NCBI GenBank assembly: GCA_963810095.1
Contig: CAWEMM010000012.1
Location: 1-64,000, forward strand
Direction: 5' to 3'
Length of the DNA stretch: 64,000 nucleotides
Source of the DNA: an uncultured Chloroflexia bacterium
GTDB lineage: Bacteria; Chloroflexota; Anaerolineae; CG2-30-64-16
In this document: positions 1-64,000 of the stretch, piece after piece
Layout of the letters: each line of letters begins with the position of its first letter
How positions within the stretch are numbered: the first letter of the stretch is position 1
Notes under the pieces: model-generated
Seen by the model: the letters and a program-made list of their open reading frames with translations, nothing else
Database searches by the model: none
Told to the model about the DNA's origin: nothing
Program-made: the position numbers and the translations under genes

Positions 1-91
1 CAGTCGTGTGCGATGCGACGCGCCGGGACTGCGTCGCGCTTCGTGTCCGGAGCTTGCGATGAAGGACGAAGCGCGACGCTGGCCGTACGGT

Positions 92-322
92 CTAGCGCAG
101 CAGCCCAACGCCGTTGCGGCGCCCAACGCCAACTCCGCCAACCGGGCCGGGGGGATTCGGACCGCGGCCGATCCCGCCCACCGGTCCCGGCGGATTTCCA
201 CGTCCGATGCCGCCAACTGGGCCAGGGGGGTTCGGCCCGCGGCCAATGCCCCCAACGGGTCCTGGGGGATTTCCTCTGCCAATGCCGCCTACTGGGCCTG
301 GAGGATTCGGTCCTCTTCTCAT
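92..322 (-). CDS. Small Gly/Pro-rich tandem-repeat protein ([GP]NPPGPVGGIGRG x5)
   Basis: ATG at 322 overlaps the TGA of the upstream gene (ATGA), with GAGGAGG before it; five in-frame repeat units. Confidence 0.55.
   Translation of the reverse strand: MRRGPNPPGPVGGIGRGNPPGPVGGIGRGPNPPGPVGGIGRGNPPGPVGGIGRGPNPPGPVGGVGVGRRNGVGLLR
130..315. repeat. Tandem repeat, five alternating 39/36-bp units
   Basis: Recurrent ccaatgccgcc(n)ac(n)gg(n)cc...ggggatt units, varying mostly at third codon positions of the minus-strand frame. Confidence 0.85.
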
Positions 323-803
323 GATGCTGCCTCCTCTTCTGCTTCTGCACCCTCTGCTTCTGCAGCCTCTGCTTCGCACCCTCTGCTTCCAGTGCCTGTA
401 TGAACTCCTCGACGACTTCAGGAGCGATCTGTGCGCGCTCCACCATCTGACCGCCGGCTTCTACGATGGCTTCGCGGAGGTTGGCCATCCAGAGGTTCTC
501 CCACAGGAAGAGCACGGCGCCCGAGCCGTTCGGGAGCTTGCCCGCGGCAATCTCCAGGTCATCGTTGGTGAACAGGCTGGACACGTGCTCGCCCAGGGGG
601 ACGAACAGCTCGTACAACTCGGGCTCGAGGTCGTTGAGCTCGAGGGTAGACGTGGCCCCGTCTTGGTCCTTCTGGATGACTACGATGTCCACAAAGCGGA
701 CAATCCCGCGCTCCGCCAGATCCAGGAGCTCGGGGATCACCTTGCCCGTAGGCTTCGCGTCGGGAAACGCGATCAGGGCGTATTCAAGTGGAAGATCGAA
801 CAT
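319..803 (-). CDS. DUF6325-like protein, paralog of 7210..7650 (1-bp indel near 376; absent from the ORF track)
   Basis: Manual translation MFDLPLEYALIAFPDAKPTGKVIPELLDLAERGIVRFVDIVVIQKDQDG...LWENLWMANLREAIVEAGGQMVERAQIAPEVVEEF aligns with the 7210..7650 product; AAGGAG RBS; restoring one base gives an acidic tail ending at TGA 319-321. Confidence 0.8.
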
Positions 804-906
804 TGTCTGACTCCTTTGGTCAATGCCCGCCGGGGCGCAATCAGTCCCGTCAGGCGTATGTGGCTGCTGCCGCTCACAGGGGCGTGGCTTCCAACGACAG
901 GTTAGC

Positions 907-2016
907 TCACGCCTGTACCTCAGGTTCCTCTTCTGGCTTCGGGGCGGCCCTGGCCTTCGCGAGCCAGCCTTTGGCCTGCTCCATCGCCTGCTCCCGTTCC
1001 TCTTTCTTCTCCTCGCCAGTATACCGCATCAGTATCGCCAACGTGCGCGTGCCGTCGACATTCTCCATGATCGTCAGAAGCAGCACCGTGAGCGGGGTGG
1101 CCAGGATGGCGCCGATCCCTCCCAGCAGGAAACCCCAGACGAACAGCCCGACGAACACCACCAGGGGATTGATCCTCAAGCCCTGGCCCATCATCTTGGG
1201 CTGGATGAAGTTCTGCACGCCGCCGTTGATCACGATGTAGCCGACGAGGACAATCAGAGCCGTGCCGAGGCCAAACTGCGCGTACGCCATGAGGACCGGC
1301 GGGATCAGTGCGATGATGAAACCGATCGATGGAATGTAGCCCATGAACCAGGCCAGCAACCCCCACAGCAGAGCGTAATCTACCCCCAGGACCATGAGGA
1401 ACACGGTATCGCCAAGCCCCACCAGAAGGTTGATGACGGTGAGGATGCTCATGTAGTGGCGGATGTCCGCGGTTAGCGTGCTGATGCGGCCGATGACCGG
1501 CGCACGCGGGTCGAGGCCCAGGCGTGTGGCGCCCGGAAGCGCTATGGCCGCGCTGATCATGAAGAAGAAGATGAACAGGGCCATCCCAAATTGGACCAGC
1601 AGATTGAGAGTCGTGCTGATTGCGCCCTGAACGAGCGGCCCTAATTGGAGCGTGAATTCCGTGGTCGCTGCAGTTGCCGAACCGGTGGCTGCGGACATAT
1701 CCGTGGCTGCCGTTGCGCTGGCGTCGGCCAGGTAGGCCGGTAGCTCGACCGCAAGCTTGCTCACGGAGAAGAAGACAGTGGCGATTACCAGCGCCAGCAA
1801 CACCACCACCACCAGGATGGTTAGCACCAGTGCCAACCAGCCCGGCACCCCCCGCGCGTGCAAGCGGCCCGGAATTGGGAGCACGGTAATGGTTATCACG
1901 GCCGCCAACAAGATCGGATTAAGAATGGACGCTGCCGCCTGGATACCGAACATGATGATGAATATGCTGGCAGCGCCAACGAGGTAGATTACCAGACGAC
2001 CGGCTTGCTTGTTCAT
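907..2016 (-). CDS. AI-2E family transporter
   Basis: Multi-TM protein with GYIPSIG, NFIQPKMMG and WGFLLGGIGAILATPLT motifs. Confidence 0.9.
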   Translation of the reverse strand: MNKQAGRLVIYLVGAASIFIIMFGIQAAASILNPILLAAVITITVLPIPGRLHARGVPGWLALVLTILVVVVLLALVIATVFFSVSKLAVELPAYLADASATAATDMSAATGSATAATTEFTLQLGPLVQGAISTTLNLLVQFGMALFIFFFMISAAIALPGATRLGLDPRAPVIGRISTLTADIRHYMSILTVINLLVGLGDTVFLMVLGVDYALLWGLLAWFMGYIPSIGFIIALIPPVLMAYAQFGLGTALIVLVGYIVINGGVQNFIQPKMMGQGLRINPLVVFVGLFVWGFLLGGIGAILATPLTVLLLTIMENVDGTRTLAILMRYTGEEKKEEREQAMEQAKGWLAKARAAPKPEEEPEVQA

Positions 2017-2154
2017 GTCCTGACGCTCCCGGAAGAGCATGTGCTGGCAACTGGTACGGGGCCAGTATTGCCAGCACACACTTGATGAATGGGCCGCCCC
2101 GAGGCGCCTGGCCCTGACAGCCATGGACTCACTGCAGCCGGGTCAGGCGCAGAC

Positions 2155-3297
2155 TCAGTCAAGCGGGATGAGCGCCTCGGCCCACCAGGCGGGCGGCGGC
2201 ACTGCGACAGGCTGGAAAGCCGCACGCTGCTTGCCCGGCGTCGGAGGCAGTTGATCGAATTGCTTTGCCTGGCGGGCGATCACGGCTTCCTTCGTCACGT
2301 TGAACACCGTCAGGTCCTGGGTCTGGACGACGGGGCCCTTGTAGAGGCCGCCAAGCTCCGAGAAGATCATCTGGATGACCTGGGGCGAGAGCAGCGTATG
2401 GTATAGACCGGCCACCCGCGGCTTGGCCAGGTTGAAGACCCTTGCGGCAGCTTGGGGCGAGGTGTGGGCGGCATTGAGGGCGATCGTCGCCCGTTCGATG
2501 GAGAGCCCCGAGGCGGCCGCGAGCGCCGCCGCCGGCGGGAAGCACTCGTGAATGAGCAGGTCGACGCCTGCGCAGGCGCGCACCAGCGGCCAAGAGGCGC
2601 GCGCGTCGCCCGAGAAGCCAAACGACAACCCGGCGAAATCGAGGCGGTAGCCGACTGCGCCGCCGATTGCGTGGACGACCGGGAACGACGTCACCTGCAC
2701 GCCGTTCGCGTCGTAGACGACCTGGGTCTTGCTGAAATCGTGCTCGCAGACCTCGATCCGCATGCTGTCCGGGTTCATGGCGCCGTGGCCGGCCGCGGTG
2801 TCCCACGCCAGCGCCTCCTCGATCGCCTCGACGAAGTGCTTCGTGCCCAGGCGCGGTTCGGTCCCGCTGGGACCCCACACATAGACCGGCCCGTCGGCCC
2901 GCCCCACCTTCGACCAGCTGCCCGAGAGCGTGAGCAGGTCGCTCGTATGGTCGGCGTGCAGGTGGGTGAAGAACACTTTGTTGAGCGCGTTGACCGGCAG
3001 CTTCAGACTCGCGTAGTTCGCCAGCGAGCCGCTCCCGAGGTCGAAGACCAGGATATCGCGTTCCGCGTTGCCGACTTCGACCAGGATGCTGGCCGAGGCT
3101 TGCGCGCGTGTATTCCAGGGATTGCCGCTGCCAAGCACCGTCACCCGCAGCTCGCCGTCCTCGAGCGCTTCTTGGCCCGGGACGAACATCTCGGCGTACG
3201 CCCGATGCGGCGTGCCGACAATCGGAGTCAAGGTGATCGCCTTCGTGCCGCCGGCGAATGCCGGCAATGGCAAGGACGTGGGATCGCTGTTGGTCAT
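2155..3297 (-). CDS. MBL-fold metallo-hydrolase, RNase Z/arylsulfatase-like
   Basis: VLGSG, FDLGSG, THLHADH, SGD, IHE and HT motifs; GGAGGAG RBS. Confidence 0.85.
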   Translation of the reverse strand: MTNSDPTSLPLPAFAGGTKAITLTPIVGTPHRAYAEMFVPGQEALEDGELRVTVLGSGNPWNTRAQASASILVEVGNAERDILVFDLGSGSLANYASLKLPVNALNKVFFTHLHADHTSDLLTLSGSWSKVGRADGPVYVWGPSGTEPRLGTKHFVEAIEEALAWDTAAGHGAMNPDSMRIEVCEHDFSKTQVVYDANGVQVTSFPVVHAIGGAVGYRLDFAGLSFGFSGDARASWPLVRACAGVDLLIHECFPPAAALAAASGLSIERATIALNAAHTSPQAAARVFNLAKPRVAGLYHTLLSPQVIQMIFSELGGLYKGPVVQTQDLTVFNVTKEAVIARQAKQFDQLPPTPGKQRAAFQPVAVPPPAWWAEALIPLD

Positions 3298-3328
3298 GTT
3301 GTCTCCTCCCGCTTCAATCTCCTTGCCG

Positions 3329-4605
3329 TTACTGCGCCGGCGCCGCGCCGCCATTCTTGAACAGCATCCGCTGCTCGCCGCCGGCCGTCTCGAGCGCCAG
3401 GTTGCCCTGGCCGTCGGGCCCGCCCGCTGCGATCGAGCTCAACAACTGAAGGTACTGCTGGTCCATCGAGCCCTCGGGGCAGGCCGCCATGGTCGACGCG
3501 CCGAGCTTAATGGAGAAGCCGGAATCCTGAGAGTACGTGCCCGTGAAGTTGTTGCAGTCGGCCTTGCCGCTCAGCGTGCCGTCCTTCCGGAAGGTGATGG
3601 TGTACTTCTCGGGGGTGGTCACGGTCGTCGTCTCACCGGTCGTCTTGTTGGAGACGCTCGTCCACTGCCAGACGATATCGGTGATCTCGTTGCTTGGCGC
3701 TGCAGTCGGCGCTGGCGCGGCTGGCGCGGCCGCGCCGCCGTTCTTGAACAGCATCCGCTGCTCGCCGCCGGCCGTCTCGAGCGCCAGGTTGCCCTGGCCG
3801 TCGGGCCCGCCCGCTGCGATCGAGCTCAACAACTGAAGGTACTGCTGTTCCATCGAGCCCTCGGGGCAGGCCGCCATGGTCGACGCGCCGAGCTTAATGG
3901 AGAAGCCGGAATCCTGAGAGTACGTGCCCGTGAAGTTGTTGCAGTCGGCCTTGCCGCTCAGCGTGCCATCCGCCCGGAAGGTGATGGTGTACTTCTCGGG
4001 GGTGGTCACGGTCGTCGTCTCACCGGTCGTCTTGTTGGAGACGCTCGTCCACTGCCAGACGATGTCGGTGATCGAGTTGCTCGGCGCCGCAGTCGGCGCT
4101 GGCGCGGCTGGCGCGGCCGCGCCGCCGTTCTTGAACACATCCGCTGCTCGCCGCCCGCCGTCTCCAGCGCAAGACCCCCCGAGCCATCCGGACCACCGGC
4201 GACGATATCCTTCAACAGGCCGATGTACTGCTGGTCGAGCGAATCTCCGCCGCAGGCGGCCATCACGTCGGGCGTCACGGTCATGGAGAAGCCGGAAGCC
4301 TGAGAATAGGTCCCCTTGAACGTGTTGCAGTCGGCCTTGCCGCTCAGCGTGCCATCCGCCCGGAAGGTGATGGTGTACTTCTCGGGCGTCGACACCGTCG
4401 TCGTCTCACCGGTCGTCTTGTTGGCGACGCTCGTCCACTGCCAGACGATGTCGGTGATCGAGTTGCTCGGCGCCGCAGTCGGCGCCACAGCAGGCGCCGT
4501 AGTCGGTGCGGCGGTGGGCGGCGGAATCGGCGCACAGGCCGCCGCCGCGATGAGCAGAATGGCAAGCCCTGCCAGCAACAGGGGCGAAGGGGTGAGCTTA
4601 GTCAT
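3329..4605 (-). CDS. Lipoprotein with three META (HslJ-like) domains (1-bp indel near 4138)
   Basis: Lipobox-like LIAAAAC, Ala/Pro/Thr linkers, three domains with WQW...YTITF...GKADCN...MAAC. Confidence 0.85.
3354..4480. repeat. Direct repeat with 387-bp period, three copies (META domains)
   Basis: ttcttgaaca occurs at 3354, 3741 and 4128; the first two copies are nearly identical. Confidence 0.95.
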
Positions 4606-6352
4606 GGCTTTCCTCGTTTCTTTTTGCTTCAATCCTACGAACGGCGGCATCCACGGTCGGGAACACGTTGTCTTCGCCAAGGGCTTCCAGCAGTCCCGTC
4701 TGGCGGCCGTACTCCAGCACCGGTGCGTGCACTTCTGCCACGTACACAGCGATGCCCTTCGCGTGCAGTTCTTTGAACAGACCCTTAAGGACGTCGGTGC
4801 CTGTCACATCGATCTGATCTTGAGAGGCAGCGTCCAGGATCACAGCACGGGGAGGCGCCTCCATCTCGGCGATCATGGCTTTCACCCGATCCCTGACGGT
4901 TAATGCATTGGCGTAGTACAACTGCCCATCAAGACGGACGATCAGGACTCCGGGTACGCGCGTGTTTTCAGGGTGCCGGGTCAGGTCCGAGTAGGCACCG
5001 GGAACGCCGGGCACGCGCCCCAGCGACGACACATGCGGCCGGCTGGTCTTGTAGACCACAAATACCAGCGAGGCCACCACCCCGATGATCATACCCTCCA
5101 GAACGTCGACGAACAACACGCCGAGCAACGCCAGCGCGCCAAACCAGAACTCGACGCGCGATGCCAGGCGGAGTTTCTGGAGCTTGCGAGAGGCGATGAT
5201 GTGCCAGACGGCATGGATGATCAATGCGGCCAGCACGGACTCAGGCAATGTCGTAAATAGAGGCGTCAGGAAGAGTACGGTGACGATCGTGACGACCCAG
5301 GTCACCAGGTTCGTCACCTGGGAGCGGGCGCCCGCCCCTTCTTTGACGGCCGAGGCCGACATGCTGCCGGCCGCAATCATGCCGCCGAACAGGGCACTCA
5401 CCACGTTGGCCACGGCATGGGCGTTCAGTTCCTGGTTCGCGTCGACCTCGTAGCCGTGCTTTTCGGCAAACTCGTGCGCCACGCCCAGGGCCTCGCTGTA
5501 GGCCACCAACAATACGCCCATGGCCGGCAGCACCATGGCCAGATAGGTCGAGAACGGCACCGCCGGGAAGGTCAGCGTTGGCAGCCCCTGCGGCAGCGTG
5601 CCCACGATCTCGACGCCATACTTGCCGTGGAGATCCAGCGCCGCGCTCAGCGCGATCGCGCCGAACAGCACGACGAGGCCGGCCGGGATCTTCTTGTTCC
5701 AGCGCGGCAGCAGGAAGAGCACTGCCAGTGCGAGGGCTCCAGCGGCAAAGGCAGCCCAGTTAGCCTGCGGCAGCTCCTTGATGATCCCCAGCAGCTTCTC
5801 CACCGTGTTGCCCTCGGGTTTTTCCACGCCGAAGAGCTTGTTGAGCTGGCCCACAGCCACGAAGAGAGCCAGGCCGGTCACGAAGCCGTCCATCACCGGC
5901 TTGGAGAGGAACTGCGTGATGAAACCCAGCCGCGCCAGCCCGGCCGCCAGAAAGACCAACCCGGTGACCAGCACGAAGGCCGATGCGTAGAGCTGATAGC
6001 TTTCCGGATCCGAGGCGACAGCCGCGGCCGAAGCCACCAGCGCCGCCGCCACTGCTGAAGCGAGGAGCGCGGCCGTCGCCGAGGTGGCCTGGACCACCAG
6101 GTGGCGCGACGTGCCGAACACGGCATAGACGAGCAGGGCAGCCAGCAGCGTGTAGAGCCCCGCCTGCGGCGGCAGGCCGGCAATGCCCGCATAGGCCATC
6201 GCCTCTGGCACCGCCAGCCCCCACAGCGTGAGTCCGGCGATGACGTCGACGGTCAGCCAGGAGCGGTCATAGCGCGGCAGCCAGGACAGGATGGGGATAA
6301 ACCGACTGATGCCGGTGGTTTTCTCCTCAGTGGGGACGGCGGCGGTCGTCAT
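4598..6352 (-). CDS. SulP family anion transporter with STAS domain
   Basis: DVIAGLT...VPEAMAYAGIAGLPPQAGLY and DANQEL motifs; C-terminal STAS domain. Confidence 0.95.
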   Translation of the reverse strand: MTTAAVPTEEKTTGISRFIPILSWLPRYDRSWLTVDVIAGLTLWGLAVPEAMAYAGIAGLPPQAGLYTLLAALLVYAVFGTSRHLVVQATSATAALLASAVAAALVASAAAVASDPESYQLYASAFVLVTGLVFLAAGLARLGFITQFLSKPVMDGFVTGLALFVAVGQLNKLFGVEKPEGNTVEKLLGIIKELPQANWAAFAAGALALAVLFLLPRWNKKIPAGLVVLFGAIALSAALDLHGKYGVEIVGTLPQGLPTLTFPAVPFSTYLAMVLPAMGVLLVAYSEALGVAHEFAEKHGYEVDANQELNAHAVANVVSALFGGMIAAGSMSASAVKEGAGARSQVTNLVTWVVTIVTVLFLTPLFTTLPESVLAALIIHAVWHIIASRKLQKLRLASRVEFWFGALALLGVLFVDVLEGMIIGVVASLVFVVYKTSRPHVSSLGRVPGVPGAYSDLTRHPENTRVPGVLIVRLDGQLYYANALTVRDRVKAMIAEMEAPPRAVILDAASQDQIDVTGTDVLKGLFKELHAKGIAVYVAEVHAPVLEYGRQTGLLEALGEDNVFPTVDAAVRRIEAKRNEESHD

Positions 6353-6379
6353 CGCGATCTCCCTTTAGTCGAACACATC

Positions 6380-6667
6380 CTAGCGTCTGTAGCCGAGCCG
6401 GTCGCGATTTCCGTAAGCCCCGCCCGAGTAGCTGCCAATGTCCGCAAAGAGGGCCAGGCCCAGCCAGAGCCAATCCAATCCAACGATGCCGCCCGGCGAG
6501 ACGATGACGTACATCAAGGTCAACCACGGCACGAAAATCAGTCCCAGCACGGGCCAGAGCCACGAGCCGTTAAAGGCTGCGGTCCAGCGCGCGGGCTGGA
6601 TCAGCCACCATAGCAGGCCGGCGAACCGCGGCCCGAGCACCACGAGAGCCGTAAACGCGCAGCACAT
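6380..6667 (-). CDS. Small membrane protein, hypothetical
   Basis: 95 aa, about three hydrophobic segments; AGGAGG RBS. Confidence 0.75.
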   Translation of the reverse strand: MCCAFTALVVLGPRFAGLLWWLIQPARWTAAFNGSWLWPVLGLIFVPWLTLMYVIVSPGGIVGLDWLWLGLALFADIGSYSGGAYGNRDRLGYRR

Positions 6668-6801
6668 TTGAGATTCCTCCTAGTTCTGTTGTGGGATTGC
6701 TTCCTGCGGTTGCTAAGAAAGCCCACCCGGTCTGGCCCCGCAGCAAGGGGTACTTGCGTGCGCCGGCCAGAGGCGGGTGGGTGACTTCGACGCCGCATCC
6801 C

Positions 6802-7143
6802 TTACCCGGAGATGAGCTTCTGCTTGGCCGCGGCGAACTCTGCGTCGCTAAGGACGCCGGCCGTGTGCAGCTGTGCCAACTGTTGCAGTTGAGCTGTCAG
6901 GTCAGGTGCGGCGGCTGCGGCGGCGGGCGCCGGCGCCGGCGCAGCTTCTGCAGGCGCCTGCACGTACACCACCTGCGGTTGCGCGGGTGCAGCCTGCTGG
7001 GCGTACATCTGCTGTTGCTCGTAGTCGTTCCGCGCATACTTCTGCTGTTGATGATGACGGACAGCGCCTGCGGTCCCTGCGACTACTGCCGTCGTGGCCA
7101 CAACGCCCGCGGCACGCACGAGCGGTCTTCGTCTTCGTAACAT
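6802..7143 (-). CDS. SHOCT domain protein
   Basis: C-terminal LQQLAQLHTAGVLSDAEFAAAKQKL; N-terminal ATTAVVAGTA; GGAGG RBS. Confidence 0.85.
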   Translation of the reverse strand: MLRRRRPLVRAAGVVATTAVVAGTAGAVRHHQQQKYARNDYEQQQMYAQQAAPAQPQVVYVQAPAEAAPAPAPAAAAAAPDLTAQLQQLAQLHTAGVLSDAEFAAAKQKLISG

Positions 7144-7209
7144 CTGATCCTCCAATGATCGATTGGCTCCGGCATTCGCTCTGCCTGGAGCATTGGCCGA
7201 GCCGTGTTC

Positions 7210-7650
7210 CTACGCCGCGGTCGCGGCCAGCGCCTCGATGTCGGCCAGCGCTTCTTCCACGACCTCGTGTGGAATGCGCTCGAACATGACCAGCCGGCCG
7301 TTGGCATCCATCATCGCCTGCTTCGTCTTCTTCGCCCACAGGTTCTCGATCAGCAGAAGCCCCGCGGTGCTGTTGTCGGCGAGCTTCTCCGCGATCATGT
7401 CGATGTCGCTCTCAGTAATCATCTGGTTGGCTTCAGCCTTCAACGGGTTGAAGACCTCCATGTGCGTCGGATCGAGCTCGCGCAGCTCGCGAACGGTCAC
7501 CTGGCCATCCTGGTCTTTCGTGATTATGACCAGGTCGATGATGCGGATGACCTCCTTGTCGGCCAGCTCAAACAGGTCGGGCAGGATTTCACCCTTGAAT
7601 CGGTTGCCGGGGAACTCCAATGCGATGAAGTCGATGGGTCCTAGGGTCAT
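7210..7650 (-). CDS. DUF6325-like protein
   Basis: GPIDFIALEFPGNRFKGEI...IRIIDL...ENLWA...ERIP pattern. Confidence 0.8.
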   Translation of the reverse strand: MTLGPIDFIALEFPGNRFKGEILPDLFELADKEVIRIIDLVIITKDQDGQVTVRELRELDPTHMEVFNPLKAEANQMITESDIDMIAEKLADNSTAGLLLIENLWAKKTKQAMMDANGRLVMFERIPHEVVEEALADIEALAATAA

Positions 7651-7686
7651 AGGATCTCTCCTTGTGAAGATGCGTCTAAAGACGCG

Positions 7687-7947
7687 TCACTCGGTGGACA
7701 AGCACTCCACCGACACGACTGTCAGATGCAGACGAATAAGCGTGTCGAGCACGCCCGCCAACGCGGCCTGATCGGCAAGCTCGCCCAGAAGAGTGGTCCT
7801 GGGCGGCATACCTTCCGCTGACCACTCCGTGACGCCCATGCCTTCCAGGCGATCGCGCCAATTTGGCGGAATACGGCCCTTCACGCTGATCCGGTACATC
7901 GCGGGACCATCAAACCCAGAACTGGCGGCAGGTGGTACAGCTTTCAT
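7687..7947 (-). CDS. Small hypothetical protein (YRISVKG...TTLLGELADQAALAGVL type)
   Basis: 86-aa ORF directly downstream of the MalT-like gene and on the same strand as the cluster. Confidence 0.7.
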   Translation of the reverse strand: MKAVPPAASSGFDGPAMYRISVKGRIPPNWRDRLEGMGVTEWSAEGMPPRTTLLGELADQAALAGVLDTLIRLHLTVVSVECLSTE

Positions 7948-8034
7948 ATCGCGAATTTACTGCAATCACCACTGGAGCGATACACGCCAAAGGATGTAGA
8001 TTAGGGTGTACAACGCCGTATCTCGGCGTAGTGT

Positions 8035-10907
8035 TTAGCGAGGAGGAAGGATCTTTAGGCTTTCGGCCTTGAAGACTGCCTCCCGGCGACTGTTGACGCC
8101 GAGCTTGCCGTAAAGGTTGACCGTGTGACGCTTCACGGTCGTCGTCGAAAGGCACAACTGCTTAGCGATCTCTTGGTTGGTCAAATGCTCGCGCAAAAGC
8201 GCCAGGACCTCGAGCTCGCGGCGAGACAGTGGTTCGACGAGCGCGGCGTTGGCGGCCCGTGACTCGGACGCGGAATTGCTCGTCTCGGTTTGCTGCGAGG
8301 GCCCGGGGAATGCCGCCACGATCCGGCGGATGGTCTCAAGCGCTCCACCTTGCACAGCAAGGTGCCCTTGCACAGCAACTTGCCCTCGCCCGGCCAGAGT
8401 GCTTCCCTGGGTGAGGCGGAGCAGCATGGCTCGCATCGGCGCTCCGAGATCGACGAAAACCTGGACGAAACCGCCGGGCCGCGCAAGTTCCACCGCTTTC
8501 TGCAACGCAGCGAGCCCATCGGCGTCTCCGCCATCCGGAGCATGGCGCCCATGCGTAGACAAGGCGCCCTTGCCTGTCGAGGGCCAGTGCGCGCAGGGCC
8601 AGAACCTCGATCTGGGAACGGACGCTGAAGGTGCGCTCGGCGCCCTCGAGCAGCACGTCGAGGATGTCAAGCGCCGACTGCACGTCCGCGTCCGTGCCTC
8701 TCTCCAGGAGGATCCGGGCCTTCGCCAGGTGCGGGTTCTGCAACCAGAGCAGCGACCGGACGACCACTGGGGCCGTGAAACCATCCGCCCAGCGGAAGGC
8801 CGATTCGGTGTCACCTTGCAGATACTCCAGTTGCGCGCGCAGCGGAACGCGCATCCTCGCCGGCCTGTCGGAGGCGATCCAGATCAAATTGACTGAGCAA
8901 CTCCATGACCTGGGCGGCTGCGCCTAGGTCTCCCTGGGCCATACGCACCCGCGCCAGGCCGATCATGCCATTTCGTGCGGCCTGCGTGTGGACCGAGAGA
9001 CGCTGAGCGACCAGTTCCCCAAAGTGCTGCTCGGCTGCATCCAGCTCATTCCGGCTGTAGTGTACGACTCCGAGAAAGTAGTGCGAAAACCCGACGGCCT
9101 GCGGCAGCCGCCCAGCCGTCGCCTGATCCAGCAGCACATCACCAAACTGCTCAGCCTGCTCGAGATCGCCGGCTTCGAGGGCGTTGAAGCATGCAGCAAA
9201 CAGCAGACGCGGCGCGTATGTGTCCGCTTTCTCGAGCAGACCCGCGTACTCGTCGATCAGTCTGCGCCGGGCGTCGTTGCCGCGGCCGATCGCCTGCATG
9301 GCCATGCCCCAGTACTGGACCGCAACGCCACGGACGTATCTCCAGCGATGCGGGACCAACGCAAGCGCCTCCTCGCTGTAGGCGACCGCGCGCTCGGCCT
9401 GGCCACTGACGAACGCTTTTTGGCCGCGCAAGGTCGCGACGATGCTGCGCGGCGCCGAGAGATCCTGCGCGCCAATCCAGCGCATCGTCGCCGTGCCGGT
9501 CCCAGGCACTGGATCCTCTCCCTTGTCCAGCAGCGCGTCGATCTGGTCCAGCAGCTTGTACTGGGCGGCGAGCTGCCAGGAAAACCCGACTGCAACGGCC
9601 TTGATCGTCAGGAGCCAGGGCTGATGCTGGATGAAATCATCCGGAAGCAGGCGCAGCCAGCGCTCCAAAGTGACCCGATCCTCCCGATTGAGCACATCGC
9701 ACATCCCGGCTACCATCAGTTCGGCAGCCAGGCCCAGGTCGTCGATGGCCATGGCGTGGCGGATGGCTTCGTCGATCAAGCCCCGTTGCTGGAACCAGGC
9801 TGCTGCCTTGCGGTGGAGAGCACTCACCTGCTCGGGGTCGGTTACGTCCAGCAGTCTGCGCTGGAGCAGTTCCTGGAACAAGTGGTGGTAACGGTACCAT
9901 TGCCGGTGGTCGTCGAGGGGAATCAAAAAGAGGTTGTGGCGCTCGAGCCACTGAATGCACGCAAGGACGTCAGATGCAGAACCGTCGGGGCCGGCGGTGC
10001 TGCCGATCACATATTCGCACAGCGGGGCGCAGAACCGGTCCAGGATGGAGGTTGCCTGCAGGAATCTCAGGATGGCAGGCGTCTGGCGGGCCATGACTTC
10101 GTCGACGAGGTAGTCGGCAATCTCGAAATGGGTCCCCGATAGGTCGGCCAGGTCATGCTCCGCATCAGCACCGGCGTCGAGCGACAGGGTCACCAGGCGC
10201 AGGCCGGCAATCCAGCCCTCCAGGCGCTCTTGGAGCATGGCTATCGTGGATTCGCTGACCGGCGACCGCAGCACCTTGCTTAGGAACTCGACCGATTCTT
10301 CCGGCCCAAATCGGAGATCGCGGGTCCGGATCTCGGTGACCTGGCCGCTGGCGCGCAGCTTCGCCAACGGCAGGGGCGGATTGCTCCGCGAAATCAGCAC
10401 CAGGTGCAGTTGTGCCGGCCAATGGCGGAGCAGTGCACTCAGGAAGTCGTGCACCGCCGCGTCTTGAATTGTGTGGTAGTCATCCAGCACTAAGACGCAG
10501 CGCGCCGGCAGTCGCTCGCAGTCGCTACAGAGCGCAATCATCAGCGGCATCTGAGATACCGGTTGCAATGCCTGGAGCAACGTGAGGGTTTCGGTGCACG
10601 AATCGGGGAAGACGGTGCGGATCGCGGCCACGCAGTAACGCAGGAAGACCACCAGGTCGCTGTCGCTCTCATCCAGCGAGACCCAGGCCGCGCGTGCCGG
10701 CTGTCGCTGGCTCGCGGCCAGGCTGTCAATCCACGAACTGACCAGCGTGGTTTTGCCGAAGCCGGCCGAGGCACAGACCAGGGTTAAGGGACCCTGCTGC
10801 AGGCTCTGATTCAGCTGCTCGACGAGCCGGGGGCGGTCAACCCAATCGGCCGGCACGGGCGGCCGGGACAACTTCGTAAACAACAGGCTAGAAGTCTGCG
10901 GCGACAT
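8035..10907 (-). CDS. MalT-like ATP-dependent LuxR-family regulator (indels near 8560-8850)
   Basis: TKLSRP, Walker A ASAGFGKTT, LVLDDYH, EGWIAGL, WYRYHHLF; C-terminal LuxR HTH (LSRRELEVL...TVKRHTVNLYGKLGV) in another frame. Confidence 0.9.
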
Positions 10908-11205
10908 AGGACACTAATTGTAGCACACTTCGACGCAGGCGCCCAGAAGCAGTCCGACCTGGGACTCGGTTCCACACTCTGTGTGATCTCGCGGTCGGCT
11001 TTCGGGCTACTACAAAGCCCGTTTCGTCGAGTACGAGTCCCTCCGGTTTGGCCAGTATCTGTTCGCACGTGCAGAGTCGCTTGGACCGCCCCTCGTGCGC
11101 CGAGAAGCATGCGCTCTTGCAGTTGTTGGTCGAGCGCATTATAGTGGGCGAGGACACGCCGGAGATCCATCAGGTGGCACCGGCCGTGCTCAAGCGCCAG
11201 GAGCA

Positions 11206-12304
11206 ATGCATCTGCCAATGAAACCGATCCGTCTGCTCGACATGGGCGTGGTTTCGCCCATCCGCTCGCAAACCATCTACCACGCGGTGGGCCATTTGAT
11301 GGGGCCAGACACCCCCGACACCATCATCCTGGTCAGCCCCGATCGTCCGTATGTCTGCATCGGATATCACCAGGACCTGGAACGCGAGGTCGATCTCGAA
11401 TACTGCCGGAGCCACGCCCTGCCCGTCACCCGCCGGGAGGTTGGGGGCGGCGCGGTCTATTTGGACGCGGGGCAGTTGTTCGTGCAGTGGGTCTTCCATC
11501 GTGAGTCAGTGCCCGCAATGCTCGAGGACCGCTTCGAGCTCTACATCCGGCCGCTTGTGGACACCTACCAGGAGCTTGGCGTGCCCGCATACCACCGGCC
11601 GGTCAACGACATCCATGTGGGCGGCAAGAAGATCGGCGGCACGGGCGCGGCGCAGCTGGGCGAGTCCGAGGTGCTGGTCGGCAGCATCATGTTCACCTTC
11701 GATAAGGCCACGATGGCGCGCGTGCTCAAGGTGCCCTCTGAAAAGATGCGCGACAAGGTCTTCGAGAGCCTCGAGCAGTACATGACCACTCTGGCCGAGC
11801 AACTCGACCCGCTGCCAGACCCCAGGCTCGTCCGCGATCTGTACCTTACCCGCGTCTCCGCCGCGCTTGGCCGTGGTCTCGAAGCCGGGGGGCCGACCGT
11901 TGAGGAACTCGCCCTTGCAGCCGATTTGGACAAGCAGTTCGTTTCCGACGAGTGGCTGTACCAGAAAGGAACGTTGCGGCGGGCGGGCGTGAAGATCCAC
12001 GAGGACGTGCACGTGGTGGAGGGCGCGTTCAAGGCGCCGGGCGGCCTGGTGCGCGCGACGGCCCGGCTTCGCGGCGGCCACATCGACGGGTTGGAGCTCG
12101 CCGGCGACTTCACGCTCTTCCCATCCGGCGCCATCGATGACTTGCAAGCTGCGGCAGACGGCGCGCCGGCGACCGCTGACGCGCTCACAGCCCGTTTCGC
12201 CGAGACCTATCGCACGTCTCTCGATCGAGGCCCCTGGGGTGGCGCCGGAACATCTTGCCGCTGCGGTGCTGGCTGCTGCAGGAAGCCGGGGAGAAGGCGC
12301 CTGA
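11206..12304 (+). CDS. lplA: Lipoate-protein ligase (indel near 12220)
   Basis: IGYHQ, RREVGGGAVYLD, NDI...KKIGG and KAPGGL motifs; the true C-terminus appears to be in another frame ending at TGA 12302-12304. Confidence 0.85.
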
Positions 12305-12459
12305 GCGACGGCTTCGCCAACGTGCGCGAGCTTGGCTTCCCTGCAACGCTCCTGCCGTGCCCGGCACGCTGCATCCTTCCGGCGCCCCGGCGACATGTCC
12401 GCCGTGCTTCTGCATGGCGGACGATATCCTGCCGCATACATGTGCTGCCCGCACACGGT

Positions 12460-13161
12460 CTACCCCTTGTTCGGTGCGGTTGCCTCCAGCGGCGGATTCT
12501 GCAGGTGCCAGCCGGTCTCGACAAACTCGCCCGTGACCATGTACACGACTCGCTCACAGATATTCGTCACCCGGTCTGCCGTGCGTTCGAGATTGTGAGC
12601 CGCCATCAGGAGTAAATTGGCCTGGCGAATGTTCGACAGGTCTTGCATGATGTGGGTCATCAGCTCTGCGTAGACCTGGTCGTACAGCCGGTCCACGTCG
12701 TCGTCTCTGGGGATGACGGTCATCGCGAGCGCAGCGTCCCGGCTCGCATAAGCCTGCATTGCGTCGCGGAGCATCACTTGGGCGCTCTTGGCCATGCGCG
12801 GGATGTCGACCAGCGGCTTGATAAAGGGCTCGATGCCGATGCGCTGGTTGATGCGCGCGATCCCTTTGCCGTAGTCGGCGATTCGCTCCAGCTCGTTGGA
12901 GATGAACAGGGCCGCGGCAAGCGCGCGCATATCGCTTGCCAGGGGCGCCTGCGTCGAAACGATCAGCATGACGTTGGCTTCGATCGCATAGCGTTTCTCG
13001 TCGATTGCCCGGTCGCCGGCGATGAGCTCGGCGGACCCATCCAAATCCTTATCGCGCAACACGGCAACGGAGCGCATCACGGCGTGCTCCGCCATGCTCG
13101 CCAGAACCAACACGTCATTGCTGACGTCAGCCAGCGCGTGCTGGTACATTTCACGAGGCAT
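12460..13161 (-). CDS. phoU: Phosphate signalling protein PhoU
   Basis: QAPLASDMR, ELERIADY, DDDVD, LERTADRVTNICERV. Confidence 0.95.
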   Translation of the reverse strand: MPREMYQHALADVSNDVLVLASMAEHAVMRSVAVLRDKDLDGSAELIAGDRAIDEKRYAIEANVMLIVSTQAPLASDMRALAAALFISNELERIADYGKGIARINQRIGIEPFIKPLVDIPRMAKSAQVMLRDAMQAYASRDAALAMTVIPRDDDVDRLYDQVYAELMTHIMQDLSNIRQANLLLMAAHNLERTADRVTNICERVVYMVTGEFVETGWHLQNPPLEATAPNKG

Positions 13162-13221
13162 CTCTACTCCTCCACTCCCGCCTGCGTCAGGTGCGTACTC
13201 ACAGGGCGGTCCCACCGGGCA

Positions 13222-14070
13222 TCAGCCAAAACGGCCGGTAATATAGTCTTCGGTCAGCTTGTTCTTTGGATTGGTGAACAAGCCGCTCGTATCGCCATAC
13301 TCGGCCAGGTAGCCGGCGCGGTCCTCGCCCATGTTGAAGAACGCGGTATAGTCGGAGACTCGGGCGGCCTGCTGCATGTTGTGCGTCACGATGATGATCG
13401 TGTACTGTTGGGCGAGTTCGCGCATCAGGTCTTCGATCTTCAGGGTCGCGATCGGGTCGAGCGCGGAGCACGGCTCGTCCATCAGGATAATGTCGGGCCG
13501 GGTCGCGATGGCGCGGGCGATGCACAGGCGCTGCTGCTGCCCGCCCGAAAGCGAGTATCCACTCTGGCTCAGCTTGTCCTTCACATCATCCCAGAGCGCA
13601 GCCTGGCGCAGCGACTGCTCCACCAGGTCGTCCATTTTGCCCCGGTAACCGTTGATCTTCGCGCCCCAGGCGATGTTCTCGTAAATGCTCTTGGGGAACG
13701 GGTTCGGCTTCTGGAAGACCATGCCGATGCGCCGGCGCACCTCGACCGCGTCCACGTCAGGCGCGTACAGGTTATGACCCCGGAATTCCACCGTGCCTTC
13801 CACCCGGGCCGTGGGAATCAAGTCGTTCATGCGGTTGAAGCAGCGCAGCACGGTGCTCTTGCCGCAGCCGGAAGGACCGATCAGCGCCGTGATCTTGCGC
13901 GGCTGAATGCTCAGGTTTACCCCGCGTACGGCCTGAAACATGCCGTAGAAGACGTCGAGATTCGCGACGCGCAGGGCGTGGGCCGCGCCTTCGACCGCTG
14001 AGGCAGTCGTCGCGGATGCGGTCGGCGAAGTCATCGCCGCGGGCGCGGTGCGTGTCAAACTCACCATCAT
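13222..14070 (-). CDS. pstB: Phosphate ABC transporter ATPase
   Basis: [48 protein letters not shown]. Confidence 0.97.
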
Positions 14071-14071
14071 A

Positions 14072-15383
14072 TCAATAACTCCGGGCATACTTATTGCGCA
14101 GCACGATGGCGGCCGCATTCATGGCCAGCAAAAGGACGAGCAGGACCATGATCGCCGCGGCGGCCAGGTGTTGGAACTCCTGCTGCGGCCGGGCGGTCCA
14201 CTGGTATATCTGAATGGGCAGCGTGGTGAATTTTGAGAACGGGCCGTTCGGGTCCACCACGATGAAGGTTGCCGCGCCGATGACGACGAGCGGTGCGGTC
14301 TCGCCCAGCGCGCGGGAAATCGCCAGGATCACGCCGGTCAGGATGCCGGGAATAGCGTTGGGGAGCACGTGTGCGCGAATCGTCTGCCACTTCGTGGCGC
14401 CCAGCCCGTAGCCTGCCTCGCGAAAGGCGTTGGGCACCGCCCGGACCGCCTCGCGCGCATTGATGATGATCAGCGGCAGGATCAGGAGCCCCAGCGTCAG
14501 CCCCGCCGATGCGACCGTGCGACCGTTAGCCGTAGTCGGGTCGACCGCCCCGAAGATGCGGCCGCTCGTCATGGCTTGCATTGCACGCACAAACACTGCC
14601 AGGCCGAGCATGCCGTAGATGATCGAAGGCACGCCGGCGAGGTTGTTGATGTTGGTCTCGATCCACCGTCCCACTCTGCTGTCGCCCGCATATTCCTCCA
14701 GGTACACCGCGGCGCCGACCCCGAGCGGAACGGAGAAAATGAAGGCGATGAAGACGACCCACAGCGACCCCAGGATTGCGGTGCGCACCCCCGCGAATTC
14801 CGGCTTTGACGACTGCGGCGAGGTCAGGAAGCCCGCGGTCACCCAGCTCCGGAATTCCAGCCGGGCGTTGGGGATTGCGAGCGCCGCGGCCTCGATCGCC
14901 GGCCGGTCAAACATCGACTCGATCAGGCTCCAACTGGCGACGATCTTCGGCTTTACCACCTCTTCCGTCAGCAGTTGGGCCAGTTCGACCTCCGTGCGTT
15001 GTTCGAGCGGCCCCGCCGCGGCCAGAGCGCGGGCACGGCCCTTCGAGACGTTGGCCGTCAATAGGCCGACCAGGTCGGCGCTTTGGCAGCGCGGCCAGGT
15101 TCGCGCCCGCGCCCGTCAGCGCGCCCTCAGGCACGGCTCGCGCCTGTGCTGCGTAGTAATCACGCACCAGCACCTGCGGATCGACCTGGTTTTGATACGC
15201 GACATAGCCGAACGACTCGGTGATGACGTTGTAGAGCAGGGCCAACAGCGCCATGACGCCGATGACGGTGGCCCCGAGGAACACCGTGTGCCAAAGCTGG
15301 GCGACCCGCTTGCGCCGGTCCACAAAACGGTGCAGATCCTGGGCTTCGGGGTAGCCGGCGCCGTCCTTTGTCTCCACACTCAT
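14072..15383 (-). CDS. pstA: Phosphate ABC permease PstA (indels in the 5' part)
   Basis: [26 protein letters not shown]. Confidence 0.9.
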
Positions 15384-15384
15384 G

Positions 15385-16372
15385 CTAATACCTCATGCGA
15401 TAGCGCCGGACGATCGATTGGCTGATAATGTTCAGCGTCAGGGTAATGAAGAACAGCATCAGGGCAATGGCGAAGATGCTGGTGTAGTCGATCGAGTTGT
15501 AGCTCAAGTCGCCGCCACTGATGCGCACGATGTGCCCGGTCATGGTCTCGCCCGACTTGAACGGGTTCAGCAGCGCGAGCTTGTTGACCGCCTCGCCCCA
15601 GCTGTTGAAGTTGCGGGGACCCGAACCGGCCGCGATCGCAACCACCATGGTCTCGCCGACCGCACGGGAAATCGCAACGATAAACGCGGCGCCCAGCCCG
15701 GACAGGGCCGCGGGCACGACGATCTTGAGCGCGGTTTCGAGCTTGGTCGCGCCCAGCGCGTATGCGCCCTCACGCAGGCTGCGCGGGATGGCGCTGAGTG
15801 CGTCCTCGCTCATCGAAGCGACGAGGGGTACGATCAGGATGCCGATCGCGAGGCCGGCGGACGCCATGTTGAAGATGTCGACGGTGTCGCGACCCAGGAG
15901 CGCTGCGAAGTATCGGCGTGATGAAGTTGAGCGCAAAGTAGCCATAGACGACCGTCGGGATGCCCGCCAGCACCTCGAGCACGGGCTTCAGGATCTTGCG
16001 CGAGCGGGCCGTGGCGTACTCGCTCAGGTAGATGGCAATGCCCAGGCCCACCGGCAGCGCGACCAGCATGCCAATCATGCTCGTCAACAGCGTTGCCAGG
16101 AAGAGCGGGAAGATCCCGAACTGGCCGATTTGGGGCTGCCAGGCCGTGGTGGTGAAGAAGCCGGCCAGGCTGACGCTGCGGATCGCGGAAAAACAGCAGC
16201 GCTTGCTCGAGCAGCACCAGGACGATCCCCAGCGTGGTCAGGATCGACACGGCCGCACAAAAGAACAGGAAGCGTCGGACGAGTGTCTCGCCGATGCGCC
16301 TCCGTTGCCGCAGGTCCACGCCTTCGGCGCCGGAACTGCCGATAAATCGGATCGGATAATTTCGCCCTGCAA
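15385..16372 (-). CDS. pstC: Phosphate ABC permease PstC (several indels)
   Basis: YLSEYA...[26 protein letters not shown] and SRAVGETM are distributed over three frames. Confidence 0.9.
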
Positions 16373-16407
16373 TTGTCGCTTCCTCCTGCTCTCTTGCCGG
16401 GATGGCA

Positions 16408-16444
16408 GGGAGGAGTGGCTTCTGCCTGAAAGCCCACTCCTCCC
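16408..16444 (-). terminator. Stem-loop between pstS and pstC (partial terminator or mRNA stabiliser)
   Basis: gggaggagtgg...ccactcctccc inverted repeat. Confidence 0.6.
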
Positions 16445-16472
16445 AATACGGCTGGTCAGCGCCGCGCTGCCG

Positions 16473-17618
16473 TTACTTCGTCGCGTCCTGGAATGCCTGA
16501 ACTGACTGGGCCGAAGTGCCTCGGCGGGCGCCGGGAAGTAGCCGACCTTGCCGATGAGCTCGTCGACATTCTGCAGGTAGTAGCTGATGAAGTGCCGCCA
16601 CCTGCGGCTTGTCCTGCATGATCTTGGCGTCGGAGTACAGGAACAGCGGGCGGGCCAGCTTGTACTTGCCGGCATTGACGGTTTCGGCCGTGGGTGCGAC
16701 GCCCTCGACGGCGAGGTCCTGCAGCTTGCCCTTGTTCTCCAGGTAGTAGGCGAAGCCGAAGAAGCCGATGGCGTTCTTGTCGCCCTCGACGCCCTGAACC
16801 AGCACGTTGTCATCTTCGGACAGCTGCAGGTTGGCGGCGCCCAGCAGAGCCTCCGCGACCCTTGCCCTTGTCCGCCGTGGCATCCTTGACGTACGCCTTG
16901 TCCATCACCGCCTCGACAAAGTAGTCGAAGGTGCCCGAGTCCGTACCGGGCGTGAAGCGTTTGATCGGCTCCTTCGGCCAGGCCGGGTTCACATCCGACC
17001 AGTTGGTCGTATCCTTCGAGAAGATCTTGGCCAGCTCCGCCAGGGTCACGCCGTCCTTCAGCCAGTCGTTCGCCGGGTTCACCACGACCGCCAGCGCGTC
17101 GGTGCCGACGCGGAACTCGATGGGCGTGCGGTTGATCTTGGCGCAGTTCTCCTGCTCCGAGTCCTTGATGGCGCCGGCTGGCATTCGAAATGTCCGTCTC
17201 GCCCGTCTTGCAGAACCGCTCGAAGCCCGCACCCGTCCCGATCGAGTCGATCGTCAGGTTGCCGCCGTAGCCTTCCTCGCGGAACTGTTCGGCCACCGCT
17301 TCGCTCAACGGAAACACCGTCGACGATCCCGCCGTGATGATGTCACCCTTCACATCCAGCGGATTCACCTCGGGCAGCATCGCGCCGCCGGCCGCCGGTG
17401 CCGTGGTCGGCTCAGCAGCAGCCGCGGCGGGCGCCGTGGTTGCGTTCCGGTGCCTTAGTCGGCTCGGGAGCGGCGGTGGCCTGCTCAGTGGTTGGTGCGG
17501 GCGCGGAGGTTGCTGCCTGTTGAGTTGCGGGTGCCTGGGTGGGCTGCGCGGCGGGCTGCGCACAGGCAGCTACCAGCATGCCAGCGATAAACAGTACGAC
17601 GAAGAGTCTCGAACGCAT
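16473..17618 (-). CDS. pstS: Phosphate-binding lipoprotein PstS (several indels)
   Basis: Lipobox LVAAC; GSSTVFP, GTGAGFERFC, DSGTFDYF, SEDDN, ARPLFLY. Confidence 0.9.
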
Positions 17619-17700
17619 TTCTCCCCCTAAAGTACTGGGCCCATGGTTCGGGCATGAATATTCGCTTCCACACGAAGCCAGCATGAGACTAGCATGCCGA

Positions 17701-17760
17701 CTTTAAGCGCAACCACACTTTTGGTTAACCCTCGGCCAAGCTTGGGTAAGGAATCGTTAA
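17701..17760 (-). promoter_or_regulatory. Pho-box-like direct repeats upstream of pstS
   Basis: Minus-strand TTAAC/TTACC/TTAAC/TTAAA at offsets 0, 11, 32 and 54. Confidence 0.55.
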
Positions 17761-17898
17761 CGATTGCCGCGCCGCTTCGCCTTGTCGGTGCAGGGCGGTT
17801 CGCGAATGGCCGCCAAGCCATGACGCTTTGACTGTCCTCGACGATCCCGCGGTGCTGAGTTGGGGGCGCTCGAACACGACCGCGGAGCAGATCGCTCC

Positions 17899-18579
17899 TT
17901 ACCCTTCGAACCGGTAGCCGATGGCCCGCACCGTAATGATCCGGCGTGGCGCGACGCAGCGTCCGCTTCAATCTTCTCGCGGAGCCAGCGCACGTGCACG
18001 TCGACCGTGCGGTTGTCGCCCAGGTAGTCGTAGCCCCAGACCCGGGTCATCAGCAGGTCACGCGACAGCACGGAGCCCGGGTGCCGCATCATCTCGGCCA
18101 ACAGGTTGAACTCCTTAGGGCTCAGCGTCAGCTCACGGCCGGCCAGCGTCGCGCGCCGGCTGACGAGGTCAAGCACCAGGTCTCGGGATCGCAGCTCTTC
18201 ACGGGGTTGGACCGCTACCTGCACGGCGCAAGAGCGCCCGGATGCGCGCCTGCAGCTCACCGATGCTGAACGGCTTGGTCAGGTAATCGTCGGCCCCGCT
18301 CTCCAGTCCGACGATTTTGTCCAGGTCGCCGGTGCGTGCGGTGAGCATGATGATGGGCACCTGGGAGAATCCCCGAATGCTGCGACAGACGGTGAGGCCG
18401 TCGATCTCGGGCAGCATAAGGTCGAGCAGCACGAGATCGGGCGTCTTGTTCCTGGCCGCGTCCAGCGCAGCCGGGCCGTCGGCCGCGGTGATCACCTCGT
18501 AGCCCGCGCTCCGCAGGTTGAGGGCCAGCGTTTCCCGGAGCGTGGCTTCGTCGTCCACCAGCAAAAGCTTTTCTGCCAT
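17899..18579 (-). CDS. OmpR/PhoB-family response regulator, probably PhoP/PhoB (indels)
   Basis: LVDDE, LLDLMLP, GADDYLTKPF receiver; RTVDVHVRWLREKIE...GYRF winged helix; adjacent to pst operon. Confidence 0.9.
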
Positions 18580-18714
18580 CTCGTTCGACACAGTCCCCCT
18601 TCCCAGGCGCGTGAGCAACCATGAACCGGGGACAGAAGTGCAGCGACAAGCAGTGCAGCGATGGCCTGACGAATGACAGTCTGGCCCCATGGACGTGAAG
18701 GATAGCTAGTCCAG

Positions 18715-18763
18715 TTTATCGACGAGTGAAGGGGTTCTTATCGGAGTGTAAAGATTCCGTTAA
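18715..18763 (-). promoter_or_regulatory. Pho-box-like 11-bp-period repeats upstream of the response regulator
   Basis: Minus-strand TTAAC, TTTAC, ATAAG, TTCAC, ATAAA spaced exactly 11 bp apart. Confidence 0.6.
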
Positions 18764-18893
18764 GAGGTTTGAACAATCGGGGTCCGCCGCCGCCCGCATG
18801 TGGAAGGGTCTCCGAGGCGCAACGGAACAGGGGGGGTCAGGGATCGCACAGCAGAGGCTTCAGAAACGAAGCAGAAGACGGAAATGTCCGCTC

Positions 18894-18931
18894 TGACGTG
18901 CCCGGCACTTCCACTGTGCCGGGGCACGTCA
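18894..18931. terminator. GC-rich hairpin downstream of the S51 peptidase-like gene
   Basis: tgacgtgcccggcac...gtgccggggcacgtca. Confidence 0.45.
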
Positions 18932-18982
18932 CCGTTAAGGGTGCAAACAGGCAGCATAAGGGGCGAACCCCACTGCTGCAGA

Positions 18983-19691
18983 TCACGACGCCTCGCGCCA
19001 GTAGATCCGATCGCCCGCCGAATAGCGCACTGGTCCGCCGGTGCCCCAAACCGTGACGCCGCCGGCGCCGGCCACCGAGAGGCGGAGTGCGGCGGACGAG
19101 TCCTCCCGGCTCACCAGCAGCGCAGTGTTGCCGTCGATCCCCACCAGCGTCGCCTGACGGGCCAGCCCAACCCGCAGCACGCGCGCCAGTGCCCCTGGGA
19201 CCTCGTCGTAATGCGGCATGATGGCCGCCCCGGGCAGCAGGTTAAAGCCGGGATGCCGGCCCCAGGGCGCCGAACGCGGTCCCGCAAATCATCGCGCCGG
19301 CGCTGCAGCCGGCTACCACGCCGCCGCCTTCAAGCACGCGCATGATCGCGGCCCAGGTCGGGCTCCCGACCAGCGTATCGTAAAGGTACTGCGGCTTGCC
19401 GCCGGACAGGTAGACGAAGTTCGCCGATTCGATACGGGCGACGCAAGATGCATCGTGCGCCGACTCCCGGTCGATCACCCCGACGGCTTCGGCCCGTGCG
19501 CCTAACCCGGCAAAGTGGGCGACACCGAGGTCCGACCAGTAGCGGATGCGCTCCGCACCTTCCGTTCCCGCAGCCGTCGGCAAACACACTACCCGCGCTT
19601 CACCCGCCAGCCGGGCCAGGAGCAGTCGATCGACAGGCTCCATCAAAGGCAGGTACTCGCCACTGCCGACTAATGCCAGAGTTCCCCTCAC
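18983..19691 (-). CDS. Peptidase S51 / cyanophycinase-like protein (indel near 19260)
   Basis: LALVGSGE, PTAA, YLSGG, GCSAGAM nucleophile motif, PHYD, GIDGNTAL. Confidence 0.8.
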
Positions 19692-19856
19692 TGCGGACCT
19701 TCACTTTCACGCGCCCGACCGAGCGGGATTGCAGCGCGAGCTGACGGGGCGGGGTCAGCCCCTCCTGCCGCCGGAGCAATCAATCCCCCGCTAGGCTCGC
19801 GACTCACTACAACATCTGGCATCGCCTTCACCGTCCTTCGTGGCGCCGCACCGGCC

Positions 19857-20297
19857 TCAACTCGTTCGCGCGACAATCAGGAACGCGAGCAGCCCTGCCG
19901 TCAGCGTCCAGCTTACCATCAGGTTGCCAATCAGCACGGAGGGACGGATCTCGTATTGCCTGAACGGCAGCGGACGCAGGTCATCGTACGTCGTCACCAC
20001 CTCCGCGATCGCTTCCTGCGACCGCTGGAAGTACCACCAGCTCGCAACGGTGTGCACGATCCCGAGGATCACGATGACGGCCGCGGCGCCAAGAAAGGCG
20101 AGGCGGCTGCGCTGGATGAAGGCACGACTGCTCTCTGAGCTGATGAACCAGCCGGCAGTCAGGCTCAGGAGACCCACGGTCCAGACAAAGTTCGCGGTGT
20201 AACTCTTGAAGATATCGATGATGACGTCGTACAGCCTGGAAAAGCGCTCGCGCTCGTCCATCGGGCAGGATCGTTTGGCAGATTCCAACGGTCTCAT
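19857..20297 (-). CDS. Hypothetical membrane protein
   Basis: Three hydrophobic segments; GAGGAGG RBS. Confidence 0.65.
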   Translation of the reverse strand: MRPLESAKRSCPMDERERFSRLYDVIIDIFKSYTANFVWTVGLLSLTAGWFISSESSRAFIQRSRLAFLGAAAVIVILGIVHTVASWWYFQRSQEAIAEVVTTYDDLRPLPFRQYEIRPSVLIGNLMVSWTLTAGLLAFLIVARTS

Positions 20298-20568
20298 CGT
20301 TCCTCCTCGCTCAGCCACACCGAGGATTATTGCTGAACTATGCGGTATTTGTATGTTGCTCCGACTACCGGCCGGGCAAGGCGACGAGGAACGGCAGGGG
20401 CTAGGAGGGCTCGTATCAAATGCAGACGGGGCCGGTTGCCCGGCTTGTCGTCACGGAAGACAGGGAGGCACGGTAGGGGACACTGCATCGCGGCTCCCCA
20501 AGTTGCCTTATCATATCCGTTGCCCGTCTCGCGGGCGCGCAAGAGGCTGAATGAGAAGGGAGAAAAGC

Positions 20569-21252
20569 ATGAACATTGGCATCCTGGGCACGGGCATTGT
20601 GGGGCAGACGCTGGCGGCCAAGCTGGACGAACTGGGGCACGCCGTGGTAATGGGCACGCGCAACCCCGAGCAGACGCAGGCGCGCACCGCGCCGCATCCG
20701 TCCGGCCCTCCCCCTTTCAACGTGTGGCAGTCGGAGCATCGCGGCGTGCGGCTGGCCGAGTTTGCGGAGGCCGCCCGGCACGGTGACATGGTCATCAATG
20801 CGACTAGCGGCCTCGGCTCGCTCGATGCACTGCGTCTGGCCGGCGAAGCAAACCTGGCCGCGAAGGTGCTCATCGACGTGTCTAACCCCCTCGACTTTTC
20901 ACACGGCATGCCGCCGTCGCTGGCGGTATGCAACACCGACTCAACGGGCGAACAAATCCAGCGCGCCTTCCCACAGGCGAAGGTGGTCAAGGCGCTCAAC
21001 ACCGTGACCGCATTCCTCATGGTCGACCCAGGCCGGGTCAATGGCGGCGACCACACGCTGTTAATCTGCGGGAACGACGGGGAGGCGAAGGCACAGGTGC
21101 AAGGGTGGCTCGGAGCGTGGTTCGGCTGGCGCGACATCCTCGATCTGGGCGACATCACGGCCGCGCGCGGGATGGAGATGTACCTCCCGCTGTGGCTGCG
21201 GGCGTGGGGCGCGCTGGGCACGGGTATGTTCAACGTGAAGATCGTCAAGTAG
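20569..21252 (+). CDS. NADPH-dependent F420 reductase-like NAD(P)-binding oxidoreductase
   Basis: IGILGTGIVG, IDVSNP, VVKALNT, DLGDI. Confidence 0.88.
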   Translation: MNIGILGTGIVGQTLAAKLDELGHAVVMGTRNPEQTQARTAPHPSGPPPFNVWQSEHRGVRLAEFAEAARHGDMVINATSGLGSLDALRLAGEANLAAKVLIDVSNPLDFSHGMPPSLAVCNTDSTGEQIQRAFPQAKVVKALNTVTAFLMVDPGRVNGGDHTLLICGNDGEAKAQVQGWLGAWFGWRDILDLGDITAARGMEMYLPLWLRAWGALGTGMFNVKIVK

Positions 21253-21328
21253 GGCGGGAGAGGGGCGCGGGCAGTGCATCTCACGCGCCCCCCTTCTCCC
21301 TGAATCGACGATGTAGTACTTGATGCCG

Positions 21329-22950
21329 CTAAGGCTCACCTCGCGGCGATCCAACGTCGGTTGGCAGGCTTCGCACGTACCACAACGCGACCAGCGCGGC
21401 TCAGCGCGACGGCGGCAAACGCCGCCCGGAGCGCCGCAATCTGCGCGTCGGCGTAGTGGAGCACGATCGCGTCTGCCTGATCGGGCGGCAGTCCGGCCTG
21501 TTCCGCGGCCGCTTGCACCTGGGCGGTCGTCACGAAGTTGGCCCGCTGCTCTGCCACGGCCGCCAACTGTTCGCTCACGTCTGCCAGCGCCGGGTTGGCC
21601 AGAACTGCGCCCTGGAAGTTGCTGACCAGCGCTGCGAGCAGGATGGAGCCCACAAGCGCCGTGCCCAGCGATGCACCGAGGTTCATCGCAGTGCCCTGTA
21701 GGCCGCCCGCCTCACTGCCCCGCGTCGGGGGCACAGACGACATGATGACGTTGCCCAGCTGCGACACCATGAGCCCATTGCCCGCGCCCACCAGCGCCAG
21801 TGCGAGCGCGAATCCGGCCTTGCGAAGGTCCGGACCGGTCAGCGCGATCAGCAGGACCGCGCCGCCCAGCATCCCCATCAGGCCAATCTCGACGATACGC
21901 CGGGGCGACATGCGGGATGTGAGCGCAGCACCCAGCAGCGCAAATACAAAAAGGCTGAGCGAGAGCGGCAGAAGCGTCTTGCCCGTCTCGAGCGAATCAA
22001 ACCCCAACACCGTCTGCAAGTAGAGCGGGAGGACGAAGAAGATGCCCATGATCATGAACTGCTGGCTCGCCAGCGTGGTGAGCCCCGCCGCGCAGGCGGC
22101 CAATCTCCAGCAGCCGGATATCCAGGAGCGGCTCGCCGCCCGCGGCGATGACGGCGGATTCGCGACGCGCGAAAGCCCCGAGCAACACCACGCCGGCCAC
22201 GATGAGCCAGAAGACCGGGGACAGGCCCAACAGGGTAAACGGGGCCGACGGCTTCGGCGTAACCCAGCCCCATTGGCTGGAGCGAAGGATGCCGAAAACC
22301 GCGAGCCCGAAGCCTGCGGCCGACAAGGCCGCGCCCGGGATGTCAAGCTTGCCGCCCTTCGGGCTTGTCGCGGGGATCGCCTTGAGGAAGAGCATGAGGA
22401 ACAGCACCACGACCGTCTCCGCGGCAAAGACCAGGCGCCAGCTGTAGTAAGTGGTCACCCAGCCGCCGATCAGCGGACCGAGCGCGGCCGAGATTCCCGT
22501 TACGCCGCCCAGGATGCCGTAGGCCATGGCACGCTGGCGGCCCTGGTAAGTGCGGGCAGTGAGCGCGGCAATGGCCGGGATGACCAGGATGGCGCCGAAC
22601 CCCTCCACAAACGACCAGCCGCCGATGAGCACGGTCAAGTTCGGCGAAAGCGCTGTAATGAACGAACCGGTACCGTAGATGAGCAGGCCGACGGCATAGC
22701 CGCGCTTGGCGCCCCACCGGTCGCCCAGCTTGCCGCCGAGCAGCATGAAGGCCGCCATCACCAGGGTGTATAGCGTGATCGCCGTCTGCATGCCGACGAT
22801 CGTCGTGTTCAGATCCGCCGCGACTTGTGAGATCGAAACGTTCATCACGGTCGTGTCGAGGACCATGATGAACTGGGCTGCCGCCAGCATCATGAGGACG
22901 CCCCAACCGGCGGTCTTTTCTGTCGTTGCCGCTGGAACTTGAGTGGTCAT
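21329..22950 (-). CDS. MFS transporter, DHA2-like (indels near 22100 and 21400)
   Basis: QFIMVLDTTVMNVS, GGKLGDRWG, GPLIGG, PLYLQTVLG. Confidence 0.88.
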
Positions 22951-23137
22951 AGATCGGTTCCTCCAATCGGCCGGTTGTGGATTGGCGCGTCGATGCCCGG
23001 TTTTCCGCGAATTCCTCAGTGACGTCGCCCATCGTACTCGCGCTCGGGGAACGATGAGAGGTACGAATAATCGCTAATCAACGTCGATGGACATCATAAA
23101 GATGACCGCTAATCCCTGGAAGGCGAGCCGGCGATCC

Positions 23138-23869
23138 TCAGAACGAGGGTTCGGGGCGCTTGTGGGCGTAGTCTTTGTATCTTCCCAGGGCGCCGGCCAC
23201 CTGAGACATGTGCGCGGCCATCGCCTGGCGCGCAGCCACCGGATCACGGCGCTCAATAGCTTCGAAAACCGCAGCATGACCCACGCGTGCGTTCCCCAGC
23301 TCCCCGGGCACGGTAATCGCCCGGCGCCGGCTCTCGCGCAGCAGGTCGTCCACTGAAGACATGACGACCATGAGGACGGGGTTACGTGTGGCGCGCGCGA
23401 TCGCCGTGTGAAAATTCATGTCACGGATGACGTGCTGCTCGACGCTGTCATTCTCGGGGAGTTCGGCCAGTTCGCGCAGGGTCTCGATCTCGGCGCCGGT
23501 GATGCGCTCGGCGGCCAGCGCCGCCAGTTCGGGTTCGAGGATGCTGCGCAGCTCGTCCAGGTGAAGAAAAGCGTCCTCGCCGTTCATCAGCATCAGCACT
23601 TCCGGATCGAGTGCGTTCCACTGCTCTCTCGGGTTGACCGTCGTTCCCCTGCCGTGCGCGACGCTCGCGACGCCCTTCGCCTCGAGACCGCTGAGCGCCT
23701 CCCGCACCGCCACCCGGCTCGCACCGAACACCTCGGTCAGGTCACGCTCAGACGGCAGCATACTACCGGGTACGTACCGGCCCGTGACAATTGCTTCCAG
23801 AAGCTGCCGCCCGATCTGCTGCCCCAGCTTTTCGCGACGCAGCTCTTGGAAACCAGAGGAGTTGGGCAT
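23138..23869 (-). CDS. FadR/GntR-family transcriptional regulator
   Basis: LPSERDL...FGASRVAVREAL winged HTH; FCD domain DMNFH...NP; divergent from the sugar operon. Confidence 0.93.
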   Translation of the reverse strand: MPNSSGFQELRREKLGQQIGRQLLEAIVTGRYVPGSMLPSERDLTEVFGASRVAVREALSGLEAKGVASVAHGRGTTVNPREQWNALDPEVLMLMNGEDAFLHLDELRSILEPELAALAAERITGAEIETLRELAELPENDSVEQHVIRDMNFHTAIARATRNPVLMVVMSSVDDLLRESRRRAITVPGELGNARVGHAAVFEAIERRDPVAARQAMAAHMSQVAGALGRYKDYAHKRPEPSF

Positions 23870-23912
23870 GCTCGGGCTCCTTGCCACAGCGAGTAATTGT
23901 CAGGAGGTTAAC

Positions 23913-23982
23913 TCATCATACCACCGGGTTAACCCCTTGACAAGCACCTCACTCTCGTAATATCATGGAATTGGTATTATGA
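23913..23982 (+). promoter_or_regulatory. Sigma70-type promoter flanked by two candidate FadR operators
   Basis: TTGACA 23937-42, 18 bp, TATCAT 23961-66; TGGTAT(G/T)ATGA at 23913-23 (minus) and 23972-82 (plus). Confidence 0.65.
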
Positions 23983-24058
23983 CCTAATCACTACGGCGCT
24001 GCCACCCTTCGCAGCCTCCTTCCAGGTCACGTTTCCAGTCGGAGAGGACAAGAAACGA

Positions 24059-25063
24059 ATGACAGACTCGGTACTCCCTACGACCGCCGAGCGCAATGAT
24101 CCCCTCTCGGCCGAACAGCTCCTCGCGCTGTACCGCGGCATGGTCACCATTCGCAAATTCGAGGAGACCGTCTACGAGGTCTACAGCCGCGGCATCATGC
24201 CGGGGCTGGCGCACCTGTATACCGGCATGGAGGCCGTCGCCACCGGCGTTTGCGCGAACCTGCGACCGGCCGACAACATCACGAGCACTCACCGCGGGCA
24301 CGGACACCTGCTGGCCAAAGGCGCCGACCCCGCCCGAATGTTTGCGGAACTGTTGGGCAAAGCCAGCGGCTACAACAAGGGCAAGGGCGGCAGCATGCAC
24401 ATCGTCGATCTGGCCCTCGGCGTCCTCGGGGCCAACGGCATCGTTGCAGGTGGCATGGGCATTGCCACGGGCGCGGGTCTGTCGGCCAGGGTGCTGGGCG
24501 ACGACCGCATCTCTGTCGCGTTCTTCGGCGACGGCGCCCTCAACGAGGGGCTCTTTTACGAGGCCGCCAACATGGCCGCGCTGTGGAAGCTGCCCGTCGT
24601 CTACGTCCTGGAAAACAACTGCTACGGCGAATACACCTCGTGCGATCGCTCGACTTCGGGCAGCGGCCCCGCGCGGGCGGAGGCGCTCGGTATACCCGCG
24701 CTATCGGTGGACGGCAACGACGTGCTCGCCGTGTACGAGGCAGCGGGCTGGGCAACCGGAGTCGCGCGCTCGGGCCAGGGCCCGGCCTTCATCGAGTGCC
24801 AAACGTACCGGTGGCGCGGCCATCACATGGGCGACCAGGGTGACACCTACGGCTATCGGTCGCAGGCCGAAATCGAATCGTGGATGCAAGCATGTCCCAT
24901 CCGGCGATTCCGGTCCTACTTGCAGGACAACATGCCCGCGCTCGAGCCCGAGCTCGATGCCATCGATGCGGCGGTGCAGGCCCTGATCGACCAAGCCGTA
25001 CAGTTTGCCAAAGAAGCGCCGTATCCAGATCCGAGCGAGGTGTACACCGATGTCTACGCCTGA
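24059..25063 (+). CDS. ThDP-dependent dehydrogenase E1 alpha (AcoA/PdhA family)
   Basis: STHRGHGH, GKGGSMH, GDGALNEG...ENN, YRWRGH. Confidence 0.93.
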   Translation: MTDSVLPTTAERNDPLSAEQLLALYRGMVTIRKFEETVYEVYSRGIMPGLAHLYTGMEAVATGVCANLRPADNITSTHRGHGHLLAKGADPARMFAELLGKASGYNKGKGGSMHIVDLALGVLGANGIVAGGMGIATGAGLSARVLGDDRISVAFFGDGALNEGLFYEAANMAALWKLPVVYVLENNCYGEYTSCDRSTSGSGPARAEALGIPALSVDGNDVLAVYEAAGWATGVARSGQGPAFIECQTYRWRGHHMGDQGDTYGYRSQAEIESWMQACPIRRFRSYLQDNMPALEPELDAIDAAVQALIDQAVQFAKEAPYPDPSEVYTDVYA

Positions 25064-26063
25064 GGCCACGCCCGGTCAGGCCGGGTCCGGTCGCACCGGA
25101 ACGATCCGCGAGGCGATTAACGAGGCGCTGCGCGAAGAAATGCGCCGCGACCCGACGATCATCCTGCTGGGCGAGGATATCGGGGTGGCCGGCGGGGTCT
25201 TCAAGGTCACCAACGGCTTGCTCAAAGAGTTCGGCCCGAACCGGGTGTTCGATACGCCGATTGCCGAGGCGGGGATCATGGGGCTGGCAGTGGGCGCGGC
25301 GATGACCGGTCTGCGCCCCATCGTGGAGATCATGTTCTCCGACTTCACCACGTTGGCCTCCGATCAGCTCGTCAACCAGGCCGCCAAGCTCCGCTACATG
25401 ACCGGGGGGCAGTGCAGCATTCCGCTCGTCGTCCGCACGGCGATGGGCGCCAGCCGGCGTGCCGCTGCTCAGCACAGTCAAAGCCTGCAGGCGTGGTACT
25501 GTCACATTCCCGGCCTCAAGGTAGTCATGCCTTCCACACCCGAAGATGCGAAGGGCCTGCTGAAGAGTGCGATCCGCGACGACAACCCGGTCGTCTTCTT
25601 CGAAGACAAGATGATGTACAACCAGCAGGGACCGCTGCCAGTAGATGACTACACCGTCCCGCTTGGGCAGGCGAGGATCCACCGCCCTGGGCAACACGCG
25701 ACCGTCATTTGCACCTCGAGCATGCTCTACCCCGCGCTCGATGCGGCCGAACGCCTGGCGGCGGAAGGTATCGACGTCGAGGTGATCGACCCGCGCACCC
25801 TGTCGCCCCTGGACAACCAGACCCTCGTCACATCGGCGATTAAGACGGCGCACGTCCTGGTTGTGGACGAAGGCTACCGGAGCTTCGGGGTGACCGCAGA
25901 AATCGCTGCCCGGGTGACGGAGGAGGCGTTCGACTACCTGGACGAGCCTGTGCGCCGCCTCGGCGCGGCGGACGTGCCCGTCCCCTTTGCGCCGAGTCTC
26001 GAAGACCTGACGATTCCGAGCGCGGACCAGATCGTGGCGACCATCCACCAGATGTTGGCGTGA
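25050..26063 (+). CDS. ThDP-dependent dehydrogenase E1 beta
   Basis: GEDIG, DTPIAE, EIMFSDF, AAQHSQ, IDPRTL. Confidence 0.93.
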   Translation: MSTPEATPGQAGSGRTGTIREAINEALREEMRRDPTIILLGEDIGVAGGVFKVTNGLLKEFGPNRVFDTPIAEAGIMGLAVGAAMTGLRPIVEIMFSDFTTLASDQLVNQAAKLRYMTGGQCSIPLVVRTAMGASRRAAAQHSQSLQAWYCHIPGLKVVMPSTPEDAKGLLKSAIRDDNPVVFFEDKMMYNQQGPLPVDDYTVPLGQARIHRPGQHATVICTSSMLYPALDAAERLAAEGIDVEVIDPRTLSPLDNQTLVTSAIKTAHVLVVDEGYRSFGVTAEIAARVTEEAFDYLDEPVRRLGAADVPVPFAPSLEDLTIPSADQIVATIHQMLA

Positions 26064-26075
26064 CGGGAGACGCAC

Positions 26076-27509
26076 ATGGCTTACGAAGTCGTCATGCCCC
26101 AACTTGGCCTATCCATGGAGAGCGGCCGGATCGCGCGCTGGCTGAAGCAGAGCGGGCAGGTCGTGACGCCGGGAGACGTCTTACTCGAAGTTGAGAGCGA
26201 CAAGGCGACGGTCGAGGTCGAAGCAGTCGCGAAGGGCGAATTGCAGATCTGTGCGGGAACGCTGGACCGGCAAATCCCGGTCGGCCAGGTCATCGCCTAC
26301 ATCGTCGCAGCCGGAGAAGTCGCACCCGGCGCGCCGGCGGCGGTCCTTGCCACGCCGGGACCCGCAGCGGGTCCAGCCGCCCCGCCCTCGGCAGCACCCA
26401 GCCCCGATCTTGCCGTGGCCCTGGCTGGCGGGGCGAGGCCCCGTTCGAGCCCGGCCGCCCGAAGGCGGGCTCGCGAACTGGGCCTTGACTGGCGCATGGC
26501 CGCCGGCACCGGTCCCAACGGGCGCATCAAAGAGCGCGATGTCCTGCGATTGGCGGCGCCTGCGGCCGCGCGTCAAGAGGCGCCTGTTGAAGCCGGCCCC
26601 GACGCCGACCAGCGCATCTCGCCCTTGGCGCAGCAGCTGGCCCTCGAACTGGGGCTCGACCTGGGGGAGCTGACACAGCGCTTCCCGGGCCGGCGGCTGC
26701 AGCGTGAGCACGTCGTGCAGGCGATCCGGGATATGCTAGCGGAGGCAGGAGGGATGCGGGCCACGCAGCCCGCGGCGGTACCCGCCCCAGCTGAAGCCCG
26801 CCTGCCGGTGCGCCGGGAGGCGCGACGCGAGGCCCTGACAAGCATGCGGCGGCTGATCGCCGAACGCATGGGCCAGAGCAGCCATACCACCGCACCCGTT
26901 ACGCTGACGACCGAAGTGGACGCCACCGAGCTCGTGCGATTGCGCGAGGCACTCCGCCCTGAAGACGGCAACGGTTCGGCGCCCGCCTACAACGTGCTTC
27001 TGGCCAAGCTCGTCGCGTGCGCGTTGCGCGAGCACCCCGAGCTGAACGCCAGCCTCGAAGGCAGCGAAGTCGTCTACTGGGATGTGGTGAACGTCGGCAT
27101 AGCAGTCGACACCCCGCGCGGGCTCGTGGTCCCGGTGCTGTTTGACGTCGCGACGAAGCCGGTCGATACACTGGGCGCTGAAGCTGAAGACTTGCTGGCC
27201 CGCGCACGCAGTGGCAAAGCGCTGCCCGGCGAGTTGGCCGGCGGCACCTTCACGATCACCAATCTTGGCAGCTACCGGATTGATGCGTTTACGCCCATCA
27301 TCAACGCGCCTGAGTGCGCCATTCTGGGCGTGGGCCGCCTCCAACGCCGGCCGGTGGTCGACGAAAGCGGTGCGGTCGTGGTGCGCACGCTGATGTATCT
27401 CAGCCTCACCTTCGATCACCGTCTCGTCGACGGTGCGCCCGCCGCTCGTTTTCTGAAACGGGTGGCCGAATACGTCGAGCAGCCCTATCTTTGGTTGGCC
27501 CGCCTCTAG
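26076..27509 (+). CDS. Dihydrolipoamide acyltransferase E2
   Basis: Lipoyl motif EVESDKA, two subunit-binding-like segments, TFTITNLG, FDHRLVDG. Confidence 0.93.
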   Translation: MAYEVVMPQLGLSMESGRIARWLKQSGQVVTPGDVLLEVESDKATVEVEAVAKGELQICAGTLDRQIPVGQVIAYIVAAGEVAPGAPAAVLATPGPAAGPAAPPSAAPSPDLAVALAGGARPRSSPAARRRARELGLDWRMAAGTGPNGRIKERDVLRLAAPAAARQEAPVEAGPDADQRISPLAQQLALELGLDLGELTQRFPGRRLQREHVVQAIRDMLAEAGGMRATQPAAVPAPAEARLPVRREARREALTSMRRLIAERMGQSSHTTAPVTLTTEVDATELVRLREALRPEDGNGSAPAYNVLLAKLVACALREHPELNASLEGSEVVYWDVVNVGIAVDTPRGLVVPVLFDVATKPVDTLGAEAEDLLARARSGKALPGELAGGTFTITNLGSYRIDAFTPIINAPECAILGVGRLQRRPVVDESGAVVVRTLMYLSLTFDHRLVDGAPAARFLKRVAEYVEQPYLWLARL

Positions 27510-27525
27510 AGAAATGCCAGGTCGC

Positions 27526-28818
27526 ATGATGCAAATACGGGTGCCTTACGGACGAGGGGAGACCCTGGTCGATCTCGGTGGTATCGAGGCCACTGTCGTG
27601 GCAGCCGATCGCTGTGGGTCGGACCCAATCTGCCTGGCCTTGGCCGCGCCGATCGGCTGCCGGCCGCTTCGCGAGCTAGTACGGCCCGGCATGCGCTCGG
27701 TCATTGTCACCAGCGACATCACTCGTCCCTGCCCCACCGCGGCCATGCTTGGCCCCGTGCTCGACGAGTTGGCCCAGGGGGGTGTTGGGGCGACGGACAT
27801 AACCGTCGTCTTTGGCTTGGGCACGCACCGCAAGCACACCGCCGCCGAACAGGCTCAGCTGCTGGGCGAGCATTGCGGCACGGTCCGCTGCTGCGATTCG
27901 GATCCGGACGACACGATGCAAGTCGGCGTCACATCACGCGGCACCCCGGTCGAGGCGTTCCGCCCCGTCGTCGAAGCCGACTTCCGCATTGCGCTCGGCG
28001 TGGTCGAGCATCACTACTTTGCCGGTTATTCCGGCGGGTACAAGGCGCTCGTACCCGGTGTTTGCTCGGCCCGCACGATCCAGCGCAACCATGCCATGAT
28101 GACGGACTCCGGCGCGCGGCTAGGCGTGCTGGAGGGCAACCCCGTGCGCGAGGACATCGAAGAAGCCGCGGCACTGATCGGTCTGGACTTCATCCTCAAC
28201 GCCATCATGCAGCATGGGCACGTCTGCCTGGCTGCGGCGGGCCACCCCGTCCATGCACATCGCTGGGCCTGCAGGGCGCTCGACTACCTGAGCATGGCGC
28301 CGGCAGGCGAACCGGCCGACGTCGTCGTCGTGGGCGCGGGCGGTTATCCCAAAGACATCAACATGTACCAGGCGCAAAAGGCGCTGGACAACGCGGCAGT
28401 TGCGGTCCGCGAGAACGGCATCATCATTTGGGTTGCCGAGTGTCCCGAGGGACTGGGCAACGCGACGTTCGAGAGCTGGATGTTGAACTCCGATCCCGAC
28501 ACGATCCTGGCGCGCATCTGCGAGCAGTTTGTCCTCGGTGGACACAAGGCCGCGGCGGTTGCCTCAGTGCAGAAGCGAGCCGCAATCTGGCTGGTGAGCG
28601 GCCTGCCCGGCTCGGTCGTTCGTGCGTGTGGGATGACGCCCTATGAGGATGCCGGCCGGGCGCTCGCGGATGCCCTGGATCGCTGCGGACCGAACGCGCG
28701 GATCACCGTCATACCGGACGGCGCAACGGTCGTGCCCCGGGTGACGCGCGCCAAGCCGGTATTCGTGTGCCCTGAGCCTGCGCAGGTCGGGCTCGCGCCG
28801 GCCAGCGTGGAGCGGTAA
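27526..28818 (+). CDS. larA: LarA-family (nickel-pincer) 2-hydroxyacid racemase/epimerase
   Basis: SDITRP, LGTHR, HHYFAGYSGGYK, GNPVREDIEE, GGYPKDINMYQAQK, GGHKA. Confidence 0.88.
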   Translation: MMQIRVPYGRGETLVDLGGIEATVVAADRCGSDPICLALAAPIGCRPLRELVRPGMRSVIVTSDITRPCPTAAMLGPVLDELAQGGVGATDITVVFGLGTHRKHTAAEQAQLLGEHCGTVRCCDSDPDDTMQVGVTSRGTPVEAFRPVVEADFRIALGVVEHHYFAGYSGGYKALVPGVCSARTIQRNHAMMTDSGARLGVLEGNPVREDIEEAAALIGLDFILNAIMQHGHVCLAAAGHPVHAHRWACRALDYLSMAPAGEPADVVVVGAGGYPKDINMYQAQKALDNAAVAVRENGIIIWVAECPEGLGNATFESWMLNSDPDTILARICEQFVLGGHKAAAVASVQKRAAIWLVSGLPGSVVRACGMTPYEDAGRALADALDRCGPNARITVIPDGATVVPRVTRAKPVFVCPEPAQVGLAPASVER

Positions 28819-28819
28819 G

Positions 28820-29578
28820 ATGGACCAGGTTTTCAGTCGGCCCCTGGCAGGCCGGGTGGCCGTAGTCACCGGCGCCGCACGAGGCATCGGTTTCGCAATC
28901 TGTGAGACACTTGCATCCGCCGGCGCAGCCGTCGCGCTCGTCGACCTGCAACCTGACGTCCACGCCTCGGCCGAGCGGCTTGCCGGCGCCGGTCTCATTG
29001 CGAAGGCCTGGCTTGCGGACGTAAGCAGCGAGGCCGATGTGCGGGCCGCGGTCGCCGGCATTGCGAGCCATTTCGGGCACATCGACGTCCTGATCAATAA
29101 TGCGGGCATTTGTCCCGTCACGGCACTCCCCGACATCAGCGGGGAAGAATGGGACCGGGTCCTGGCGATCAACCTGAAGGGCGCGTTCCTGTTCAGCCAG
29201 GCGGTCGCACCCCACATGCAGGCCCGCGGGAGTGGCAAGATCGTCAATATCGCTTCCAGTGCGGGCCAGATGGGTGGCCTGGCAGTTGGTTTGCACTATA
29301 CCGCGTCCAAGGCGGCCATTTTGGGCCTGACGAAAGGGCTGGCGCGCATCCTGGCGCCCGCGATCCAGGTGAACGCCGTATCGCCCGGCACCACGGAATC
29401 CGAGATGACGCGGGGCTGGAGCCCGGATGCGGTGACGGCCATTGCCAAGCAGATCCCCCTGCAAAGGCTGGGGCGCCCCGCCGACACGGCGGCGGCGGTG
29501 CTCTTCCTGGCATCCGACGCTGCCGGCTTCATCACCGGACAGACGTTGAGCGTCAACGGCGGCCTTTTCATGAGTTAG
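28820..29578 (+). CDS. SDR-family oxidoreductase
   Basis: TGAARGIG, NNAG, YTASK. Confidence 0.93.
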   Translation: MDQVFSRPLAGRVAVVTGAARGIGFAICETLASAGAAVALVDLQPDVHASAERLAGAGLIAKAWLADVSSEADVRAAVAGIASHFGHIDVLINNAGICPVTALPDISGEEWDRVLAINLKGAFLFSQAVAPHMQARGSGKIVNIASSAGQMGGLAVGLHYTASKAAILGLTKGLARILAPAIQVNAVSPGTTESEMTRGWSPDAVTAIAKQIPLQRLGRPADTAAAVLFLASDAAGFITGQTLSVNGGLFMS

Positions 29579-29633
29579 CCCGCCTGCGCCGCAGCACGAT
29601 CTAGGTCAATGCACGACTACGGAGGGGAGCGCG

Positions 29634-30461
29634 ATGAATTACCGGACAGCCATCCAGGATCGTTTCAAAGGCAAAGTTGCCATCGTGACGGGCGGGGCAT
29701 CGGGCATTGGCCGCGCCATTGTCGAGGAGCTGTGCAAAGAAGGCGCCCAAGTGGCCTTCAGCGGCATCAGCGATATCGGCCTGACCACCACGCAGGAGCT
29801 GCAAGACCAGGGCTTTGACGTGCTCTTCTGCCAGGGCGACATGTGCGACGAGGCATTTTGCATCGACCTGGTCGCCAAGACCGCCGAGCACTTCGGTCAG
29901 ATCAACTATCTCGTCAACAATGCGTTCTCGTTCACGGCCAAGGGCATGGACGCGACCCGCGAGGACTGGGAACGCGTCTTCTTCGTCGGACCTGTGGGTT
30001 ATGCGACGATGACACAGCAGGTCGCGCCCCACATGATCAAGATTGGCGGCGGAGCGATCGTGAACATGTCCAGCATCTCCGCCTATATCGCCCAGACCAA
30101 TCGTTGGACGTATAATGCAGCCAAAGGCGCCGTGGCTCAGCTCACCCGCTGCATGGCCTACGATCTGGCCAAGTACAACATTCGCGTCAATTCCATCAGC
30201 CCCGGCTGGATTTGGACGCGTGAGGTGCTCAAAGCCGCGAACCTGGACGGCGGGGGCCGGGAGAAATGGGACCCCATTTGGGGTGAGTATCACATGCTGG
30301 GCCGGTGTGGCGAACCGGTCGAGTGCGCGGGACCGACCCTCTTCCTGCTCAGCGACGACGCATCCTTCATCACCGCCACCGACGTTGCGGTGGACGGCGG
30401 CTACTGCAGCATGGGGCCGGAAGGCCTGGGTAAGACGACCGTCCTGGCCGGCTCAAAGTAG
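29634..30461 (+). CDS. SDR-family oxidoreductase
   Basis: TGGASGIG, NNA, YNAAK. Confidence 0.93.
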   Translation: MNYRTAIQDRFKGKVAIVTGGASGIGRAIVEELCKEGAQVAFSGISDIGLTTTQELQDQGFDVLFCQGDMCDEAFCIDLVAKTAEHFGQINYLVNNAFSFTAKGMDATREDWERVFFVGPVGYATMTQQVAPHMIKIGGGAIVNMSSISAYIAQTNRWTYNAAKGAVAQLTRCMAYDLAKYNIRVNSISPGWIWTREVLKAANLDGGGREKWDPIWGEYHMLGRCGEPVECAGPTLFLLSDDASFITATDVAVDGGYCSMGPEGLGKTTVLAGSK

Positions 30462-30476
30462 AGAGCGGAGAGACCC

Positions 30477-31331
30477 ATGATGGATTTTCCACTCGTCGAC
30501 ACCCACTTGCACTTGTGGGATCCCGGCTACCTGCGTTATCCCTGGCTGGACGATAACGCGCTCCTCAACAAGCCGTATCTGCCGGCCGATTATCGCCGCC
30601 ACTGCGGCCCGGTCGACGTCGAAAAGATGGTCTTCGTCCAGTGCGAGGTCGACTTCTCCCAGTTCCAGGCCGAAGCGGACTGGGTGACCTCGCTCGCCCA
30701 GGGGCCCGAGCCGCGGATTAGCGGCATTGTGCCCTGGGCGCCGCTGGAGTTGGGGGACGCCGCACGGCCGGCCCTCGAGAAGCTTGCCACCAATCCCCTC
30801 ATCAAGGGCATCCGCCGGATCATCCAGTTCGAGCCCGATCCCGAGTTCTGCCTGCGACCCGACTTCGTACGTGGAGTGCAGGCGCTGGCCGACTATGGTC
30901 TGCACTTCGAGATCTGCATCGTCCACACCCAGATGAAAAACACGATCAAGCTGGTCGAGCAGTGCCCCAACGTGAGCTTCCTCCTCGATCACATCGGCAA
31001 GCCGGGCATCAAGGATCACATCGTCGAGCCGTGGAAGCAGGACCTGGTGACGCTGGCGGGCGCGGGGAACGTGTGGTGCAAGATGTCGGGCCTGGTGACC
31101 GAGGCCGACCACCAGCGCTGGACCCCCGCGGACTTGCAGCCCTACATCGACCATGTCCTCGACACCTTCGGCTTCGATCGCACGATGTATGGCGGTGACT
31201 GGCCCGTGGCATACCAGGCCACCGAGTATCCGCGCTGGGTCGAAACGCTGGAGCGGGCGGTCGAAGGGTGCGCGCCCGAGGAGAAACGGCAGCTATTCCG
31301 GGAGACGGCAATTCGCTTCTATCGACTGTAA
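30477..31331 (+). CDS. Amidohydrolase-fold sugar lactonase (L-fucono/L-rhamnono-lactonase-like)
   Basis: DTHLHLW, LDHIGKP, CKMSGL, FGFDRTMYGGDWPV. Confidence 0.85.
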   Translation: MMDFPLVDTHLHLWDPGYLRYPWLDDNALLNKPYLPADYRRHCGPVDVEKMVFVQCEVDFSQFQAEADWVTSLAQGPEPRISGIVPWAPLELGDAARPALEKLATNPLIKGIRRIIQFEPDPEFCLRPDFVRGVQALADYGLHFEICIVHTQMKNTIKLVEQCPNVSFLLDHIGKPGIKDHIVEPWKQDLVTLAGAGNVWCKMSGLVTEADHQRWTPADLQPYIDHVLDTFGFDRTMYGGDWPVAYQATEYPRWVETLERAVEGCAPEEKRQLFRETAIRFYRL

Positions 31332-31393
31332 ACTGGATCGCGCGGACGTGTGCCGGAAACCGGCACCCCTGTGCGACATGGCAAAGGAGCGCT

Positions 31394-32920
31394 ATGGCAG
31401 ATCAGGCGCCTATCCTGCGAGCCACCGGCATTCACATGGCCTTCGACGGCGTGGACGTGCTGAAGGGCGTCAGTATCGAGCTCCACGCCGGCGAAGTCCT
31501 GGGGCTGATCGGCGAGAACGGCGCGGGTAAGTCCACCCTGGCCAAGATCATCGCGGGCGTGTATCGGGCGCGCGAAGGGCGCATTGAGATCGACGGAACG
31601 GAAGTCCACGTCCAGAGCCCCCACGTCGCCTCTACGCTCGGCATTGCGCTGATCCACCAGGAACCACTCACTTTCCCGGACCTCGACATTGCAGAGAACA
31701 TCTTCATTGGGCACCAGCCCACGCAGGCGGGCCGCGTCGACTGGGTGACCACCTACCGCCGCGCCGGCGAAATCCTCGCTTCCCTCGGCGTGAAGCTGGA
31801 CCCCAGAACGAAGGTGCGCGGGCTGTCCATCGCCGACCAACAGATGGTCGAAATGGCGGCTGCGCTCTCGCAGGATGCCCGCATCCTCCTCATGGACGAG
31901 CCCACCGCGGCCTTGACCCCCAGCGAAGTCGCCGACCTTTTCACGATCATCCGCCGCCTGCGTGACCAAGGCACCGCCGTCGTGTTCGTGAGCCACCGCC
32001 TCGAAGAGGTGTTCGACATCTGCGACCGGATCACCGTGCTGCGCGACGGTGAGTTCGTGGGTGAGCGCGACGCAAAGACCACCTCGGTCGACGAGATCAT
32101 CCGGATGATGGTTGGACGGCCCCTCAGTGCGCTGTTCGAGCGGCCGGCCGTCTTGCAGCGCGGCGAGGCTCCGCTGCTCGAGGTGCAGCATCTCTCCCGG
32201 GCGATGAAGTTTGAAGACATCTCCTTCAACGTGCGGGCGGGCGAAATTGTTGGGATGGCTGGTCTGGTCGGCTCGGGACGCACGGAAGTCGCACGTGCAC
32301 TATTCGGAACGCTCGTGCCCGACAGTGGCGAAATCCGCATCAACGGCGCCGTAGTGAAGATCAGGAACCCGCAGGACGCCATGGCCCGCGGCCTGATCTA
32401 CCTGCCCGAGGACCGGCAAAACCACGGCCTGCTGATGCCGATGTCGATCTCCCAAAACATGACGCTGCCCGTGTTGAAGCGGCTTGCGCCCCACGGGTGG
32501 CTGCACGCGGCGGTGGAGCGCCAGGTTGCGCTCCAGTATGCCGAGAAGCTGCGCATTGTGCTCCGCAGCGTCAACCAGCCGGTGCGCGAGTTGTCGGGTG
32601 GCAATCAACAGAAGGTCGTCATCTCGAAATGGCTGCTCGTCGAGCCGAAGATCATGGTCCTCGACGAACCGACCCGCGGCATTGACATCGGCGCGAAAGC
32701 GGAAGTGCACCGCTTGATGGGCGAGCTTGCTTCGCAGGGCATGGCGATCCTGATGATCTCCTCCGAACTACCCGAGGTGCTGGCGATGAGCGATCGAGTG
32801 CTGGTGATGCGGGAGGGCCGGCTGGTGGCCCAGTTCGACCGCGAACAGGCCAACTCCGAGCGCATCATGGCGGCAGCCACGGGCCAACAAGCAGCCGCCG
32901 AGCTGCCGGTGAAGGAGTAG
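31394..32920 (+). CDS. Monosaccharide ABC transporter ATPase (two ABC domains)
   Basis: [34 protein letters not shown]. Confidence 0.95.
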
Positions 32921-32923
32921 CCG

Positions 32924-33953
32924 ATGGCGACGACATCCACCTCCATTCGGCGGCCTCCGGGGAGCGCGGGGCTGGCGATCAAGCTGGCCCGCTTCCGTGA
33001 AGTGGGCATCGTGCTCTTCCTGTTGATCATCGTGGCCGGTGCGGCGATCGTCGAGCCGCGTTTCCTCACGCTGTTCAACCTACGAAGCATCCTGCTGTGG
33101 GTGCCGTTGCTCACCGTGATTGCCATGGGTGAGATGATGGTCATCATCACCCGCGGCATCGACGTTTCGGTCGGGTCCGTCATGGGCTTCGCCGGCATCG
33201 TTGTCGGCATGATCTTTCGGGATCATCCCGGTTTCAACATCTACCTGGGCGCGGTCCTCGCGCTCCTGATCGGCGCAGCGCTCGGCTCGATCAACGGCGG
33301 ACTGGTTGCCTGGGCGAAGGTGCCGCCCATCATCACCACGCTCGGCACCCTCAGCGCATTCCGCGGCCTCACGTTCGTCGTGAGCGGCGGGCGCCAAATT
33401 GATCCGAACCACGTCCCCCGGGAGCTGATCCGCTGGTCGCAAGTGGGCCCATTCGACTTCGAGTATGCGCCCTGGGTAGTCGTCATCGCGGCTCGCGGTG
33501 ACGCTGCTGGCCTACCTGTTCCTGCGGTTCGTCCGGCTAGGACGCTACATCTATGCCTTTGGCAGCAACCCGGAAGCAGCGCAGCTGCGCGGCATCCCAG
33601 TCGCACGTACGGCGTTCACCGTGTACCTCATCACGGGTGCGATGGCCGGCCTGGCGGGCTTGCTCTATGCCTCGCGCATGGGTTTCGTCAACCCAGGCCA
33701 GACGGGCGTGGGGTTTGAACTGACAGTCATCGCCGCCGTGGTGATCGGCGGCACAAACGTGTTCGGGGGCTCGGGATCCGTCATCGGCGTGCTGCTCGGC
33801 TGCCTGCTCCTCGGCACCATTAACGTTGCGCTGGCAGTGCTGGGGATCGCGGCGACCTGGCAGCTAGCCGTCTACGGTTTCGTTATCCTGCTGGCCGTGG
33901 TGACCGACGCCATTATCCAGGCCGAGCTGCGCCGCGCAGCCACAGGGGAGTGA
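32924..33953 (+). CDS. Monosaccharide ABC permease (indel near 33495)
   Basis: [18 protein letters not shown] and [12 protein letters not shown] split over two frames. Confidence 0.9.
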
Positions 33954-33957
33954 TCAC

Positions 33958-35007
33958 TTGAACGACGATATTCAACACACCCCCGTACAGCTATCGTCCA
34001 AGCCGCCGCGCGGCGCCCTGCAATCGCGTGTCCGTTCGGCCCTGTCCAGGCCCGAGGCGATTACCACCGCCCTCCTGATCATCGCGTTCATCGTGGGCGC
34101 GCTCCTGTCGCCCTACTTCCTGGACCTGAACTTCCTGCTCAACAATACGTCGGTCTACGTTGAGATCGGCCTGATGGCGCTAGGGCTGACGTTCGTTATC
34201 ATCAGCAACAACATCGACCTGTCGGTTTCGAGCATCCTCGCGCTGGTCGGGTGCGTCGTGGGCGTCCTCTACTTCAACCTCAAAGTACCGATGGCGCTCG
34301 CAATCCCCATCTCGATCCTCGTCGGGGTCGGCCTGGGCTGGGTGAACGGCACCCTGATGACGCGCGTCAAGCTGCCTTCGCTCACGGTCACGCTCGGCAC
34401 GATGGCGCTCTTCCGTGGGACCGCCAACATCCTCCTGGGAGACGAGTCGCTGCCGAAGATGGCGTTCCAGGCGAAGGCAGGTTACCCGGCCTGGTTTGTG
34501 GGCGTCGACCAGTGGATGATCCCGGGCACGTTCATCCCCATGCCGCTGGTGATCTTCCTGGTCGCGGCGGTGATACTGGGCCTGCTGCTGCACCGCACGA
34601 CCTTCGGCCGGTGGGTCTACGCGATCGGGACGAACGAAGGTGCGTCGCGCTACGCGGGCATCCCGGTCGACCGCATCAAGGTCATTATCTTCTCGCTGTC
34701 GGGGCTCTTGTGTGCGTTGGCCGGCCTCATCATGGTGTCGCGGCTCGGCGTATCCCGCTATGACCACGCCCGGGGCTGGGAGCTCGATGCAATCACGGCT
34801 GTCGTGCTCGGCGGTACGAGCATCAACGGCGGCCGCGGGAGCATCTTTGGCACGGTCATGGCTTTCTTCCTCATCGTGATCCTGCGCACCGGCATGGGCG
34901 TCGCCAACGTCAAAGCCGAAAGCCAGCTGACCATCATCGGTGCGCTGCTGATCGTGTCGGTCGTGGCATCCAACTTCGCAAACCGCTTGCGGAGTTCGCC
35001 AAAGTGA
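33958..35007 (+). CDS. Monosaccharide ABC permease
   Basis: IDLSV, FGRWVYAIGTN, WELDAITAVVLGG. Confidence 0.93.
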   Translation: MNDDIQHTPVQLSSKPPRGALQSRVRSALSRPEAITTALLIIAFIVGALLSPYFLDLNFLLNNTSVYVEIGLMALGLTFVIISNNIDLSVSSILALVGCVVGVLYFNLKVPMALAIPISILVGVGLGWVNGTLMTRVKLPSLTVTLGTMALFRGTANILLGDESLPKMAFQAKAGYPAWFVGVDQWMIPGTFIPMPLVIFLVAAVILGLLLHRTTFGRWVYAIGTNEGASRYAGIPVDRIKVIIFSLSGLLCALAGLIMVSRLGVSRYDHARGWELDAITAVVLGGTSINGGRGSIFGTVMAFFLIVILRTGMGVANVKAESQLTIIGALLIVSVVASNFANRLRSSPK

Positions 35008-35178
35008 GTCCCCGCTGAGGATGCAGAGGCCAAGGGGAGGTGCAAGGAGGTGAATCAGCAGCAAAGCAGCGTGTCCCACGCCTCACTGGCGTAGAACTCA
35101 GCCAGCCCGGAGCTGGCATGCCAGCACAGTCGGCGATAGCGAGGCCGATCAACTACACGTGCTCAACAAGGAGGAAAG

Positions 35179-36273
35179 ATGAACGTCAAGCGGTTCGGAC
35201 TCTGGATGGCCGTCGTGGTCATCCTGAGCATGCTGCTCACCGCGTGCGCCCCTGCTGCGCAGGCACCGGCTGCCGCGACCCAAGCGCCGGCGGCGGCAAC
35301 CCAAGCACCCGCCGCTGCGGCTGGGGACAAGATCAAGATCGTCTACATCCCCAAGAACACGGGTAACCCGTACTTCGACTCGATCATCAACGGCTTCAAG
35401 AAGTCCTGTGAAGAGCAGGGCTGCGACTTCACGACCACCGCGCCTGCCACCGCCGAGGCAACCTCGCAGTTGTCCTTCGTCAAGGAACAGATCCAGCGCG
35501 GGGTGAATGTGCTCGCTATCTCGCCCAATAGCCCGGATGCACTGAACTCCGTCTTCGACGAGGCCCGCGGCAAGGGCATCAAGGTGCTGATCGTCAATTC
35601 CGATATCCCGGGGAACGAGACGCACCGCGATGCGGCCGTGCTGCCGATGGACTTCAACATCACCGGCAAGAGCCAGATCGAGCTCATGTGCTCGCTCATC
35701 GACTGCGAAGGCAAGATTGCAGTCCTTTCCGCGACGGCCGACGCTCCCGATCAGAACTTCTGGATCGAGGGGATGAAGGAGACGCTGAAGGATCCGAAGT
35801 ACAGCAAGATGCAGCTGGTCGACGTGGTCTTCGGCAACGACGACCCTCAGAAGAGCCTGACCGAGTGTGAAGGCTTGCTCTCCAAGTACCCGGATCTCCG
35901 CGGCATCATCGCCCCGACGACCGTGGGCGTCGCGGCGGCGGCGCAGTGCGTGGAATCGGCCGGCGTGTACCCGGGCGGCAAGAATGCGGTGGGCAAGGGC
36001 CTGGAAGTAACCGGCCTGGGCACCCCGAACCAGATGCGCCGCTTCGTCGACTCGGGCATCGTCAAGAAGTTCGCGCTGTGGAGCCCCTACGATGAGGGTT
36101 ACCTGTCGGGCTACCTGGCCACCGCCCTGGCGAGCGGCAAGGTGAAGCCGGCCGAGGGTGTGACCTTCGACGTGCCGAATCTCGGCCAGCGCCAGTTTGC
36201 GAAGAACAACGTCGTCATCACCGGCCCGCCGACCGTCTTCGACAAGGCCAACCTACCAAACTTCAACTTCTAG
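35179..36273 (+). CDS. Sugar ABC substrate-binding lipoprotein, RhaS/LsrB-like
   Basis: Lipobox LTAC; PKNTGNPYF, DQNFWI, APTTVG, VTGLGTPNQM, FALW. Confidence 0.9.
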   Translation: MNVKRFGLWMAVVVILSMLLTACAPAAQAPAAATQAPAAATQAPAAAAGDKIKIVYIPKNTGNPYFDSIINGFKKSCEEQGCDFTTTAPATAEATSQLSFVKEQIQRGVNVLAISPNSPDALNSVFDEARGKGIKVLIVNSDIPGNETHRDAAVLPMDFNITGKSQIELMCSLIDCEGKIAVLSATADAPDQNFWIEGMKETLKDPKYSKMQLVDVVFGNDDPQKSLTECEGLLSKYPDLRGIIAPTTVGVAAAAQCVESAGVYPGGKNAVGKGLEVTGLGTPNQMRRFVDSGIVKKFALWSPYDEGYLSGYLATALASGKVKPAEGVTFDVPNLGQRQFAKNNVVITGPPTVFDKANLPNFNF

Positions 36274-36288
36274 TTCCGTCGTACTGCT

Positions 36289-36317
36289 GAGGGTGGCGGG
36301 CAGTTCCCGCCACCCTC
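36289..36317 (+). terminator. Stem-loop after the substrate-binding gene
   Basis: gagggtggcggg-cagtt-cccgccaccctc, a perfect 12-bp stem. Confidence 0.65.
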
Positions 36318-36333
36318 GTCATTTGGAGGACGT

Positions 36334-36654
36334 ATGAAGCGCATTGGGTTCTTGCTTAAGGTCCGAGAGGAAAAGATCCCCGAATATGTGGAGCACCACA
36401 AGCACGTGTGGCCCGACATGCAGGAGGCACTGCGTCGGAACGGGTGGCACAACTACTCCCTCTTCATGCGCGACGACGGCCTGATGTTTGGCTATTTCGA
36501 AGCGCCGGTCGATTTCGCGACGGCGCTGGATGGGATGTCTCAGGAAGAGGTAAACGCCCGCTGGGGCGACTTTATGAAGCCGTTTTTCGAGGCGCCGAGC
36601 GGCCGGCCCGACGAGAACATGCTCGAATTGACCGAGGTGTTCCACCTGGACTAA
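36334..36654 (+). CDS. rhaM: L-rhamnose mutarotase family protein
   Basis: EYVEHHKHVWP, NYSLF, LTEVFHLD. Confidence 0.88.
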   Translation: MKRIGFLLKVREEKIPEYVEHHKHVWPDMQEALRRNGWHNYSLFMRDDGLMFGYFEAPVDFATALDGMSQEEVNARWGDFMKPFFEAPSGRPDENMLELTEVFHLD

Positions 36655-36755
36655 AGGACTCTCAGTATCATCATGTGGGCTGGCGCCGGTCTTCGACCGT
36701 GCCCCTGGCGGGCGGCGTCCTCATGCAGGGCGGCCGCCCGCCCCGCTGGCTGGCG

Positions 36756-38246
36756 TCAGGCCTTCTGGGCGGACACAGCCAGGCTGTAGACGTCCACACC
36801 CTCGAGTTGGCCGCCGCTCAGGCTGCGCTTGCCGGCGACATCTACGAACCCTGCCTGTCGCACGAGATCCAGGTACTCCTGCTCGGGCAGCGCGCCGTTG
36901 ATGCAGCCCGCCCACATCTGCGGGTCGCCGCGCACGCTCATGGGCAGCGGACCGGCCGTCACCATGTCGCTGATGCTCAAGCGGCCGCCCGGCTTCAGCA
37001 CCCGGTAGGCTTCCTCGAAGACGCGGCCCTTGTCTTCCGCCAGGTTGATCACGCAGTTAGAGAGGATCACGTCGACCGTGCCATCTTCCACCGGCATCTC
37101 TTCCGCCTGGCCGAGCCGGAACTCGACCTGCTTCAGCCCGGCCTCCGCCGCGTTGCGCCGGGCACGCTCGATCATCGACGGGGTCATGTCCAGCCCGATC
37201 ACCCTGCCCGCCGGGCCCAACCCGACGGGCCGCGTAAAGCGCGTCGATCCCCGCGCCGCTGCCGATGTCGAGGACCGTCTCGCCCGGCCGCAGCGATGCC
37301 ATCGCGGTCGGATTACCGCAGCCGAGCGACATGTTCGCCGCGTCCAGGGGCACCGCGGCCAATTGCTCGGCGGTGTAGCCCGTGTCGTACAGCACCAGGT
37401 CCGCCTGGCCCGTCTCGACCAGTTCCATCGCGTGTGACGTGGGCGAACGGCAACTGCTCGATGCACGCGCCGCTCGCTGGCGAGCCGCTCTCGGATGTTG
37501 AGCAACAGCTGCTTTGCGCCGTCGTCGAGCCACAGCAGCCACTCTCGGCCAGCGCGCCGTAGCTGGCCTGCACCGCGGCTCGCCGCGCCGCTCACCCGCC
37601 GGCTCCCCGTGGCAACGAAAATGCTCGATATCCGCCATCGTCTCACCTTGCCGGCTCTGCGAACTCGAACTGCACGTCTGCCGAGTGGCGTCCACGATGA
37701 CGTTAACCAGGCCGGCCGCCCTGAACCAGCCGCGCACGGTCGGAGCGCTCGAAGCCGAGCCAGACGTCCGCCATCTCGTCGCGCAGCCAGGCGTGCTCGT
37801 GCCGGTCCATGTCCGTGATCACCAGCCGGCCGCCCGGCTTGAGCACCCGGACCATCTCCTTGATCGACGCCTCGGGATCGGGACAGTGATGGAGGTACAT
37901 GTTGGCGAAGACCGCGTCCAGCGACGCATCGTCGAACGGCAGCGCCGCGCCGTCGGCCAGCCGCTGCTCGACGTTGTCGAACGCCGGCCAGGTTCTGCTG
38001 TGCCGGCCTCCAGCATGGCGGCCGATCGCGTCGACCGCGTAAACTTTCGCCACCAGCGGCGCCAGGCCCGCCGCGACGAACCCGGTGCCCGAGCCGACGT
38101 CGGCCACGACCATGTCGGGCCGCAGGTAAGCCCGCGCAATCGCCGCGTCGCGCACCGCATCGCCGAAAATAACCTGGTTCGCAGCGATATCCCACTCGCC
38201 CGCGACCCGCTCGAAATACTCGGCCGACGCCTAAGTCATCGCTCAT
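36756..38246 (-). CDS. arsM: Arsenite methyltransferase with an extra N-terminal class I methyltransferase domain (many indels)
   Basis: C-terminal [36 protein letters not shown]; N-terminal [14 protein letters not shown]; Cys-rich linker. Confidence 0.8.
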
Positions 38247-38365
38247 CCTTCGTAGCCTGTCATGGCACATGCTCCTCTGCTGAAATGATGCGCAGGAACA
38301 AGTCTCTCCAACGCCAGCCCAGACGCACTCGTCAGGGCTCACGCGAAACCCGCTCCTGCAGCGGT

Positions 38366-38818
38366 TCATCGTATTTTTACGATCATTGTCGGCCAAAAAA
38401 GAGCTGCTCCCGGGGACGGCTGACTCGCGCCTACTGGCCGCGCCTGCGACCCATGGCGCGTCCAGCCTCGATCGAGCGGCGCAATCCGGATGCTCGACTC
38501 GCAGCAGCCCGGCAGCCAACCCTCGATTTGCTCCTTCAGCCAGCGCACGCCCGCCTCGCTGAGGCAGTAGCAGGTGGCCGGCCCCTCGAACTCACCCTCG
38601 ATCAGCCCCGCCTCGCGCAGCACTTTGAGATGCTGGCTCACCGTGGACTGGGCCAGCGGCGTCGTCGTCGACGATCTCCTGCGTGATACAGGTCTTGCGC
38701 TCGGCAAGCGTCTGCATGATCCGAAAGCGAATGGGATTGCCGAGCGCCTTGAGCATCGACACGAGCCGCTCTTCGTCTGCGGTGCTGGGCCGCTCCTGAA
38801 GCGTGATACTTGCTCCAT
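38366..38818 (-). CDS. arsR: ArsR/SmtB-family regulator (indels; 3' end uncertain)
   Basis: KALGNPIRFRI, PLAQSTVSQHLKVLREAGLI, TCYC, C-terminal CC. Confidence 0.85.
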   Translation of the reverse strand: MEQVSRFRSGPAPQTKSGSCRCSRRSAIPFAFGSCRRLPSARPVSRRRSSTTTPLAQSTVSQHLKVLREAGLIEGEFEGPATCYCLSEAGVRWLKEQIEGWLPGCCESSIRIAPLDRGWTRHGSQARPVGASQPSPGAALFWPTMIVKIR

Positions 38819-38849
38819 GCTTGCGCATCCCCTTCCGACCCATTTGCTA

Positions 38850-38904
38850 CATCGTATCCTTACGATGATATCGTCTTTATACGATATAATGCGTGATTTG
38901 TCAA
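38850..38904 (-). promoter_or_regulatory. Promoter with two tandem palindromic ArsR-type operators
   Basis: TTGACA-17-TATAAA on the minus strand; catcgta-tcct-tacgatg (38850-67) and atatcgt-ctttat-acgatat (38868-87). Confidence 0.75.
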
Positions 38905-38909
38905 GCCCC

Positions 38910-39332
38910 CAATTTCGCGTTTTGCCAAAAACTCGGTGACCCGGCAGCGCAATGTCGTCTCGCACGCGGCGGAAGACGGCCAGCACCTCATCCTCGCTGC
39001 CCGATCGCCTTGGCCGGGTCTGGAAAGCCCAGGTGCACCCGCCGGCCCTGCCCCAGCCAGACCGGGCAGTTCTCGGCTGCATCGTCGCACACCGTCACGA
39101 CGAGGTCGAACGGCACGGTCCGGAACTCGTCTGCACTCTTCGAGCGGCCATCGTGCTCGATGCCGATCTCGCGAAGCGCCAGCAGCGCCAACGGATGAAC
39201 GTAGCCCGCCGGCTGCGTGCCCGCACTGTAAGCCTCCCACACGTCGCCCAGCCGGGCATTGACGATCGCTTCTGCAATCTGGCTGCGGCACGAGTTGCCG
39301 GTGCATAAAAAGAGGACTCGCCGCTTATCCAT
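38910..39332 (-). CDS. arsC: Arsenate reductase, LMW-PTP/thioredoxin type (3' indels)
   Basis: VLFLCTGNSCRSQ, SAGT, VTVCD...CP, FPDPA. Confidence 0.9.
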
Positions 39333-39369
39333 CTTGCTCCGTCTCCGCAACGCAAGGTGCCGGCCGGCT

Positions 39370-39827
39370 TTTGAATAACGATCAGAGGCTCTACAATAAT
39401 CTGCGCTCTTCACCGAATTGGCGACGAGGCTGTACTTCTGGGCAGAGGCGAGCGCCTTGCAGCACCCGGCGTTCCGTGCGAAGCGCTGTCGCCGCCAGCA
39501 TCCGTCCGCACCGTAATCTGCGGTCGGAAGTGGAGTTCGCTGAAGATCTCCGTCCGGTCGATCTCGATCTTCTTCGTCCCATCCGCTCGGCAGCGGTAAT
39601 CCACGAGATCGATCTTGAACCGCTCGCACGCCCACAAGAACATCAGCATGATGCAGGTGTTTGCGGCAGCCACGAACGCGTCTTCCGGCGTGAGCACGTC
39701 CGCTCTGCCCGTGCGCGTCCGGAGGGCGCTGAGAAAACCATCTCCGGGCCATTCCCGAGGACGAGGTGGCCCGAGTGTCCGCCGCGCCATTCGACGTCCG
39801 TGCGATACGTTCGCGGTCTTAGCTCAT
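39370..39827 (-). CDS. OsmC/Ohr-family protein (indels)
   Basis: YRTDVEW...G, TPEDAFVAAANTC, FRPQI, AQKYSLVANSVK. Confidence 0.7.
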
Positions 39828-40569
39828 GGCGCCGGCCCTCGCGCTCTGAGCGCTGCGCGCAGTACGCCTGCCATGCCAGCCCGACCGCCTGCGAATACCA
39901 TGCTTCATCCTCCGCGGCCACGTCGTTGTACACCTGCGCGGTCTGCCAGATCTACGGCGGGCAGGCCGGCGTCCGCGCGCAGCCCTTGTTTGTAGCGCCA
40001 TTTCCAGGATCGGTTCGAGAGCCATGATCGTAGCCGTGCGGCCGTCCAACTCGACCGTGGTCACGGGGATTCCCGATCCGCAGGCGCACGCCGAAGTGCT
40101 GACGCTTTTCGGCGGCCGGGTCTCGCTTCCAGGAGCGCGCCGGCTGTCCGGCTCCAGCGGGCTGCAATCAGCCGATCGACTTCCGCAGCGACCGCGCCGG
40201 CCAGGGCTTCGACGACCGCCCGGCTTTCGGGCGTCAGGCGGCGCAGCCCTTCCGGCTGTGGCAGCCCACGCTCTGCCGCGAACTCGTCCACGACGAACGC
40301 GGCGGCGGGCGCGTTGCTGTAGCGTTCGGTCGCCGCGGGCGGCGCACCGCTTCTCGCAGCCGTCCACCGCGATCGTCGGGTAGAACCTGGCGAAGGCGCG
40401 GTCGCCCTCGCCGCCCGCCAGGAAGAGGGGCAGGCAGATGGTTACGGTCTGGTCGGGCCGCAAGCCCTCGAGCACCCGGAGCGCGGCCTGCCGGGTTACC
40501 ATGCCCGCCGGGCAGTTCCTCGCCGGAACAGGCGATGACGCCGACTTTGCGGCTCGGAAGACTAGGCAT
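39819..40569 (-). CDS. DGC-domain putative zinc-binding protein with a CACGSG extension (indels)
   Basis: IACSG, TICLP, AVDGCEKRCA, CACGSG. Confidence 0.7.
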
Positions 40570-41014
40570 GGTCGGCTCCCTGCTCCGGCGTGCCGGGGCT
40601 TAGCGCCGCATCCACCGCGCCCACGACTTCCTCCGCCAGCGCCCGCGCCAGCGCCAGGCCGCCCTCATTCAGCTCGGCAATCCCCGCGGGCTTTAAGGTT
40701 CGATTGCGCCGGAACGTATCCAGCACCGTGAACTCCTGCGCCACCGTGCCGCCCGACGCGCGCTACCAGCTTGCGTTGCGCAGGCCAGCTTGCAACCGTC
40801 CAGTGTCACGACGGGCGCGGTCCTGCAACGCGGCGCGGCCTGCTTCATCGCCCAGAACCAGCAGCGACAAGCGGCACGATCGCGGTGGTTTCGCGGCCGC
40901 AGTTCGTCAATCACGATGTACGCGGCTTCCCGCGTCACTGCGCCGTACGCCTTGCCGATCCCGCTGCACGGCACGATGCAGACCGGCGCGCGGCGCCGCC
41001 GTTGTCTCGCTCAT
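40562..41014 (-). CDS. DGC-domain putative zinc-binding protein (indels)
   Basis: PCSGIGK, TLDGCKLACA. Confidence 0.7.
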
Positions 41015-41467
41015 CGATTCTCCCTCGGCTTCGGCCTGCGATCCGGGCGACCGCGAGGTAGGCTTCGGCGTCCAGCAGTCCGGAGACCGGCCACCGGGCG
41101 GGCCGCAGCTCGATGAGCCAGCCTTCGTCGTAGGGGCTGCTGATTGATCAAGCTCGGGCGCATCGGCGAGCGCGGCGTTGGTTGCGACGACCTCGACCCG
41201 CGAACGGCGCCGGAACGGCAAGGTCGACTTTGATGGTCTCGACATTCGCCAGGTCGTCCTCCGCTTCGACGGCGTTACCGACATCAGGCAGTTCCACGAA
41301 CGCGACGTCGCCGCTGGACTGCTGGCGAAAGTCGCGTCAGGCCCACCCGGGCCGCATCCCGTGCCGGGATCATAGTCGACCCACACGCCGGCAGCGGTGT
41401 ACAGGTAGCCGGACCGCACCCGAAAGATGAACTTGTCGACCCGGAACTCAAGGTCATGACCGTTCAT
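41011..41467 (-). CDS. GcvH-like lipoyl carrier protein (indels)
   Basis: [28 protein letters not shown] (lipoyl-Lys equivalent of VESVK), PYDEGWL. Confidence 0.75.
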
Positions 41468-42657
41468 TCTCGTCTCCTTGCCGTGGACCCGCTCGTGGCC
41501 GCGATCATCAGGCGCGGCCCGGTCGCACGGGCGGCGGACAGGCCTCTTCGGCAGCCGCCGTCATGCCGGCAGGCGCGGGCGGCCAACTCGCTCTTGAACC
41601 ACCGGCGCTGCAGCGCGAACGCCACATTGACCAGCGCGATCATGACGGGCACTTCGATCAACGGGCCGATCACGGCCGCAAACGCCTCGCCCGAGGTGAT
41701 GCCGAACACGGCGATCGCGACGGCGATGGCGAGCTCGAAGTTGTTGCTCGCAGCCGTGAAGGACATAGTCGCCGTCATCTTGTAGTTCGCACCTGCGCGA
41801 CGCCCCATCCAGAACGTGACCATGAACATGATCACGAAGTAGAGCACCAACGGGATCGCGATCCGGACGACATCCAGCGGCTGGTTGATGATCTGCTTAC
41901 CCTGCAGGCTGAACATCACGATGATGGTGAAGAGCAGGGCAACCAGCGTAATCGGGCTGATGCGGGGGATGAACTTCGTCTCGTACCACTCCCGGCCCTT
42001 AAGCCGCAACAGGATGAAGCGCGACCCGAAGCCCGCGATCATGGGGATGCCCAGGTAGATGAAGACGGTCCGCGCCAGCTCGCCGATGCTGATCTGCACC
42101 GTGGCGCTCTCCAGCCCCAGCGCCTGCGGCAGGACGGTGATGAAGATGTAGGCATAGACGCTGTAAAAGAGCACCTGGAAGACGCTGTTGAACGCGACCA
42201 GGCCGGCCGCGTACTCGGTGTCGCCCTTGGCCAGCTCGTTCCAGACGATGACCATGGCGATGCAGCGCGCGAGGCCGATGAGGATCAGACCGGTCATGTA
42301 CTCCTGGTTGTAGCCGGCCAGGAAGATGACGGCCAGCACAAACATCAGGATCGGGCCGATGATCCAGTTTTGTACGAGCGACATGCCCAGGACCCTCGTG
42401 TTGCGGAAGACCTCGGGCAGCCGTTCGTACTTCACCTTGGCGAACGGCGGGTACATCATCAGGATGAGGCCGATGGCGATCAGGATGTTCGTGGTGCCGA
42501 TCTGGAACTTGTTGATGAGGCCTTCGAAGCCGGGGATCAGGTAGCCGATGGCGACGCCGAGGGCCATGGCGGCAAAGATCCAGAGGGTCAGGAAACGGTC
42601 CAGCGTTGAGAGCCGTTTCGGGCGGCGGGCGCGGCTGCAACTGCCGATGTGAGTCAT
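41464..42657 (-). CDS. acr3: Acr3-family arsenite efflux transporter
   Basis: [39 protein letters not shown]; own ATG with GAGAGAG upstream. Confidence 0.95.
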
Positions 42658-42699
42658 GTTGCTCTCTCCTTGACTCGATGAAGGCCTGATTTGCCGAGC

Positions 42700-42966
42700 G
42701 CCGTCAGTTGGCGTCCGCCTGCAAGGACGTTGGCCAGCATGGTCACGATCTGCTCGGGTGACGGGCACCCGGCCGCCGCTGAGCAGCTGGTCGTTGACGA
42801 CCAGGCCGGGCGTGGCGAGCAAGTCGTAACGCTGGTACTCGTCCGGCGTCGCCGCTCTTCTCGAAGGTCGCGTCGACGCCGAGTTGCGCGACGCCTGCTT
42901 CGCATTCTGCGCCAGCCGGTCACAGTTGGCGCAGCCGCCGCCTAGAATCTTGATGTGCAGGGTCAT
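42700..42966 (-). CDS. Small thioredoxin-like redox protein (MTH895 type; indels)
   Basis: [19 protein letters not shown]...GRVP. Confidence 0.8.
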
Positions 42967-43043
42967 GTCGCAAGCCTCCGTAACAAGGATGATAGATAGT
43001 GGCGAGAGCCCCGTCTCGCATTGAGCGGGGCCGCGTCAGCAGG

Positions 43044-43414
43044 CTACTCGTATGCCTCGCGCCCTGCGCCACGTTCCACCAGGCACTTGGGGCAGGTGCA
43101 GCAGGCGAGGGCCGTCGCGGACTGCCGGCCGTTGCCGTCGCTCGACGGCAGTCTGCGCAGGCCGCGGCCACCTGGCGCGCCACGTTGTCGTCCGCCAGGC
43201 GGTAGTAAATATTGGTGCCGTCGCGCTCGTCGACGATGACCTTGGCGTTGCGCAGGATCGCCAACTGCTGCGAGACATAGGGTTGCGATTTGTTGAGCGC
43301 CGCGGAGAGGTGGCACACGCACTCGGGCTCGACCCGCAGCAGGTCCACGATCTGCAACCGCACCGGGTGCCCGATCGCCTTGAGCAAGGCGGCCTGTTGG
43401 CGGTAATGTTCCAT
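43044..43414 (-). CDS. arsR: ArsR/SmtB-family regulator (3' indel)
   Basis: KAIGHPVRLQI, ECVCHL, SQQLAILR, C-terminal CTCPKC. Confidence 0.88.
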
Positions 43415-43428
43415 ATGCTGTCTTTCCT

Positions 43429-43450
43429 ATATAGCAATCTCTGCATATAT
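43429..43450 (-). promoter_or_regulatory. Candidate ArsR operator
   Basis: Imperfect AT-rich inverted repeat atatagca-atctc-tgcatatat just upstream of the arsR start. Confidence 0.5.
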
Positions 43451-43545
43451 TACGACCGCGCCGCGTCCCTGTACATGACGCACGTCAGCTTTCCATGTGC
43501 ACGTCGGGCAGAGACTGCGGCCGGCCCGGCAAGCGCTATTGACCA

Positions 43546-43585
43546 TTGACACCCCACAAGAGTAGTGCGATAATCGCACAAAGGC
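43546..43585 (+). promoter_or_regulatory. Promoter TTGACA-17-GATAAT with a perfect palindrome over the -10
   Basis: GTGCGAT-A-ATCGCAC at 43565-79; near copy at 62086-62125. Confidence 0.7.
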
Positions 43586-43677
43586 CACTTGTGGCGGCGT
43601 GCCATTGCCCTCTCGCGCTCCCCCACGCCGCGCCGTGTTGCTGAGTCCTTCCGCCGAATTGTAAGAGGAGTAATGAC

Positions 43678-46437
43678 ATGGTCAGCACCAAACGCAGCCC
43701 TGCAGGAGAGCGCAAGCCGAGATCGGCGCGCGGGGCCGTCCGGGATGCGCCTGTGGCAGTCAACCAGGCCCAGGCATACGACGTGCGCATCGTGCCGGCC
43801 CAGGTGGCGCCCGGCCAGGAATACTGGCGCGTCGTCAGCGTGCGCCACTTGAGTCCGGACGAGAACCGCGGCAAGCACAACGTGTTTGTCGACGCCCAGG
43901 ACGCTTCCGGTCAGCGCTGTCGAGACGCGGCGCTGCGCATCGGTTGGACGTGGGAGGGGCGCAACCCCCAGGACGCGGCAGACCCGAAGGCGCTCGATAA
44001 GCCGGACACCGAGCCCGCGGGCAACCTGGACGTGTACAAGGGGCAGCATATCGAGCTCTGGATCCAGGGTGATGGCCGGCCCAGCGACCATGTCGCGAAT
44101 TTGCGCACGGACCACCCCGACGAGCCGGGACCGAACGGCGAGTTGTGGAACACGTTATTCCACCACTCATTTTATGTGATCTTCCGTCTCAGCAAGATGG
44201 AGCCGGCGGGAAATGGACAGCAGCCGGGCGCCTCGGGCGCCGGTGCGCCGGGCGCCGGTGCGGGAACCGTCACTTCCCCCTCCAGCCCGCCACCTTCCAG
44301 CACACCGCCTTCCAACCCGCCCACGGCCGCGGGCTCGCCGGGAACGCCGGCGCCGCCCACGAGCGCGCCCGCGACGACTTTCCGCTTCGAGGCCTGGCCG
44401 AGCGAGTACCGGGTCATCACGCAGGCATTCGGCGTCAACCCGCAGAACTACAAGCCGTTCGGGCTGCCGGGGCACGAAGGCCTCGACATCAAGGCGCCGA
44501 CCGGCAGCAAGGTGTTCTGCGTCGCACCGGGGCAGGTCAAACTGATCACTCTCGTGAGCCCCGATCCCAAGAAGCCGGCGTATGGCAACCACGTGCGGGT
44601 GCTCCATGCGGACGGCTACGAGACGATCTACGCGCACCTGCAGTCGATCGCGGTCGAAATGGGGCAGACCGTGGCCGCGGGACAGCTCCTCGGGTTGGCG
44701 GACAGCACGGGCAACAGCACCGGCGCGCACTTGCACCTGACGCTCAAGCATCACGGCGAGTCGTTCGACGGCTATCCCAGCAGTATTGTCGATCCGACGC
44801 CGTTCCTGGCGCCGCTGCTCCAGGCGCAGCCCGCACCCGCAGCCGCAGGCGTGAAGGTGTCCGAAAAGTTGGGCTTAAACTGCAACGCGCCCACAGACGA
44901 CAACGGCAACCTCACCCCCCGCGTCGCAAACCCCCGGCTCATTGCAGATACGGGCGTGGGCTGGGTCCGGCTGAACTTCATCCTGCGGCCGTTCAACAGC
45001 CCCGCCGACGCGGGTTGGGTGGAGAATTACCGGAAGATCATCAAGGGCCTGCGCGACCAGGGGCTCAAGATCTACGGCCTGATCCACGCGCAAGCGGTGA
45101 CGGGCGACCCGGGCAACCAGTTCCGTGACGAGCCGGCAGGCTCGATCGACAACGACTGGATCCGCCGGTATGCCGAGAACTTCCGCATCATCGTCCAGCA
45201 GTTCAAGAACGACGTCGCGGTCTTCGAGTCGTTCAACGAACCCAACGACTGGCACCGGGTGCCGGGCGACCGGCCCTGGGAACAGCCGTGGGTGCATCCG
45301 TACTGGTTCGCCGTGATGCTGCAGAAGGTCTACGATGCGGTGCGCGACCTGAATGTGAAGCTCGTGTCGGGTCCGCTCCTGTCGACGCAATTCGGGAATG
45401 CGGCGGCCGGCTACCTGGCCAAGACCTACGAAGGGGGCGCCAAGTACTTCAAGTGGGGGGCCGGCGCGCCCGTGCCGTTTGACGGCGTCGCGTTCCACCC
45501 GTACGTCCTCATGGATTCTTCCCAGCCCGCGCTCGAGATCCCCCCGCGCTACCAGGACTACATGAAGGGGGTCAAGGACGCGATCACGACGTGGGAGAAG
45601 GGCACGCTGCGGCCGGTCTACATCTCTGAGATCGGCTTCCAGAACGCAGAGGACCGCCAGGTGGAGTGCATGAAGGTGGCCCTTCGCTGCGCGCTGGACG
45701 ACCCGTCCGTCGCGCTCTGCTTCTGGTATGGCATGCAGGACGATCCCGGCGAGTCCTACGGCTTGTATCGTAAGGAGGGCCTGGCGCCCGAACAGCAGAA
45801 GCCGGCGTACCAGGCCTTCGTCGCGCTGGCCCGAGAGGACCGCCGCGTCCCGGTGGCAGCCCTCCGCCCTGCGCCCCTGGTGCCCGATGCCCGTTTCGTC
45901 GCCGAGCTCGATGCGGTGAAGGATGGGACGGTCTTTGCGCCGGGCAGCTCGTTCACCAAGGTCTGGCGCATGCGGAACAGCGGCACGGCCCCATGGGGTG
46001 ACGGCTACAAGCTGGTGCGAATCGACGGGCTGAGTCTGGGCGCACCCGCCTCGATCCCCGTGCCCGCCTGCCCGCCGGGTCAAACGGTCGACCTCGCGGT
46101 CCCATTCGTGGTACCGCCGGAACCCGCGACGTGCACGAGCAGGTGGCAGCTCGTCGATCCGACCGGCAAACGCTTCGGCCAACCGGTCTGGACGACCATC
46201 AAGGTGCAGGCGCCGGTTGCCCCCGGCGTCGCGGCCAAGGACCTGTTCGGCGCCGAACCGTCCGAGCTCCTCGCGCCGGCCGCGGGACAGACGGCCGTCG
46301 CCGCCGCGCTCGGCATCATCTACACGACCTACTGGTTGCGGGTGCAGGCCGCCCAATCCGCCGCTGACCCGCAGCAGGCGCTGCGCGAGGCGGCCGAGGA
46401 CGCGCTCGCACAAATCAGGGCGTGGACGGCGACCTGA
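43678..46437 (+). CDS. Multidomain protein: unknown N-domain, M23 peptidase, GH-A-clan-like glycoside hydrolase, NBR1-like Ig domain
   Basis: M23 HEGLD/YAHL/HLHL; GH WVRLNF, FNEP, FHPY, ISEIG; NBR1 FTKVWRMRNSG...W. Confidence 0.85.
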   Translation: MVSTKRSPAGERKPRSARGAVRDAPVAVNQAQAYDVRIVPAQVAPGQEYWRVVSVRHLSPDENRGKHNVFVDAQDASGQRCRDAALRIGWTWEGRNPQDAADPKALDKPDTEPAGNLDVYKGQHIELWIQGDGRPSDHVANLRTDHPDEPGPNGELWNTLFHHSFYVIFRLSKMEPAGNGQQPGASGAGAPGAGAGTVTSPSSPPPSSTPPSNPPTAAGSPGTPAPPTSAPATTFRFEAWPSEYRVITQAFGVNPQNYKPFGLPGHEGLDIKAPTGSKVFCVAPGQVKLITLVSPDPKKPAYGNHVRVLHADGYETIYAHLQSIAVEMGQTVAAGQLLGLADSTGNSTGAHLHLTLKHHGESFDGYPSSIVDPTPFLAPLLQAQPAPAAAGVKVSEKLGLNCNAPTDDNGNLTPRVANPRLIADTGVGWVRLNFILRPFNSPADAGWVENYRKIIKGLRDQGLKIYGLIHAQAVTGDPGNQFRDEPAGSIDNDWIRRYAENFRIIVQQFKNDVAVFESFNEPNDWHRVPGDRPWEQPWVHPYWFAVMLQKVYDAVRDLNVKLVSGPLLSTQFGNAAAGYLAKTYEGGAKYFKWGAGAPVPFDGVAFHPYVLMDSSQPALEIPPRYQDYMKGVKDAITTWEKGTLRPVYISEIGFQNAEDRQVECMKVALRCALDDPSVALCFWYGMQDDPGESYGLYRKEGLAPEQQKPAYQAFVALAREDRRVPVAALRPAPLVPDARFVAELDAVKDGTVFAPGSSFTKVWRMRNSGTAPWGDGYKLVRIDGLSLGAPASIPVPACPPGQTVDLAVPFVVPPEPATCTSRWQLVDPTGKRFGQPVWTTIKVQAPVAPGVAAKDLFGAEPSELLAPAAGQTAVAAALGIIYTTYWLRVQAAQSAADPQQALREAAEDALAQIRAWTAT

Positions 46438-46446
46438 TGAGCTGCC

Positions 46447-46483
46447 GGGATGAGCTGTGCTCCGTGTGAGTACAGCTCATCCC
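46447..46483 (+). terminator. Stem-loop after the M23 gene
   Basis: gggatgagctgt...acagctcatccc, a 12-bp stem. Confidence 0.6.
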
Positions 46484-46745
46484 ACTGCTCGCAGGCAGCC
46501 TCTGCCGAGGTAGCCGCTGCCCGGGGGGCGCACAGTTCGCCTTGACAGCACAATTCACAAGAACGATGCACCAATTCCATTAAAATGGTTGTATAATCGT
46601 AGCGCCAACTAGCATTGCGAGCTTGCACCGCCGTTCTCAATATGCTCCAGAGCCAACAATGCTGAGGCCGGCTGCATCGTCAGCAGGCGGCTTTCTGTGT
46701 TGGACCGTGCCGGTTCTCGTGCGTTTCAGGACGGGGGTCACGGTC

Positions 46746-48572
46746 ATGGTAGTTGGGCTCTTCCGGTACAAGAACTTCGACCTCGAAGTCACGGAGTCCG
46801 ATGACGGCGCCTACCTAGCCGTTGCCTCCAGCGACCTCTTGCCATCGTCCGGACCCGTCAAGGCTCGTTTCTGCCTGCCATTCTCCGAAGAAGAACTCGC
46901 CCACTTTCCCGCGCCGGGCGGCTTTGCCCGTCGCCTGTCCCCAGTCCGCGACGCCCGGGTCACCCGCGCAGCGGCCCCTGCCGCTCTCGACGCAGCCGAA
47001 TTCGGACGTCGCCTCTTCGCAGCCGTCTTTGACGACGAGCAGGGACAGCCCAACGATGCGGGTGCGCTCCTCATGGCGTGCCTCCACGCCCTAAACGACC
47101 GTATCGGGCTCCGGATTCGTCTCGACCTCTGCCCTGCGCTGGCCGTTCTACCCTGGGAGTATCTGAGCTCGCCCCACGAAGATCCCTTCGCACTGTCCAA
47201 TAGAACGCCTGTCGTGCGAGTGCGCAAGGGCGACTGCCCCGCGCCAGACAACGCCGCGGTCGAAGCGCCTCTGCGGGTGCTCGCCATCATCTCGCCCGCC
47301 AGCAGCGACCTGGACCTGGCCGGGGAGTGGGAGGAACTGCAGACCGCACTGAGCGATCTCGTGACGTGGAAGTACGTCGAGATCGACCTACTCCAACGCC
47401 CGACGTTAGCCGGTCTGCAGGATGTACTGCGCGAGCACGAGTATCACGTCATTCATTTCATGGGCCACGGCGGCTTTGACGACGCGACGAATCAAGCGGT
47501 GCTCCTCTTCGACAAGGAGACGCCGGCCGAACACCTGGCCCGCCACCTGGGCAACCACCCACCCAAGCTCGTCTTCCTCAATGCATGTAACAGCGGCAAG
47601 AGCTCGCCAAACGACGCACTGGCCGGCGCGGCCCAGGGCCTGATCGCGAAGCAGGTGCCCGAGGTCGTTGCGATGCAGTTCCCCATCGGCGACCGGGCCG
47701 CGGTGCTGCTGGCGCGGGAGTTCTACGAGGCCATCGCCGACGGCTACCCGGTCGAGGCCGCGCTGAGTGAGGCCCGGCTGGCCGTCCTCGACTCGCAGCA
47801 GCAGGACGAGTGGAGCACGCCGGTGCTGTTCAGCTGCGGCACAGGCAGCATGGCGCTGGACCTGCCCGAACCGCCCCCACCCTACCGGCCGGGAACCGGC
47901 GAGCCTGAGACCGTGGTCATCCCGGCAGGGCGCTTCTGGTTTGGCAGCGGGGTGCCCGAAGATCAGCAGGGCGGCGCAGACCTGCCGCGCCAGCTCCGCC
48001 TGCCCACCTACGCAATCGGGAAGTACCCCGTTCGGAACGACGAATATGCCGGTTTCCTGAGCGAACCGAAGAACCGCAAGTATCTCCCGAGCGATCCCGG
48101 TTGGACCGTCATCGACCCACCCGCGGGACGGGAGGCAGCACCGGTTGTTGGCCTGACATGGGAAGCAGCCTGCGTCTACTGCGAGTGGCTGAGCCAGACC
48201 ACAGGCCAGCGCTACCGCCTGCCCACGGAAGCCGAATGGGAAAAGGCGGCCCGGGGCGACCAGGACCAGCGGCGCTACCCCTGGGGCAATGATCCCGCCG
48301 GCGCCCGCGCGCCAAGCCCCTACGGCTGCTGTGACATGGTAGGCACGATTTACGAGTGGACCTGCACCAAGTGGGACGGCGATCCAACAGCAGTATTTGG
48401 CCCGCATGAGGCGGGATCGTTGTCCGTCCGTGCGTCTGATGACGCTCTGACCCAGCGCGGCGGGCCTTTCAAGGCTGGTCAGCCGGCCGGGAACTGCAGT
48501 ACCCGGCGCCGCCAGCCGGGGTTGCGGACGTCTCAGAGCGTGGGCTTTCGGGTCGTGCGGGTCGTCGGTTGA
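46746..48572 (+). CDS. CHAT (caspase-like) protease fused to an FGE-sulfatase (SUMF1) domain
   Basis: LPWEYL, HFMGHG, FLNACNS, VVAMQ; YRLPTEAEWEKAARG, YPWG, DMVG...EW, GFRV. Confidence 0.9.
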   Translation: MVVGLFRYKNFDLEVTESDDGAYLAVASSDLLPSSGPVKARFCLPFSEEELAHFPAPGGFARRLSPVRDARVTRAAAPAALDAAEFGRRLFAAVFDDEQGQPNDAGALLMACLHALNDRIGLRIRLDLCPALAVLPWEYLSSPHEDPFALSNRTPVVRVRKGDCPAPDNAAVEAPLRVLAIISPASSDLDLAGEWEELQTALSDLVTWKYVEIDLLQRPTLAGLQDVLREHEYHVIHFMGHGGFDDATNQAVLLFDKETPAEHLARHLGNHPPKLVFLNACNSGKSSPNDALAGAAQGLIAKQVPEVVAMQFPIGDRAAVLLAREFYEAIADGYPVEAALSEARLAVLDSQQQDEWSTPVLFSCGTGSMALDLPEPPPPYRPGTGEPETVVIPAGRFWFGSGVPEDQQGGADLPRQLRLPTYAIGKYPVRNDEYAGFLSEPKNRKYLPSDPGWTVIDPPAGREAAPVVGLTWEAACVYCEWLSQTTGQRYRLPTEAEWEKAARGDQDQRRYPWGNDPAGARAPSPYGCCDMVGTIYEWTCTKWDGDPTAVFGPHEAGSLSVRASDDALTQRGGPFKAGQPAGNCSTRRRQPGLRTSQSVGFRVVRVVG

Positions 48573-48604
48573 TGGAGCGAGGCGGGGCTTAGGAGGCGAA
48601 CGGG

Positions 48605-49654
48605 ATGGACGACGAACAAGTGCAGACCGCAGCCCGGCGAATAAAAGAGGGTACGTGCACGCCGATCATCAGCAACGAACTCATCATCGACCAGTATTTC
48701 GGCCAGGAAGCCGCAGGCAAGCTGGCGGGTGATTGGGCGCGCAGCGAGAGGGTGGGCTATCCCCTCGAATTGGACGAGGACAAGTACGACCTGTCCTGCA
48801 TCGCCCAGTACTGCTCGACTGTCAAGGGCTCCAGCGCAGCAAAAAGTATGTATCACGATCATCTCAAAAAGAGGTTTATCGAGGATGTCAAAAAAGCCGA
48901 TGCTCGGGCCGATGTGGACGACATCGACGAGCAGCGGGGAGACTTTACGTTCACGCAACTGGTCCTCGAACAACTCCAGCACCCGGGGTTCGGCCAACGC
49001 CTGGCGCCGGCCGCAGACGGAGCAGGCGACGGAACCACCCGAACGATCGTCGAGACGCTCGCGACCTTCAAGGCAAAGGTCTTTATCACCACCAGCCCGC
49101 ACACATTTCTCGAGAGTGCGCTGAAAAAGTACCAGAAGACACCGCGCAGCAAAGTCTACGACCCTCTGTGGGCTTCTCGGGGCGAGGATGACGCCGGCGC
49201 GACCGGAACGGGGGAAGCAACGAAGAGTGACGAGTGGAACCCGATGGTGTACCACTTGCTGGGCAAGGAAGACTTTGACGACTCGCTCGTGCTTTCTGAG
49301 GATGATTACCTGAGCGTGTTGCCAAGACTGTTCGAGGACCGCAAGAACACCAAGGTCGTGCCCGGCGAAGTGAGCGACGCCTTGACCCGCAGTTACCTGC
49401 TGCTGTTGGGGTACGACGTCGCCAGTTGGGAATTCAGAATCGTGCTCCGGCTCATTGCAACCCAGTACCCGCGACCACGCGGCATCGCGGTGCAGATCGA
49501 TCCGTACCGGGCGCCCGGCAAGGTAAAGGACCGCGACGCATACCTGGCCTACCTGAAGAAGGTGTTTGGCGACCCGGAACTCACCGTCTTTGCCGGCACG
49601 CCGTGGCAGCTTGTCGGCGACCTTGCCAAACGGCTGAAAGGGGGATCGCCGTGA
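48605..49654 (+). CDS. SIR2-like domain protein (divergent motifs)
   Basis: FITTS, VYHLLG, SLVLSEDDY, LLLLGY...WEFR. Confidence 0.75.
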   Translation: MDDEQVQTAARRIKEGTCTPIISNELIIDQYFGQEAAGKLAGDWARSERVGYPLELDEDKYDLSCIAQYCSTVKGSSAAKSMYHDHLKKRFIEDVKKADARADVDDIDEQRGDFTFTQLVLEQLQHPGFGQRLAPAADGAGDGTTRTIVETLATFKAKVFITTSPHTFLESALKKYQKTPRSKVYDPLWASRGEDDAGATGTGEATKSDEWNPMVYHLLGKEDFDDSLVLSEDDYLSVLPRLFEDRKNTKVVPGEVSDALTRSYLLLLGYDVASWEFRIVLRLIATQYPRPRGIAVQIDPYRAPGKVKDRDAYLAYLKKVFGDPELTVFAGTPWQLVGDLAKRLKGGSP

Positions 49655-52600
49655 CCAACGCAGTTTCAAGCGATGCAGCCGCCGTGGTCGCGGCCGCGCC
49701 GGTCGACGCACCCTTGGTCCCCCTGCCGGCGGAACCCAAGGAAATGCCCAACCCTTACGTCGGACCGCGGCCCTTCACGAAGGAGGAAGCCGCGCTCTTC
49801 TTCGGTCGAGATCACGAGTCGTCGGACCTGCGGACCCTCGTTTTCGTCGACCGGATCGTGCTCTTCGATGCAGCGTCGGGCGCGGGCAAAAGCTCGCTCC
49901 TCAACGCGGCGCTGCGGCAGAAGCTGAAAGAAGACCATTTCGACCTGGTGCCCGCCGACACGGCCAAGGCGCAGAGCGGCCGGGTGCGCGGCAGCTCCGC
50001 GGTCGAGGCCCCCGCCAACGTTCCCAACATCTTCGTCTACAACCTCCTCACCAGCATCGACGAAGGCAGACATACGGCCGGCGAGCTTGCGACCATGACG
50101 CTCAAGGCCTACCTGGACGAGCTGCCGGCCCCACCGCCGGGGCCCGACCGGGAACGGGTGGCACGGGTGCTGATCGTCGACCAGTTCGAAGAGATCTTTA
50201 CGTCGCACCTGGACCGCTGGGAAGACCGGGCAGGGTTCTTCAGGCAGCTGCGGGAGGCTGTCACGCCCCCCAAGGCCGACAATTCTGGCAACGGAGGCGG
50301 CCCGCTCAAGCCCGACATCTTCGTCATCCTGGCCATGCGCGACGATGCGGCGGCGATGCTTGACCAATACGCGCACCTGCTGCCCGGGCCGCCTGCGCAC
50401 CCGCTTCAACATGCAGCGCCTGGACCACGAGGCGGCGCTGTTGGCGATCCAGGGGCCGGCGGCGAATGCGGGACGACCCTTCGCCGAGGGCGTCGCCGAA
50501 GCGCTGCGCGACAACCTGTCCCTGGTCGACAACCCGGAGCGCAGACCCGAGAAGTACCAGGCCGAGTTCATCGAGCCGGTGCAGTTACAGGTTGTCTGCT
50601 GGCAGCTCTGGGAGGAACTCAGGTCGATGCCGTGCGGCGAGGCCGGCGACTTGCCCCTGGCTGCCGGCGCCGCGCCCGTGGCGCCGGCGAAGCCATGCCC
50701 GATCACCATGGAGCAGCTCCTGGCCGTGGCCCAGAAGCTTACCGGGGAGCCAGACCTGGGGACGTTTGTCGACGGCGCGCTGCAGCGCTTCTACGAAAAC
50801 GTCATGTCGGGGTCGGCCGGCAGCTTGGGTCTCACGGAGTTCGAGCTGCGCTCGTGGGTCGAGGACGAGCTAATTACCGGGCAGGGCACCCGCAACCTGG
50901 TCGACCAAGGCGAAACGAAAACCGCGGGGCTGCCAAATACGGCCGTCGAGGAGCTAAAAAAGCGGCTGCTGCTCCACCAGGAAGAACGGGGCGCGGTCCA
51001 GTTCTTCGAGCTGTTTCACGACCGGCTCGTAACGCCGATCAAGCTGTCCAATGCCGAATGGTTCAAGAAGCAGGATGTATCCCTGCAGAAAGCCGCGAGT
51101 GGAAGAAGTTCGACTCGCTTGGCAAGGGCGACGAGTGGTTGGCCCGCGGCGCCGGCCTGAAACGGGTCAGGAGCTACGTCGAGGCGGCGCAGGGGGCGGG
51201 GCAGCGGGTGCCGCCCGACCTGGTCACCTTCCTGAAAGCAAGCCAGGAGAAGGAAGCCGCCGCCAAACAGGGACGCAATTACGTCGCCCTGCTCCTGGGC
51301 TTTCTCGGCCTGCTGCTGGTCCTCGGCGTCATCTGGTCGCGTTATGTCGACAGCACGAACCAGAAAATCGCGGCCCGGGCCGACCTGGCGGGCCTGCATG
51401 CCGGCCAGATCAGCGACAAGCAGGGTGTGGCCGCAAACCCTGCGGTCGAGCCCCAGCTGAGCTTGCTGCTGGCAGTCGAGGCGCTCGACAGCATCGAGGT
51501 GGGCGGGTTTGAGGAACTGCTGGACCAGCAGTTCGGCGGCAGCAAGATCGCGCACGCGCGCACTGCCCTCCTTGGCAAGCTGCAGAGCGTGTTATCCGAG
51601 ACGGGCGGCGTGCCATTGCGGGCCGGACATGCGGTGACTGCCACCGCGGTGCTATCCTCGAGCGTCGCGGTCAGCCCGGACGGGCGCTGGGTTGCCGGCC
51701 TCGAGGCCGGCGCGGCTCCCAAGCTGCACATCTGGGACCTCCGGGGCAATCCGCCTGACGAGGAACCGGGGTCGCGGCCAGTCGACGCGACCACCATCAC
51801 CACGCTGGCGCTCGACGGGAAGGGCTCGGGGCTGTTCGTGGGTCACGACGACGGAAGCGTTGAGTATGTCTCGTTCGCCGACCGCCAGCCCCAGGCGCTG
51901 CCCGGTATCAAGGGGCAACAGCCCGTCACCCTGCTCGCCACGAGTCCGAGCCCGGGCCGCTGGCTCGCCCTGGCGGATGGGACGACAGAACTGGCGCTCT
52001 ACCCACTGAATCCCGAAGGCGCTCCGGGCCCCGTGCAGACGCTGCCCGGCCATGTCGGCGGAGTGCGGTCGGCTGTCTTCAGCCCCAACGGCAGCGTGGC
52101 TGGCCACGGTCGACGGCGAGGATCGCCTGCGCTTGTGGGATCTGCGAGGGGTTGCGGGCGCCGCAGTAGACGATGCCCGGCTGGGCGAGGCAGCCGGCCG
52201 CATTGTTGCCTTCAGCCAGGACGCGCAAGATCCGGCCTGGGTCGCAGCCGCCGGCCCCGAAGCCAATGTCGTCTACCTGTGGCGACTGCCGCTCAGCCCC
52301 GGATCGGCCGCGTACAAGATCAAGTTCGGCGCGCAAACGGACGCACCGGTTGCCGCGCTCGCGTTTGCCCGGCCTGTCGACGGACCGGCCAGATACCTGG
52401 TCGTGAGCCACACGGACGGCAAAATCATCCTGTGGCATCTGCCCACCGATCAGGATCGCGAAGAGCTGGCTGCGGCGCTGGCAGCCGAAGAGCAGGTCGC
52501 GGCGGCCGGTTCGGCCGAGAGCACGGCCGGGGCGCCCAAAACGGGCGCGGCCGGCTCAGGCCCGATTGGCGAGGACGATGGCAGCCCACCGTCAGACACA

Positions 52601-53206
52601 GGCCCTATCGGCCAGGACGATAGCAGCACACAGGCGAACGCCGGCCCTATCGGCCAGGATGGCGAGTCCGGCGCGACCCCGACCGGAGCGCCGGCGATGG
52701 ACTCCTATCCGGACCGCTGGCCGCCTATCGTGCTGACCACCCCGGGCCGGCCGCTCGTCGCGGCCAGTGGCAAGTGGCTGCTCACCGCGAGCGCCGGCGA
52801 CCCTCGCCTTTGCCGGTGGGATATCACCGAGCTGGAGCAGGGAAAGGTGTATCAAAGCCGGGTGCTAGAGCCGCCGTCCGAGGGACAGGACACGAAGCCG
52901 CCCGCTTCTTGTACGCCCATGAGCGGGCACGAAGACCCGGTGACGGCGCTGTATGCGGCGTGGATCCCGAAAGACGGGCTGCCGGGCTGGCTCAGCGTGG
53001 ACGAGCACGGCATACGGTATTGGCAGCCGCCGGGGGCCGCCGAGGGACAGCCGGCCGGCGATGGAAAGACTCTCTCGTCGCAGCTCAAGGAGCAGGCGTG
53101 CCGGAGGGCCGGCCGAGCGCTGACCCCGGGCGAGCTGGAGCGATTTATCCTGGCGAGCGCTCCGGGCGACGCGCAGTCGACCTGCGAGCGAATTCTGGGC
53201 GAATAG
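49651..53206 (+). CDS. STAND (nSTAND1-like) NTPase, TM helix, WD40-like repeats (indels near 50390, 51090, 52095)
   Basis: NPYVGPRPF...FFGR, ASGAGKSS, VDQFEE, QLQVVC, ELFHD; TM YVALLLGFLGLLLVLGVIW; SPDGRW, GHVGGVRSAVFSPNG, LWD; terminal ACRRAGRALT; GTGA overlap with the SIR2 gene. Confidence 0.85.
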
Positions 53207-53246
53207 CCGGAAGGCATGGTGGGCCGCTCGGCTCAGGAGGTGGAGT

Positions 53247-54137
53247 ATGGCGTTCACGCGACACGCAGGCTTGAAGTGGTTGCTGCTAGGCGGCCTGTTT
53301 CTTGCATTGGCCCTCATGCTGCTGAGCAGCCGGGCCGCGGCTGCGGCATGCGGCGGAGGGATCAAGTTTGGCAGCCAGACCTCGGACTGGATCGAGCGCA
53401 GCGGAGACCAGTGCGAGTACTTCTACGAGTACACCGGCGACGGGCAGACCGCAAAGGAAATCACCATTGCGATGCTCGGCGTCTCGCTCGACGAGCCGTC
53501 CCTCGCGCTGTATGCGCCGGGCAGCCGCACGCCGATGACGGGGGCGGACTGCGAGAAGCCAGTCGAGCGTCTTAGCCGGCTCAGTCCCACACCTGCACCA
53601 ACACCCTCACTCGCCCTAAGGGTCAAGCCGTCGCTGAGCCGGGCCCTGGCTGTCAGCCGGGAGGCGTCGATCTCATGTTACCTGAAGAAGCCGGGTATCT
53701 ACCGTATCGTGGCCGCCCGTGACCCCAACGCCCGGGCCGGCACGGCAACGGGCCAGTTCGTGCTCAATCTCTGTGGGACGCACATCGCCAGCCCGTACGA
53801 CGAGACACTCGAGGCGCCGCGCGACGGCGAGATCGAGCGGAAGGGGCTCGCGTGCTACAGCTTCGAGGCTCAGCCGAACGACTGTGTCACGATCGCGATG
53901 AACAAGAACCGCAAGGTGGCCGGGAACACGCTCGACCCCTGGCTGGACCTTCGCGACCCTGCAGGCACGATCATCGCATCGGACGACAACAGCAACGAGA
54001 ACGACAATGCGGCGATCCGAAACTTCTGCCTGAAGAAGCCCGGACTCTACACGATCATCGCGCGCTCGTACGATTTCAGCGGGAGCGGCCCGTTCAAATT
54101 CTACTTCACCCTGAAAGAGGCGCCCGCGAAGCGCTGA
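53247..54137 (+). CDS. Secreted protein with two PPC-like (pre-peptidase C-terminal) domains
   Basis: Signal-peptide-like N-terminus; YSFEA...VTIAM...LDPWLDLRDPAG...DDN...LKKPGLYTIIAR; Cys-rich. Confidence 0.75.
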   Translation: MAFTRHAGLKWLLLGGLFLALALMLLSSRAAAAACGGGIKFGSQTSDWIERSGDQCEYFYEYTGDGQTAKEITIAMLGVSLDEPSLALYAPGSRTPMTGADCEKPVERLSRLSPTPAPTPSLALRVKPSLSRALAVSREASISCYLKKPGIYRIVAARDPNARAGTATGQFVLNLCGTHIASPYDETLEAPRDGEIERKGLACYSFEAQPNDCVTIAMNKNRKVAGNTLDPWLDLRDPAGTIIASDDNSNENDNAAIRNFCLKKPGLYTIIARSYDFSGSGPFKFYFTLKEAPAKR

Positions 54138-54295
54138 GGCGCGCTCGTCGAGTCAGGGGTGCAACCTGCCCGGTCCTTGCAGCACCGGGCGCGTGAGAAC
54201 GCGTGCCGGCTCCTGACAGCGCTTTACGCCTCACGCAACACTGGGGCTCTCCATTCGTATTGGCGAGAGGATCATCAGTCCTTAGGAGCGATACA

Positions 54296-55108
54296 GTGGA
54301 GATCATCCTCGTCGTCGCCGGCGGCGTCGTGCTGCTGGCCTTGATCGCCTGGCTAGGCATTTCGATACAACCCCGGTCGTTCGGTCCCTACCCGGAAGCG
54401 TCAAAGCAACCCCAAACCGTCCCGCTGCCTGCGGGCCTGCCGCCACCCGTCGAGCGCTTCTACCGCACGATCTACGGCGACCACATCCCTGTGATCACGT
54501 CGGCGGTGGTCACGGGCCGGGCGGCGATGCGGCCCTTCGGCCCTCTCGCCCTTCCCGCACGCCTGCGCTTCATCCACGAGGCCGGCAAGGGCTACCGGCA
54601 CTACATCGAGATCACCTTGTTCGGTCTGCCGGTTATGAAGGTGAATGAGTGGTACCTGGACGGCCGTGGGCGCATGGAGCTGCCGTTTGGCACGGATGAG
54701 GGCCCCAAGACGGACCAAGGAGCCAATCTGGGGATGTGGTCAGAGTCCGTGTGGTTTCCTTCCATCTGGCTCACCGACCCGCGGGTGCGGTGGGTGCCGG
54801 TGGACGACGTCACCGCGTTGCTGGTCGTGCCGTTTGGCGAGGACGAAGAACATTATGTGGTTCGCTTCGACCCGGCGACCCACCTGACGATGTGGATGGA
54901 GTCGATGCGCTACCAGGGCCCAAAGAGCCCCGCGAAAATCCTGTGGCTCAACAAGTCGGTTCAGTGGAGCGATCGGGAGGGCAAGCCGTTCGCAAGCCGG
55001 GGTGCGGCGATCTGGATGGACAATGGTAAGCCCTGGGCTACCTTCACCGTGGAGGACGTCGTCTACAACGTCGACGTGTCCGCGGCCGTCCGCGCAAAGG
55101 GATTGTAG
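54296..55108 (+). CDS. Membrane-anchored DUF6544-like protein
   Basis: N-terminal TM; [25 protein letters not shown]. Confidence 0.65.
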
Positions 55109-55195
55109 GGCCCGCCGTGACATAGACGAGCCGCCCGCGAGCCCCGCTGCTGCGCCAAGCCGGCGAGCGGTGTCGCGGCACGAAGGCTCGGCGGA

Positions 55196-55750
55196 CTAAC
55201 CGGCGCGGGTGTACGTCAGGAACACCGCGCCGGAGGGCAGCGCCCGGGCTTCTGCGAGGGCCAACTGCGCGTGCGCGGCCAGGCCGCTGAAGAGCGGCGT
55301 CCCTGCCCCAAGCACGACCGGGTTGAGCATCATCTGGAACTCGTCGATGAGCCCCGCGTCGACGAGGCTCGTGCAGAGGGTATTGCTGCCAAAGATGGCG
55401 ATAGCGCCGCCCGGGCCCTCCTTCAGCTTCCGGACCTGGCCCACCACATCCCCGGTCAAGACGCTTACGTTGCGCCAGCCGGGCTCAAAGTCCGAATGGC
55501 TCGCGACCAGCTTCTGCTTCTCGCCCATGAACCGGGCGGTCTCCGGAGCCATCTCCGCGGCCTCCGGGCTCGGCCAGAAGCTGCTCATCATCTCGTAGGT
55601 GCGCCGGCCGAACAGGATCGTCTCGACCTGCGGACCCTGCTCCCGTGCGAACGGCTCTGAGTCTGCGCCATGCGCCCACGAGATGTCGTGCCCCGGGGCC
55701 TCCACGCAGCCGTCCAGGCTGATGTTCATGAATACGAAGAGCTTCCTCAC
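55196..55750 (-). CDS. Dihydrofolate reductase / RibD C-terminal family protein
   Basis: ISLDG, FGRRTYE, GSNTL, LIDE, PVVLGAGTPLF. Confidence 0.9.
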   Translation of the reverse strand: MRKLFVFMNISLDGCVEAPGHDISWAHGADSEPFAREQGPQVETILFGRRTYEMMSSFWPSPEAAEMAPETARFMGEKQKLVASHSDFEPGWRNVSVLTGDVVGQVRKLKEGPGGAIAIFGSNTLCTSLVDAGLIDEFQMMLNPVVLGAGTPLFSGLAAHAQLALAEARALPSGAVFLTYTRAG

Positions 55751-56157
55751 GCTCGTACCTCTTTCGGGCAAAGGAGGCGACTTCGCTCACCCTTAAATGA
55801 CGGCGCGCCTGCGCCGGCTGACGTGCCGAAGCACGCACACCGTCGCCGGCGCTCCCCGGCATGATCGACCGGCGCAGTTACCTGGCGCGGCTGCCCATCT
55901 CGTTAAACCACCGGCGGAACATAGGCACCGAGCCTGCGACGGCAGCGATCACCACGAGCAGGACGAGCAAAGCAATCGAAAAGACGGCCCGCTGATAAGC
56001 GGGTGCGGGTGGCGGTAGGGTCATGGTACAACCTCACGAAGCGAGTGTGAACGGCTAGTCGATTTCCAGAGATCCACGCTGAAAATAGCACAAAACGCAC
56101 CTGCGGGCAAGTCTCCGCCTCGTGCGGACGGATCGGCGCCGGCGACTGAACTGATCC

Positions 56158-56257
56158 GAAATGGGACGCTCATGCAACTGATTGAACTGATCCGCACTGT
56201 CCTTCGGGCACGAGATCGTGACAATCAGTCAGATCAGTCCAATCAGTGTCCCATTTC
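56158..56257. repeat. Intergenic long inverted repeat (REP/MITE-like)
   Basis: GAAATGGGAC/GTCCCATTTC (perfect) and ACTGATTGAACTGATC/GATCAGTCCAATCAGT (one mismatch). Confidence 0.7.
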
Positions 56258-56486
56258 ATCCCTCGTTGTTCGGCGCAGCGGGGTGAGTGTCTATTCGCAA
56301 AGTGGAAAGAACGCGCTGCGTACTACATGTGCAAGCGCACATCGCGAGCTGTCTCGGCGTAGCCCCTCGCACGGAGTTCCGGCGGGTTTCGGCTATACTG
56401 TTGCCCGTTACGGACGCTTGGACACCGAGGCGTCTGACGCAAGCAACGCCTGCCGGACGCCGGCGGGTAGCGACAAGGGGTTGGGC

Positions 56487-57362
56487 ATGGGTATTGTCGT
56501 TCTGGGCGACATTGCGGTCGACATCACCAGCTATTTGCGCACGCCACTGCTGCGCGGCAGCGACGCCCCGGCCGAGGTCCGGGTCATGCCCGGCGGCTCA
56601 GGAGCCAATGTTGCCGTGTGGCTGGCGCGCGCCGGGATCGAGGTCACGTTCCTGGGCCGGGTGGGCGACGATCCGTTCGGCCGTTGGCTGGCTGAAGACC
56701 TGGAGCACGAAGGCGTCCGCCCGGTCCTCGCCGTCGATCCGGCCCATGCAACGGCGGTGATCCAGGTGCTCGTCGAGCCGGGGGGCGAGCGCACCATGGT
56801 GCCCGACCGGGGCGCGAACGCGCACTGGGATGAGGGCGACGTGCCCGAGGAGCTTATCGCGCGCGCCGAGTTGCTCCACGTCGTCGGCTACGTCCTGCTC
56901 GATGCCGGCAGCCGCCATGGCGCCTTGCAGGCGATGGAGATTGCTCGGCGGCGCGGCGTGCCTATCAGCCTGGATCCAAGCTCCCACGGCCCGCTGACTC
57001 GGCTGGGCGGCGAGGCGTTCTGGTCGCTCGCCGGACACGTCGATCTGTTCCTGCCCAACCGGGGCGAGGCGGCGGCTTTGACCGGCTGTGCGGACCCCGA
57101 AGCGGCGCTCGTGGCGCTTAAGCCGCACGCAAGCCTGGTGGCCATTAAGTTGGACCGGGAGGGCTGCATCGCTGGCTCTGACGCGACGCCGGCCCACCGC
57201 CAGGCAGCACCGCAAATACCTTCTCCCAACGCGACCGGCGCAGGCGATGCATTCGACGCAGGGTTCCTGGCAGCCTGGCTCGGAGAGCACGACCTGGCCG
57301 CGGCCTGCCGCGCAGGGGTGGAATTGGGGTCGCGCGCCGCGGGCCTGCCGACGACACGCTGA
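56487..57362 (+). CDS. PfkB-family carbohydrate kinase
   Basis: GGSGANVA, VGDDPFG, PNRGE, ATGAGDAF. Confidence 0.92.
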   Translation: MGIVVLGDIAVDITSYLRTPLLRGSDAPAEVRVMPGGSGANVAVWLARAGIEVTFLGRVGDDPFGRWLAEDLEHEGVRPVLAVDPAHATAVIQVLVEPGGERTMVPDRGANAHWDEGDVPEELIARAELLHVVGYVLLDAGSRHGALQAMEIARRRGVPISLDPSSHGPLTRLGGEAFWSLAGHVDLFLPNRGEAAALTGCADPEAALVALKPHASLVAIKLDREGCIAGSDATPAHRQAAPQIPSPNATGAGDAFDAGFLAAWLGEHDLAAACRAGVELGSRAAGLPTTR

Positions 57363-57421
57363 CGGATCACTGGACGGCGCAGTCTGCCCGTGGCTGCAAA
57401 GCAAGCTGCGGATCAAACATA

Positions 57422-57459
57422 AGGGACCCCGGAGGTTTGACAAATCCCCGAGGTCCCCT
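57422..57459. repeat. REP-like hairpin or bidirectional terminator between convergent genes
   Basis: gggacc-ccgg-aggtttg-a-caaatc-cccg-aggtccc imperfect palindrome. Confidence 0.45.
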
Positions 57460-57504
57460 GAAGCATGGAAGCTCGCCTGTGCACGGGCGTGTGTATCTCC
57501 GCTG

Positions 57505-58488
57505 CTATTCCGCCGGCACCCGCGGCGCGGTGAGCCTGGGCAGCACGGCCTCGATCTCCCGGCGCTGCACTTCGAGCCACGGAGGCAGAATCAGCTGCTC
57601 GCCCAGATGTGACTGGTCCTCATCCCGTGCAAAGCCGGGGCCATCGGTGGCCAGCTCGAAGAGCACGCCGCCCGGCTCGCGGAAATAGACGGAACGGAAC
57701 CAGAATCGATCGATCTGCGGCGTGGGCGAGAGGCCAACGGTCTCGATTGCCGCACGCAGGGTCATTTCCTCCTCGTCGTCGCGCACCCGCCATGCGACGT
57801 GATGCACGCCGCCCGTGCCCCACTGGCCCCGGCGCTCGCCCGGCATCGCCTTCAGCTCGACCAACCCGCCCGGCCCGCCGGCCCGACCGCTGCCCGCGTC
57901 CACGCCAAAACGGCGCCAGCCGTCTTCCTCGCCAATGAACTGGAACCCCATGAGCCGCGTCAGCAGCGCCTCGGTCGCCGTCAGGTCCCGCTCCCACAAG
58001 CGCACCGAGTGCATCCCGCGCACCTGCTTGTCGACCGGTACGGGCCCATCTGCCCACGGCGCAAACGGCCGCTCACCGCTCGTCTCGACCAGCGCCAGCG
58101 GCAACCCGTGCGGATCGGCGAAAGGCAGGACGTTCTCGCTAAAACGGCGCTCTTCGGGCCGCACCTCGACGTCAGCCCGGGTCAGGCGGTCACGCCAGTA
58201 GGGCAGGCTGCCGGGGGGCGCAGCGAAAGTGACCTCGACCGTGAAGCCCACGCCGAGCCGGGCGGGCGCCATATCGGGCCAGGGGAAGAAAGTCAGATCG
58301 GTGCCGGGCGTACCCTTCTCGTCGGCGTAGAAGAGATGATAAGTGTTCGTCACGTCCTGGTTGACCGATTTCTTGACCAGGCGCAAGCCCAGCACGCCGA
58401 CGTAAAAGTCGAGGTTTTCCTGCGGGTCACCGGCGATCGCGGTGACGTGGTGTATGCCATGAACAGATGCGGCCATCAAAGTCTCCAC
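57505..58488 (-). CDS. Ring-cleaving dioxygenase / VOC family (MhqO-like)
   Basis: GIHHVTAI, YHLFY, DLTFFPW, VHHVAW, DRFWFRSVYFREPGGVLFELATDGPGF. Confidence 0.92.
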   Translation of the reverse strand: METLMAASVHGIHHVTAIAGDPQENLDFYVGVLGLRLVKKSVNQDVTNTYHLFYADEKGTPGTDLTFFPWPDMAPARLGVGFTVEVTFAAPPGSLPYWRDRLTRADVEVRPEERRFSENVLPFADPHGLPLALVETSGERPFAPWADGPVPVDKQVRGMHSVRLWERDLTATEALLTRLMGFQFIGEEDGWRRFGVDAGSGRAGGPGGLVELKAMPGERRGQWGTGGVHHVAWRVRDDEEEMTLRAAIETVGLSPTPQIDRFWFRSVYFREPGGVLFELATDGPGFARDEDQSHLGEQLILPPWLEVQRREIEAVLPRLTAPRVPAE

Positions 58489-58590
58489 ATTCCAAATATA
58501 AACTCAGGTTATGTGAAGACATTGTCGCGCACCCGTGGGATGCGGGGTGTAACAAGAGATACACTTACTGCGGCACGAGCGGCTGGCTCT

Positions 58591-59974
58591 CTACCCTGCC
58601 CACAAATTGTAGGTGTACAGCGCAGCCAGCACGCCCATCAGCAGCACCGACGCGATCGTCCAGGCCCGGTCGAACGCAGGGCTGCGTCCCCATCTTGCCA
58701 GGGCCAGGAAGACGGCGGGCGCGCCGAGGATGTAGCGGTGCATGCCCTGGGCCGCGCCGCTGGTGAACGAGAGAAAGACCACCAAAAGGCTGAACCAAGC
58801 CACGTCGGGGTGCGTGCGCTGAACGGCAAAGAACGCGGCGAAGCCGAGCACTGCGCCCGCCATCTCGACGAGGTAGTACGCCGCCGCCTGCGGGTTGCCG
58901 CTGGTCGCACGCTGGATGGCGTTGCTCCACGCCGCGTAGGTCGAGCCGAACGCGAGCGCACCGCGGCCGAAATAGTGCTCTTCCACGAAGCTGAAGCCGC
59001 TGCCGAAGGCGCGAAAACTGCCAGGCCGCAAAGGCCAACAAGGGTGCAAAGGCGATCAGGCCGCGGACGAGCGGGCGCCACGGCACGCCGCTGCTCCACA
59101 GCTGCCGCCATTCCAGGTCCAGCTGCATCCAGTCCCCTTCGCGCGCCCACGCCATCACCATCGGCACGACGAGCGCGACCCCGATGGCTCGCGTCCACGT
59201 CGCGCAGACGGCGAGCAGCGCAGCCCGTGCGAACTGCGTCCGCCTGAGCAACGCAAGGCAGCCGAACGCGAGGCCCACAAAGAGGCCCTCGGTGTAGACC
59301 TGGGCCAGCCAGAAGCCGGTGGGGAACGCGACGAGGTAGAAGGCAGAGCGCAGGCCCTCCGAGTCGAGGCCGGCACGGTCTTCGAGCATGCTCGTTCCAC
59401 TCACGATGCTTGTCGCCCCCGTCTCGGCCCTCATCTTGCCGGCGCTCTCACGCCGGGCAAGGTCGTACAGCGCCAACATGCCCCCAAGCGCCCCCAGCGC
59501 GGAGACCAGCACGCCGGCCAGCGTCGCCGTCGCGATGGGGTTCAGCCCGAACACCCGCAGCGGAAAGGCGACGAGGCGGGTCACGAACGGGTAAAAGGGC
59601 ATGAACGCGTAGCTAAGCGTGAACTTGCGTGCGCCTTCGCCCACCGACCGGATGGCCGGGTCGTCGTACCCCTTCGTGGCGATCGAGAGATAAAACTCCG
59701 AATCCCAGGCAACCTGCGCATTCATGAAGGGCTCGAGCAGCGTCGGCTTGCCCTTCTGGCTGTCCTTGAGCGTCTCCTTGGCCGTCCACATCACCGAGTC
59801 GTCGGGCCGCTCGGGCTGGAGCCGGGCGGCCACGTAAGCCTGGTAGCCGACGACGATCAGCAGCCACGCCAGCCAGAGTGCGAATATGACGCGCACCCAG
59901 TAGGCGATGGGCAGCCGCTTCCCCAGGACGCGGGCTTTCTCGGAGAACCCCGGTTTCTGAACCCCCACGCTCAT
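58591..59974 (-). CDS. GT-C integral membrane glycosyltransferase (PIG-V/mannosyltransferase-like; indel near 59010)
   Basis: WDSEFYLSIATKGY, AFMPFYP, YTEGLF, TRAIG, RY near the C-terminus. Confidence 0.75.
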
Positions 59975-61035
59975 CGCCGCCTCCTTTCAGACCCGGTCAC
60001 AAGGACATCGTGCATGAAAAGCCGCTGTGCGATGAACAACACGACGACCGGCACGGACATCGCGAGCAGTGCGCTCACCTGCAGCATGTTCGGCGGTGGG
60101 AAGAACTGCTGGTAATTCTGGATCGAGTTCGCCACCGTGTACAGCTCCGAGCGTCCGGGCAGGTACAGCGACTGCAAACGCGTTTCGTTCCACGCGTAGA
60201 AGAACTGCAGGACGCCGACGGTCACCAGGACAGGGATGCTCTGCGGCAGGATGATCGAAAACAGGGTGCGCAGCGGGCCTGCCCCGTCCAGTTCGGCAGC
60301 CTCGTCGACCTCCCGCGGGATGCTGCGGAAGTTCTGGCGTAGCAGAAAGATGAGCAGTGCATTGCCAAACAACTGCGGCACGAGCAGCGGCAGCCATGTC
60401 CCGCTCCAACCCAGCACCCGCACGAACAGGAAATACGTCGGCACGAGCGTAATCTTCTCCGGGATGATCATCGTGGCGACCAGCAGGATGAAGAGGACGT
60501 TCTCGCCCGGGATCGGATAGCGGGCCATGCCGTAAGCCACGAGAATCGACGAGAGCAACACGGCGATCTCGCCCAGGATGGCAACGACAAACGTGTTGCG
60601 CAGCGCCCGCGGGAAATCGGCCACTTGCCAGATGTGCCTGAAGTTGTCCCAGGCGACGTGCGTCTCGTATACCTTGGTCAGCGTGCGCCAGCGCCCTTGC
60701 CACTTGATCAGCCCGGCCTCGGGGTGGGCAGGGTCGACGAAATCGGAATCGTTGCGCCGGGTGTTGACGAGCGCGAGCTCCCGCTCGCCTTCAGCGGTCG
60801 GCACCTTGTAGACGTCGTAGGTTTTGCCCTGCCACTCGAATTGCACCGTGCGTGCGGGGAGCAGAGGTGACTTGGCATCGAGAAACTGCCCGTCTTCTTT
60901 CAGCGCGGTGATGACCATGTAGCTCATGGGGAACAGGTAGAGCAGCAGGCCGCCCCACACGAGCAGGTTCAGCAGAAGCGTGCCCGAGCGGTCCCAGGCG
61001 CGTAAGCCGCGGCGGCGATTGCGTTCGGAGCTCAT
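59971..61035 (-). CDS. Carbohydrate ABC permease (MalG-like)
   Basis: AYGMARY, IFLLRQNF...EAAELDGA, WNE. Confidence 0.92.
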   Translation of the reverse strand: MSSERNRRRGLRAWDRSGTLLLNLLVWGGLLLYLFPMSYMVITALKEDGQFLDAKSPLLPARTVQFEWQGKTYDVYKVPTAEGERELALVNTRRNDSDFVDPAHPEAGLIKWQGRWRTLTKVYETHVAWDNFRHIWQVADFPRALRNTFVVAILGEIAVLLSSILVAYGMARYPIPGENVLFILLVATMIIPEKITLVPTYFLFVRVLGWSGTWLPLLVPQLFGNALLIFLLRQNFRSIPREVDEAAELDGAGPLRTLFSIILPQSIPVLVTVGVLQFFYAWNETRLQSLYLPGRSELYTVANSIQNYQQFFPPPNMLQVSALLAMSVPVVVLFIAQRLFMHDVLVTGSERRRR

Positions 61036-61037
61036 GT

Positions 61038-61985
61038 TTAGCTGGCCTCCCCGTCGGCGTAGAACACCCACGATCGCGCCCAGCGGAAGAGCAGCACCGT
61101 CACGACCAACATGACGATAAAGAACACCCAGGCCAGGCTGGACGCGTAGCCCAACTCATAGCGCCGGAACATGGTCTGGTAGATGTAGCCGTCGAAGGGC
61201 GATGCGCTGCCGGAAAACGGGTTGCCGCGATCGAGCAGCGCCACCCCACCGAACACCGCGATCAGGTTGATGACGATGCTGAACAGAATCGCGGGCGAGA
61301 TGAGCGGCAGCGTGATAGAGATGAAGCGCATGGCGGGGCCGGCGCCGTCCACCCGCGCCGCCTCGTACAGCTCGCGCGGGACGCCCTGCATTGCGCCGAG
61401 CATGATCAGCATGCCCGGTCCGATGCTCCACAGGCCAAGCATCATCTGCAGCAGGTTGTAGCCGGCCTCGCTGAACGGGCCGGCGTAGGGTGCGAGACCC
61501 AGCGGCTGCAGCACGAGGCGGTTGAGCCAGCCCGCGTTCGGGTCGAGGAAGCCCATCCACATGAACAGGATGGCAGTGGCGGGAATGATGCTGGGCAGGA
61601 AATACAGCGTGCGCGCCCACAGCTTGCCCATCAGCCGCTCGTGGTTCAACAACGTGGAGAGGCCAAGCGCCACCACAAGTTGCGCCGGGACGGCCTGCAG
61701 CGCGAGCCCGGCCGTGGCGAAGAAGGTCGCGGCCGCAGCCTCGTCGCGAAACAGGCGTCCGTAGTTCGCCAGCCCCACGAATTGCGTCTTCTCGGGCGAA
61801 AGCATGTAGAAGTTCGTGACCGAGAAGGCCAGGGCGGCGAGGATCGGCGCGAGCTTCAGGAGCACGAAACCGATGACCCAAGGCGCCACCAGGAGCAGCC
61901 CGATGACGGTGCGCCGCTGGCGTCGGGTAAGCCGCGGCCGGCTGCGGGCAGCGGTCTGGGCCGAGACGGGCGGGGAATAGTCCAC
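61038..61985 (-). CDS. Carbohydrate ABC permease (MalF-like)
   Basis: FVGLANY, RTLYFLPS, ELYEAARVDGA, GYASSLAW. Confidence 0.92.
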   Translation of the reverse strand: MDYSPPVSAQTAARSRPRLTRRQRRTVIGLLLVAPWVIGFVLLKLAPILAALAFSVTNFYMLSPEKTQFVGLANYGRLFRDEAAAATFFATAGLALQAVPAQLVVALGLSTLLNHERLMGKLWARTLYFLPSIIPATAILFMWMGFLDPNAGWLNRLVLQPLGLAPYAGPFSEAGYNLLQMMLGLWSIGPGMLIMLGAMQGVPRELYEAARVDGAGPAMRFISITLPLISPAILFSIVINLIAVFGGVALLDRGNPFSGSASPFDGYIYQTMFRRYELGYASSLAWVFFIVMLVVTVLLFRWARSWVFYADGEAS

Positions 61986-62085
61986 TTGGCACCTCGCAAG
62001 GGGCACGTGCCACAGAAGCGGCGAGTGCCGCCGTTCATTCTGATGGGATTACGCACCGCGACCTGCAGCGTTGCAGACAAACCCC

Positions 62086-62125
62086 TTGACGCCCCGCAAG
62101 CAGGGTGCGATAATCGTACAAATGC
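62086..62125 (+). promoter_or_regulatory. Promoter TTGACG-17-GATAAT with palindrome, near copy of 43546..43585
   Basis: ttgacgccccgcaagcagggtgcgataatcgtacaaatgc. Confidence 0.7.
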
Positions 62126-62189
62126 TACTCGCCCTTCAACGCCGCCGCATCGAGTCGAGTGTTGTCAAGCCGGACGCAGGAGGACCTTG

Positions 62190-64000
62190 ATGGCGAACAA
62201 GCTCGGTTTCTACCTTCACAACTTCGAAATCGGCGAGCACAAACCCGACCTCTTCCGAGCGATCCAGGAGGTTCAGCCTCCGACCATCCTCGTGCATGCC
62301 TGGGACCAAATCGACACGCTCCGCCGGCTCGCGCCCCAGAGCTTCATTATCGGCCGCATGACCTACTTCGGCCACGAGAAAACGCCGCTCGAAAAGCTGG
62401 TAAACGGCTGGCTGGACGACGCGCACCCAGAGGACCGCGGCCGCGAATTCGCGGAGCACATCCTGCACGACAACTTCGACGCCGCAAGTAGGCGCGAGGG
62501 CGGCCGGCTGTGCATCGACGCGTGGATGAGCCTCAACGAGGCCGTACCCGGCCCGAGTTCCTCGTCGTTCGCCGAGGACCGCAAGGGTGTGGAGCGCCGG
62601 CTGCACGCCTACGATGCGTTCCAGGTTGGCTTTCGCAACAAGCTGATCGAGCAGGGCATCGAGGCGGTGGCGTTCAACTTCGGTGCGGGCAATTTTACCA
62701 CGCCCAAACAGTACCTCGACTACTTCCCGAACACGCTGGGGACGTTCACCTATCTTGGCTTCCACGAATACGGCTGGCCTGCGCTGTCGACCTCGGTCGA
62801 TCCGGCGGCGCGGACCAGCGCCGGCACCTACCGGGCGGTCGTCGCCGGCCTGCAGTCCGCGCTTCGCCGTAGCTATCAGGCGATCCTGACGGAGGCCGGG
62901 CTGACCTTCATGTACAAGTTTCCGGCGAGCGGCTTTGACGAGGGCTGGCTGTTCACACCCCCCGCCGAGTATCACAGCTTGCCGCTGACGCAGGATCAAT
63001 ACTGGCAGTCGCTGGAATGGCTGAACAGCACGCTCGAGCAGGACGAGTTTGCCAAGGGCGCGTGCCTTTTCGAGGTGGGCCACGAGGGACGCTGGGCGAA
63101 CTTCCGCCACTTCGGGATGGACAACAGCGGCCAGCCGGTCACGATCGTGGATCGCATCAGGGGCCTGGCGCAGGCCAGCCCAAAGGATTCGGGGCTGGAG
63201 CTGCCCGCAGTCGCGCGCCGCCAGGACTTCACCGGCAGCGTGGTCGACCAGGACGGCTCGCCCATTCCGGGCGCGCAGCTGCGACTGGTGTCGAACCTGG
63301 CGACCCTGGGACGCGACCCGCGGGCCGTCAGTAACAGTCGCGGCATGGTCACGTGGACGCGCAGCCTGACCGGGTACGGCGGCAGCCTCTGGAACTGCTG
63401 GCAGAAGCATGTCGCGCACCGCGTGGCCGCAATTACCTGGGAGGAATTCCGCCGGGAGGCCGCGCAGTATAATCCTGGCCTGCGCGACACGGACGACTTG
63501 ATGCGGTCCGACGCACGCTACTTCCTTCCCGAGAACCGGGTGGATGGTGACGCCGGGGCGACGGCGCCCGACATCGTGTGGGACAGGCTGGACGGCACTT
63601 TTGACGGCGACCTATGGGCGTGCTGGCGCGAAAACCTGCAGGGCAAAGTCGTCGGACTGACGTGGGAACTATTCCGGAGCCAGGTCGCCGAGTACAACCC
63701 CGGTATCGTCTACGGCAGCAAAGCCGACGGCCGGACGCAGACGATCGTTTTGCCGCGCAACGGCAACCAGGACGAGTACGCTCGGGTGGCCTACTCGGAC
63801 GGCGAAGGGCGCTTCCGGTTCGACGCGCTGCCCGCGGGCGACTACACGCTCGAGGTCGCGGCCGAGGGCTTCCTGCCCGACACCCGCCCGCTGACCGCGC
63901 CGGTGGACGGCAAGGTGGTCATCGGCCTGCAGGCGCCCATCGTGGTGCTCAGCAGGGGCGACGACTTCGTGCGCACGGCGGGCCGCGACTTCGTCATTGG
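62190..64000 (+). CDS. Large multidomain protein, 3'-truncated by the window edge (absent from the ORF track): GH-like domain, duplicated Trp-rich module, carboxypeptidase-regulatory-like domain
   Basis: AGGAGG RBS; MANKLGFYLH...SLNE...GFHEYGWP...ILTEAG; two W...G.LW.CW...TWE.F...YNPG modules; SDGEGRFRFDALPAGDYTLEVAAEGF; no stop seen. Confidence 0.8.
   Translation, partial: MANKLGFYLHNFEIGEHKPDLFRAIQEVQPPTILVHAWDQIDTLRRLAPQSFIIGRMTYFGHEKTPLEKLVNGWLDDAHPEDRGREFAEHILHDNFDAASRREGGRLCIDAWMSLNEAVPGPSSSSFAEDRKGVERRLHAYDAFQVGFRNKLIEQGIEAVAFNFGAGNFTTPKQYLDYFPNTLGTFTYLGFHEYGWPALSTSVDPAARTSAGTYRAVVAGLQSALRRSYQAILTEAGLTFMYKFPASGFDEGWLFTPPAEYHSLPLTQDQYWQSLEWLNSTLEQDEFAKGACLFEVGHEGRWANFRHFGMDNSGQPVTIVDRIRGLAQASPKDSGLELPAVARRQDFTGSVVDQDGSPIPGAQLRLVSNLATLGRDPRAVSNSRGMVTWTRSLTGYGGSLWNCWQKHVAHRVAAITWEEFRREAAQYNPGLRDTDDLMRSDARYFLPENRVDGDAGATAPDIVWDRLDGTFDGDLWACWRENLQGKVVGLTWELFRSQVAEYNPGIVYGSKADGRTQTIVLPRNGNQDEYARVAYSDGEGRFRFDALPAGDYTLEVAAEGFLPDTRPLTAPVDGKVVIGLQAPIVVLSRGDDFVRTAGRDFVI

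Follow-up and report, generated by a model that had tools for sequence, protein, structure and literature searches.

How might a bacterium break down a sugar with an operon that encodes uptake, a mutarotase, two SDRs and a putative lactonase and, in place of a sugar-acid dehydratase and aldolase, a LarA homologue and a ThDP-dependent E1/E2 complex? The locus lies in a stretch of 64,000 nucleotides (the window) of the genome G000 (88.5% complete), the carrier of which was described as a soil bacterium. Our tentative answer, to which we give a probability of roughly 0.4, is a self-contained, GntR-controlled operon for the oxidative, non-phosphorylative breakdown of L-rhamnose via 5-keto-rhamnonate, with no sugar-acid dehydratase or aldolase.

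Gene content and promoter region of the operon

Twelve structural genes, all on the plus strand and separated by at most about 170 bases according to the ORF call, form the operon. The first three encode E1alpha (24059-25063; Pfam E1_dh, 264.8 bits) and E1beta (25005-26063, start likely near 25050; Transket_pyr, 170.9 bits, and Transketolase_C, 133.2 bits) of a heterotetrameric-type ThDP-dependent dehydrogenase, and an E2 dihydrolipoyl acyltransferase (26076-27509; Biotin_lipoyl, E3_binding and 2-oxoacid_dh). They are followed by a LarA homologue of the Mar2 / LarAH6 type (27514-28818; Lar_N, 184 bits, and LarA_C, 76.8 bits), by SDR1, which is FabG / gluconate-5-dehydrogenase / KduD-like (28820-29578; adh_short_C2, 213.7 bits), by the aldose-dehydrogenase-like SDR2 (29634-30461; adh_short_C2, 191.2 bits) and by an Amidohydro_2 hydrolase, a putative aldonolactonase (30477-31331; 148.9 bits). 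The remaining genes encode a sugar ABC ATPase with two ABC domains (31268-32920, start likely near 31394; ABC_tran in two stretches), the permeases 1 (32924-33953) and 2 (33958-35007; BPD_transp_2, 148.5 bits), a RhaS-like lipoprotein substrate-binding protein (35179-36273; Peripla_BP_4, 204.8 bits) and a RhaM-family mutarotase (36334-36654; rhaM, 95.4 bits). Catalytic motifs are intact in E1alpha (GDG..NN), in E2 (ESDKA with the lipoyl-lysine, and DHRLVDG) and in the SDRs (TGxxxGIG and YxxxK).

Every gene that a sequence-only reading had listed for 23138-36654 was recovered with ORFs, Pfam and NCBIfam, albeit in another order. The absence of kinase, isomerase, dehydratase and aldolase domains, also claimed there, holds for the operon in the Pfam scan. 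MR_MLE, ILVD_EDD, FAH, HpcH/DHDPS and class II aldolase domains were found in none of the 62 scanned ORFs of the 64-kb window, and the sole sugar kinase among them is a PfkB (56172-57362) 20 kb from the operon. Neither an aldehyde:ferredoxin oxidoreductase (AOR) nor another aldehyde dehydrogenase is encoded within the window's own operon.

Permease 1 is split into two frames (BPD_transp_2 in the ORFs 32924-33718 and 33498-33953) by one surplus base at approximately 33491. The alignment with the orthologue from the genome G043 runs in frame 1 over 32924-33490 and continues in frame 2 over 33492-33950. Since contigs from three of four sequencing runs (X1, X7 and X9; two DNA libraries and one RNA library) lack one base at 33490, the break is ascribed to an error of assembly or to strain variation and gives no evidence of decay.

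The GntR+FCD regulator of the FadR subfamily (23138-23887, minus strand; GntR, 67.3 bits, and FCD, 88.5 bits) is divergent from the operon, and its best NCBIfam matches are NanR, LldR, GlcC and PdhR, all under cut-off. In all 36 other loci in which both genes were found, its orthologue shares the strand of E1alpha and immediately precedes it. The spacer between the regulator gene and E1alpha harbours back-to-back sigma-70-like sites on both strands (23915-23966), recognised by consensus matches: TTGACA-18-TATCAT on the plus strand (11/12) and TTGTCA-17-TATGAT with TG on the minus strand (10/12). Between 22900 and 37200 there are 8 such sites versus 2.0 +/- 1.7 in shuffles, and the spacer pair comprises the two best.

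Conservation of the operon and its probable substrate

Among 301 genomes of the class, six (G000, to which the window belongs, G043, G168, G273, G091 and G299) encode an E1alpha orthologue with at least 68% identity, the next best match having 57%. In all six, E1beta, E2, two SDRs, a lactonase-type hydrolase and a sugar ABC system are encoded in one string. Further, 38 among 80 listed metagenome loci are at least 69% identical, and all 16 of these that reach past E2 go on with an SDR. Four families have retained the order E1-E2-SDR-(LarA)-SDR-lactonase-ABC together with the one regulator. Genes for enolase-superfamily, IlvD/EDD, UxaA, FAH, HpcH or DHDPS proteins were not found inside the operons of the six genomes and 16 informative contigs. 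Chance is a poor explanation for this arrangement: the same core recurs, dehydratase-free, in five other genomes and 38 metagenome contigs, and the proposal that E1/E2 and LarA stand in place of dehydratase and aldolase is borne out by every orthologous operon seen (6 genomes, 16 of the 38 metagenome loci).

By far the top NCBIfam match of the binding protein, which has the lipobox LLTAC, is the rhamnose ABC family TIGR02637 (279.4 bits, cut-off 342.25), and its identity in G043, G168, G273 and G091 is 81-84%. RhaM reaches 59.6 bits (cut-off 99.6) with the L-rhamnose mutarotase model, while the best matches of the ABC ATPase are xylose and ribose ATPases, under cut-off. The genes rhaA or rhaI, rhaB and rhaD lie immediately next to the operon in relatives. 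In G091 it continues into genes for an FGGY kinase, a class II aldolase and RhaA (686 bits); in G273 RhaI (TIGR02635; 556.8 bits, cut-off 531.35) and a kinase accompany it, and in G168 a xylose-isomerase-like TIM-barrel protein, unscored, is found at the place of RhaI. Isomerase genes of the rha type are also present at L125, L135, L136, L139 and L150. Because the operon of relatives abuts these genes, L-rhamnose (or a very similar 6-deoxyhexose) is very probably the substrate, and the earlier caution that it may not be rhamnose finds no support. G000 itself has rhaA, rhaI, rhaB and rhaD elsewhere in the genome.

The non-phosphorylative rhamnose pathway includes LRA1, LRA2 and LRA5, which are matched by the two SDRs and the Amidohydro_2 lactonase. 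We consider it unlikely that the operon represents this known pathway plus product disposal, with the dehydratase and the diketo hydrolase encoded elsewhere. The SDRs would then be L-rhamnose 1-dehydrogenase and 2-keto-3-deoxy-L-rhamnonate 4-dehydrogenase, E1/E2 would be a pyruvate dehydrogenase, and LarA would handle a lactate or malate pool. The first four steps of this pathway are set out in PMC3870299. E1beta exceeds the cut-off of a PDH-named NCBIfam subfamily (NF006667; 410.8 bits, cut-off 321) and the regulator resembles LldR and PdhR, both of which would suit such a role. Moreover, G000 contains a FAH protein with the 2,4-didehydro-3-deoxy-L-rhamnonate (L-rhamnonate diketo) hydrolase as best model (213.4 bits), a split acid-sugar-dehydratase-like gene (C9:78 kb; 115.6 bits with the L-rhamnonate dehydratase model) and a UxaA-type dehydratase (C12:696.6 kb). 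However, the first two are far under cut-off (213 versus 500, and 115.6 versus 393), and both are placed in unrelated surroundings (an inositol-like and a GMC oxidoreductase cluster). The genome search for the missing dehydratase, which had been suggested from the sequence, yielded no gene over the L-rhamnonate dehydratase cut-off (NF011968; best match in G000 113.8 bits, cut-off 393), but in a genome only 88.5% complete the three genes named stay candidates for the dehydratase and the diketo hydrolase. In none of the five other operon-bearing genomes (completeness 77-100%) was the NF011968 cut-off reached; one has a match of 19 bits and four have no match. The single IlvD/EDD gene of G000 adjoins leuB. 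The operons of the six genomes and 16 contigs all contain E1/E2 and none the dehydratase or hydrolase, E1alpha is under both PdhA equivalog cut-offs (TIGR03182, 338 versus 393.85; TIGR03181, 209.7 versus 411.35), and the LarA lacks the lactate-racemase signature.

Oxidation of an aldehyde had no place in the sequence-only reading. That an aldehyde is formed and oxidised is suggested by AOR genes, which are repeatedly linked to the operon. They are located in or beside it in G043, G168, G091, G299 and 7 of the 38 metagenome loci, next to a malate-racemase-type (MAR-type) LarA in G091 and L116, and in two relatives the AOR is fused to a class II aldolase. G000 has at least six AOR paralogues, all outside the operon. 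At L118, the AOR gene adjoins a tartrate dehydrogenase gene (TIGR02089; 547 bits, cut-off 470.4). This link rests on one contig, since the score of the Iso_dh gene next to the AOR gene in G299 is that of an ordinary LeuB (491.8 bits, cut-off 353).

Those AORs that accompany the complete phosphorylative rhamnose set of relatives could simply oxidise L-lactaldehyde, E1/E2 then serving pyruvate. Thus E1/E2, LarA and AOR might constitute the lower phosphorylative pathway from L-lactaldehyde via lactate and pyruvate to acetyl-CoA, with the SDRs and the lactonase serving another sugar, or they might have an unrelated acetoin or D-malate function under a shared regulator. In favour of this, rhaA/rhaI, rhaB, rhaD and AOR::aldolase fusions directly adjoin the operon in G091, G273, L125 and L139. 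In G168 the presumed isomerase gene is likewise adjacent, and in G091 a LutA-like gene comes next. In addition, G015, G037 and the Gracilibacter locus L076 have E1/E2 and LarA in the absence of sugar genes; the pair adjoins AOR in G037, and an acylating aldehyde dehydrogenase and a SucCD-like ligase in L076, neighbours that we also took as signs of aldehyde oxidation. Nevertheless, we regard this reading as improbable. In G000 the E1/E2-SDR-lactonase-ABC string has no isomerase, kinase or aldolase gene in its vicinity, and the same is true of the G299-type loci over the length of their contigs; the conserved gene order under one regulator and a LarA signature unlike that of lactate racemases also speak against this reading.

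SDRs, LarA and the E1/E2 complex

SDR1 scores above the cut-off of the broad NCBIfam 'glucose 1-dehydrogenase' subfamily (226.5 versus 215) and below those of the gluconate 5-dehydrogenase subfamily (201.1 versus 279) and KduD (183.2 versus 338.85); its PDB matches include gluconate 5-dehydrogenase 5u9p (E 2.6e-43). SDR2, the identity of which is 71-78% across the four rhamnose-type genomes, matches aldose dehydrogenase (149 versus 341) and L-fucose dehydrogenase (147.1 versus 300). We propose that SDR1 may act as an aldonate dehydrogenase and SDR2 as the L-rhamnose 1-dehydrogenase. The only NCBIfam match of the Amidohydro_2 protein is L-fucono-1,5-lactonase (148.8 versus 400), and its best PDB match is 4dlf (E 1.6e-24). 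The same slot is occupied by Amidohydro_2 in G000, G091, L120 and L122, by Cyclase (PF04199) in G043, G168, G273 and seven metagenome loci, and by SMP-30 in G299, L118 and L128. Such swapping of three unrelated hydrolase families fits easy lactone hydrolysis after C1 oxidation and backs the first steps proposed earlier, from aldose via lactone to aldonate.

The LarA homologue scores best with LarAH6 malate racemase (448.7 bits, cut-off 500), followed by LarAH5 (329.6), LarAH10 (311.6) and LarA (299.2), and the closest solved structure is malate racemase Mar2 (PDB 6d6z, E 3.7e-103). Its motifs are DITRPCP, GLGTHRKH, EHHYF..GGYK (Y-F loop), AQK and GGHK. The malate-racemase signature is kept, with Q-K in helix 11 and G-H-K in helix 14, the lysine of which is thought to bind a second carboxylate; the Mar2-type signature was found in every LarA in or beside these operons. 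In contrast, the E/V/A/H set of gluconate 2-epimerases and the F-F-W signature of lactate racemases are absent. This would suggest a C4 dicarboxylate as substrate, which we counted in favour of the route via 5-keto-rhamnonate. Against it stands that LarA scores best as malate racemase while this route makes no malate. According to PMC11770544, malate racemases also act on tartrate and convert its D- and L-forms to the meso-form, malate being preferred over tartrate by roughly 60- to 180-fold. Cofactor supply for the nickel-dependent racemase is represented by LarC in G000 (474.6 bits). LarA is not universal: in 6 of 16 informative metagenome loci SDR1 and SDR2 have no LarA between them, and it is absent from all three G299-type loci.

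According to the sequence-only reading, LarA epimerises the aldonate at C2, the second SDR then produces a 2-keto-aldonate, and E1/E2 oxidatively decarboxylates it to a C5 polyhydroxyacyl-CoA. It is true that 2-oxoacids are normal E1/E2 substrates, that LarA homologues epimerising gluconate/mannonate exist, and that in G000 and the g24 genomes the LarA gene separates E2 from the SDRs. It is unlikely, however, that the aldonate is epimerised at C2, because the signature is that of malate racemases and not of gluconate 2-epimerases. LarA is also missing between the SDRs in half of the rhamnose-type contigs, so that the main line of the operon can do without it. No linked gene encodes a thioesterase, a CoA-transferase or another enzyme that would act on 5-deoxypentonyl-CoA, and the recurrent AOR, the tartrate dehydrogenase and the acylating aldehyde dehydrogenase with SucCD have no role. 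We therefore give this route little credence.

The E2 protein has one lipoyl domain, an E3-binding domain and the catalytic core, and reaches no NCBIfam equivalog cut-off. The operon contains no E3 gene; one Lpd homologue is encoded elsewhere in G000 (C6:1580078-1581457), and a lipoate-protein ligase gene in the window (11095-12615) points to cofactor supply. Some close metagenome homologues of E1alpha carry an acoA-type label (JGI automatic annotation). Homologues with 52% identity on Phaeobacter plasmids are accompanied by a sugar ABC system, two SDRs and a gene annotated as succinate-semialdehyde dehydrogenase. Acetoin-type and 2-oxoacid E1 enzymes are not separable from sequence.

A possible route via 5-keto-rhamnonate

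In the route that we prefer, the sugar would be imported by the RhaS-like ABC system and its anomers equilibrated by RhaM. One SDR, probably SDR2, would oxidise C1 to the lactone, which the Amidohydro_2 enzyme would open to L-rhamnonate, and the other, probably SDR1, would oxidise C5. The resulting 5-dehydro-L-rhamnonate would be a methyl ketone beside a carbinol and thus an acetoin analogue, the C4-C5 bond of which E1alpha/E1beta could cut. The two-carbon unit would pass via the E2 lipoate to CoA, yielding acetyl-CoA, and the lipoate would be reoxidised by the housekeeping E3. The released C4 aldehyde acid, tartaric semialdehyde, would be oxidised to tartrate, in relatives by the nearby AOR and in G000 by one AOR paralogue encoded elsewhere. 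From the erythro C2/C3 configuration of L-rhamnonate meso-tartrate is expected; LarA could invert one centre, and the D- or L-tartrate formed would then be passed to a tartrate dehydratase or dehydrogenase. Acetoin-dehydrogenase-type cleavage, a side option of the sequence-only reading, is the version that the evidence favours.

Which position the second SDR oxidises, and which bond E1 cuts, is guesswork here. It is possible, though rather unlikely, that the same logic applies to another position and bond: 4-keto-L-rhamnonate could give lactyl-CoA and tartronate semialdehyde, cleavage could give acetaldehyde and tartryl-CoA, or a 3-keto acid could decarboxylate to a 5-deoxypentulose, from which E1 would produce glycolyl-CoA and L-lactaldehyde. 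The comparative evidence that E1/E2 replaces dehydratase and aldolase does not fix the regiochemistry, and acetaldehyde or lactaldehyde would suit AOR equally well. Further, a G091 gene like that of tartronate-semialdehyde reductase (189 versus 397) or L-threonate dehydrogenase (180.8 versus 350) adjoins a LarA-like gene and AOR. On the other hand, two of these versions leave the MAR-type LarA without an evident function, since tartronate is achiral and the lactate racemase signature differs, and tartryl-CoA would need a thioesterase or ligase, neither of which is encoded in the Chloroflexota operons. The closest acetoin analogue, and acetyl-CoA directly, would come from the 5-keto version alone.

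Chemical precedent, too, was found only for the 5-keto route: in plants, ThDP-dependent C4-C5 cleavage of 5-keto-D-gluconate to tartaric semialdehyde and on to tartrate was proposed, and this was demonstrated with an engineered transketolase (PMC12016104). In the literature searched we found no description of such a rhamnose route. If our proposal is true, the operon would add a so far undescribed variant to the oxidative routes of deoxysugar catabolism.

Gene content and conservation of the operon

ORF calling together with Pfam and NCBIfam scans confirmed the gene inventory that the sequence-only reading had assigned to positions 23138-36654. A regulator of the GntR/FCD type is encoded on the minus strand, and 12 plus-strand genes then follow with gaps of at most about 170 bases, in the order E1alpha, E1beta, E2, LarA, SDR1, SDR2, Amidohydro_2 hydrolase, two-domain ABC ATPase, two permeases, RhaS-like lipoprotein binding protein and RhaM-family mutarotase. 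According to our motif check, the catalytic motifs of E1alpha, E2, SDR1 and SDR2 are all intact. The earlier statement that the operon encodes no kinase, isomerase, dehydratase or aldolase domain also holds in the Pfam scan, and the only such domain among the 62 scanned ORFs of the window belongs to a PfkB kinase 20 kb away.

The two best sigma-70-like matches of the region are located back to back in the spacer between the regulator gene and E1alpha. Terminators were not enriched in the scan (9 found, 8.4 expected). A palindromic operator common to the spacers upstream of E1alpha was not found among 37 loci, because the regulator of the relatives is co-oriented with the operon and the spacers are thus not equivalent. 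This co-orientation was seen in 36 of the 36 other loci where the regulator is visible, while a divergent arrangement exists in the window only.

The gene of permease 1 is split over two frames and appears as two overlapping ORFs of the same Pfam family (32924-33953). Aligned with its orthologue from G043, a related genome, the gene follows one frame as far as position 33490 and the next frame from 33492 onwards. Since the base at 33490 is absent in contigs of three of four public runs (two DNA libraries and one RNA library), this break is an assembly error or a strain variant. Behind position 35111, in the spacer between the genes for permease 2 and the binding protein, contigs of three runs contain an extra G, which is a probable further single-base assembly difference. 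Overlapping ORF pairs with the same Pfam match were also recorded for an MFS gene (21336-22950) and a response regulator (17757-18690) in the window, and for rhaA, two genes of aldehyde:ferredoxin oxidoreductase (AOR), a LarA paralogue and a second E2 on contigs C12 and C9 of the genome (C12:373.5 kb, C12:583-586 kb, C12:690-692 kb and C9:328-329 kb). Together with the base missing from independent contigs, these split genes suggest that single-base assembly errors are likely across this MAG, which consists of 16 contigs and is 88.5% complete.

Almost the entire operon is covered by contigs of a DNA run labelled as soil metagenome, which differ from it by about 0.2-2%, and runs labelled as freshwater sediment contain parts of the window stretch or near-identical sequence. 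The labels of runs with small word shares were left out of this habitat assignment. Contigs of the public RNA library X7 cover E1alpha, E1beta, E2, LarA, both SDRs, the ATPase and the binding protein; this coverage is no proof of transcription and gives a weak hint at expression of the operon. Just downstream, positions 36756-43414 harbour SAM methyltransferases, an ArsC-like low-molecular-weight phosphatase, a thioredoxin::SBF (Acr3-like) fusion and an ArsR regulator, and thus an arsenic-resistance-like cluster. The region 46623-49654 may be a defence-type island: a gene for a CHAT protease domain fused with an FGE-sulfatase domain precedes one for a SIR2_2 protein and several large ORFs that have no Pfam match.

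Among the 301 genomes of the class that were searched with E1alpha, five others (G043, G168, G273, G091 and G299) have a homologue with 68-75% identity, and the next best value is 57%. All five contain the same gene string, which was also found on metagenome contigs, so the arrangement noticed in the window is real and conserved. In G043, G168 and G273, which belong to one genus, the order is GntR, E1alpha, E1beta, E2, SDR1, LarA, SDR2, Cyclase-family hydrolase, ABC system and RhaM, and in G043 and G168 an AOR gene is located between those for the binding protein and RhaM. The operon of G091 has the Amidohydro_2 form and no internal LarA; a LarA with the residue signature of malate racemases (MAR-type) is encoded upstream together with an AOR in divergent orientation. 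G299 has an SMP-30 lactonase, a different ABC system, no LarA and an AOR downstream. When 61 related genomes were searched with LarA, clear orthologues were found only outside the genus, in G043 (63% identity), G015 (56%), G037 (52%) and G052 (47%); the best matches within the genus are about 35-41% identical.

The metagenome scan listed 80 loci, 38 of them with an E1alpha 69-77% identical to ours. According to the tblastn layout, each of the 16 loci reaching beyond E2 goes on with an SDR gene: six have LarA after SDR1, in six SDR1 and SDR2 follow directly on each other, two end at SDR1 and two are of the G299 type. Pfam scans of the ORFs unexplained by the panel revealed no dehydratase, aldolase or FAH gene inside any operon. 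At least 120 protein clusters in public metagenomes are about 70% or more identical to E1alpha, which takes the operon well beyond one MAG; the record labels of some close homologues read, for example, Anaerolineaceae, and that of one LarA relative Chloroflexia. Going by these labels, the MAG is likely one of Chloroflexota.

A third SDR, which the window lacks, is present in four metagenome operons (L120:8757-9572, L122, L125:16291-17106 and L136:7798-8814). It is about 85% identical among the four and about 34% identical to SDR2, and its gene adjoins a lactonase or Cyclase gene. Two metagenome loci harbour a small protein of the ASRT family (Anabaena sensory rhodopsin transducer fold, PF07100) between rhaI/rhaA and GntR (L125:8682-9137 and L136:1498-1920).

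Substrate of the operon and the known oxidative pathway

The best model of the binding protein by far is the NCBIfam rhamnose ABC binding protein, with a score of 279.4 below the cut-off of 342.25. The mutarotase passes Pfam rhaM (95.4, cut-off 23.4) and stays below the NCBIfam L-rhamnose mutarotase equivalog (59.6, cut-off 99.6). In G091 the operon runs directly into genes for an FGGY kinase, a class II aldolase, RhaA (686 bits) and an AOR::class II aldolase fusion. RhaM of G273 is followed by RhaI (556.8, cut-off 531.35) and a kinase, and that of G168 by a xylose-isomerase-like TIM-barrel protein, a presumed isomerase. In addition, rhaA or rhaI adjoins the regulator gene in 5 of the 38 metagenome loci. 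The RhaS-like best model, RhaM and the adjoining rha genes of the relatives make L-rhamnose the likely substrate of the rhamnose-type operons, while operons of the G299 type probably take a different sugar. The MAG itself harbours rhaA, rhaI, rhaB and rhaD, but scattered over other parts of the genome.

The two SDRs and the lactonase-type hydrolase, candidates for L-rhamnose 1-dehydrogenase and L-rhamnonolactonase, reach no NCBIfam equivalog cut-off. In the PDB search, the solved relatives of SDR1 are FabG-like and do not indicate its substrate, and neither does the best solved relative of SDR2 (8eh2/8gbb), an Acinetobacter SDR described as being of unknown function in PMC10449147. A related system is the oxidative L-fucose pathway of Burkholderia and Xanthomonas, with L-fucose dehydrogenase and L-fucono-1,5-lactonase (PDB 4dlf). 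The only solved relatives of the lactonase and its only NCBIfam match (148.8, cut-off 400) are from this family, and SDR2 weakly resembles L-fucose dehydrogenase (147.1, cut-off 300), both scores being far below cut-off. In contrast to that pathway, the operon contains no fuconate dehydratase or hydrolase, and the neighbourhood in the relatives points to rhamnose.

At three loci (L103:1494-3776, which is in G091, L125:4671-7075 and L139:4659-7063), the stretch between rhaA/rhaI and rhaB encodes an AOR together with a class II aldolase, either as a fusion or directly joined. This looks like an AOR-based counterpart of RhaEW, the aldolase/lactaldehyde-dehydrogenase fusion described in PMC3870299. 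On contig C6 of the MAG (C6:1.214-1.228 Mb, L114), rhaI and an FGGY kinase gene are found among genes for a B12-binding protein and several URO-D/MtaA-like methyltransferase homologues, along with DeoR::binding-protein fusions and a sugar ABC system, and at C12:374-381 kb (L113) rhaA adjoins URO-D-like genes. These gene sets may serve the demethylation of O-methylated deoxysugars ahead of rhamnose catabolism.

With the non-phosphorylative L-rhamnose pathways of Azotobacter, Sphingomonas and fungi (LRA1-LRA4 and the diketo-hydrolase variant with LRA5/LRA6) the operon shares a probable rhamnose-type importer, a mutarotase, an SDR as putative 1-dehydrogenase, a putative aldonolactonase, a second SDR and the lack of phosphorylation. 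Unlike them, the operons have no L-rhamnonate dehydratase, KDR aldolase or FAH hydrolase, and a ThDP/lipoyl E1-E2 and a LarA homologue are present instead. The products would differ as well, namely acetyl-CoA and a C4 dicarboxylate in our proposal and pyruvate with lactaldehyde or lactate in the LRA pathways.

The operon could also be understood as the known oxidative rhamnose pathway combined with product disposal. Our genome search for the missing dehydratase revealed no gene in a deoxysugar context, and no rhamnonate-pathway cut-off was reached in the MAG. Its best scores for the L-rhamnonate dehydratase model NF011968 are 113.8-115.6 bits against a cut-off of 393. None of the six operon-bearing genomes exceeds this cut-off, and among the other five any match was found only in the 100% complete G043 (19 bits). 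Enolase-superfamily genes number five or six in the MAG, which also has a single FAH and a single IlvD. Five enolase-superfamily loci, the FAH and the IlvD were examined as possible rhamnonate-pathway genes; they have no deoxysugar context and all score below cut-off, and two of them stay candidates. The best model of the FAH, located on contig C9 (L102), is L-rhamnonate diketo hydrolase (213.4, cut-off 500), and no HpcH, DHDPS or FAH genes were found within the operons. As candidates for L-rhamnonate dehydratase, a UxaA-type dehydratase adjoining a LarA paralogue (C12:696.6 kb) and a split gene at C9:78 kb are left. They keep the known pathway formally possible, but neither is conserved with the operon, and we consider this explanation clearly unlikely.

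The locus L102 (C9:324-334 kb) contains a second E1alpha/E2 set with 50% identity in E1alpha, neighboured by the FAH hydrolase, two SDRs, an amidohydrolase, a thioesterase and IolD/IolB-like genes.

LarA and the E1/E2 complex

Both Pfam domains of LarA score above cut-off (Lar_N 184 and LarA_C 76.8 bits). The best solved relative is the malate racemase Mar2 (E 3.7e-103), and the LarAH6 malate racemase profile (NF052593) ranks first among five LarA-family models with 448.7, below its equivalog cut-off of 500. The motifs DITRPCP, GLGTHRKH, EHHYFAGYSGGYK and NHAMM align with the equivalent residues of Mar2. The two catalytic histidines and the NPN-binding Arg, Lys and His are conserved (R75, H108, H174, K184 and H200 in L. 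plantarum LarA; for the roles of these residues see PMC11770544 and PMC7583248).

As described in the same two papers, the specificity positions are F, F and W in lactate racemases and E, V/S, A and H/N in gluconate 2-epimerases, and malate racemases have H/Q-K at the positions of LarA W358/T359 (the G-H-K motif) and Q before the lysine of helix 11 (PMC11770544, section 6), the lysine of H/Q-K probably holding the second carboxylate of the substrate. In the window LarA we found Y-F, Q-K (AQK) and G-H-K (GGHK), with Y, F, H and K as specificity residues. These motifs are shared by every LarA found in or beside the operons, of which some have H and not Q before the lysine. Mar2/LarAH6 of Thermoanaerobacterium thermosaccharolyticum (6d6z/7s91) and the window LarA have the catalytic histidines, the NPN-binding R/K/H, Q-K and G-H-K in common. 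They differ in the loop after the second catalytic histidine, which is Y-F in the window LarA and Y-K in Mar2, and in the setting of the window LarA in a sugar operon with E1/E2; its native substrate in our proposal would be meso-tartrate and not malate.

The sequence-only reading had proposed that LarA epimerises an aldonate at C2, an SDR then makes a keto acid and E1/E2 converts it to an acyl-CoA by decarboxylation or by acetoin-dehydrogenase-type cleavage. The outline of this interpretation, an oxidative sugar operon with an E1/E2 complex, stands. The role given to LarA does not, since its residues Y, F, H and K are those of a MAR signature and differ from the gluconate 2-epimerase set, and the C2 route is in our opinion very unlikely. 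According to PMC11770544 (Table 2 and paragraph on MAR), the epimerisation of D- and L-tartrate to the meso form is a side activity of three malate racemases; in LarAH62 it is roughly 60- to 180-fold below the activity on malate. The MAR signature and this side activity lead us to expect a dicarboxylic C4 hydroxyacid rather than an aldonate as the substrate. MAR-type enzymes are the largest LarA group, and their role in vivo is described as open (PMC7583248, PMC11770544).

A gene for LarC, a protein of cofactor biosynthesis (PF01969, 474.6 bits), is located at C2:115139-116260 of the MAG. Two further pairs of AOR and a LarA paralogue exist at C12:583-589 kb (L111) and C12:690-698 kb (L112), one of them with genes for a CoA-transferase, a Liv-type ABC system and GlcD/GlcF-like D-2-hydroxyacid oxidase, the other with a UxaA-type dehydratase and a Gfo/Idh/MocA oxidoreductase. 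Both paralogues lack the MAR signature (HQY/GQQR and HQF/GPHK).

As shown by Pfam and the motif check, E1alpha carries the ThDP motif, E1beta the pyrimidine-binding and C-terminal domains, and E2 the lipoyl, E3-binding and acyltransferase domains with DHRxxDG. This is the E1alpha/E1beta/E2 domain architecture of the pyruvate dehydrogenase (PDH) complex, in an operon without E3 and in a sugar setting. A PDH proper is not indicated by the equivalog models for E1alpha and E2: E1alpha is below both PdhA equivalogs (TIGR03182, 338 against 393.85; TIGR03181, 209.7 against 411.35) and E2 below all equivalogs (291.9 against 722 and 283.4 against 445 for the PDH E2 models), while E1beta passes a PDH-named subfamily model. 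One E3 homologue, sharing 41% identity with that of Gracilibacter, is encoded at C6:1580078-1581457 of the MAG. At 11095-12615, 11 kb upstream of E2, a protein of 506 residues contains a lipoate-protein ligase A/B catalytic domain.

Some close metagenome homologues of E1alpha are labelled acoA-type by the automatic JGI annotation. In acetoin dehydrogenase, ThDP attacks a methyl ketone flanked by a carbinol, yielding acetyl-CoA and a released aldehyde; this aldehyde-releasing type of E1 reaction is unlike 2-oxoacid decarboxylation. The system (AcoA/AcoB/AcoC/AcoL) shares with ours the heterotetrameric-type E1alpha/E1beta and the lipoyl E2. By analogy, the reaction proposed here would be of the same kind, with a six-carbon sugar acid as substrate and a C4 acid as the aldehyde. 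The operon has no E3 and no AcoX/AcoR context. Circumstantial support for an acetoin-type E1 comes from the linked aldehyde-oxidising genes and the automatic acoA labels.

An AOR gene is found near E1/E2 in G043, G168, G091, G299 and 7 of the 38 metagenome loci. It adjoins a MAR-type LarA in G091 and L116, and in L118 it adjoins a tartrate dehydrogenase (547, cut-off 470.4). G037 has AOR, E1/E2 and LarA without a sugar transporter. Other aldehyde-oxidising genes accompany further E1/E2 complexes: in a Gracilibacter contig an acylating aldehyde dehydrogenase and a SucCD-type ligase are encoded between E3 and LarA, and on Phaeobacter plasmids a sugar-ABC/SDR/E1 cluster with 52% identity in E1alpha contains a gene annotated as succinate-semialdehyde dehydrogenase, placed between those for a lipoyl protein and E2. 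Since no fewer than six AOR paralogues are encoded in the 6.1 Mb of the MAG, we estimate chance adjacency within 10 kb at a few per cent per locus, the related genomes not being independent. The Iso_dh gene beside the AOR of G299 was considered as a D-malate/tartrate dehydrogenase replacing LarA and was rejected, as it is LeuB by score (491.8, cut-off 353; tartrate dehydrogenase 257.6, cut-off 470.4). Of the L118 and G299 candidates, the L118 gene alone is a tartrate dehydrogenase by cut-off.

A possible route through 5-dehydro-L-rhamnonate

Most likely, the operon encodes a dehydratase-free variant of oxidative rhamnose catabolism, which is new and built from known enzyme families. As its specific form we favour, with a probability of about 0.4, a cleavage of 5-dehydro-L-rhamnonate to acetyl-CoA and tartaric semialdehyde with subsequent action of AOR and LarA. 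One SDR would oxidise L-rhamnose to the lactone, the lactonase would convert it to L-rhamnonate, and the other SDR would form 5-dehydro-L-rhamnonate. E1/E2/E3 would then yield acetyl-CoA and 2,3-dihydroxy-4-oxobutanoate (tartaric semialdehyde), AOR would oxidise the latter to tartrate, and LarA would convert it to another tartrate isomer, which would pass on to a dehydratase or dehydrogenase. The position oxidised by the second SDR and the bond cut by E1 are a guess. The same logic with other regiochemistries is a further explanation, which we regard as unlikely.

By our derivation from textbook stereochemistry, C2 and C3 of L-rhamnonate are erythro. Therefore the tartrate would be the meso form, which needs an epimerase or a tartrate dehydrogenase that acts as decarboxylase. 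Downstream candidates in the MAG are a tartrate-dehydrogenase-like gene, which is 60% identical to that of L118 and adjoins a DeoC aldolase gene and a sugar ABC system, and a split gene similar to class-I fumarase/tartrate dehydratase. A precedent for the cleavage is the proposed route to tartrate in plants (grapevine), in which a ThDP-dependent cut between C4 and C5 of 5-keto-D-gluconate gives tartaric semialdehyde for a semialdehyde dehydrogenase, and an engineered transketolase in Gluconobacter performs the same cut (PMC12016104). In that case the setting is biosynthetic or engineered and the C2 unit is handed on to an acceptor by a transketolase, whereas here a catabolic E1/E2 would oxidise it to acetyl-CoA and the substrate would be a 6-deoxy compound.

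Several observations speak against the favoured route. The window operon has no aldehyde-oxidising gene, and in the rhamnose-type relatives the AORs could act on lactaldehyde formed through the phosphorylative genes next to them. LarA is absent from about half of the rhamnose-type contigs that are informative, and MAR enzymes favour malate, which is absent from the products of the route. The link to tartrate dehydrogenase is found on one contig, the G299 gene being LeuB by score, and the MAG is incomplete (88.5%). An unrelated or lower-pathway role of the complex appears very unlikely to us.

In its full form, the favoured 6-deoxyhexose pathway would comprise an acetoin-dehydrogenase-like E1/E2 acting on 5-dehydro-L-rhamnonate, a tungsten-type AOR leading to meso-tartrate, and a MAR-type LarA with the nickel-pincer cofactor as the physiological tartrate epimerase; this we put forward tentatively and with some doubt. 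For tartrate epimerase activity an EC number exists, and we know of no assigned gene. Also to our knowledge, oxidative sugar routes are held to run without exception via a 2-keto-3-deoxy acid made by a dehydratase. A search of the full texts of accessible papers revealed none that places a ThDP/lipoyl complex or a homologue of LarA in the catabolism of rhamnose or fucose, or that names a 5-keto-rhamnonate. The association of LarAH with E1/E2 could already be listed in Table S1 of PMC7583248, which covers LarAH genomic contexts. PMC3870299, a comparative genomics study of rhamnose pathways, does not mention 'racemase' or 'pyruvate dehydrogenase'.

Homologues of E1alpha with about 49-53% identity are encoded in sugar-transporter clusters on plasmids of Phaeobacter gallaeciensis (pGal_E78, L109) and Sinorhizobium meliloti (pRM41A, L110), the former cluster with two SDRs, a separate lipoyl protein, the annotated succinate-semialdehyde dehydrogenase, E2 and Lpd. 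Given these alphaproteobacterial clusters, the splitting of sugar derivatives by ThDP/lipoyl enzymes may have a wider distribution. Since the cassette occurs with other transporters (G299 type) and distantly on roseobacter plasmids, it may be a general 'keto-aldonate cleavage' module.

If the favoured route is true, a ThDP/lipoyl complex replacing dehydratase and aldolase would be a new way to break sugar chains. The pyruvate/acetoin dehydrogenase family would then have a wider range of substrates, with the first sugar acid as substrate of a complex of the 2-oxoacid-dehydrogenase type. Further, MAR-type LarA would gain a physiological role and, leaving aside the gluconate/mannonate case, be the first LarA to which a definite step of a sugar pathway can be assigned, and a source of microbial meso-tartrate would be explained.

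Follow-up and report, generated by a model that had tools for sequence, protein, structure and literature searches.

Four genes that encode a GcvH-like lipoyl carrier, two DGC-domain proteins (DGC1 and DGC2), and an OsmC-like protein form the core of a conserved, self-contained six-gene operon of Chloroflexota. The other two members encode an ArsR-family regulator and a mini-thioredoxin. The four genes reside on the minus strand between acr3 and arsC, inside an arsenic-resistance cluster in DNA from an uncultured Chloroflexia bacterium. The 64,000-nucleotide stretch that was analysed is hereafter called the window. We have not found the operon described in print, and it is so far undescribed.

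Our leading reading, which is tentative and held with slightly less than even confidence, is that the operon functions as a dithiol redox relay induced by thiophilic metalloids, that it is often recruited to ars islands, and that the breaks in the window copy are assembly errors. The gene content, gene order, conservation, conserved residues, and neighbourhoods of the operon are established, and we infer its regulation, lipoylation, electron path, and substrate.

A conserved six-gene operon

A scan of 185,579 species genomes with the GcvH-like query produced 40 public syntenic loci, 39 of which are titled Chloroflexota. These loci are labelled with L-numbers (L001, L008, L014, and so on). Because 40 syntenic loci exist, the co-occurrence of the four window genes is more than chance. 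The order GcvH-like, DGC1, DGC2, OsmC-like is kept in all 34 loci that extend far enough, and the coordinates place the start and stop codons of neighbouring genes mostly in overlap or abutting. The regulator is present in 37 and the mini-thioredoxin in 34 of the 40 loci. The latter protein, of the MTH895/ArsE type, is a sixth member that was overlooked in the preliminary description of this DNA.

Intact homologues match the expected Pfam families, with bit scores of 105.8 (GCV_H), 45.9 and 54.3 (DGC), 39.1 (OsmC, against a cut-off of 27.5), and 76.4 (Thioredoxin_3). None of the 40 loci is the source of the window, since the top DNA identity is ~81-82% over at least 700 nt, and up to 85% over 275 nt. 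A tblastn search with DGC2 against 72,556 plasmids gave no match.

In the literature searched, no paper places a DGC (PF08859) or GcvH-like gene in an ars cluster, and none presents GcvH-like, DGC, or OsmC-like proteins as ars components, which agrees with the earlier impression that the module had not been described in this role. PF08859 has 0 occurrences in that literature, where all matches to "DGC domain" are to diguanylate cyclases.

Organization of the locus in the window

Features of the locus are listed in Table 1. The cluster contains two ArsR-type regulators recognized by HTH_5, an ACR3 transporter that scores above its equivalog cut-off, and pieces of ArsC and ArsM, as found in ars operons. 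Within the module, the start of DGC1 overlaps the stop of the GcvH-like gene. The methyltransferase fusion at the end of the cluster is found intact (489 aa) at positions 13562-15031 of L029. Pfam was searched with in-frame minus-strand pieces (37 of 49 stop-free segments), and the scan of the window covered 63 ORFs, of 78 (at least 90 aa) that passed a GC3 filter, out of 385.

Table 1. Features of the arsenic-resistance cluster and related genes in the window
Feature	Position	Strand	Evidence and remarks
ArsR1, ArsR/SmtB-family regulator	43059..43414	-	Pfam HTH_5 1.4e-12; CVC motif and C-terminal Cys cluster
ArsR1 frameshift	43123		One -1 shift; alignment to L014 ArsR
Mini-thioredoxin (Thioredoxin_3; MTH895/ArsE family), GCANC	42714..42966	-	Pfam Thioredoxin_3 1.9e-11
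Mini-thioredoxin frameshifts (n=3)	42888, 42841, 42756		Alignment to homologue
ACR3 arsenite efflux transporter	41500..42657	-	NCBIfam TIGR00832 1.9e-135, 451 bits vs cut-off 283
acr3 frameshift	41577		One +1 near 3' end; frame otherwise intact
GcvH-like lipoyl-carrier gene	41011..41467	-	GCV_H 4.5e-8 on piece 41151-41336; 147-149 aa family
GcvH-like frameshifts			6 x +1 by alignment; 7th near stop by eye
Lipoyl-attachment Lys codon (ETIKV)	41229..41231	-	Within motif NVETIKV
DGC1 (PF08859), ~137 aa	40565..41014	-	DGC 1.3e-6 on piece 40696-41010; 4 shifts
DGC2 (PF08859 and C-terminal domain with CACGSG), ~243 aa	39820..40569	-	Pfam DGC 1.2e-8 on piece 39822-40664; 5 shifts
OsmC-like gene, ~153 aa	39359..39827	-	OsmC 2e-5 on 39413-39823; 3' end uncertain
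OsmC-like frameshifts			5 by alignment and 2 at start by eye
Thioredoxin-type arsenate reductase ArsC (LMWPc fold)	38905..39332	-	Pfam LMWPc 6.8e-17; 110-aa piece in NCBIfam arsC_pI258 family, 89.6 bits; 2 shifts
Second ArsR-family regulator	38450..38824	-	HTH_5; 2 shifts
Two-domain methyltransferase, type-11 MT fused to ArsM	36759..38263	-	C-terminal 161-aa piece in NCBIfam arsenite methyltransferase subfamily, 4.8e-58; 7 shifts; 5' end uncertain
2-oxoacid dehydrogenase E1a/E1b/E2 set	23933-27506
Lipoate-protein ligase ORF	10987-12612

Frameshifts in the window copy

The preliminary description reported four genes packed on one strand between acr3 and arsC. Their coordinates, strand, and families stand, but none of the four is an intact ORF in the window, a pervasive breakage that had gone unnoticed. 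Frameshift-aware alignment with intact homologues reveals 20 frameshifts in the ~2.1 kb of these genes (18 of +1, one of +2, and one of -1), and 3-4 further shifts seen by eye at gene ends bring the total to about 20-24. The entire ars cluster (36.7-43.4 kb) carries 36 shifts, of which 30 are +1, 2 are +2, and 4 are -1. The breaks are patchy, and a neighbouring 2.8-kb ORF (43678-46437) is intact, which counts against an artefact.

These breaks are most likely assembly errors rather than decay, judging from the pattern of the sequence. This reading is favoured because the four module genes contain no in-frame stops, because the shifts are mostly +1, and because protein identity lies within the range of intact homologues. 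Window proteins are 66-72% identical to their homologues (GcvH-like, 104/149 against the L008 homologue; DGC1, 97/137; DGC2, 163/243; OsmC-like, 113/156), and intact homologues are 46-84% identical among themselves. Reading frames elsewhere in the ars cluster also lack in-frame stops, and deletions of more than 2 nt are absent; stops in the alignments fall only outside coding parts, upstream of the likely start of the methyltransferase fusion and beyond the Acr3 match. The artefact reading is further favoured because similar breaks, mostly +1 (9 of 10), occur at other sites of the module in public loci L040 (5), L031 (3), and L008 (2), and because the Pst-PhoB region at 15-19 kb of the window is split as well.

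Alternatively, the module and most of the ars cluster might be dead pseudogenes in this genome, with only acr3 kept. Such an explanation would fit the density of 36 frameshifts in 6.7 kb, from which acr3 retains a shift-free stretch of 1179 nt, and it would fit breaks that show no link to homopolymers: only 2 of the 36 shifts lie near a run of at least 4, compared with a background of 7%, which rules out homopolymer-type errors as their source. However, a 1179-nt gap among 35 gaps (mean 169 nt) is ~3% likely under even scatter; therefore, acr3 is not strongly singled out. Bacterial gene decay is biased to deletions, whereas 30 of the 36 events are +1 insertions. Decay would also have to be reconciled with the lack of in-frame stops and longer deletions, with undiminished protein identity, with the splits in other parts of the window, and with the like breaks in three public loci. 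We therefore consider pseudogenes improbable. Reading the window gene by gene from raw sequence overlooked ~36 frameshifts, and annotation or expression constructs should therefore use an intact homologue, for example that of L014 or L001.

The GcvH-like lipoyl carrier

With the PF01597 cut-off at 22.2 bits, the GcvH-like piece in the window reaches 33.5 and its intact counterpart from L014 reaches 105.8. The lipoyl lysine (K78) is invariant in all 37 homologues and lies in an E-x-x-K hairpin, represented by ETIKV in the window; the earlier statement that the gene retains this lysine was correct. The protein would thus be expected, from its sequence, to be lipoylated.

A canonical role in glycine cleavage is ruled out by NCBIfam GcvH scores beneath the cut-offs in the four homologues (95.9-104.3 versus 115.85 bits, and 106.4-109.5 versus 117) and by the absence of gcvP and gcvT. 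Neither the GcvP nor the GcvT family is matched by the 63 scanned window ORFs or the 37 minus-strand segments, as had been reported for the window, or by the cluster representatives of the module loci.

The DGC proteins

To our knowledge, the DGC domain (PF08859) has no known function. Its matches exceed the cut-off of 27 bits both in the window (28.8 and 35.4) and in the homologues (43.9-59.9). In DGC1, the three cysteines of the CSG and DGCxxxC motifs (C12, C69, and C73) are invariant in homologues and present in the window reading. DGC2 has six cysteines that are invariant in homologues, including a fourth (C45) at the site that matches the one where DGC1 has exactly three. Sequence searches found no solved relatives of the DGC proteins at E<=1. 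A fold search gave no match at E<=0.001, and its best candidates were generic flavodoxin-like folds with TM <0.5. The C-terminal domain of DGC2 returned solely its own DGC clusters in the ESM Atlas at 0.75, which we treat as a lead only.

Complex prediction on self-made alignments paired the GcvH-like protein with DGC2 and DGC1 at a score of 0.41 (runs of 0.41, 0.50, and 0.39), compared with 0.02 for the best of 3 controls; replacement of DGC2 lowered it to 0.01. The runs share at least 44% of their contacts, and the partner has a pLDDT of 87 or more. Of 157 solved complexes, 116 attain the mark used, as do 2 of 215 mismatches, and scores of up to 0.60 that attain it come from only 18 of the 157 solved complexes plus both passing mismatches. 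The model hints weakly that the GcvH-like protein may dock on the DGC pair.

The OsmC-like protein and the mini-thioredoxin

The OsmC-like homologues score 39.1 and 42.5 bits against the PF02566 cut-off of 27.5; the window fragment falls below it (25.3) because of its frameshifts. The predicted fold has 50 matches to solved OsmC/Ohr structures at E<=0.001, the best being 2onf_A (3e-8), and matches Escherichia coli OsmC (1qwi_A) at 1.2e-6. OsmC/Ohr proteins have two catalytic cysteines, one on the long helix and one in the C-terminal helix. The first is represented by Cys57, which is invariant, as is Glu47 ten residues earlier. However, the second catalytic position, aligned to the cysteine of 2onf and 2d7v, is an invariant serine (Ser131), a loss that was also overlooked before, and there is an additional invariant cysteine (Cys78). 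Residues 1-45 contain no invariant arginine, and R68 and R119 are invariant elsewhere; OsmC/Ohr proteins have a catalytic glutamate and a catalytic arginine, and Glu47 may be the former. Because of Ser131, the new Cys78, and the lack of an invariant N-terminal arginine, peroxidase chemistry is not assured.

The L014 mini-thioredoxin scores 72.3 bits against the cut-off of 62 for NCBIfam TIGR00412. All 29 homologues keep both cysteines of the CxxC motif (C15 and C18), and the window copy has GCANC. In L038, the OsmC-like protein and the mini-thioredoxin are naturally fused in one ORF of 244 aa.

The regulator and the association with arsenic genes

The module regulator carries five invariant cysteines, in a CVC motif plus CxCxxC. 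The CVC motif is presumably that of ArsR proteins that sense As, Sb, or Cd. From these cysteine motifs alone, we infer that the operon may be regulated by arsenic. The second-best NCBIfam match of the regulator is the sulfite/persulfide sensor BigR, at 54 bits against a cut-off of 155.

Of the 40 loci, 14 carry an arsenic-specific gene (Acr3, ArsC, ArsM, or an ArsP-like permease) within 10 kb of the module. When only the 17 loci with flanks of 5 kb or more on each side are considered, such a gene is present in 9 and absent from 8 (112 of the 133 ORFs listed in the flanks of these 8 were scanned). The arsenic-linked loci are scattered over at least four separate lineages of the module tree, including the deepest branch (L036), and the module abuts acr3 in the window, L008, L014, L017, L029, and L036.

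The preliminary description proposed an ArsR-controlled arsenic module and a survey of co-location in genomes. The survey supports it in that a conserved unit with an ArsR-family regulator recurs beside acr3, arsC, or arsM in several branches of the tree. However, the module is a unit in its own right rather than one bound to ars genes: because arsenic-specific genes are lacking in 8 of the 17 well-flanked loci, it is not a constant ars component. Other recurrent neighbours encode TauE/SafE, FmdE, NifX-like, PF04060 Fe-S, and AhpD-like CMD proteins, a thioredoxin with CcdA/DsbD, VKOR, and an MshB/BshB-like deacetylase. In 9 loci the module is followed by the AhpD-like CMD gene, and in 8 it has a radical-SAM/SPASM neighbour that resembles metalloenzyme maturases.

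Relationship to known systems

The module is probably best read as a form of the known pairing of GcvH-like and OsmC proteins, itself new. In Hyphomicrobium denitrificans, a GcvH-like protein encoded beside osmC is probably an electron donor to OsmC, according to a preprint that also cites lipoyl-dependent Ohr and the Trichomonas system of OsmC, H-protein, and L-protein (bioRxiv 10.64898/2026.10.01.755906). The earlier suggestion of a reducing relay for OsmC thus has a precedent. Such pairs (for example, Hden_1299/Hden_1301) share with the module a stand-alone H-protein paralogue with the lipoyl lysine, beside an OsmC fold and away from gcvP and gcvT. Unlike them, the module has two obligate DGC proteins, a mini-thioredoxin, and an ArsR-type regulator at its head; its OsmC-like protein has serine for the second catalytic cysteine and the new invariant Cys78; no L-protein is linked; and about half of its well-flanked copies are in ars islands.

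A GcvH-like carrier that performs a non-glycine task and is encoded with cysteine-rich partners is also seen in LbpA of sHdr sulfur oxidation. However, hdr, dsrE, tusA, and LipS1/S2 were not seen in the module loci, which are set apart by gene content. Classical ars accessories (ArsD, or the MTH895/ArsE-type thioredoxin beside an ArsP-like permease) resemble the module as small cysteine-rich proteins under ArsR next to an arsenite pump, but the module has neither ArsD nor ArsA. In the mycobacterial AhpC-AhpD-DlaT-Lpd chain, a thiol peroxidase is supplied by a lipoyl protein, with a small CxxC adaptor between the two. The module likewise combines a lipoyl protein with a CxxC adaptor, and the CMD gene that often follows it is AhpD-like; in contrast to the chain, its carrier is of the H-protein type rather than E2, its peroxidase fold is OsmC rather than AhpC, and it has no Lpd.

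Possible functions of the operon

In the relay that we tentatively favour, As(III) or a similar thiophilic metalloid would bind the cysteine-rich ArsR-family sensor and derepress the operon. The GcvH-like protein, through its lipoyl arm, and the mini-thioredoxin, through its CxxC motif, would then recycle the single reactive cysteine of the OsmC-like protein, which may act as a reductase on hydroperoxides or on a related oxidised compound that arises during arsenic stress. DGC1 and DGC2 would hold or recharge the lipoyl carrier. A lipoate context for the relay is provided by the lipoate-protein ligase ORF and the 2-oxoacid dehydrogenase set of the window. It counts against the relay that neither lipoamide dehydrogenase nor any other evident NAD(P)H-linked reductase belongs to the module.

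An alternative, which we regard as unlikely, is that the proteins capture arsenic: the dihydrolipoyl arm of the GcvH-like protein would chelate As(III), which would travel via cysteines in DGC1, DGC2, and the OsmC-like protein until it reached Acr3 or ArsM, or else the arm would serve as a decoy that spares lipoyl enzymes. ArsR, ArsD, and ArsM usually bind As(III) at three-thiolate sites, and the exactly three invariant cysteines of DGC1 would suit such a role, as would an OsmC-like protein without the canonical second cysteine, the repeated adjacency to acr3, and a lipoylated E2 encoded in the window that would need protection. Arsenite does bind lipoic acid (PMC10138600). However, a stoichiometric decoy would be costly, neither an arsenic transporter nor a methylase lies near the module in 8 of the 17 well-flanked loci, and the fusion in L038 favours redox turnover rather than metal transfer. 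A decoy or chaperone role for the GcvH-like protein is conjecture. In a more specific version, to which we assign a low probability, the operon would be a metalloid chaperone: As(III) trapped on the dihydrolipoyl arm of the H-protein paralogue would pass to the three-cysteine site of DGC1, for which DGC2 would act as scaffold, and from there to Acr3 or ArsM, and the serine-for-cysteine OsmC-like protein and mini-thioredoxin would strip arsenic from poisoned lipoyl arms or re-reduce them. If true, this would constitute a repair-and-export route shielding 2-oxoacid dehydrogenases and would give the DGC domain its first function. It is similarly doubtful that the operon is a general module for thiol, reactive-sulfur, or soft-metal stress and that ArsR-type regulation in common, together with island traffic, accounts for its occurrence in ars islands. 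Such generality would explain why the module stands alone amid unrelated genes in the arsenic-free loci, why its recurrent neighbours are thiol, sulfur, or metal-cofactor genes, and why BigR is the second-best family of its regulator. Nevertheless, an arsenic gene in 14 of 40 loci is, by an uncomputed estimate, far above the chance expected from 1-2 ars loci per genome, the link recurs in four lineages that include the deepest branch, and the regulator has the CVC motif that we associate with As/Sb/Cd sensing.

Implications

Lipoyl enzymes are classic targets of arsenite, yet we know of no described resistance system built around a lipoyl carrier. Here, a compact and tightly conserved operon with such a carrier recurs in ars islands of Anaerolineae and Caldilineae, two groups that abound in sludge, sediments, and soils in which the cycling of arsenic is important. 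The operon provides a testable tie between lipoate biology and metalloid stress, a natural OsmC variant without the second catalytic cysteine, and a first lead to what the DGC domain does.

Gene cluster in the window

A single gene cluster fills 43.4-36.7 kb of the minus strand, and its genes are listed in order in the table. The preliminary description had placed a GcvH-like gene with an NVETIKV motif, two DGC genes and an OsmC-family gene here; all four lie at the coordinates it gave, and the motif is confirmed. Its statement that gcvP and gcvT are absent also stands, as the GcvP and GcvT families were unmatched among the 63 window ORFs and 37 segments scanned. The E2 protein encoded elsewhere in the window carries a single lipoyl domain, and its operon has no E3 gene beside it. 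Because the window carries genes for a lipoate-protein ligase and a 2-oxoacid dehydrogenase, the organism makes lipoylated proteins and has classic targets of arsenite.

Features of the window, with frameshifts relative to intact homologues; the first ten genes are in cluster order
Feature	Position	Strand	Shifts	Remark
ArsR (first)		minus	1 x -1	
Mini-thioredoxin		minus	2 x +1, 1 x -1	Thioredoxin_3
Acr3		minus	1	shift near its end
GcvH-like gene	41467-41011	minus	6 x +1	lipoyl Lys codon 41231-41229
DGC1	41014-40565	minus	3 x +1, 1 x -1	
DGC2	40569-~39820	minus	4 x +1, 1 x +2	
OsmC-like gene	39827-~39359	minus	5 x +1	
ArsC		minus	2	thioredoxin type
Second ArsR		minus	2	
Two-domain methyltransferase	36759-38263	minus	7	type-11 methyltransferase domain in front; C-terminal half is ArsM
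Lipoate-protein ligase	10987-12612	plus		catalytic domain within 542-aa ORF
E1alpha/E1beta/E2 operon	23933-27506	plus		2-oxoacid dehydrogenase
Pst permease and binding protein	15-19 kb			pieces split across frames
Response regulator	18202-18705 (receiver), 17760-18278 (DNA-binding)			domains in different frames
Sugar ABC permease	32921-33950			two pieces
930-aa protein	43645-46434	plus		M23 peptidase and NBR1-type Ig-like domains; intact
CHAT and FGE-sulfatase-domain protein	46584-48569	plus		PADLOC SAVED_CHAT model, 7.2e-13
SIR2_2 protein	48593-49651	plus		follows the preceding gene; the two may be a defence-like pair

Frameshifts

None of the four genes from GcvH-like to OsmC-like is an open frame, and their Pfam matches come in pieces. 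Frameshift-aware alignment to intact homologues counts 36 shifts across the cluster (30 of +1, 2 of +2 and 4 of -1); another three to four at gene ends were seen by eye. The same alignments show no in-frame stop or larger deletion in these four genes. Amino-acid identity is at an ordinary orthologue level (GcvH-like 104/149, DGC1 97/137, DGC2 163/243, OsmC-like 113/156), and 2 of the 36 shifts are near homopolymers, against a 7% background. Phase switching in the frame plot is dense at 38-44 kb and again at 16-20 kb, the stretch with the split Pst and response-regulator genes, so the shifts are patchy; the 2.8-kb ORF adjoining the cluster (43678-46437) is unbroken. Acr3 has a shift-free stretch of 1179 nt, which has a ~3% chance under even scatter and is only mildly odd. 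Similar breaks occur elsewhere in the module of three public loci (five in L040, three in L031, two in L008), nine of the ten being +1, at positions that differ from those in the window.

The shifts may be real decay of the cluster genes. However, the lack of in-frame stops and larger deletions, the ordinary identity, the few breaks near homopolymers, their patchiness and the same kind of break in the three public loci favor assembly or sequencing error, and we read them as such. In another locus (L029, 13562-15031), the arsenite methyltransferase fusion is unbroken at 489 aa.

Conservation of the operon

The GcvH-like piece has 54 relatives (132-159 aa, 67-82% identity), which score slightly below the NCBIfam GcvH cut-offs. 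An alignment of these relatives, run against one genome per species, produced 40 loci (L001-L040). Thirty-nine are titled Chloroflexota (Anaerolineae, Caldilineales), and the remaining one, 3.5 kb long, is a contig from a Burkholderiales bin. The window itself is not among them, the best DNA identity being ~81-82% over at least 700 nt.

Gene content was determined by clustering all locus ORFs, by Pfam searches with 107 cluster representatives and by seed searches. The core is fixed: ArsR, GcvH-like (147-149 aa), DGC1 (~137), DGC2 (~245), OsmC-like (~153) and a mini-thioredoxin (~84). All 34 loci that are long enough carry the OsmC-like gene, counting L037, where a masked run of N interrupts it; the other six contigs stop within 170 nt. 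Of the 40 loci, 37 have ArsR and 34 have the mini-thioredoxin. Start and stop codons of adjacent module genes overlap, which suggests translational coupling. One genome has two copies (L018 and L031, contigs of a single MAG record set), one of which adjoins an ArsP-like permease and PIG-L deacetylases.

ArsR has five invariant Cys (CVC plus CxCxxC). The GcvH-like protein lacks Cys; its lipoyl Lys is invariant, and its N-terminal extension, DKFxFRV, is specific to the family. DGC1 has three invariant Cys; DGC2 has four in its DGC domain and also a CxC in its C-terminal domain, which matched no Pfam family. The predicted DGC2 model is confident (pLDDT 82.8), and a search for a solved relative found none. 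The OsmC-like protein has the OsmC fold and keeps the first catalytic Cys and a Glu ten residues upstream; an invariant Ser occupies the second catalytic position, and the protein has a new Cys78. In L038 (6008-6739), according to a single assembly, one 244-aa ORF encodes an in-frame fusion of this protein with the mini-thioredoxin. Complex prediction of the GcvH-like protein with DGC2 and DGC1 scored 0.41, versus 0.02 for the best control, lending weak support to a predicted docking.

Association with arsenic genes

Acr3, thioredoxin-type ArsC, ArsM or an ArsP-like permease flanks the operon in 14 of 40 loci, or in 12 if the ambiguous ArsP-like permease is disregarded. In a tree of concatenated GcvH-like, DGC1 and DGC2 (32 rows, leaving out the frameshifted L008, L031 and L040 and five truncated loci), ars-linked rows occupy at least four lineages, the deepest included, and the 18 rows whose state is known (nine linked, nine not) require a minimum of four changes. 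The preliminary description had proposed a lipoyl-based arsenic module under ArsR control. Association with ars genes is recurrent but not constant: among the 17 loci whose flanks reach 5 kb or more on each side, 9 are linked and eight are not; in the latter, Pfam searches with 112 of their 133 listed flanking ORFs matched no arsenic family. Thus, from the flank counts and the spread on the tree, the arsenic link is recurrent, by estimate far above chance, yet not obligate.

In the eight unlinked loci the operon is alone or beside TauE, FmdE, PF04060 Fe-S or VKOR genes. Further common neighbors are thiol, sulfur or cofactor genes, including those for AhpD-like CMD, thioredoxin with CcdA/DsbD, NifX-like proteins, an MshB/BshB-like deacetylase and a radical-SAM/SPASM maturase-like protein. 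Downstream of the module in L001-L006, AhpD-like CMD, thioredoxin and CcdA/DsbD membrane protein genes recur as a trio (for example in L001, 12327-13971). Other loci have TauE-FmdE-NifX-like sets or the PF04060 Fe-S protein.

Possible function

The closest described systems are the GcvH-like/OsmC pairs and lipoyl-dependent Ohr (bioRxiv 10.64898/2026.10.01.755906 and PMC10332631, where work of Cussiol and of Nyvltova is cited). Because of these precedents, we tentatively favor a dithiol relay under a metalloid-sensing ArsR. ArsR would sense a metalloid and derepress the operon; Cys57 of the OsmC-like protein would reduce a hydroperoxide or similar oxidant and be recycled by the lipoyl arm, the mini-thioredoxin or both; and the DGC pair would dock the lipoyl carrier. 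Our confidence stays a little short of even, because the second Cys is missing, a reductase is lacking and DGC function is unassigned. Two less likely alternatives are direct capture of As(III) by the lipoyl arm together with the three-Cys site of DGC1 and, slightly less likely again, a general role in thiol or sulfur stress.

The preliminary description did not know the module as an ars component, and our searches of the openly accessible literature likewise turned up no account of the operon or of arsenic clusters that contain DGC proteins. The operon shares a lipoyl carrier and OsmC with the GcvH-like/OsmC systems and differs by its frequent ars linkage; to this known theme it adds DGC proteins, a mini-thioredoxin and control by ArsR.

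Follow-up and report, generated by a model that had tools for sequence, protein, structure and literature searches.

Does the run of four co-oriented genes in this DNA of an uncultured Chloroflexia bacterium form a single system and, if so, what would such a system do? A sequence-only reading had proposed that the four act together in a trans-membrane conflict or cell-death mechanism. Within the 64,000-nucleotide stretch that was analysed (the window), ORFs and Pfam matches confirmed that the four plus-strand genes are real and that every element sits where that reading had placed it, at 46746..54137: a CHAT+FGE gene (46746-48572, with an alternative start at an upstream TTG at 46623), a gene for a SIR2_2-like protein of 349 amino acids (48605-49654), an nSTAND1 NTPase-TM-WD40 gene (49651-53206, a long coding stretch with three frame changes) and a gene for a signal-peptide PPC protein (53247-54137). 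The GTGA overlap between the SIR2-like stop and the STAND start was likewise found, at 49651-49654, and the SIR2-like gene, directly upstream of the STAND gene, is translationally coupled to it.

A conserved gene set with variable accessories

The order of these genes is not a matter of chance, because dozens of genomes share it. An nSTAND1 gene comes immediately after a SIR2-like gene in 13/13 loci (those of relatives plus the paralogue in the own genome). In 80 further loci drawn from species-representative genomes, 84 SIR2-like genes have room downstream, and 82 of them show the same arrangement. Upstream of the 86 SIR2-like genes in those 80 loci we found a CHAT+FGE gene in 22 cases, an FGE gene in 15, a CHAT-SIR2 fusion in 19 and another gene or none in 26, with no room in the remaining 4; one locus (L021) carries a CHAT-FGE-SIR2 triple fusion. 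CHAT either has a gene of its own beside the SIR2-like gene or is joined to the SIR2-like domain in one chain; the genes form one strongly conserved unit. The source genome itself holds two SIR2-like/nSTAND1 modules and additional nSTAND1 genes, and no orthologue was detected in the seven same-genus genomes searched.

The first protein combines a CHAT domain (caspase-like protease; Pfam, 2.1e-30) with a C-terminal FGE-sulfatase/C-type-lectin-fold domain (3.1e-36). The HFMGHG and NAC motifs reported earlier are present in the translation, H241, G242 and C281 are invariant in 12/12 aligned CHAT-FGE proteins, and the His-Cys dyad of the protease is, as judged from the sequence, intact. Many residues of the FGE domain are also invariant among these 12 homologues; this cytoplasmic domain is conserved, not variable. 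PADLOC matched the CHAT domain only (SAVED_CHAT, 6.1e-13; BovA, marginal at 0.0086), and the other three proteins had no match. The CHAT+FGE protein has neither a signal peptide nor a TM helix and is therefore presumably cytoplasmic. As proposed, the partner proteins are separately encoded, unlike the single-chain Avs proteins, and they lack signal peptides.

The last gene is less constant. Its product has a hydrophobic, signal-like segment at the N terminus, is predicted to be secreted or anchored, and matches PPC just below the Pfam cut-off (6.9e-5, 24.1 bits against 25.9). No full-length homologue was found across the other 400 Chloroflexota genomes searched. PPC proteins adjoin such STAND genes in L011/L092, in L015 and in the own genome (C7:73221-74834), and a PPC domain is fused behind the TM helix in L054, L090 and P0049 (Pfam); in L051 our own PPC HMM alone places one there, Pfam PPC not being among the 25 of 46 families listed. 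The signal-like segment and the PPC match that had been read from the sequence hold, whereas the suggested partner role finds only occasional recurrence beside or fused to STAND genes, and we regard the PPC protein as an accessory linked only sporadically to such systems. A further, weak candidate component is a co-oriented protein with Peptidase_M23, GH5-like and NBR1-type Ig domains (43678..46437, plus strand; Pfam), which lies just upstream of the CHAT+FGE gene and outside the range considered earlier; the sole other locus is L076, in which a homologue with 40-59% identity stands directly downstream of a like system.

A predicted membrane-spanning STAND protein

The STAND gene is interrupted by three single-nucleotide frameshifts, and the earlier remark that its products would need indel correction proved right. 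The 5' part reads in frame 1, in frame 2 from ~50384 and again in frame 1 from ~51093. The first break (50383..50388, plus strand) is an extra base in the run cccggg; a Logan contig of sequencing run X1 has one base fewer at 50383, and P0001, an intact STAND orthologue of 1253 amino acids, reads through. At the second (51093..51094, plus strand) one G is missing, and an additional G follows 51093 in the contigs of X1 and X6, two runs from different studies. The third (52092..52119, plus strand) is an extra base near agc-g-tgg within a WD40 blade (FSPNGS/WLATVDG), for which the tblastn junction with P0001 spans 52082-52119. Three frame changes within 3.6 kb, the third of them beyond the short-read contigs, which cover breaks 1 and 2 only, might be taken to indicate a pseudogene in a decaying locus. 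We find this hardly credible: the essential rpoC gene of the source genome is split over at least three frames and the C terminus of rpoB lies in another frame, further nSTAND1 genes of the genome are split in the same way, and the frames of the STAND gene are stop-free with high third-position GC. Because of the split rpoC and rpoB, the absence of two of the three indels from close-strain contigs and the intact P0001, the frameshifts look like assembly errors rather than gene decay.

Read through these breaks, the protein begins with a cytoplasmic part composed of the nSTAND1 NTPase module and a helical linker (49651..51282, plus strand; Pfam, own HMM and tblastn). Pfam nSTAND1 matches at 1.2e-22 (81.6 bits, cut-off 27.1) on 49651-50370, and our own nSTAND1 HMM is covered in two frames over model positions 1-193 and 183-397. 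The module carries a Walker A motif, GAGKSS, and a Walker B motif, DQFEE, with the GAGK and DQFEE columns invariant. A single TM helix is predicted by hydropathy at 51283..51339 (plus strand), where the 19-residue window VALLLGFLGLLLVLGVIWS has a Kyte-Doolittle mean of 2.59, with the NTPase inside and the repeats outside. The predicted extracytoplasmic part (51340..53206, plus strand) comprises a linker and WD40-type beta-propeller repeats, matched by Pfam WD40 on the pieces 51052-52098 (2.2e-7) and 52052-53203 (0.0032) and by our own WD40 HMM, with GPIG(E/Q)DD repeats inside a low-complexity insert. In collinear tblastn against P0001, identity falls along the protein from 89% and 79% in the NTPase pieces to 63% and then 41% in the predicted outer part.

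The helix between NTPase and repeats, noticed in the first reading, turned out to be a feature of the whole family. It follows the NTPase in 15/16 homologues from the loci, in 109 of the 120 best database homologues and in 64/71 proteins of the further loci. According to our own script, which used hydropathy and charge bias, the homologous helices have 19-residue hydropathy means of 2.0-3.2 and an uncharged span of ~25 residues on average, and their flanks contain a mean of 5.5 K+R on the N-side against 2.1 on the C-side (N>C in 101/106 homologues). The domains that follow the helix in homologues are WD40, PD40, Peptidase_M23 (fused in L044, L065, P0023 and P0025), M14, SH3_3, PPC, FGE or TPR, and signal peptides are frequent in genes adjoining related loci. 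From the positive-inside bias and these envelope-type tails, the C-terminal variable domain, here WD40, is predicted to lie outside the cytoplasm, and the extracellular propeller proposed earlier thereby gains support.

The hydrophobic segment might instead not span the membrane, leaving the WD40 sensor in the cytoplasm, where other STAND sensors are assumed to lie. Two papers, in the portions available to us (PMC8195603 and PMC13581612, the latter describing phage proteins sensed inside the cell), treat the sensors of STAND proteins, FGE as well as WD40, as intracellular, and the accessible part of Dore et al. (PMC10907252), who weigh cytoplasmic and periplasmic predicted sensor locations, gives a cytoplasmic prediction for one nSTAND1-FGE target. 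Against this stand the hydropathy and length of the uncharged span, the strong charge bias and the secreted or envelope-type character of the tails. Moreover, of the four relatives without a TM helix that Pfam was run on, three carry TPR right behind the NTPase, in place of the helix (the fourth, L081, gives a weak C25-like match). A cytoplasmic sensor is consequently very unlikely here, and we retain the membrane-spanning arrangement. Transmembrane Ser/Thr kinases of the PknD/PknB type also join a cytoplasmic enzyme through a single TM helix to an extracellular beta-propeller or PASTA sensor; the topological logic is alike, whereas the present protein has a STAND NTPase on the cytoplasmic side instead of a kinase and there is no homology.

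A SIR2-like partner with a replaced active site

The sequence-only reading had taken the SIR2-like protein for an effector. The protein matches Pfam SIR2_2 (1.5e-11; 45 bits, cut-off 24.5), and its AF2 model (pLDDT 88.2, pTM 0.90) finds in Foldseek the defence proteins ThsA (8btp/7uxt, ~6e-10), DSR2 and KomC, with E values from ~6e-10 to 1e-7 and query-normalised TM-scores of 0.50-0.60. The modelled protein keeps the defence-SIR2 (ThsA/DSR2) fold, as do ThsA of Thoeris, DSR2 and KomC/HAM-SIR2, which share Pfam SIR2_2 with it. In contrast to those NADases, it lacks the glycine loop and both catalytic residues: in a profile alignment to solved SIR2 NADases, from which the active-site positions were read, PIISN replaces the GAG loop, Ser164 the Asn and Leu219 the His. 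Among 150 SIR2-like representatives, the canonical Asn is kept in 17 (Ser in 112) and the canonical His in 32 (Phe, Tyr or Leu in 115); both are present in seven and neither in 108. Because all three elements are replaced, the protein probably does not act as a standard NADase effector. It also differs from Thoeris in its context, as Thoeris partners such as SLOG or TIR are absent here and its partner is a STAND NTPase.

The protein may still be an enzyme through His217, a family-specific residue present in 145/150 representatives, two residues ahead of the canonical His position on the same strand; by structural reasoning, a beta-strand position two residues earlier points to the same face. 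With this relocated catalytic His, it would be a true effector that breaks down NAD+ or a similar nucleotide on STAND activation, with CHAT as a second effector. The near-invariance of T162, E170, W189, E232, D233/D234, R278 and Q297 across the 150 representatives and the defence NADases as nearest folds would fit such an enzyme. We nevertheless consider it unlikely, given the loss of the glycine-rich dinucleotide loop and of the Asn-His pair, and the constant place of the gene next to the NTPase while the upstream module varies, which fits a constant adaptor.

Relation to known systems and a proposed role

The closest relatives are the STAND NTPase-FGS/nSTAND1 counter-invader systems described computationally by Kaur, Iyer, Burroughs and Aravind (eLife 2021; PMC8195603), which, in the parts of that paper available to us, share the nSTAND1 clade (Pfam PF20703), partners such as CHAT/caspase, EAD1/EAD7, TIR and the FGE-sulfatase ('FGS') lectin-fold domain, an occasional reverse transcriptase nearby and an enrichment in filamentous or multicellular bacteria. 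In those systems the N terminus of the NTPase is fused to the effector or EAD and its C terminus to the FGS, and sensing is described as intracellular. In the present locus no effector precedes the NTPase in its chain, the FGE domain belongs to CHAT, which is a separate protein, the C-terminal domain would be put outside by a TM helix, and the SIR2-like gene is a constant neighbour. The accessible text and supplements tie neither SIR2 nor a membrane helix to nSTAND1. The novelty implied at first is thus reduced, since earlier computational work had described nSTAND1 systems that combine FGE-type domains with CHAT/EAD partners; at the sequence level, the locus is a new variant among them, and its gene set is widespread and unstudied. 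As far as the available parts of the sources go, the Avs and bacterial NLR-like systems, including those with Apaf-1-like WD40 and FGE sensors (PMC13581612; bioRxiv 10.1101/2022.07.19.500537), share the STAND switch, repeat or lectin-type sensors and death effectors, among them caspase-like proteases, but are single-chain and cytoplasmic, whereas this module is multi-gene and membrane-spanning. The DGR-diversified STAND/CLec sensors (Dore et al., PNAS 2024), as portrayed in the portion accessible to us, likewise combine nSTAND1 and FGE/C-type-lectin domains with CHAT or TIR partners; in the present locus, by contrast, the FGE domain is conserved among homologues, WD40 forms the outer sensor, and the ORFs scanned in the window (26-64 kb) include no reverse transcriptase.

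Our literature search found no experiment for any member of the module, and the defence or conflict role first suggested is one that we infer: PADLOC recognises CHAT only, and the flanking ORFs of 20 related loci include ~3/104 that are defence-specific (TIR, MTase, PtuB-like), a proportion from the flank set alone. The same architecture and topology could instead serve outside-in signalling, in envelope surveillance, filament development, fragmentation or kin recognition, with a regulatory CHAT like that of cyanobacterial HetF. Such a role would suit the peptidoglycan-related M23, M14 and SH3_3 tails, the M23/GH5 protein here and in L076, flanks made up mainly of housekeeping genes (metabolic ones in this window), a weak HetF-like NCBIfam match of the CHAT part (1.2e-9, far under cut-off), and the absence of matches in phage records, with only two in plasmid records. 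We judge it possible but rather doubtful, because presence is patchy among close relatives, genomes hold several diversified copies, the outer domain is swappable and fast-diverging, and the TIR, CHAT and EAD partners of related loci, like the reverse transcriptase or AbiEii that now and then lies nearby, are typical of conflict systems (PMC8195603).

With moderate confidence, we therefore favour the reading in which the locus belongs to a widespread multi-gene module around a membrane-spanning STAND (NLR-like) ATPase, its frameshifts being assembly errors and its proposed mechanism one of conflict. What we infer of its function, ligand and output is as follows. At the cell envelope, the outward-facing propeller, perhaps together with the secreted PPC protein, would bind a ligand or sense a change; candidate triggers are a phage particle, damage to the wall or a molecule from a neighbour. 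Binding would lead to nucleotide-dependent oligomerisation of the cytoplasmic NTPase, which may recruit or release the SIR2-like protein as a constant adaptor or regulator. The CHAT protease thus activated would cut targets in the cell, and that cell of the filament would stop growing or die.

Gene layout and the breaks in the STAND gene

The locus consists of four closely spaced, co-oriented genes on the + strand, at 46.7-54.1 kb of the window. The first (46746-48572, +) encodes a protein with CHAT and FGE-sulfatase domains (Pfam, 2.1e-30 and 3.1e-36), and the second (48605-49654, +) a SIR2-like protein (Pfam SIR2_2, 1.5e-11) whose stop overlaps the start of the third, the STAND gene, in a GTGA at 49651-49654. 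The STAND gene opens with an nSTAND1 match (49651-50370, +; 1.2e-22) and ends in WD40 repeats (51052-52098, 2.2e-7, and, weakly, 52052-53203, 0.0032; both +), and a lone strongly hydrophobic segment at about 51283-51339 lies between the NTPase and the repeats. The fourth gene (53247-54137, +) encodes a PPC protein with a signal-like N-terminal segment. The sequence-only reading had described this arrangement, together with the HFMGHG and NAC motifs of the CHAT domain, and all of these observations were confirmed. An NCBIfam scan of the locus proteins gave no match at or above a curated cut-off, and a scan for promoters and terminators was uninformative: it found nothing promoter-like, and its 5 terminator-like sites compare with 6.1 expected.

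Just 5' of the CHAT gene (43678-46437, +), a 919-aa protein combines Peptidase_M23, GH5-like and NBR1-type Ig domains. A homologue that is 40-59% identical is encoded directly downstream of a system of the same kind in a Chloroflexia MAG (L076:13619-16657), and M23 domains are also fused past the TM helix in some nSTAND1 proteins; this protein may be a fifth component, which we offer as a lead only. Further upstream (41467-43414, -) lies what looks like an arsenic-resistance-type pair, unrelated to the module: a regulator of ArsR type and a transporter of ACR3/SBF type with a fused thioredoxin-like domain. Downstream, 66 nt past the PPC gene, the gene at 54203-55108 (+) encodes a DUF6544 protein (1.2e-32) whose N-terminal part has a hydrophobic helix; tblastn did not find this gene beside the system in other loci.

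The STAND gene runs through frames 1, 2, 1 and 2, with junctions at about 50383-50388, 51093 and 52092-52119. In the same 6.13-Mb, 16-contig, 88.5%-complete genome, the essential rpoC occupies three or more frames and the C-terminus of rpoB lies in a different frame from the remainder (G000:C14:146935-155374), so the assembly has frequent single-base indels, and it is on this splitting that we rejected a real pseudogene; further nSTAND1 genes of the genome are likewise split. A 3.9-kb Logan contig from the soil run X1, which matches this part of the window at 97.7% identity, is without the extra base at 50383 and contains the missing G after 51093, and a contig from the short-read run X6, of an independent study, contains that G as well; no Logan contig used bridges 52092-52123, the site of the third break. 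An intact orthologue of 1253 aa (P0001) is collinear with all four pieces and 89% identical to the N-terminal one. Because of the split rpoB and rpoC, the X1 and X6 contigs and the intact, collinear P0001, we read the breaks as assembly indels, the third as a probable one. The GC3 frame plot was too noisy to call frameshifts by itself. At position 54146, in the spacer past the PPC gene, one base is absent from the contigs of X1 and of a further run, X5, probably another assembly indel. Gene calls across this genome, the window included, will show false pseudogenes, and the breaks in the window's STAND gene should not be annotated as such.

Predicted membrane topology and outer domains

The nSTAND1 match (PF20703) scores 81.6 bits versus a cut-off of 27.1 on 49651-50370, and the remainder of the module follows in the next frame (positions 183-397 of our own HMM). 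The Walker A (SGAGKSS) and Walker B (VDQFEE) motifs are intact, and the matching columns are invariant in 43 homologues. By Pfam, the NTPase module begins at residue 35 with no N-terminal domain, and the C-terminus is formed by the TM segment and the WD40 repeats. Of 16 locus homologues, 15 have a single hydrophobic helix past the NTPase, and the remaining ORF is a WD40-only fragment. Among the best 120 database homologues, 109 have one or more such helices and 104 exactly one, mostly at residues 460-560; 7 of the 11 proteins without it are shorter than 630 aa. The 80 loci described below contain 71 complete NTPases that have a tail; the helix is present in 64 of them, and 3 more have it at a lower threshold or further away. 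Four helix-less relatives were examined by Pfam: TPR directly follows the NTPase in three (L069, L072 and L079), and the fourth (L081) gave only a weak Peptidase_C25-like match.

Both the helix and its charge bias were computed with our own hydropathy script. Across 106 proteins, the 15-residue stretch ahead of the helix contains a mean of 5.5 Lys and Arg residues versus 2.1 after it, with the N-side count higher in 101, equal in 4 and lower in 1. Under the positive-inside rule, the Lys/Arg-rich flank is the cytoplasmic side, and because of this bias we predict for the STAND family a single TM helix in N-in/C-out orientation, with the NTPase inside and the tail outside. Comparison of sequences lends good support to the trans-membrane arrangement that the sequence-only reading had put forward.

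The domains found past the helix by Pfam include WD40, FGE, PD40/DPPIV_N, Peptidase_M23 with SH3_3, Peptidase_M14, two or three PPC, and TPR, and the genes adjoining the STAND gene often encode signal-like N-termini. Identity between the window protein and P0001 falls along the protein from 89% through 79% and 63% to 41%, so the outer part diverges fastest. In one related locus, a stop-to-stop ORF (L038:3822-8399) contains about 8 extra hydrophobic segments N-terminal to nSTAND1, which may represent either a multi-pass membrane domain fused to it or a read-through upstream gene.

The PPC protein had been proposed as a possible partner of the outer propeller, a claim that lost ground on a wider survey. 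Its own domain match (PF04151) is marginal, at 24.1 bits just below the cut-off of 25.9, and no full-length homologue was found in the other 400 Chloroflexota genomes, where domain-level matches in 7 genomes cover only residues ~143-291. STAND genes of this kind have PPC-domain proteins as neighbours in L011/L092, in L015 and at a second locus of the same genome (G000:C7:68530-74834), where a frame-split nSTAND1-TM-WD40 gene is followed directly by a PPC protein with a signal anchor, with no SIR2-like gene alongside. PPC is also fused past the helix in L054, L090 and the database homologue P0049 by Pfam, and in L051 by our own HMM only. The association is only occasional, and the PPC protein is an occasional outer accessory.

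The SIR2-like/nSTAND1 unit

When the SIR2-like protein was searched against 40 related genomes and its own, 13 of the 41 genomes gave matches, none above 38% identity, and a search of 7 genomes from the same genus yielded no orthologue. Of the proteins encoded in 13 retrieved loci, 60 were scanned with Pfam. As counted, nSTAND1 is encoded immediately after a SIR2-like gene or domain in all 13 of these loci; for L011, the order given is instead nSTAND1, PPC, CHAT-SIR2. The element upstream varies, from a separate CHAT-FGE gene (L012, L016, L019), an EAD1- or EAD7-FGE gene (L013, L014, L018) or FGE alone (L023) to CHAT fused to the SIR2-like domain (L011, L015, L017, L020 and the own-genome paralogue L022) and a CHAT-FGE-SIR2 triple fusion (L021). 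The paralogue (G000:C6:1605343-1611251) comprises a CHAT-SIR2-like fusion that retains the canonical Asn (TTN), an nSTAND1-TM-WD40 protein and a Peptidase_C25-like protein. An AbiEii-type gene lies between two tandem SIR2-like/nSTAND1 modules at L012:7907-8815.

The family comprises 1688 representative SIR2-like clusters at E <= 0.001, and a scan of species-representative genomes with the family alignment gave 598 pattern hits, at least 555 of which encode relatives. We kept 80 loci, mostly from Chloroflexota, the others from Candidatus Electronema, Accumulibacter, Geomonas, Verrucomicrobiota, Ignavibacteriales, Acidobacteriota, Planctomycetota and Actinomycetota, and ran HMMs built from the sequences of this analysis over their stop-to-stop ORFs. 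nSTAND1 comes next in 82 of the 84 SIR2-like genes with room downstream, the two exceptions being one copy in L067 and the reordered L092. Upstream of 86 SIR2-like genes, we counted 22 CHAT+FGE genes, 15 FGE genes and 19 CHAT-SIR2 fusions; 26 had another gene or none and 4 had no room. That the genes are unrelated neighbours grouped by chance was rejected on these synteny counts, which give the shared system put forward by the earlier reading good support from gene order.

In the upstream protein of the window, CHAT (PF12770) scores 106.6 bits versus a cut-off of 24 and FGE-sulfatase (PF03781) 125.8 versus 23.3, and the HFMGHG and NAC motifs include H241/G242 and C281, none of which varies among the 12 CHAT-FGE proteins aligned. 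Matches of the FGE part to the NCBIfam models EgtB, SenA and PvdO were all far under their cut-offs. The FGE domain of the CHAT and EAD proteins is highly conserved between loci and only 31-34% identical to the post-helix FGE of the STAND protein of the same locus; it looks like a constant cytoplasmic domain, not a hypervariable sensor.

The SIR2-like protein has a Rossmann-type SIR2 fold by three lines of prediction: SIR2_2 scores 45 bits versus a cut-off of 24.5, the AlphaFold2 model built from 83 sequences has a pLDDT of 88.2 and a pTM of 0.90, and Foldseek pairs this model with the ThsA, DSR2 and KomC SIR2 domains (E 6e-10 to 1e-7, probability 1.00). In a profile alignment to solved SIR2 NADases, including 7uxt and KomC, the GAGxS loop, the catalytic Asn (TTNYD) and the catalytic His (xHG) are absent: the Gly-Ala-Gly loop (GAGLS) is replaced by Ile-Val-Ser-Asn (IVSN), the Asn by Ser and the His by Leu. 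For the catalytic positions we rely on the residues of ThsA that we take to be catalytic, with which the structure titles KomC(H146N) and DSR2(H171A) are consistent. Counted over the best 150 of the 1688 representative clusters, the Asn position holds Ser in 112 and Asn in 17, and the His position Phe in 74, His in 32, Tyr in 25 and Leu in 16; both canonical residues occur together in 7 and neither in 108. His217, two residues before the canonical His position, is kept in 145 of the 150, and many further positions are near-invariant.

Judged from its sequence, the SIR2-like protein is constrained, yet not a canonical NADase, and the earlier designation of it as a SIR2 effector is weakened by the replaced glycine loop, Asn and His. 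A constant adaptor or regulator fits, because its place beside the NTPase is fixed while the upstream module varies; alternatively, the protein may have a relocated active site. A complex prediction for residues 1-540 of P0001 with the window SIR2-like protein, made with alignments, scored 0.00 and weighs neither way. A classical Thoeris or DSR system was rejected because the partner genes are absent and the catalytic residues are missing.

Relation to described systems and possible roles

Kaur et al. 2021 named nSTAND1 within the STAND NTPase-FGS systems, called intracellular invader sensors in the parts consulted (PMC8195603). In those systems, FGS lies on the C-terminus of the NTPase and the effector or EAD on its N-terminus, whereas in the window FGE lies on the CHAT protein and the NTPase has no N-terminal domain; EAD1 and EAD7 in L013, L014 and L018 are likewise on the upstream FGE gene, not on the NTPase. 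A likeness to the FGS type is seen in the nSTAND1-TM-FGE proteins of L012, L013 and L014. The accessible portion of Kaur et al. 2020 (PMC7159879) has no mention of SIR2. Dore et al. 2024 (PMC10907252), in the sections available, describe diversity-generating retroelements that target nSTAND1-FGE proteins, and they consider sensors both in the cytoplasm and in the periplasm. Pfam found no reverse transcriptase among window ORFs 26076-63998, and among the loci examined an RVT_1 gene adjoins L014 only (L014:11794-12849, after an nSTAND1-TPR-FGE gene), where it may belong to such a retroelement. A 2026 STAND survey (PMC13581612) lists WD40 and FGE sensors and, in the text seen, places no TM helix between NTPase and sensor; the single 'TM' in it is an abbreviation used in a figure legend. 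We did not find the module in print, a point on which supplementary material might bear. What differs from the described nSTAND1 conflict systems is the predicted outward-facing sensor together with a constant, apparently non-canonical SIR2-like partner.

A conflict role is favoured by the patchy presence of the module among relatives, by several diversified copies per genome, by a swappable, fast-diverging outer domain, by partners that include CHAT, TIR and EAD, and by AbiEii or reverse-transcriptase genes occasionally nearby. Against such a role, or neutral, are the metabolic genes flanking the window locus and the PADLOC result: neither the four NTPase pieces nor the SIR2-like and PPC proteins matched any family, and the only hits, both on the CHAT protein, were SAVED_CHAT (6.1e-13) and a marginal BovA (0.0086). 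Among 104 flanking ORFs of 20 related loci (the 7 of L027 left out as near-duplicates of L026), 12 had PADLOC matches, mostly to generic domains, and only about 3 of the 104 were defence-specific, a raw count that is no measure of defence-island enrichment. Phage records gave no match, and a plasmid collection gave two distant matches, to plasmid- or chromid-size records, with no sign of mobility. The peptidoglycan-type outer domains would be compatible with envelope surveillance or developmental signalling as well.

Tentatively, and as a proposal that we hold to be somewhat short of probable, bacteria, filamentous ones included, may carry NLR-like receptors of a large family that face outward from the cell surface and serve outside-in innate immunity or programmed death. 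A STAND ATPase threaded once through the membrane would use an exchangeable outer domain, be it a propeller, a lectin, a peptidase-like or a PPC domain, to detect envelope threats or damage before cell entry, and the inner ATPase would fire a caspase-like protease via a catalytically remodelled SIR2 adaptor. To our knowledge, trigger sensing is cytoplasmic in every prokaryotic STAND/NLR-like immune protein characterised, and outside-in logic has so far been credited to Toll-like and receptor-kinase systems, not to STAND proteins. If the sensor faces outward, STAND switches also serve trans-membrane signalling, and filament-dwelling bacteria could then trigger protease-based responses from the cell surface. 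The constant SIR2-like partner, with its canonical residues missing, would be a clear case of a defence enzyme fold put to new use, either as an adaptor or as an enzyme whose active site has moved.
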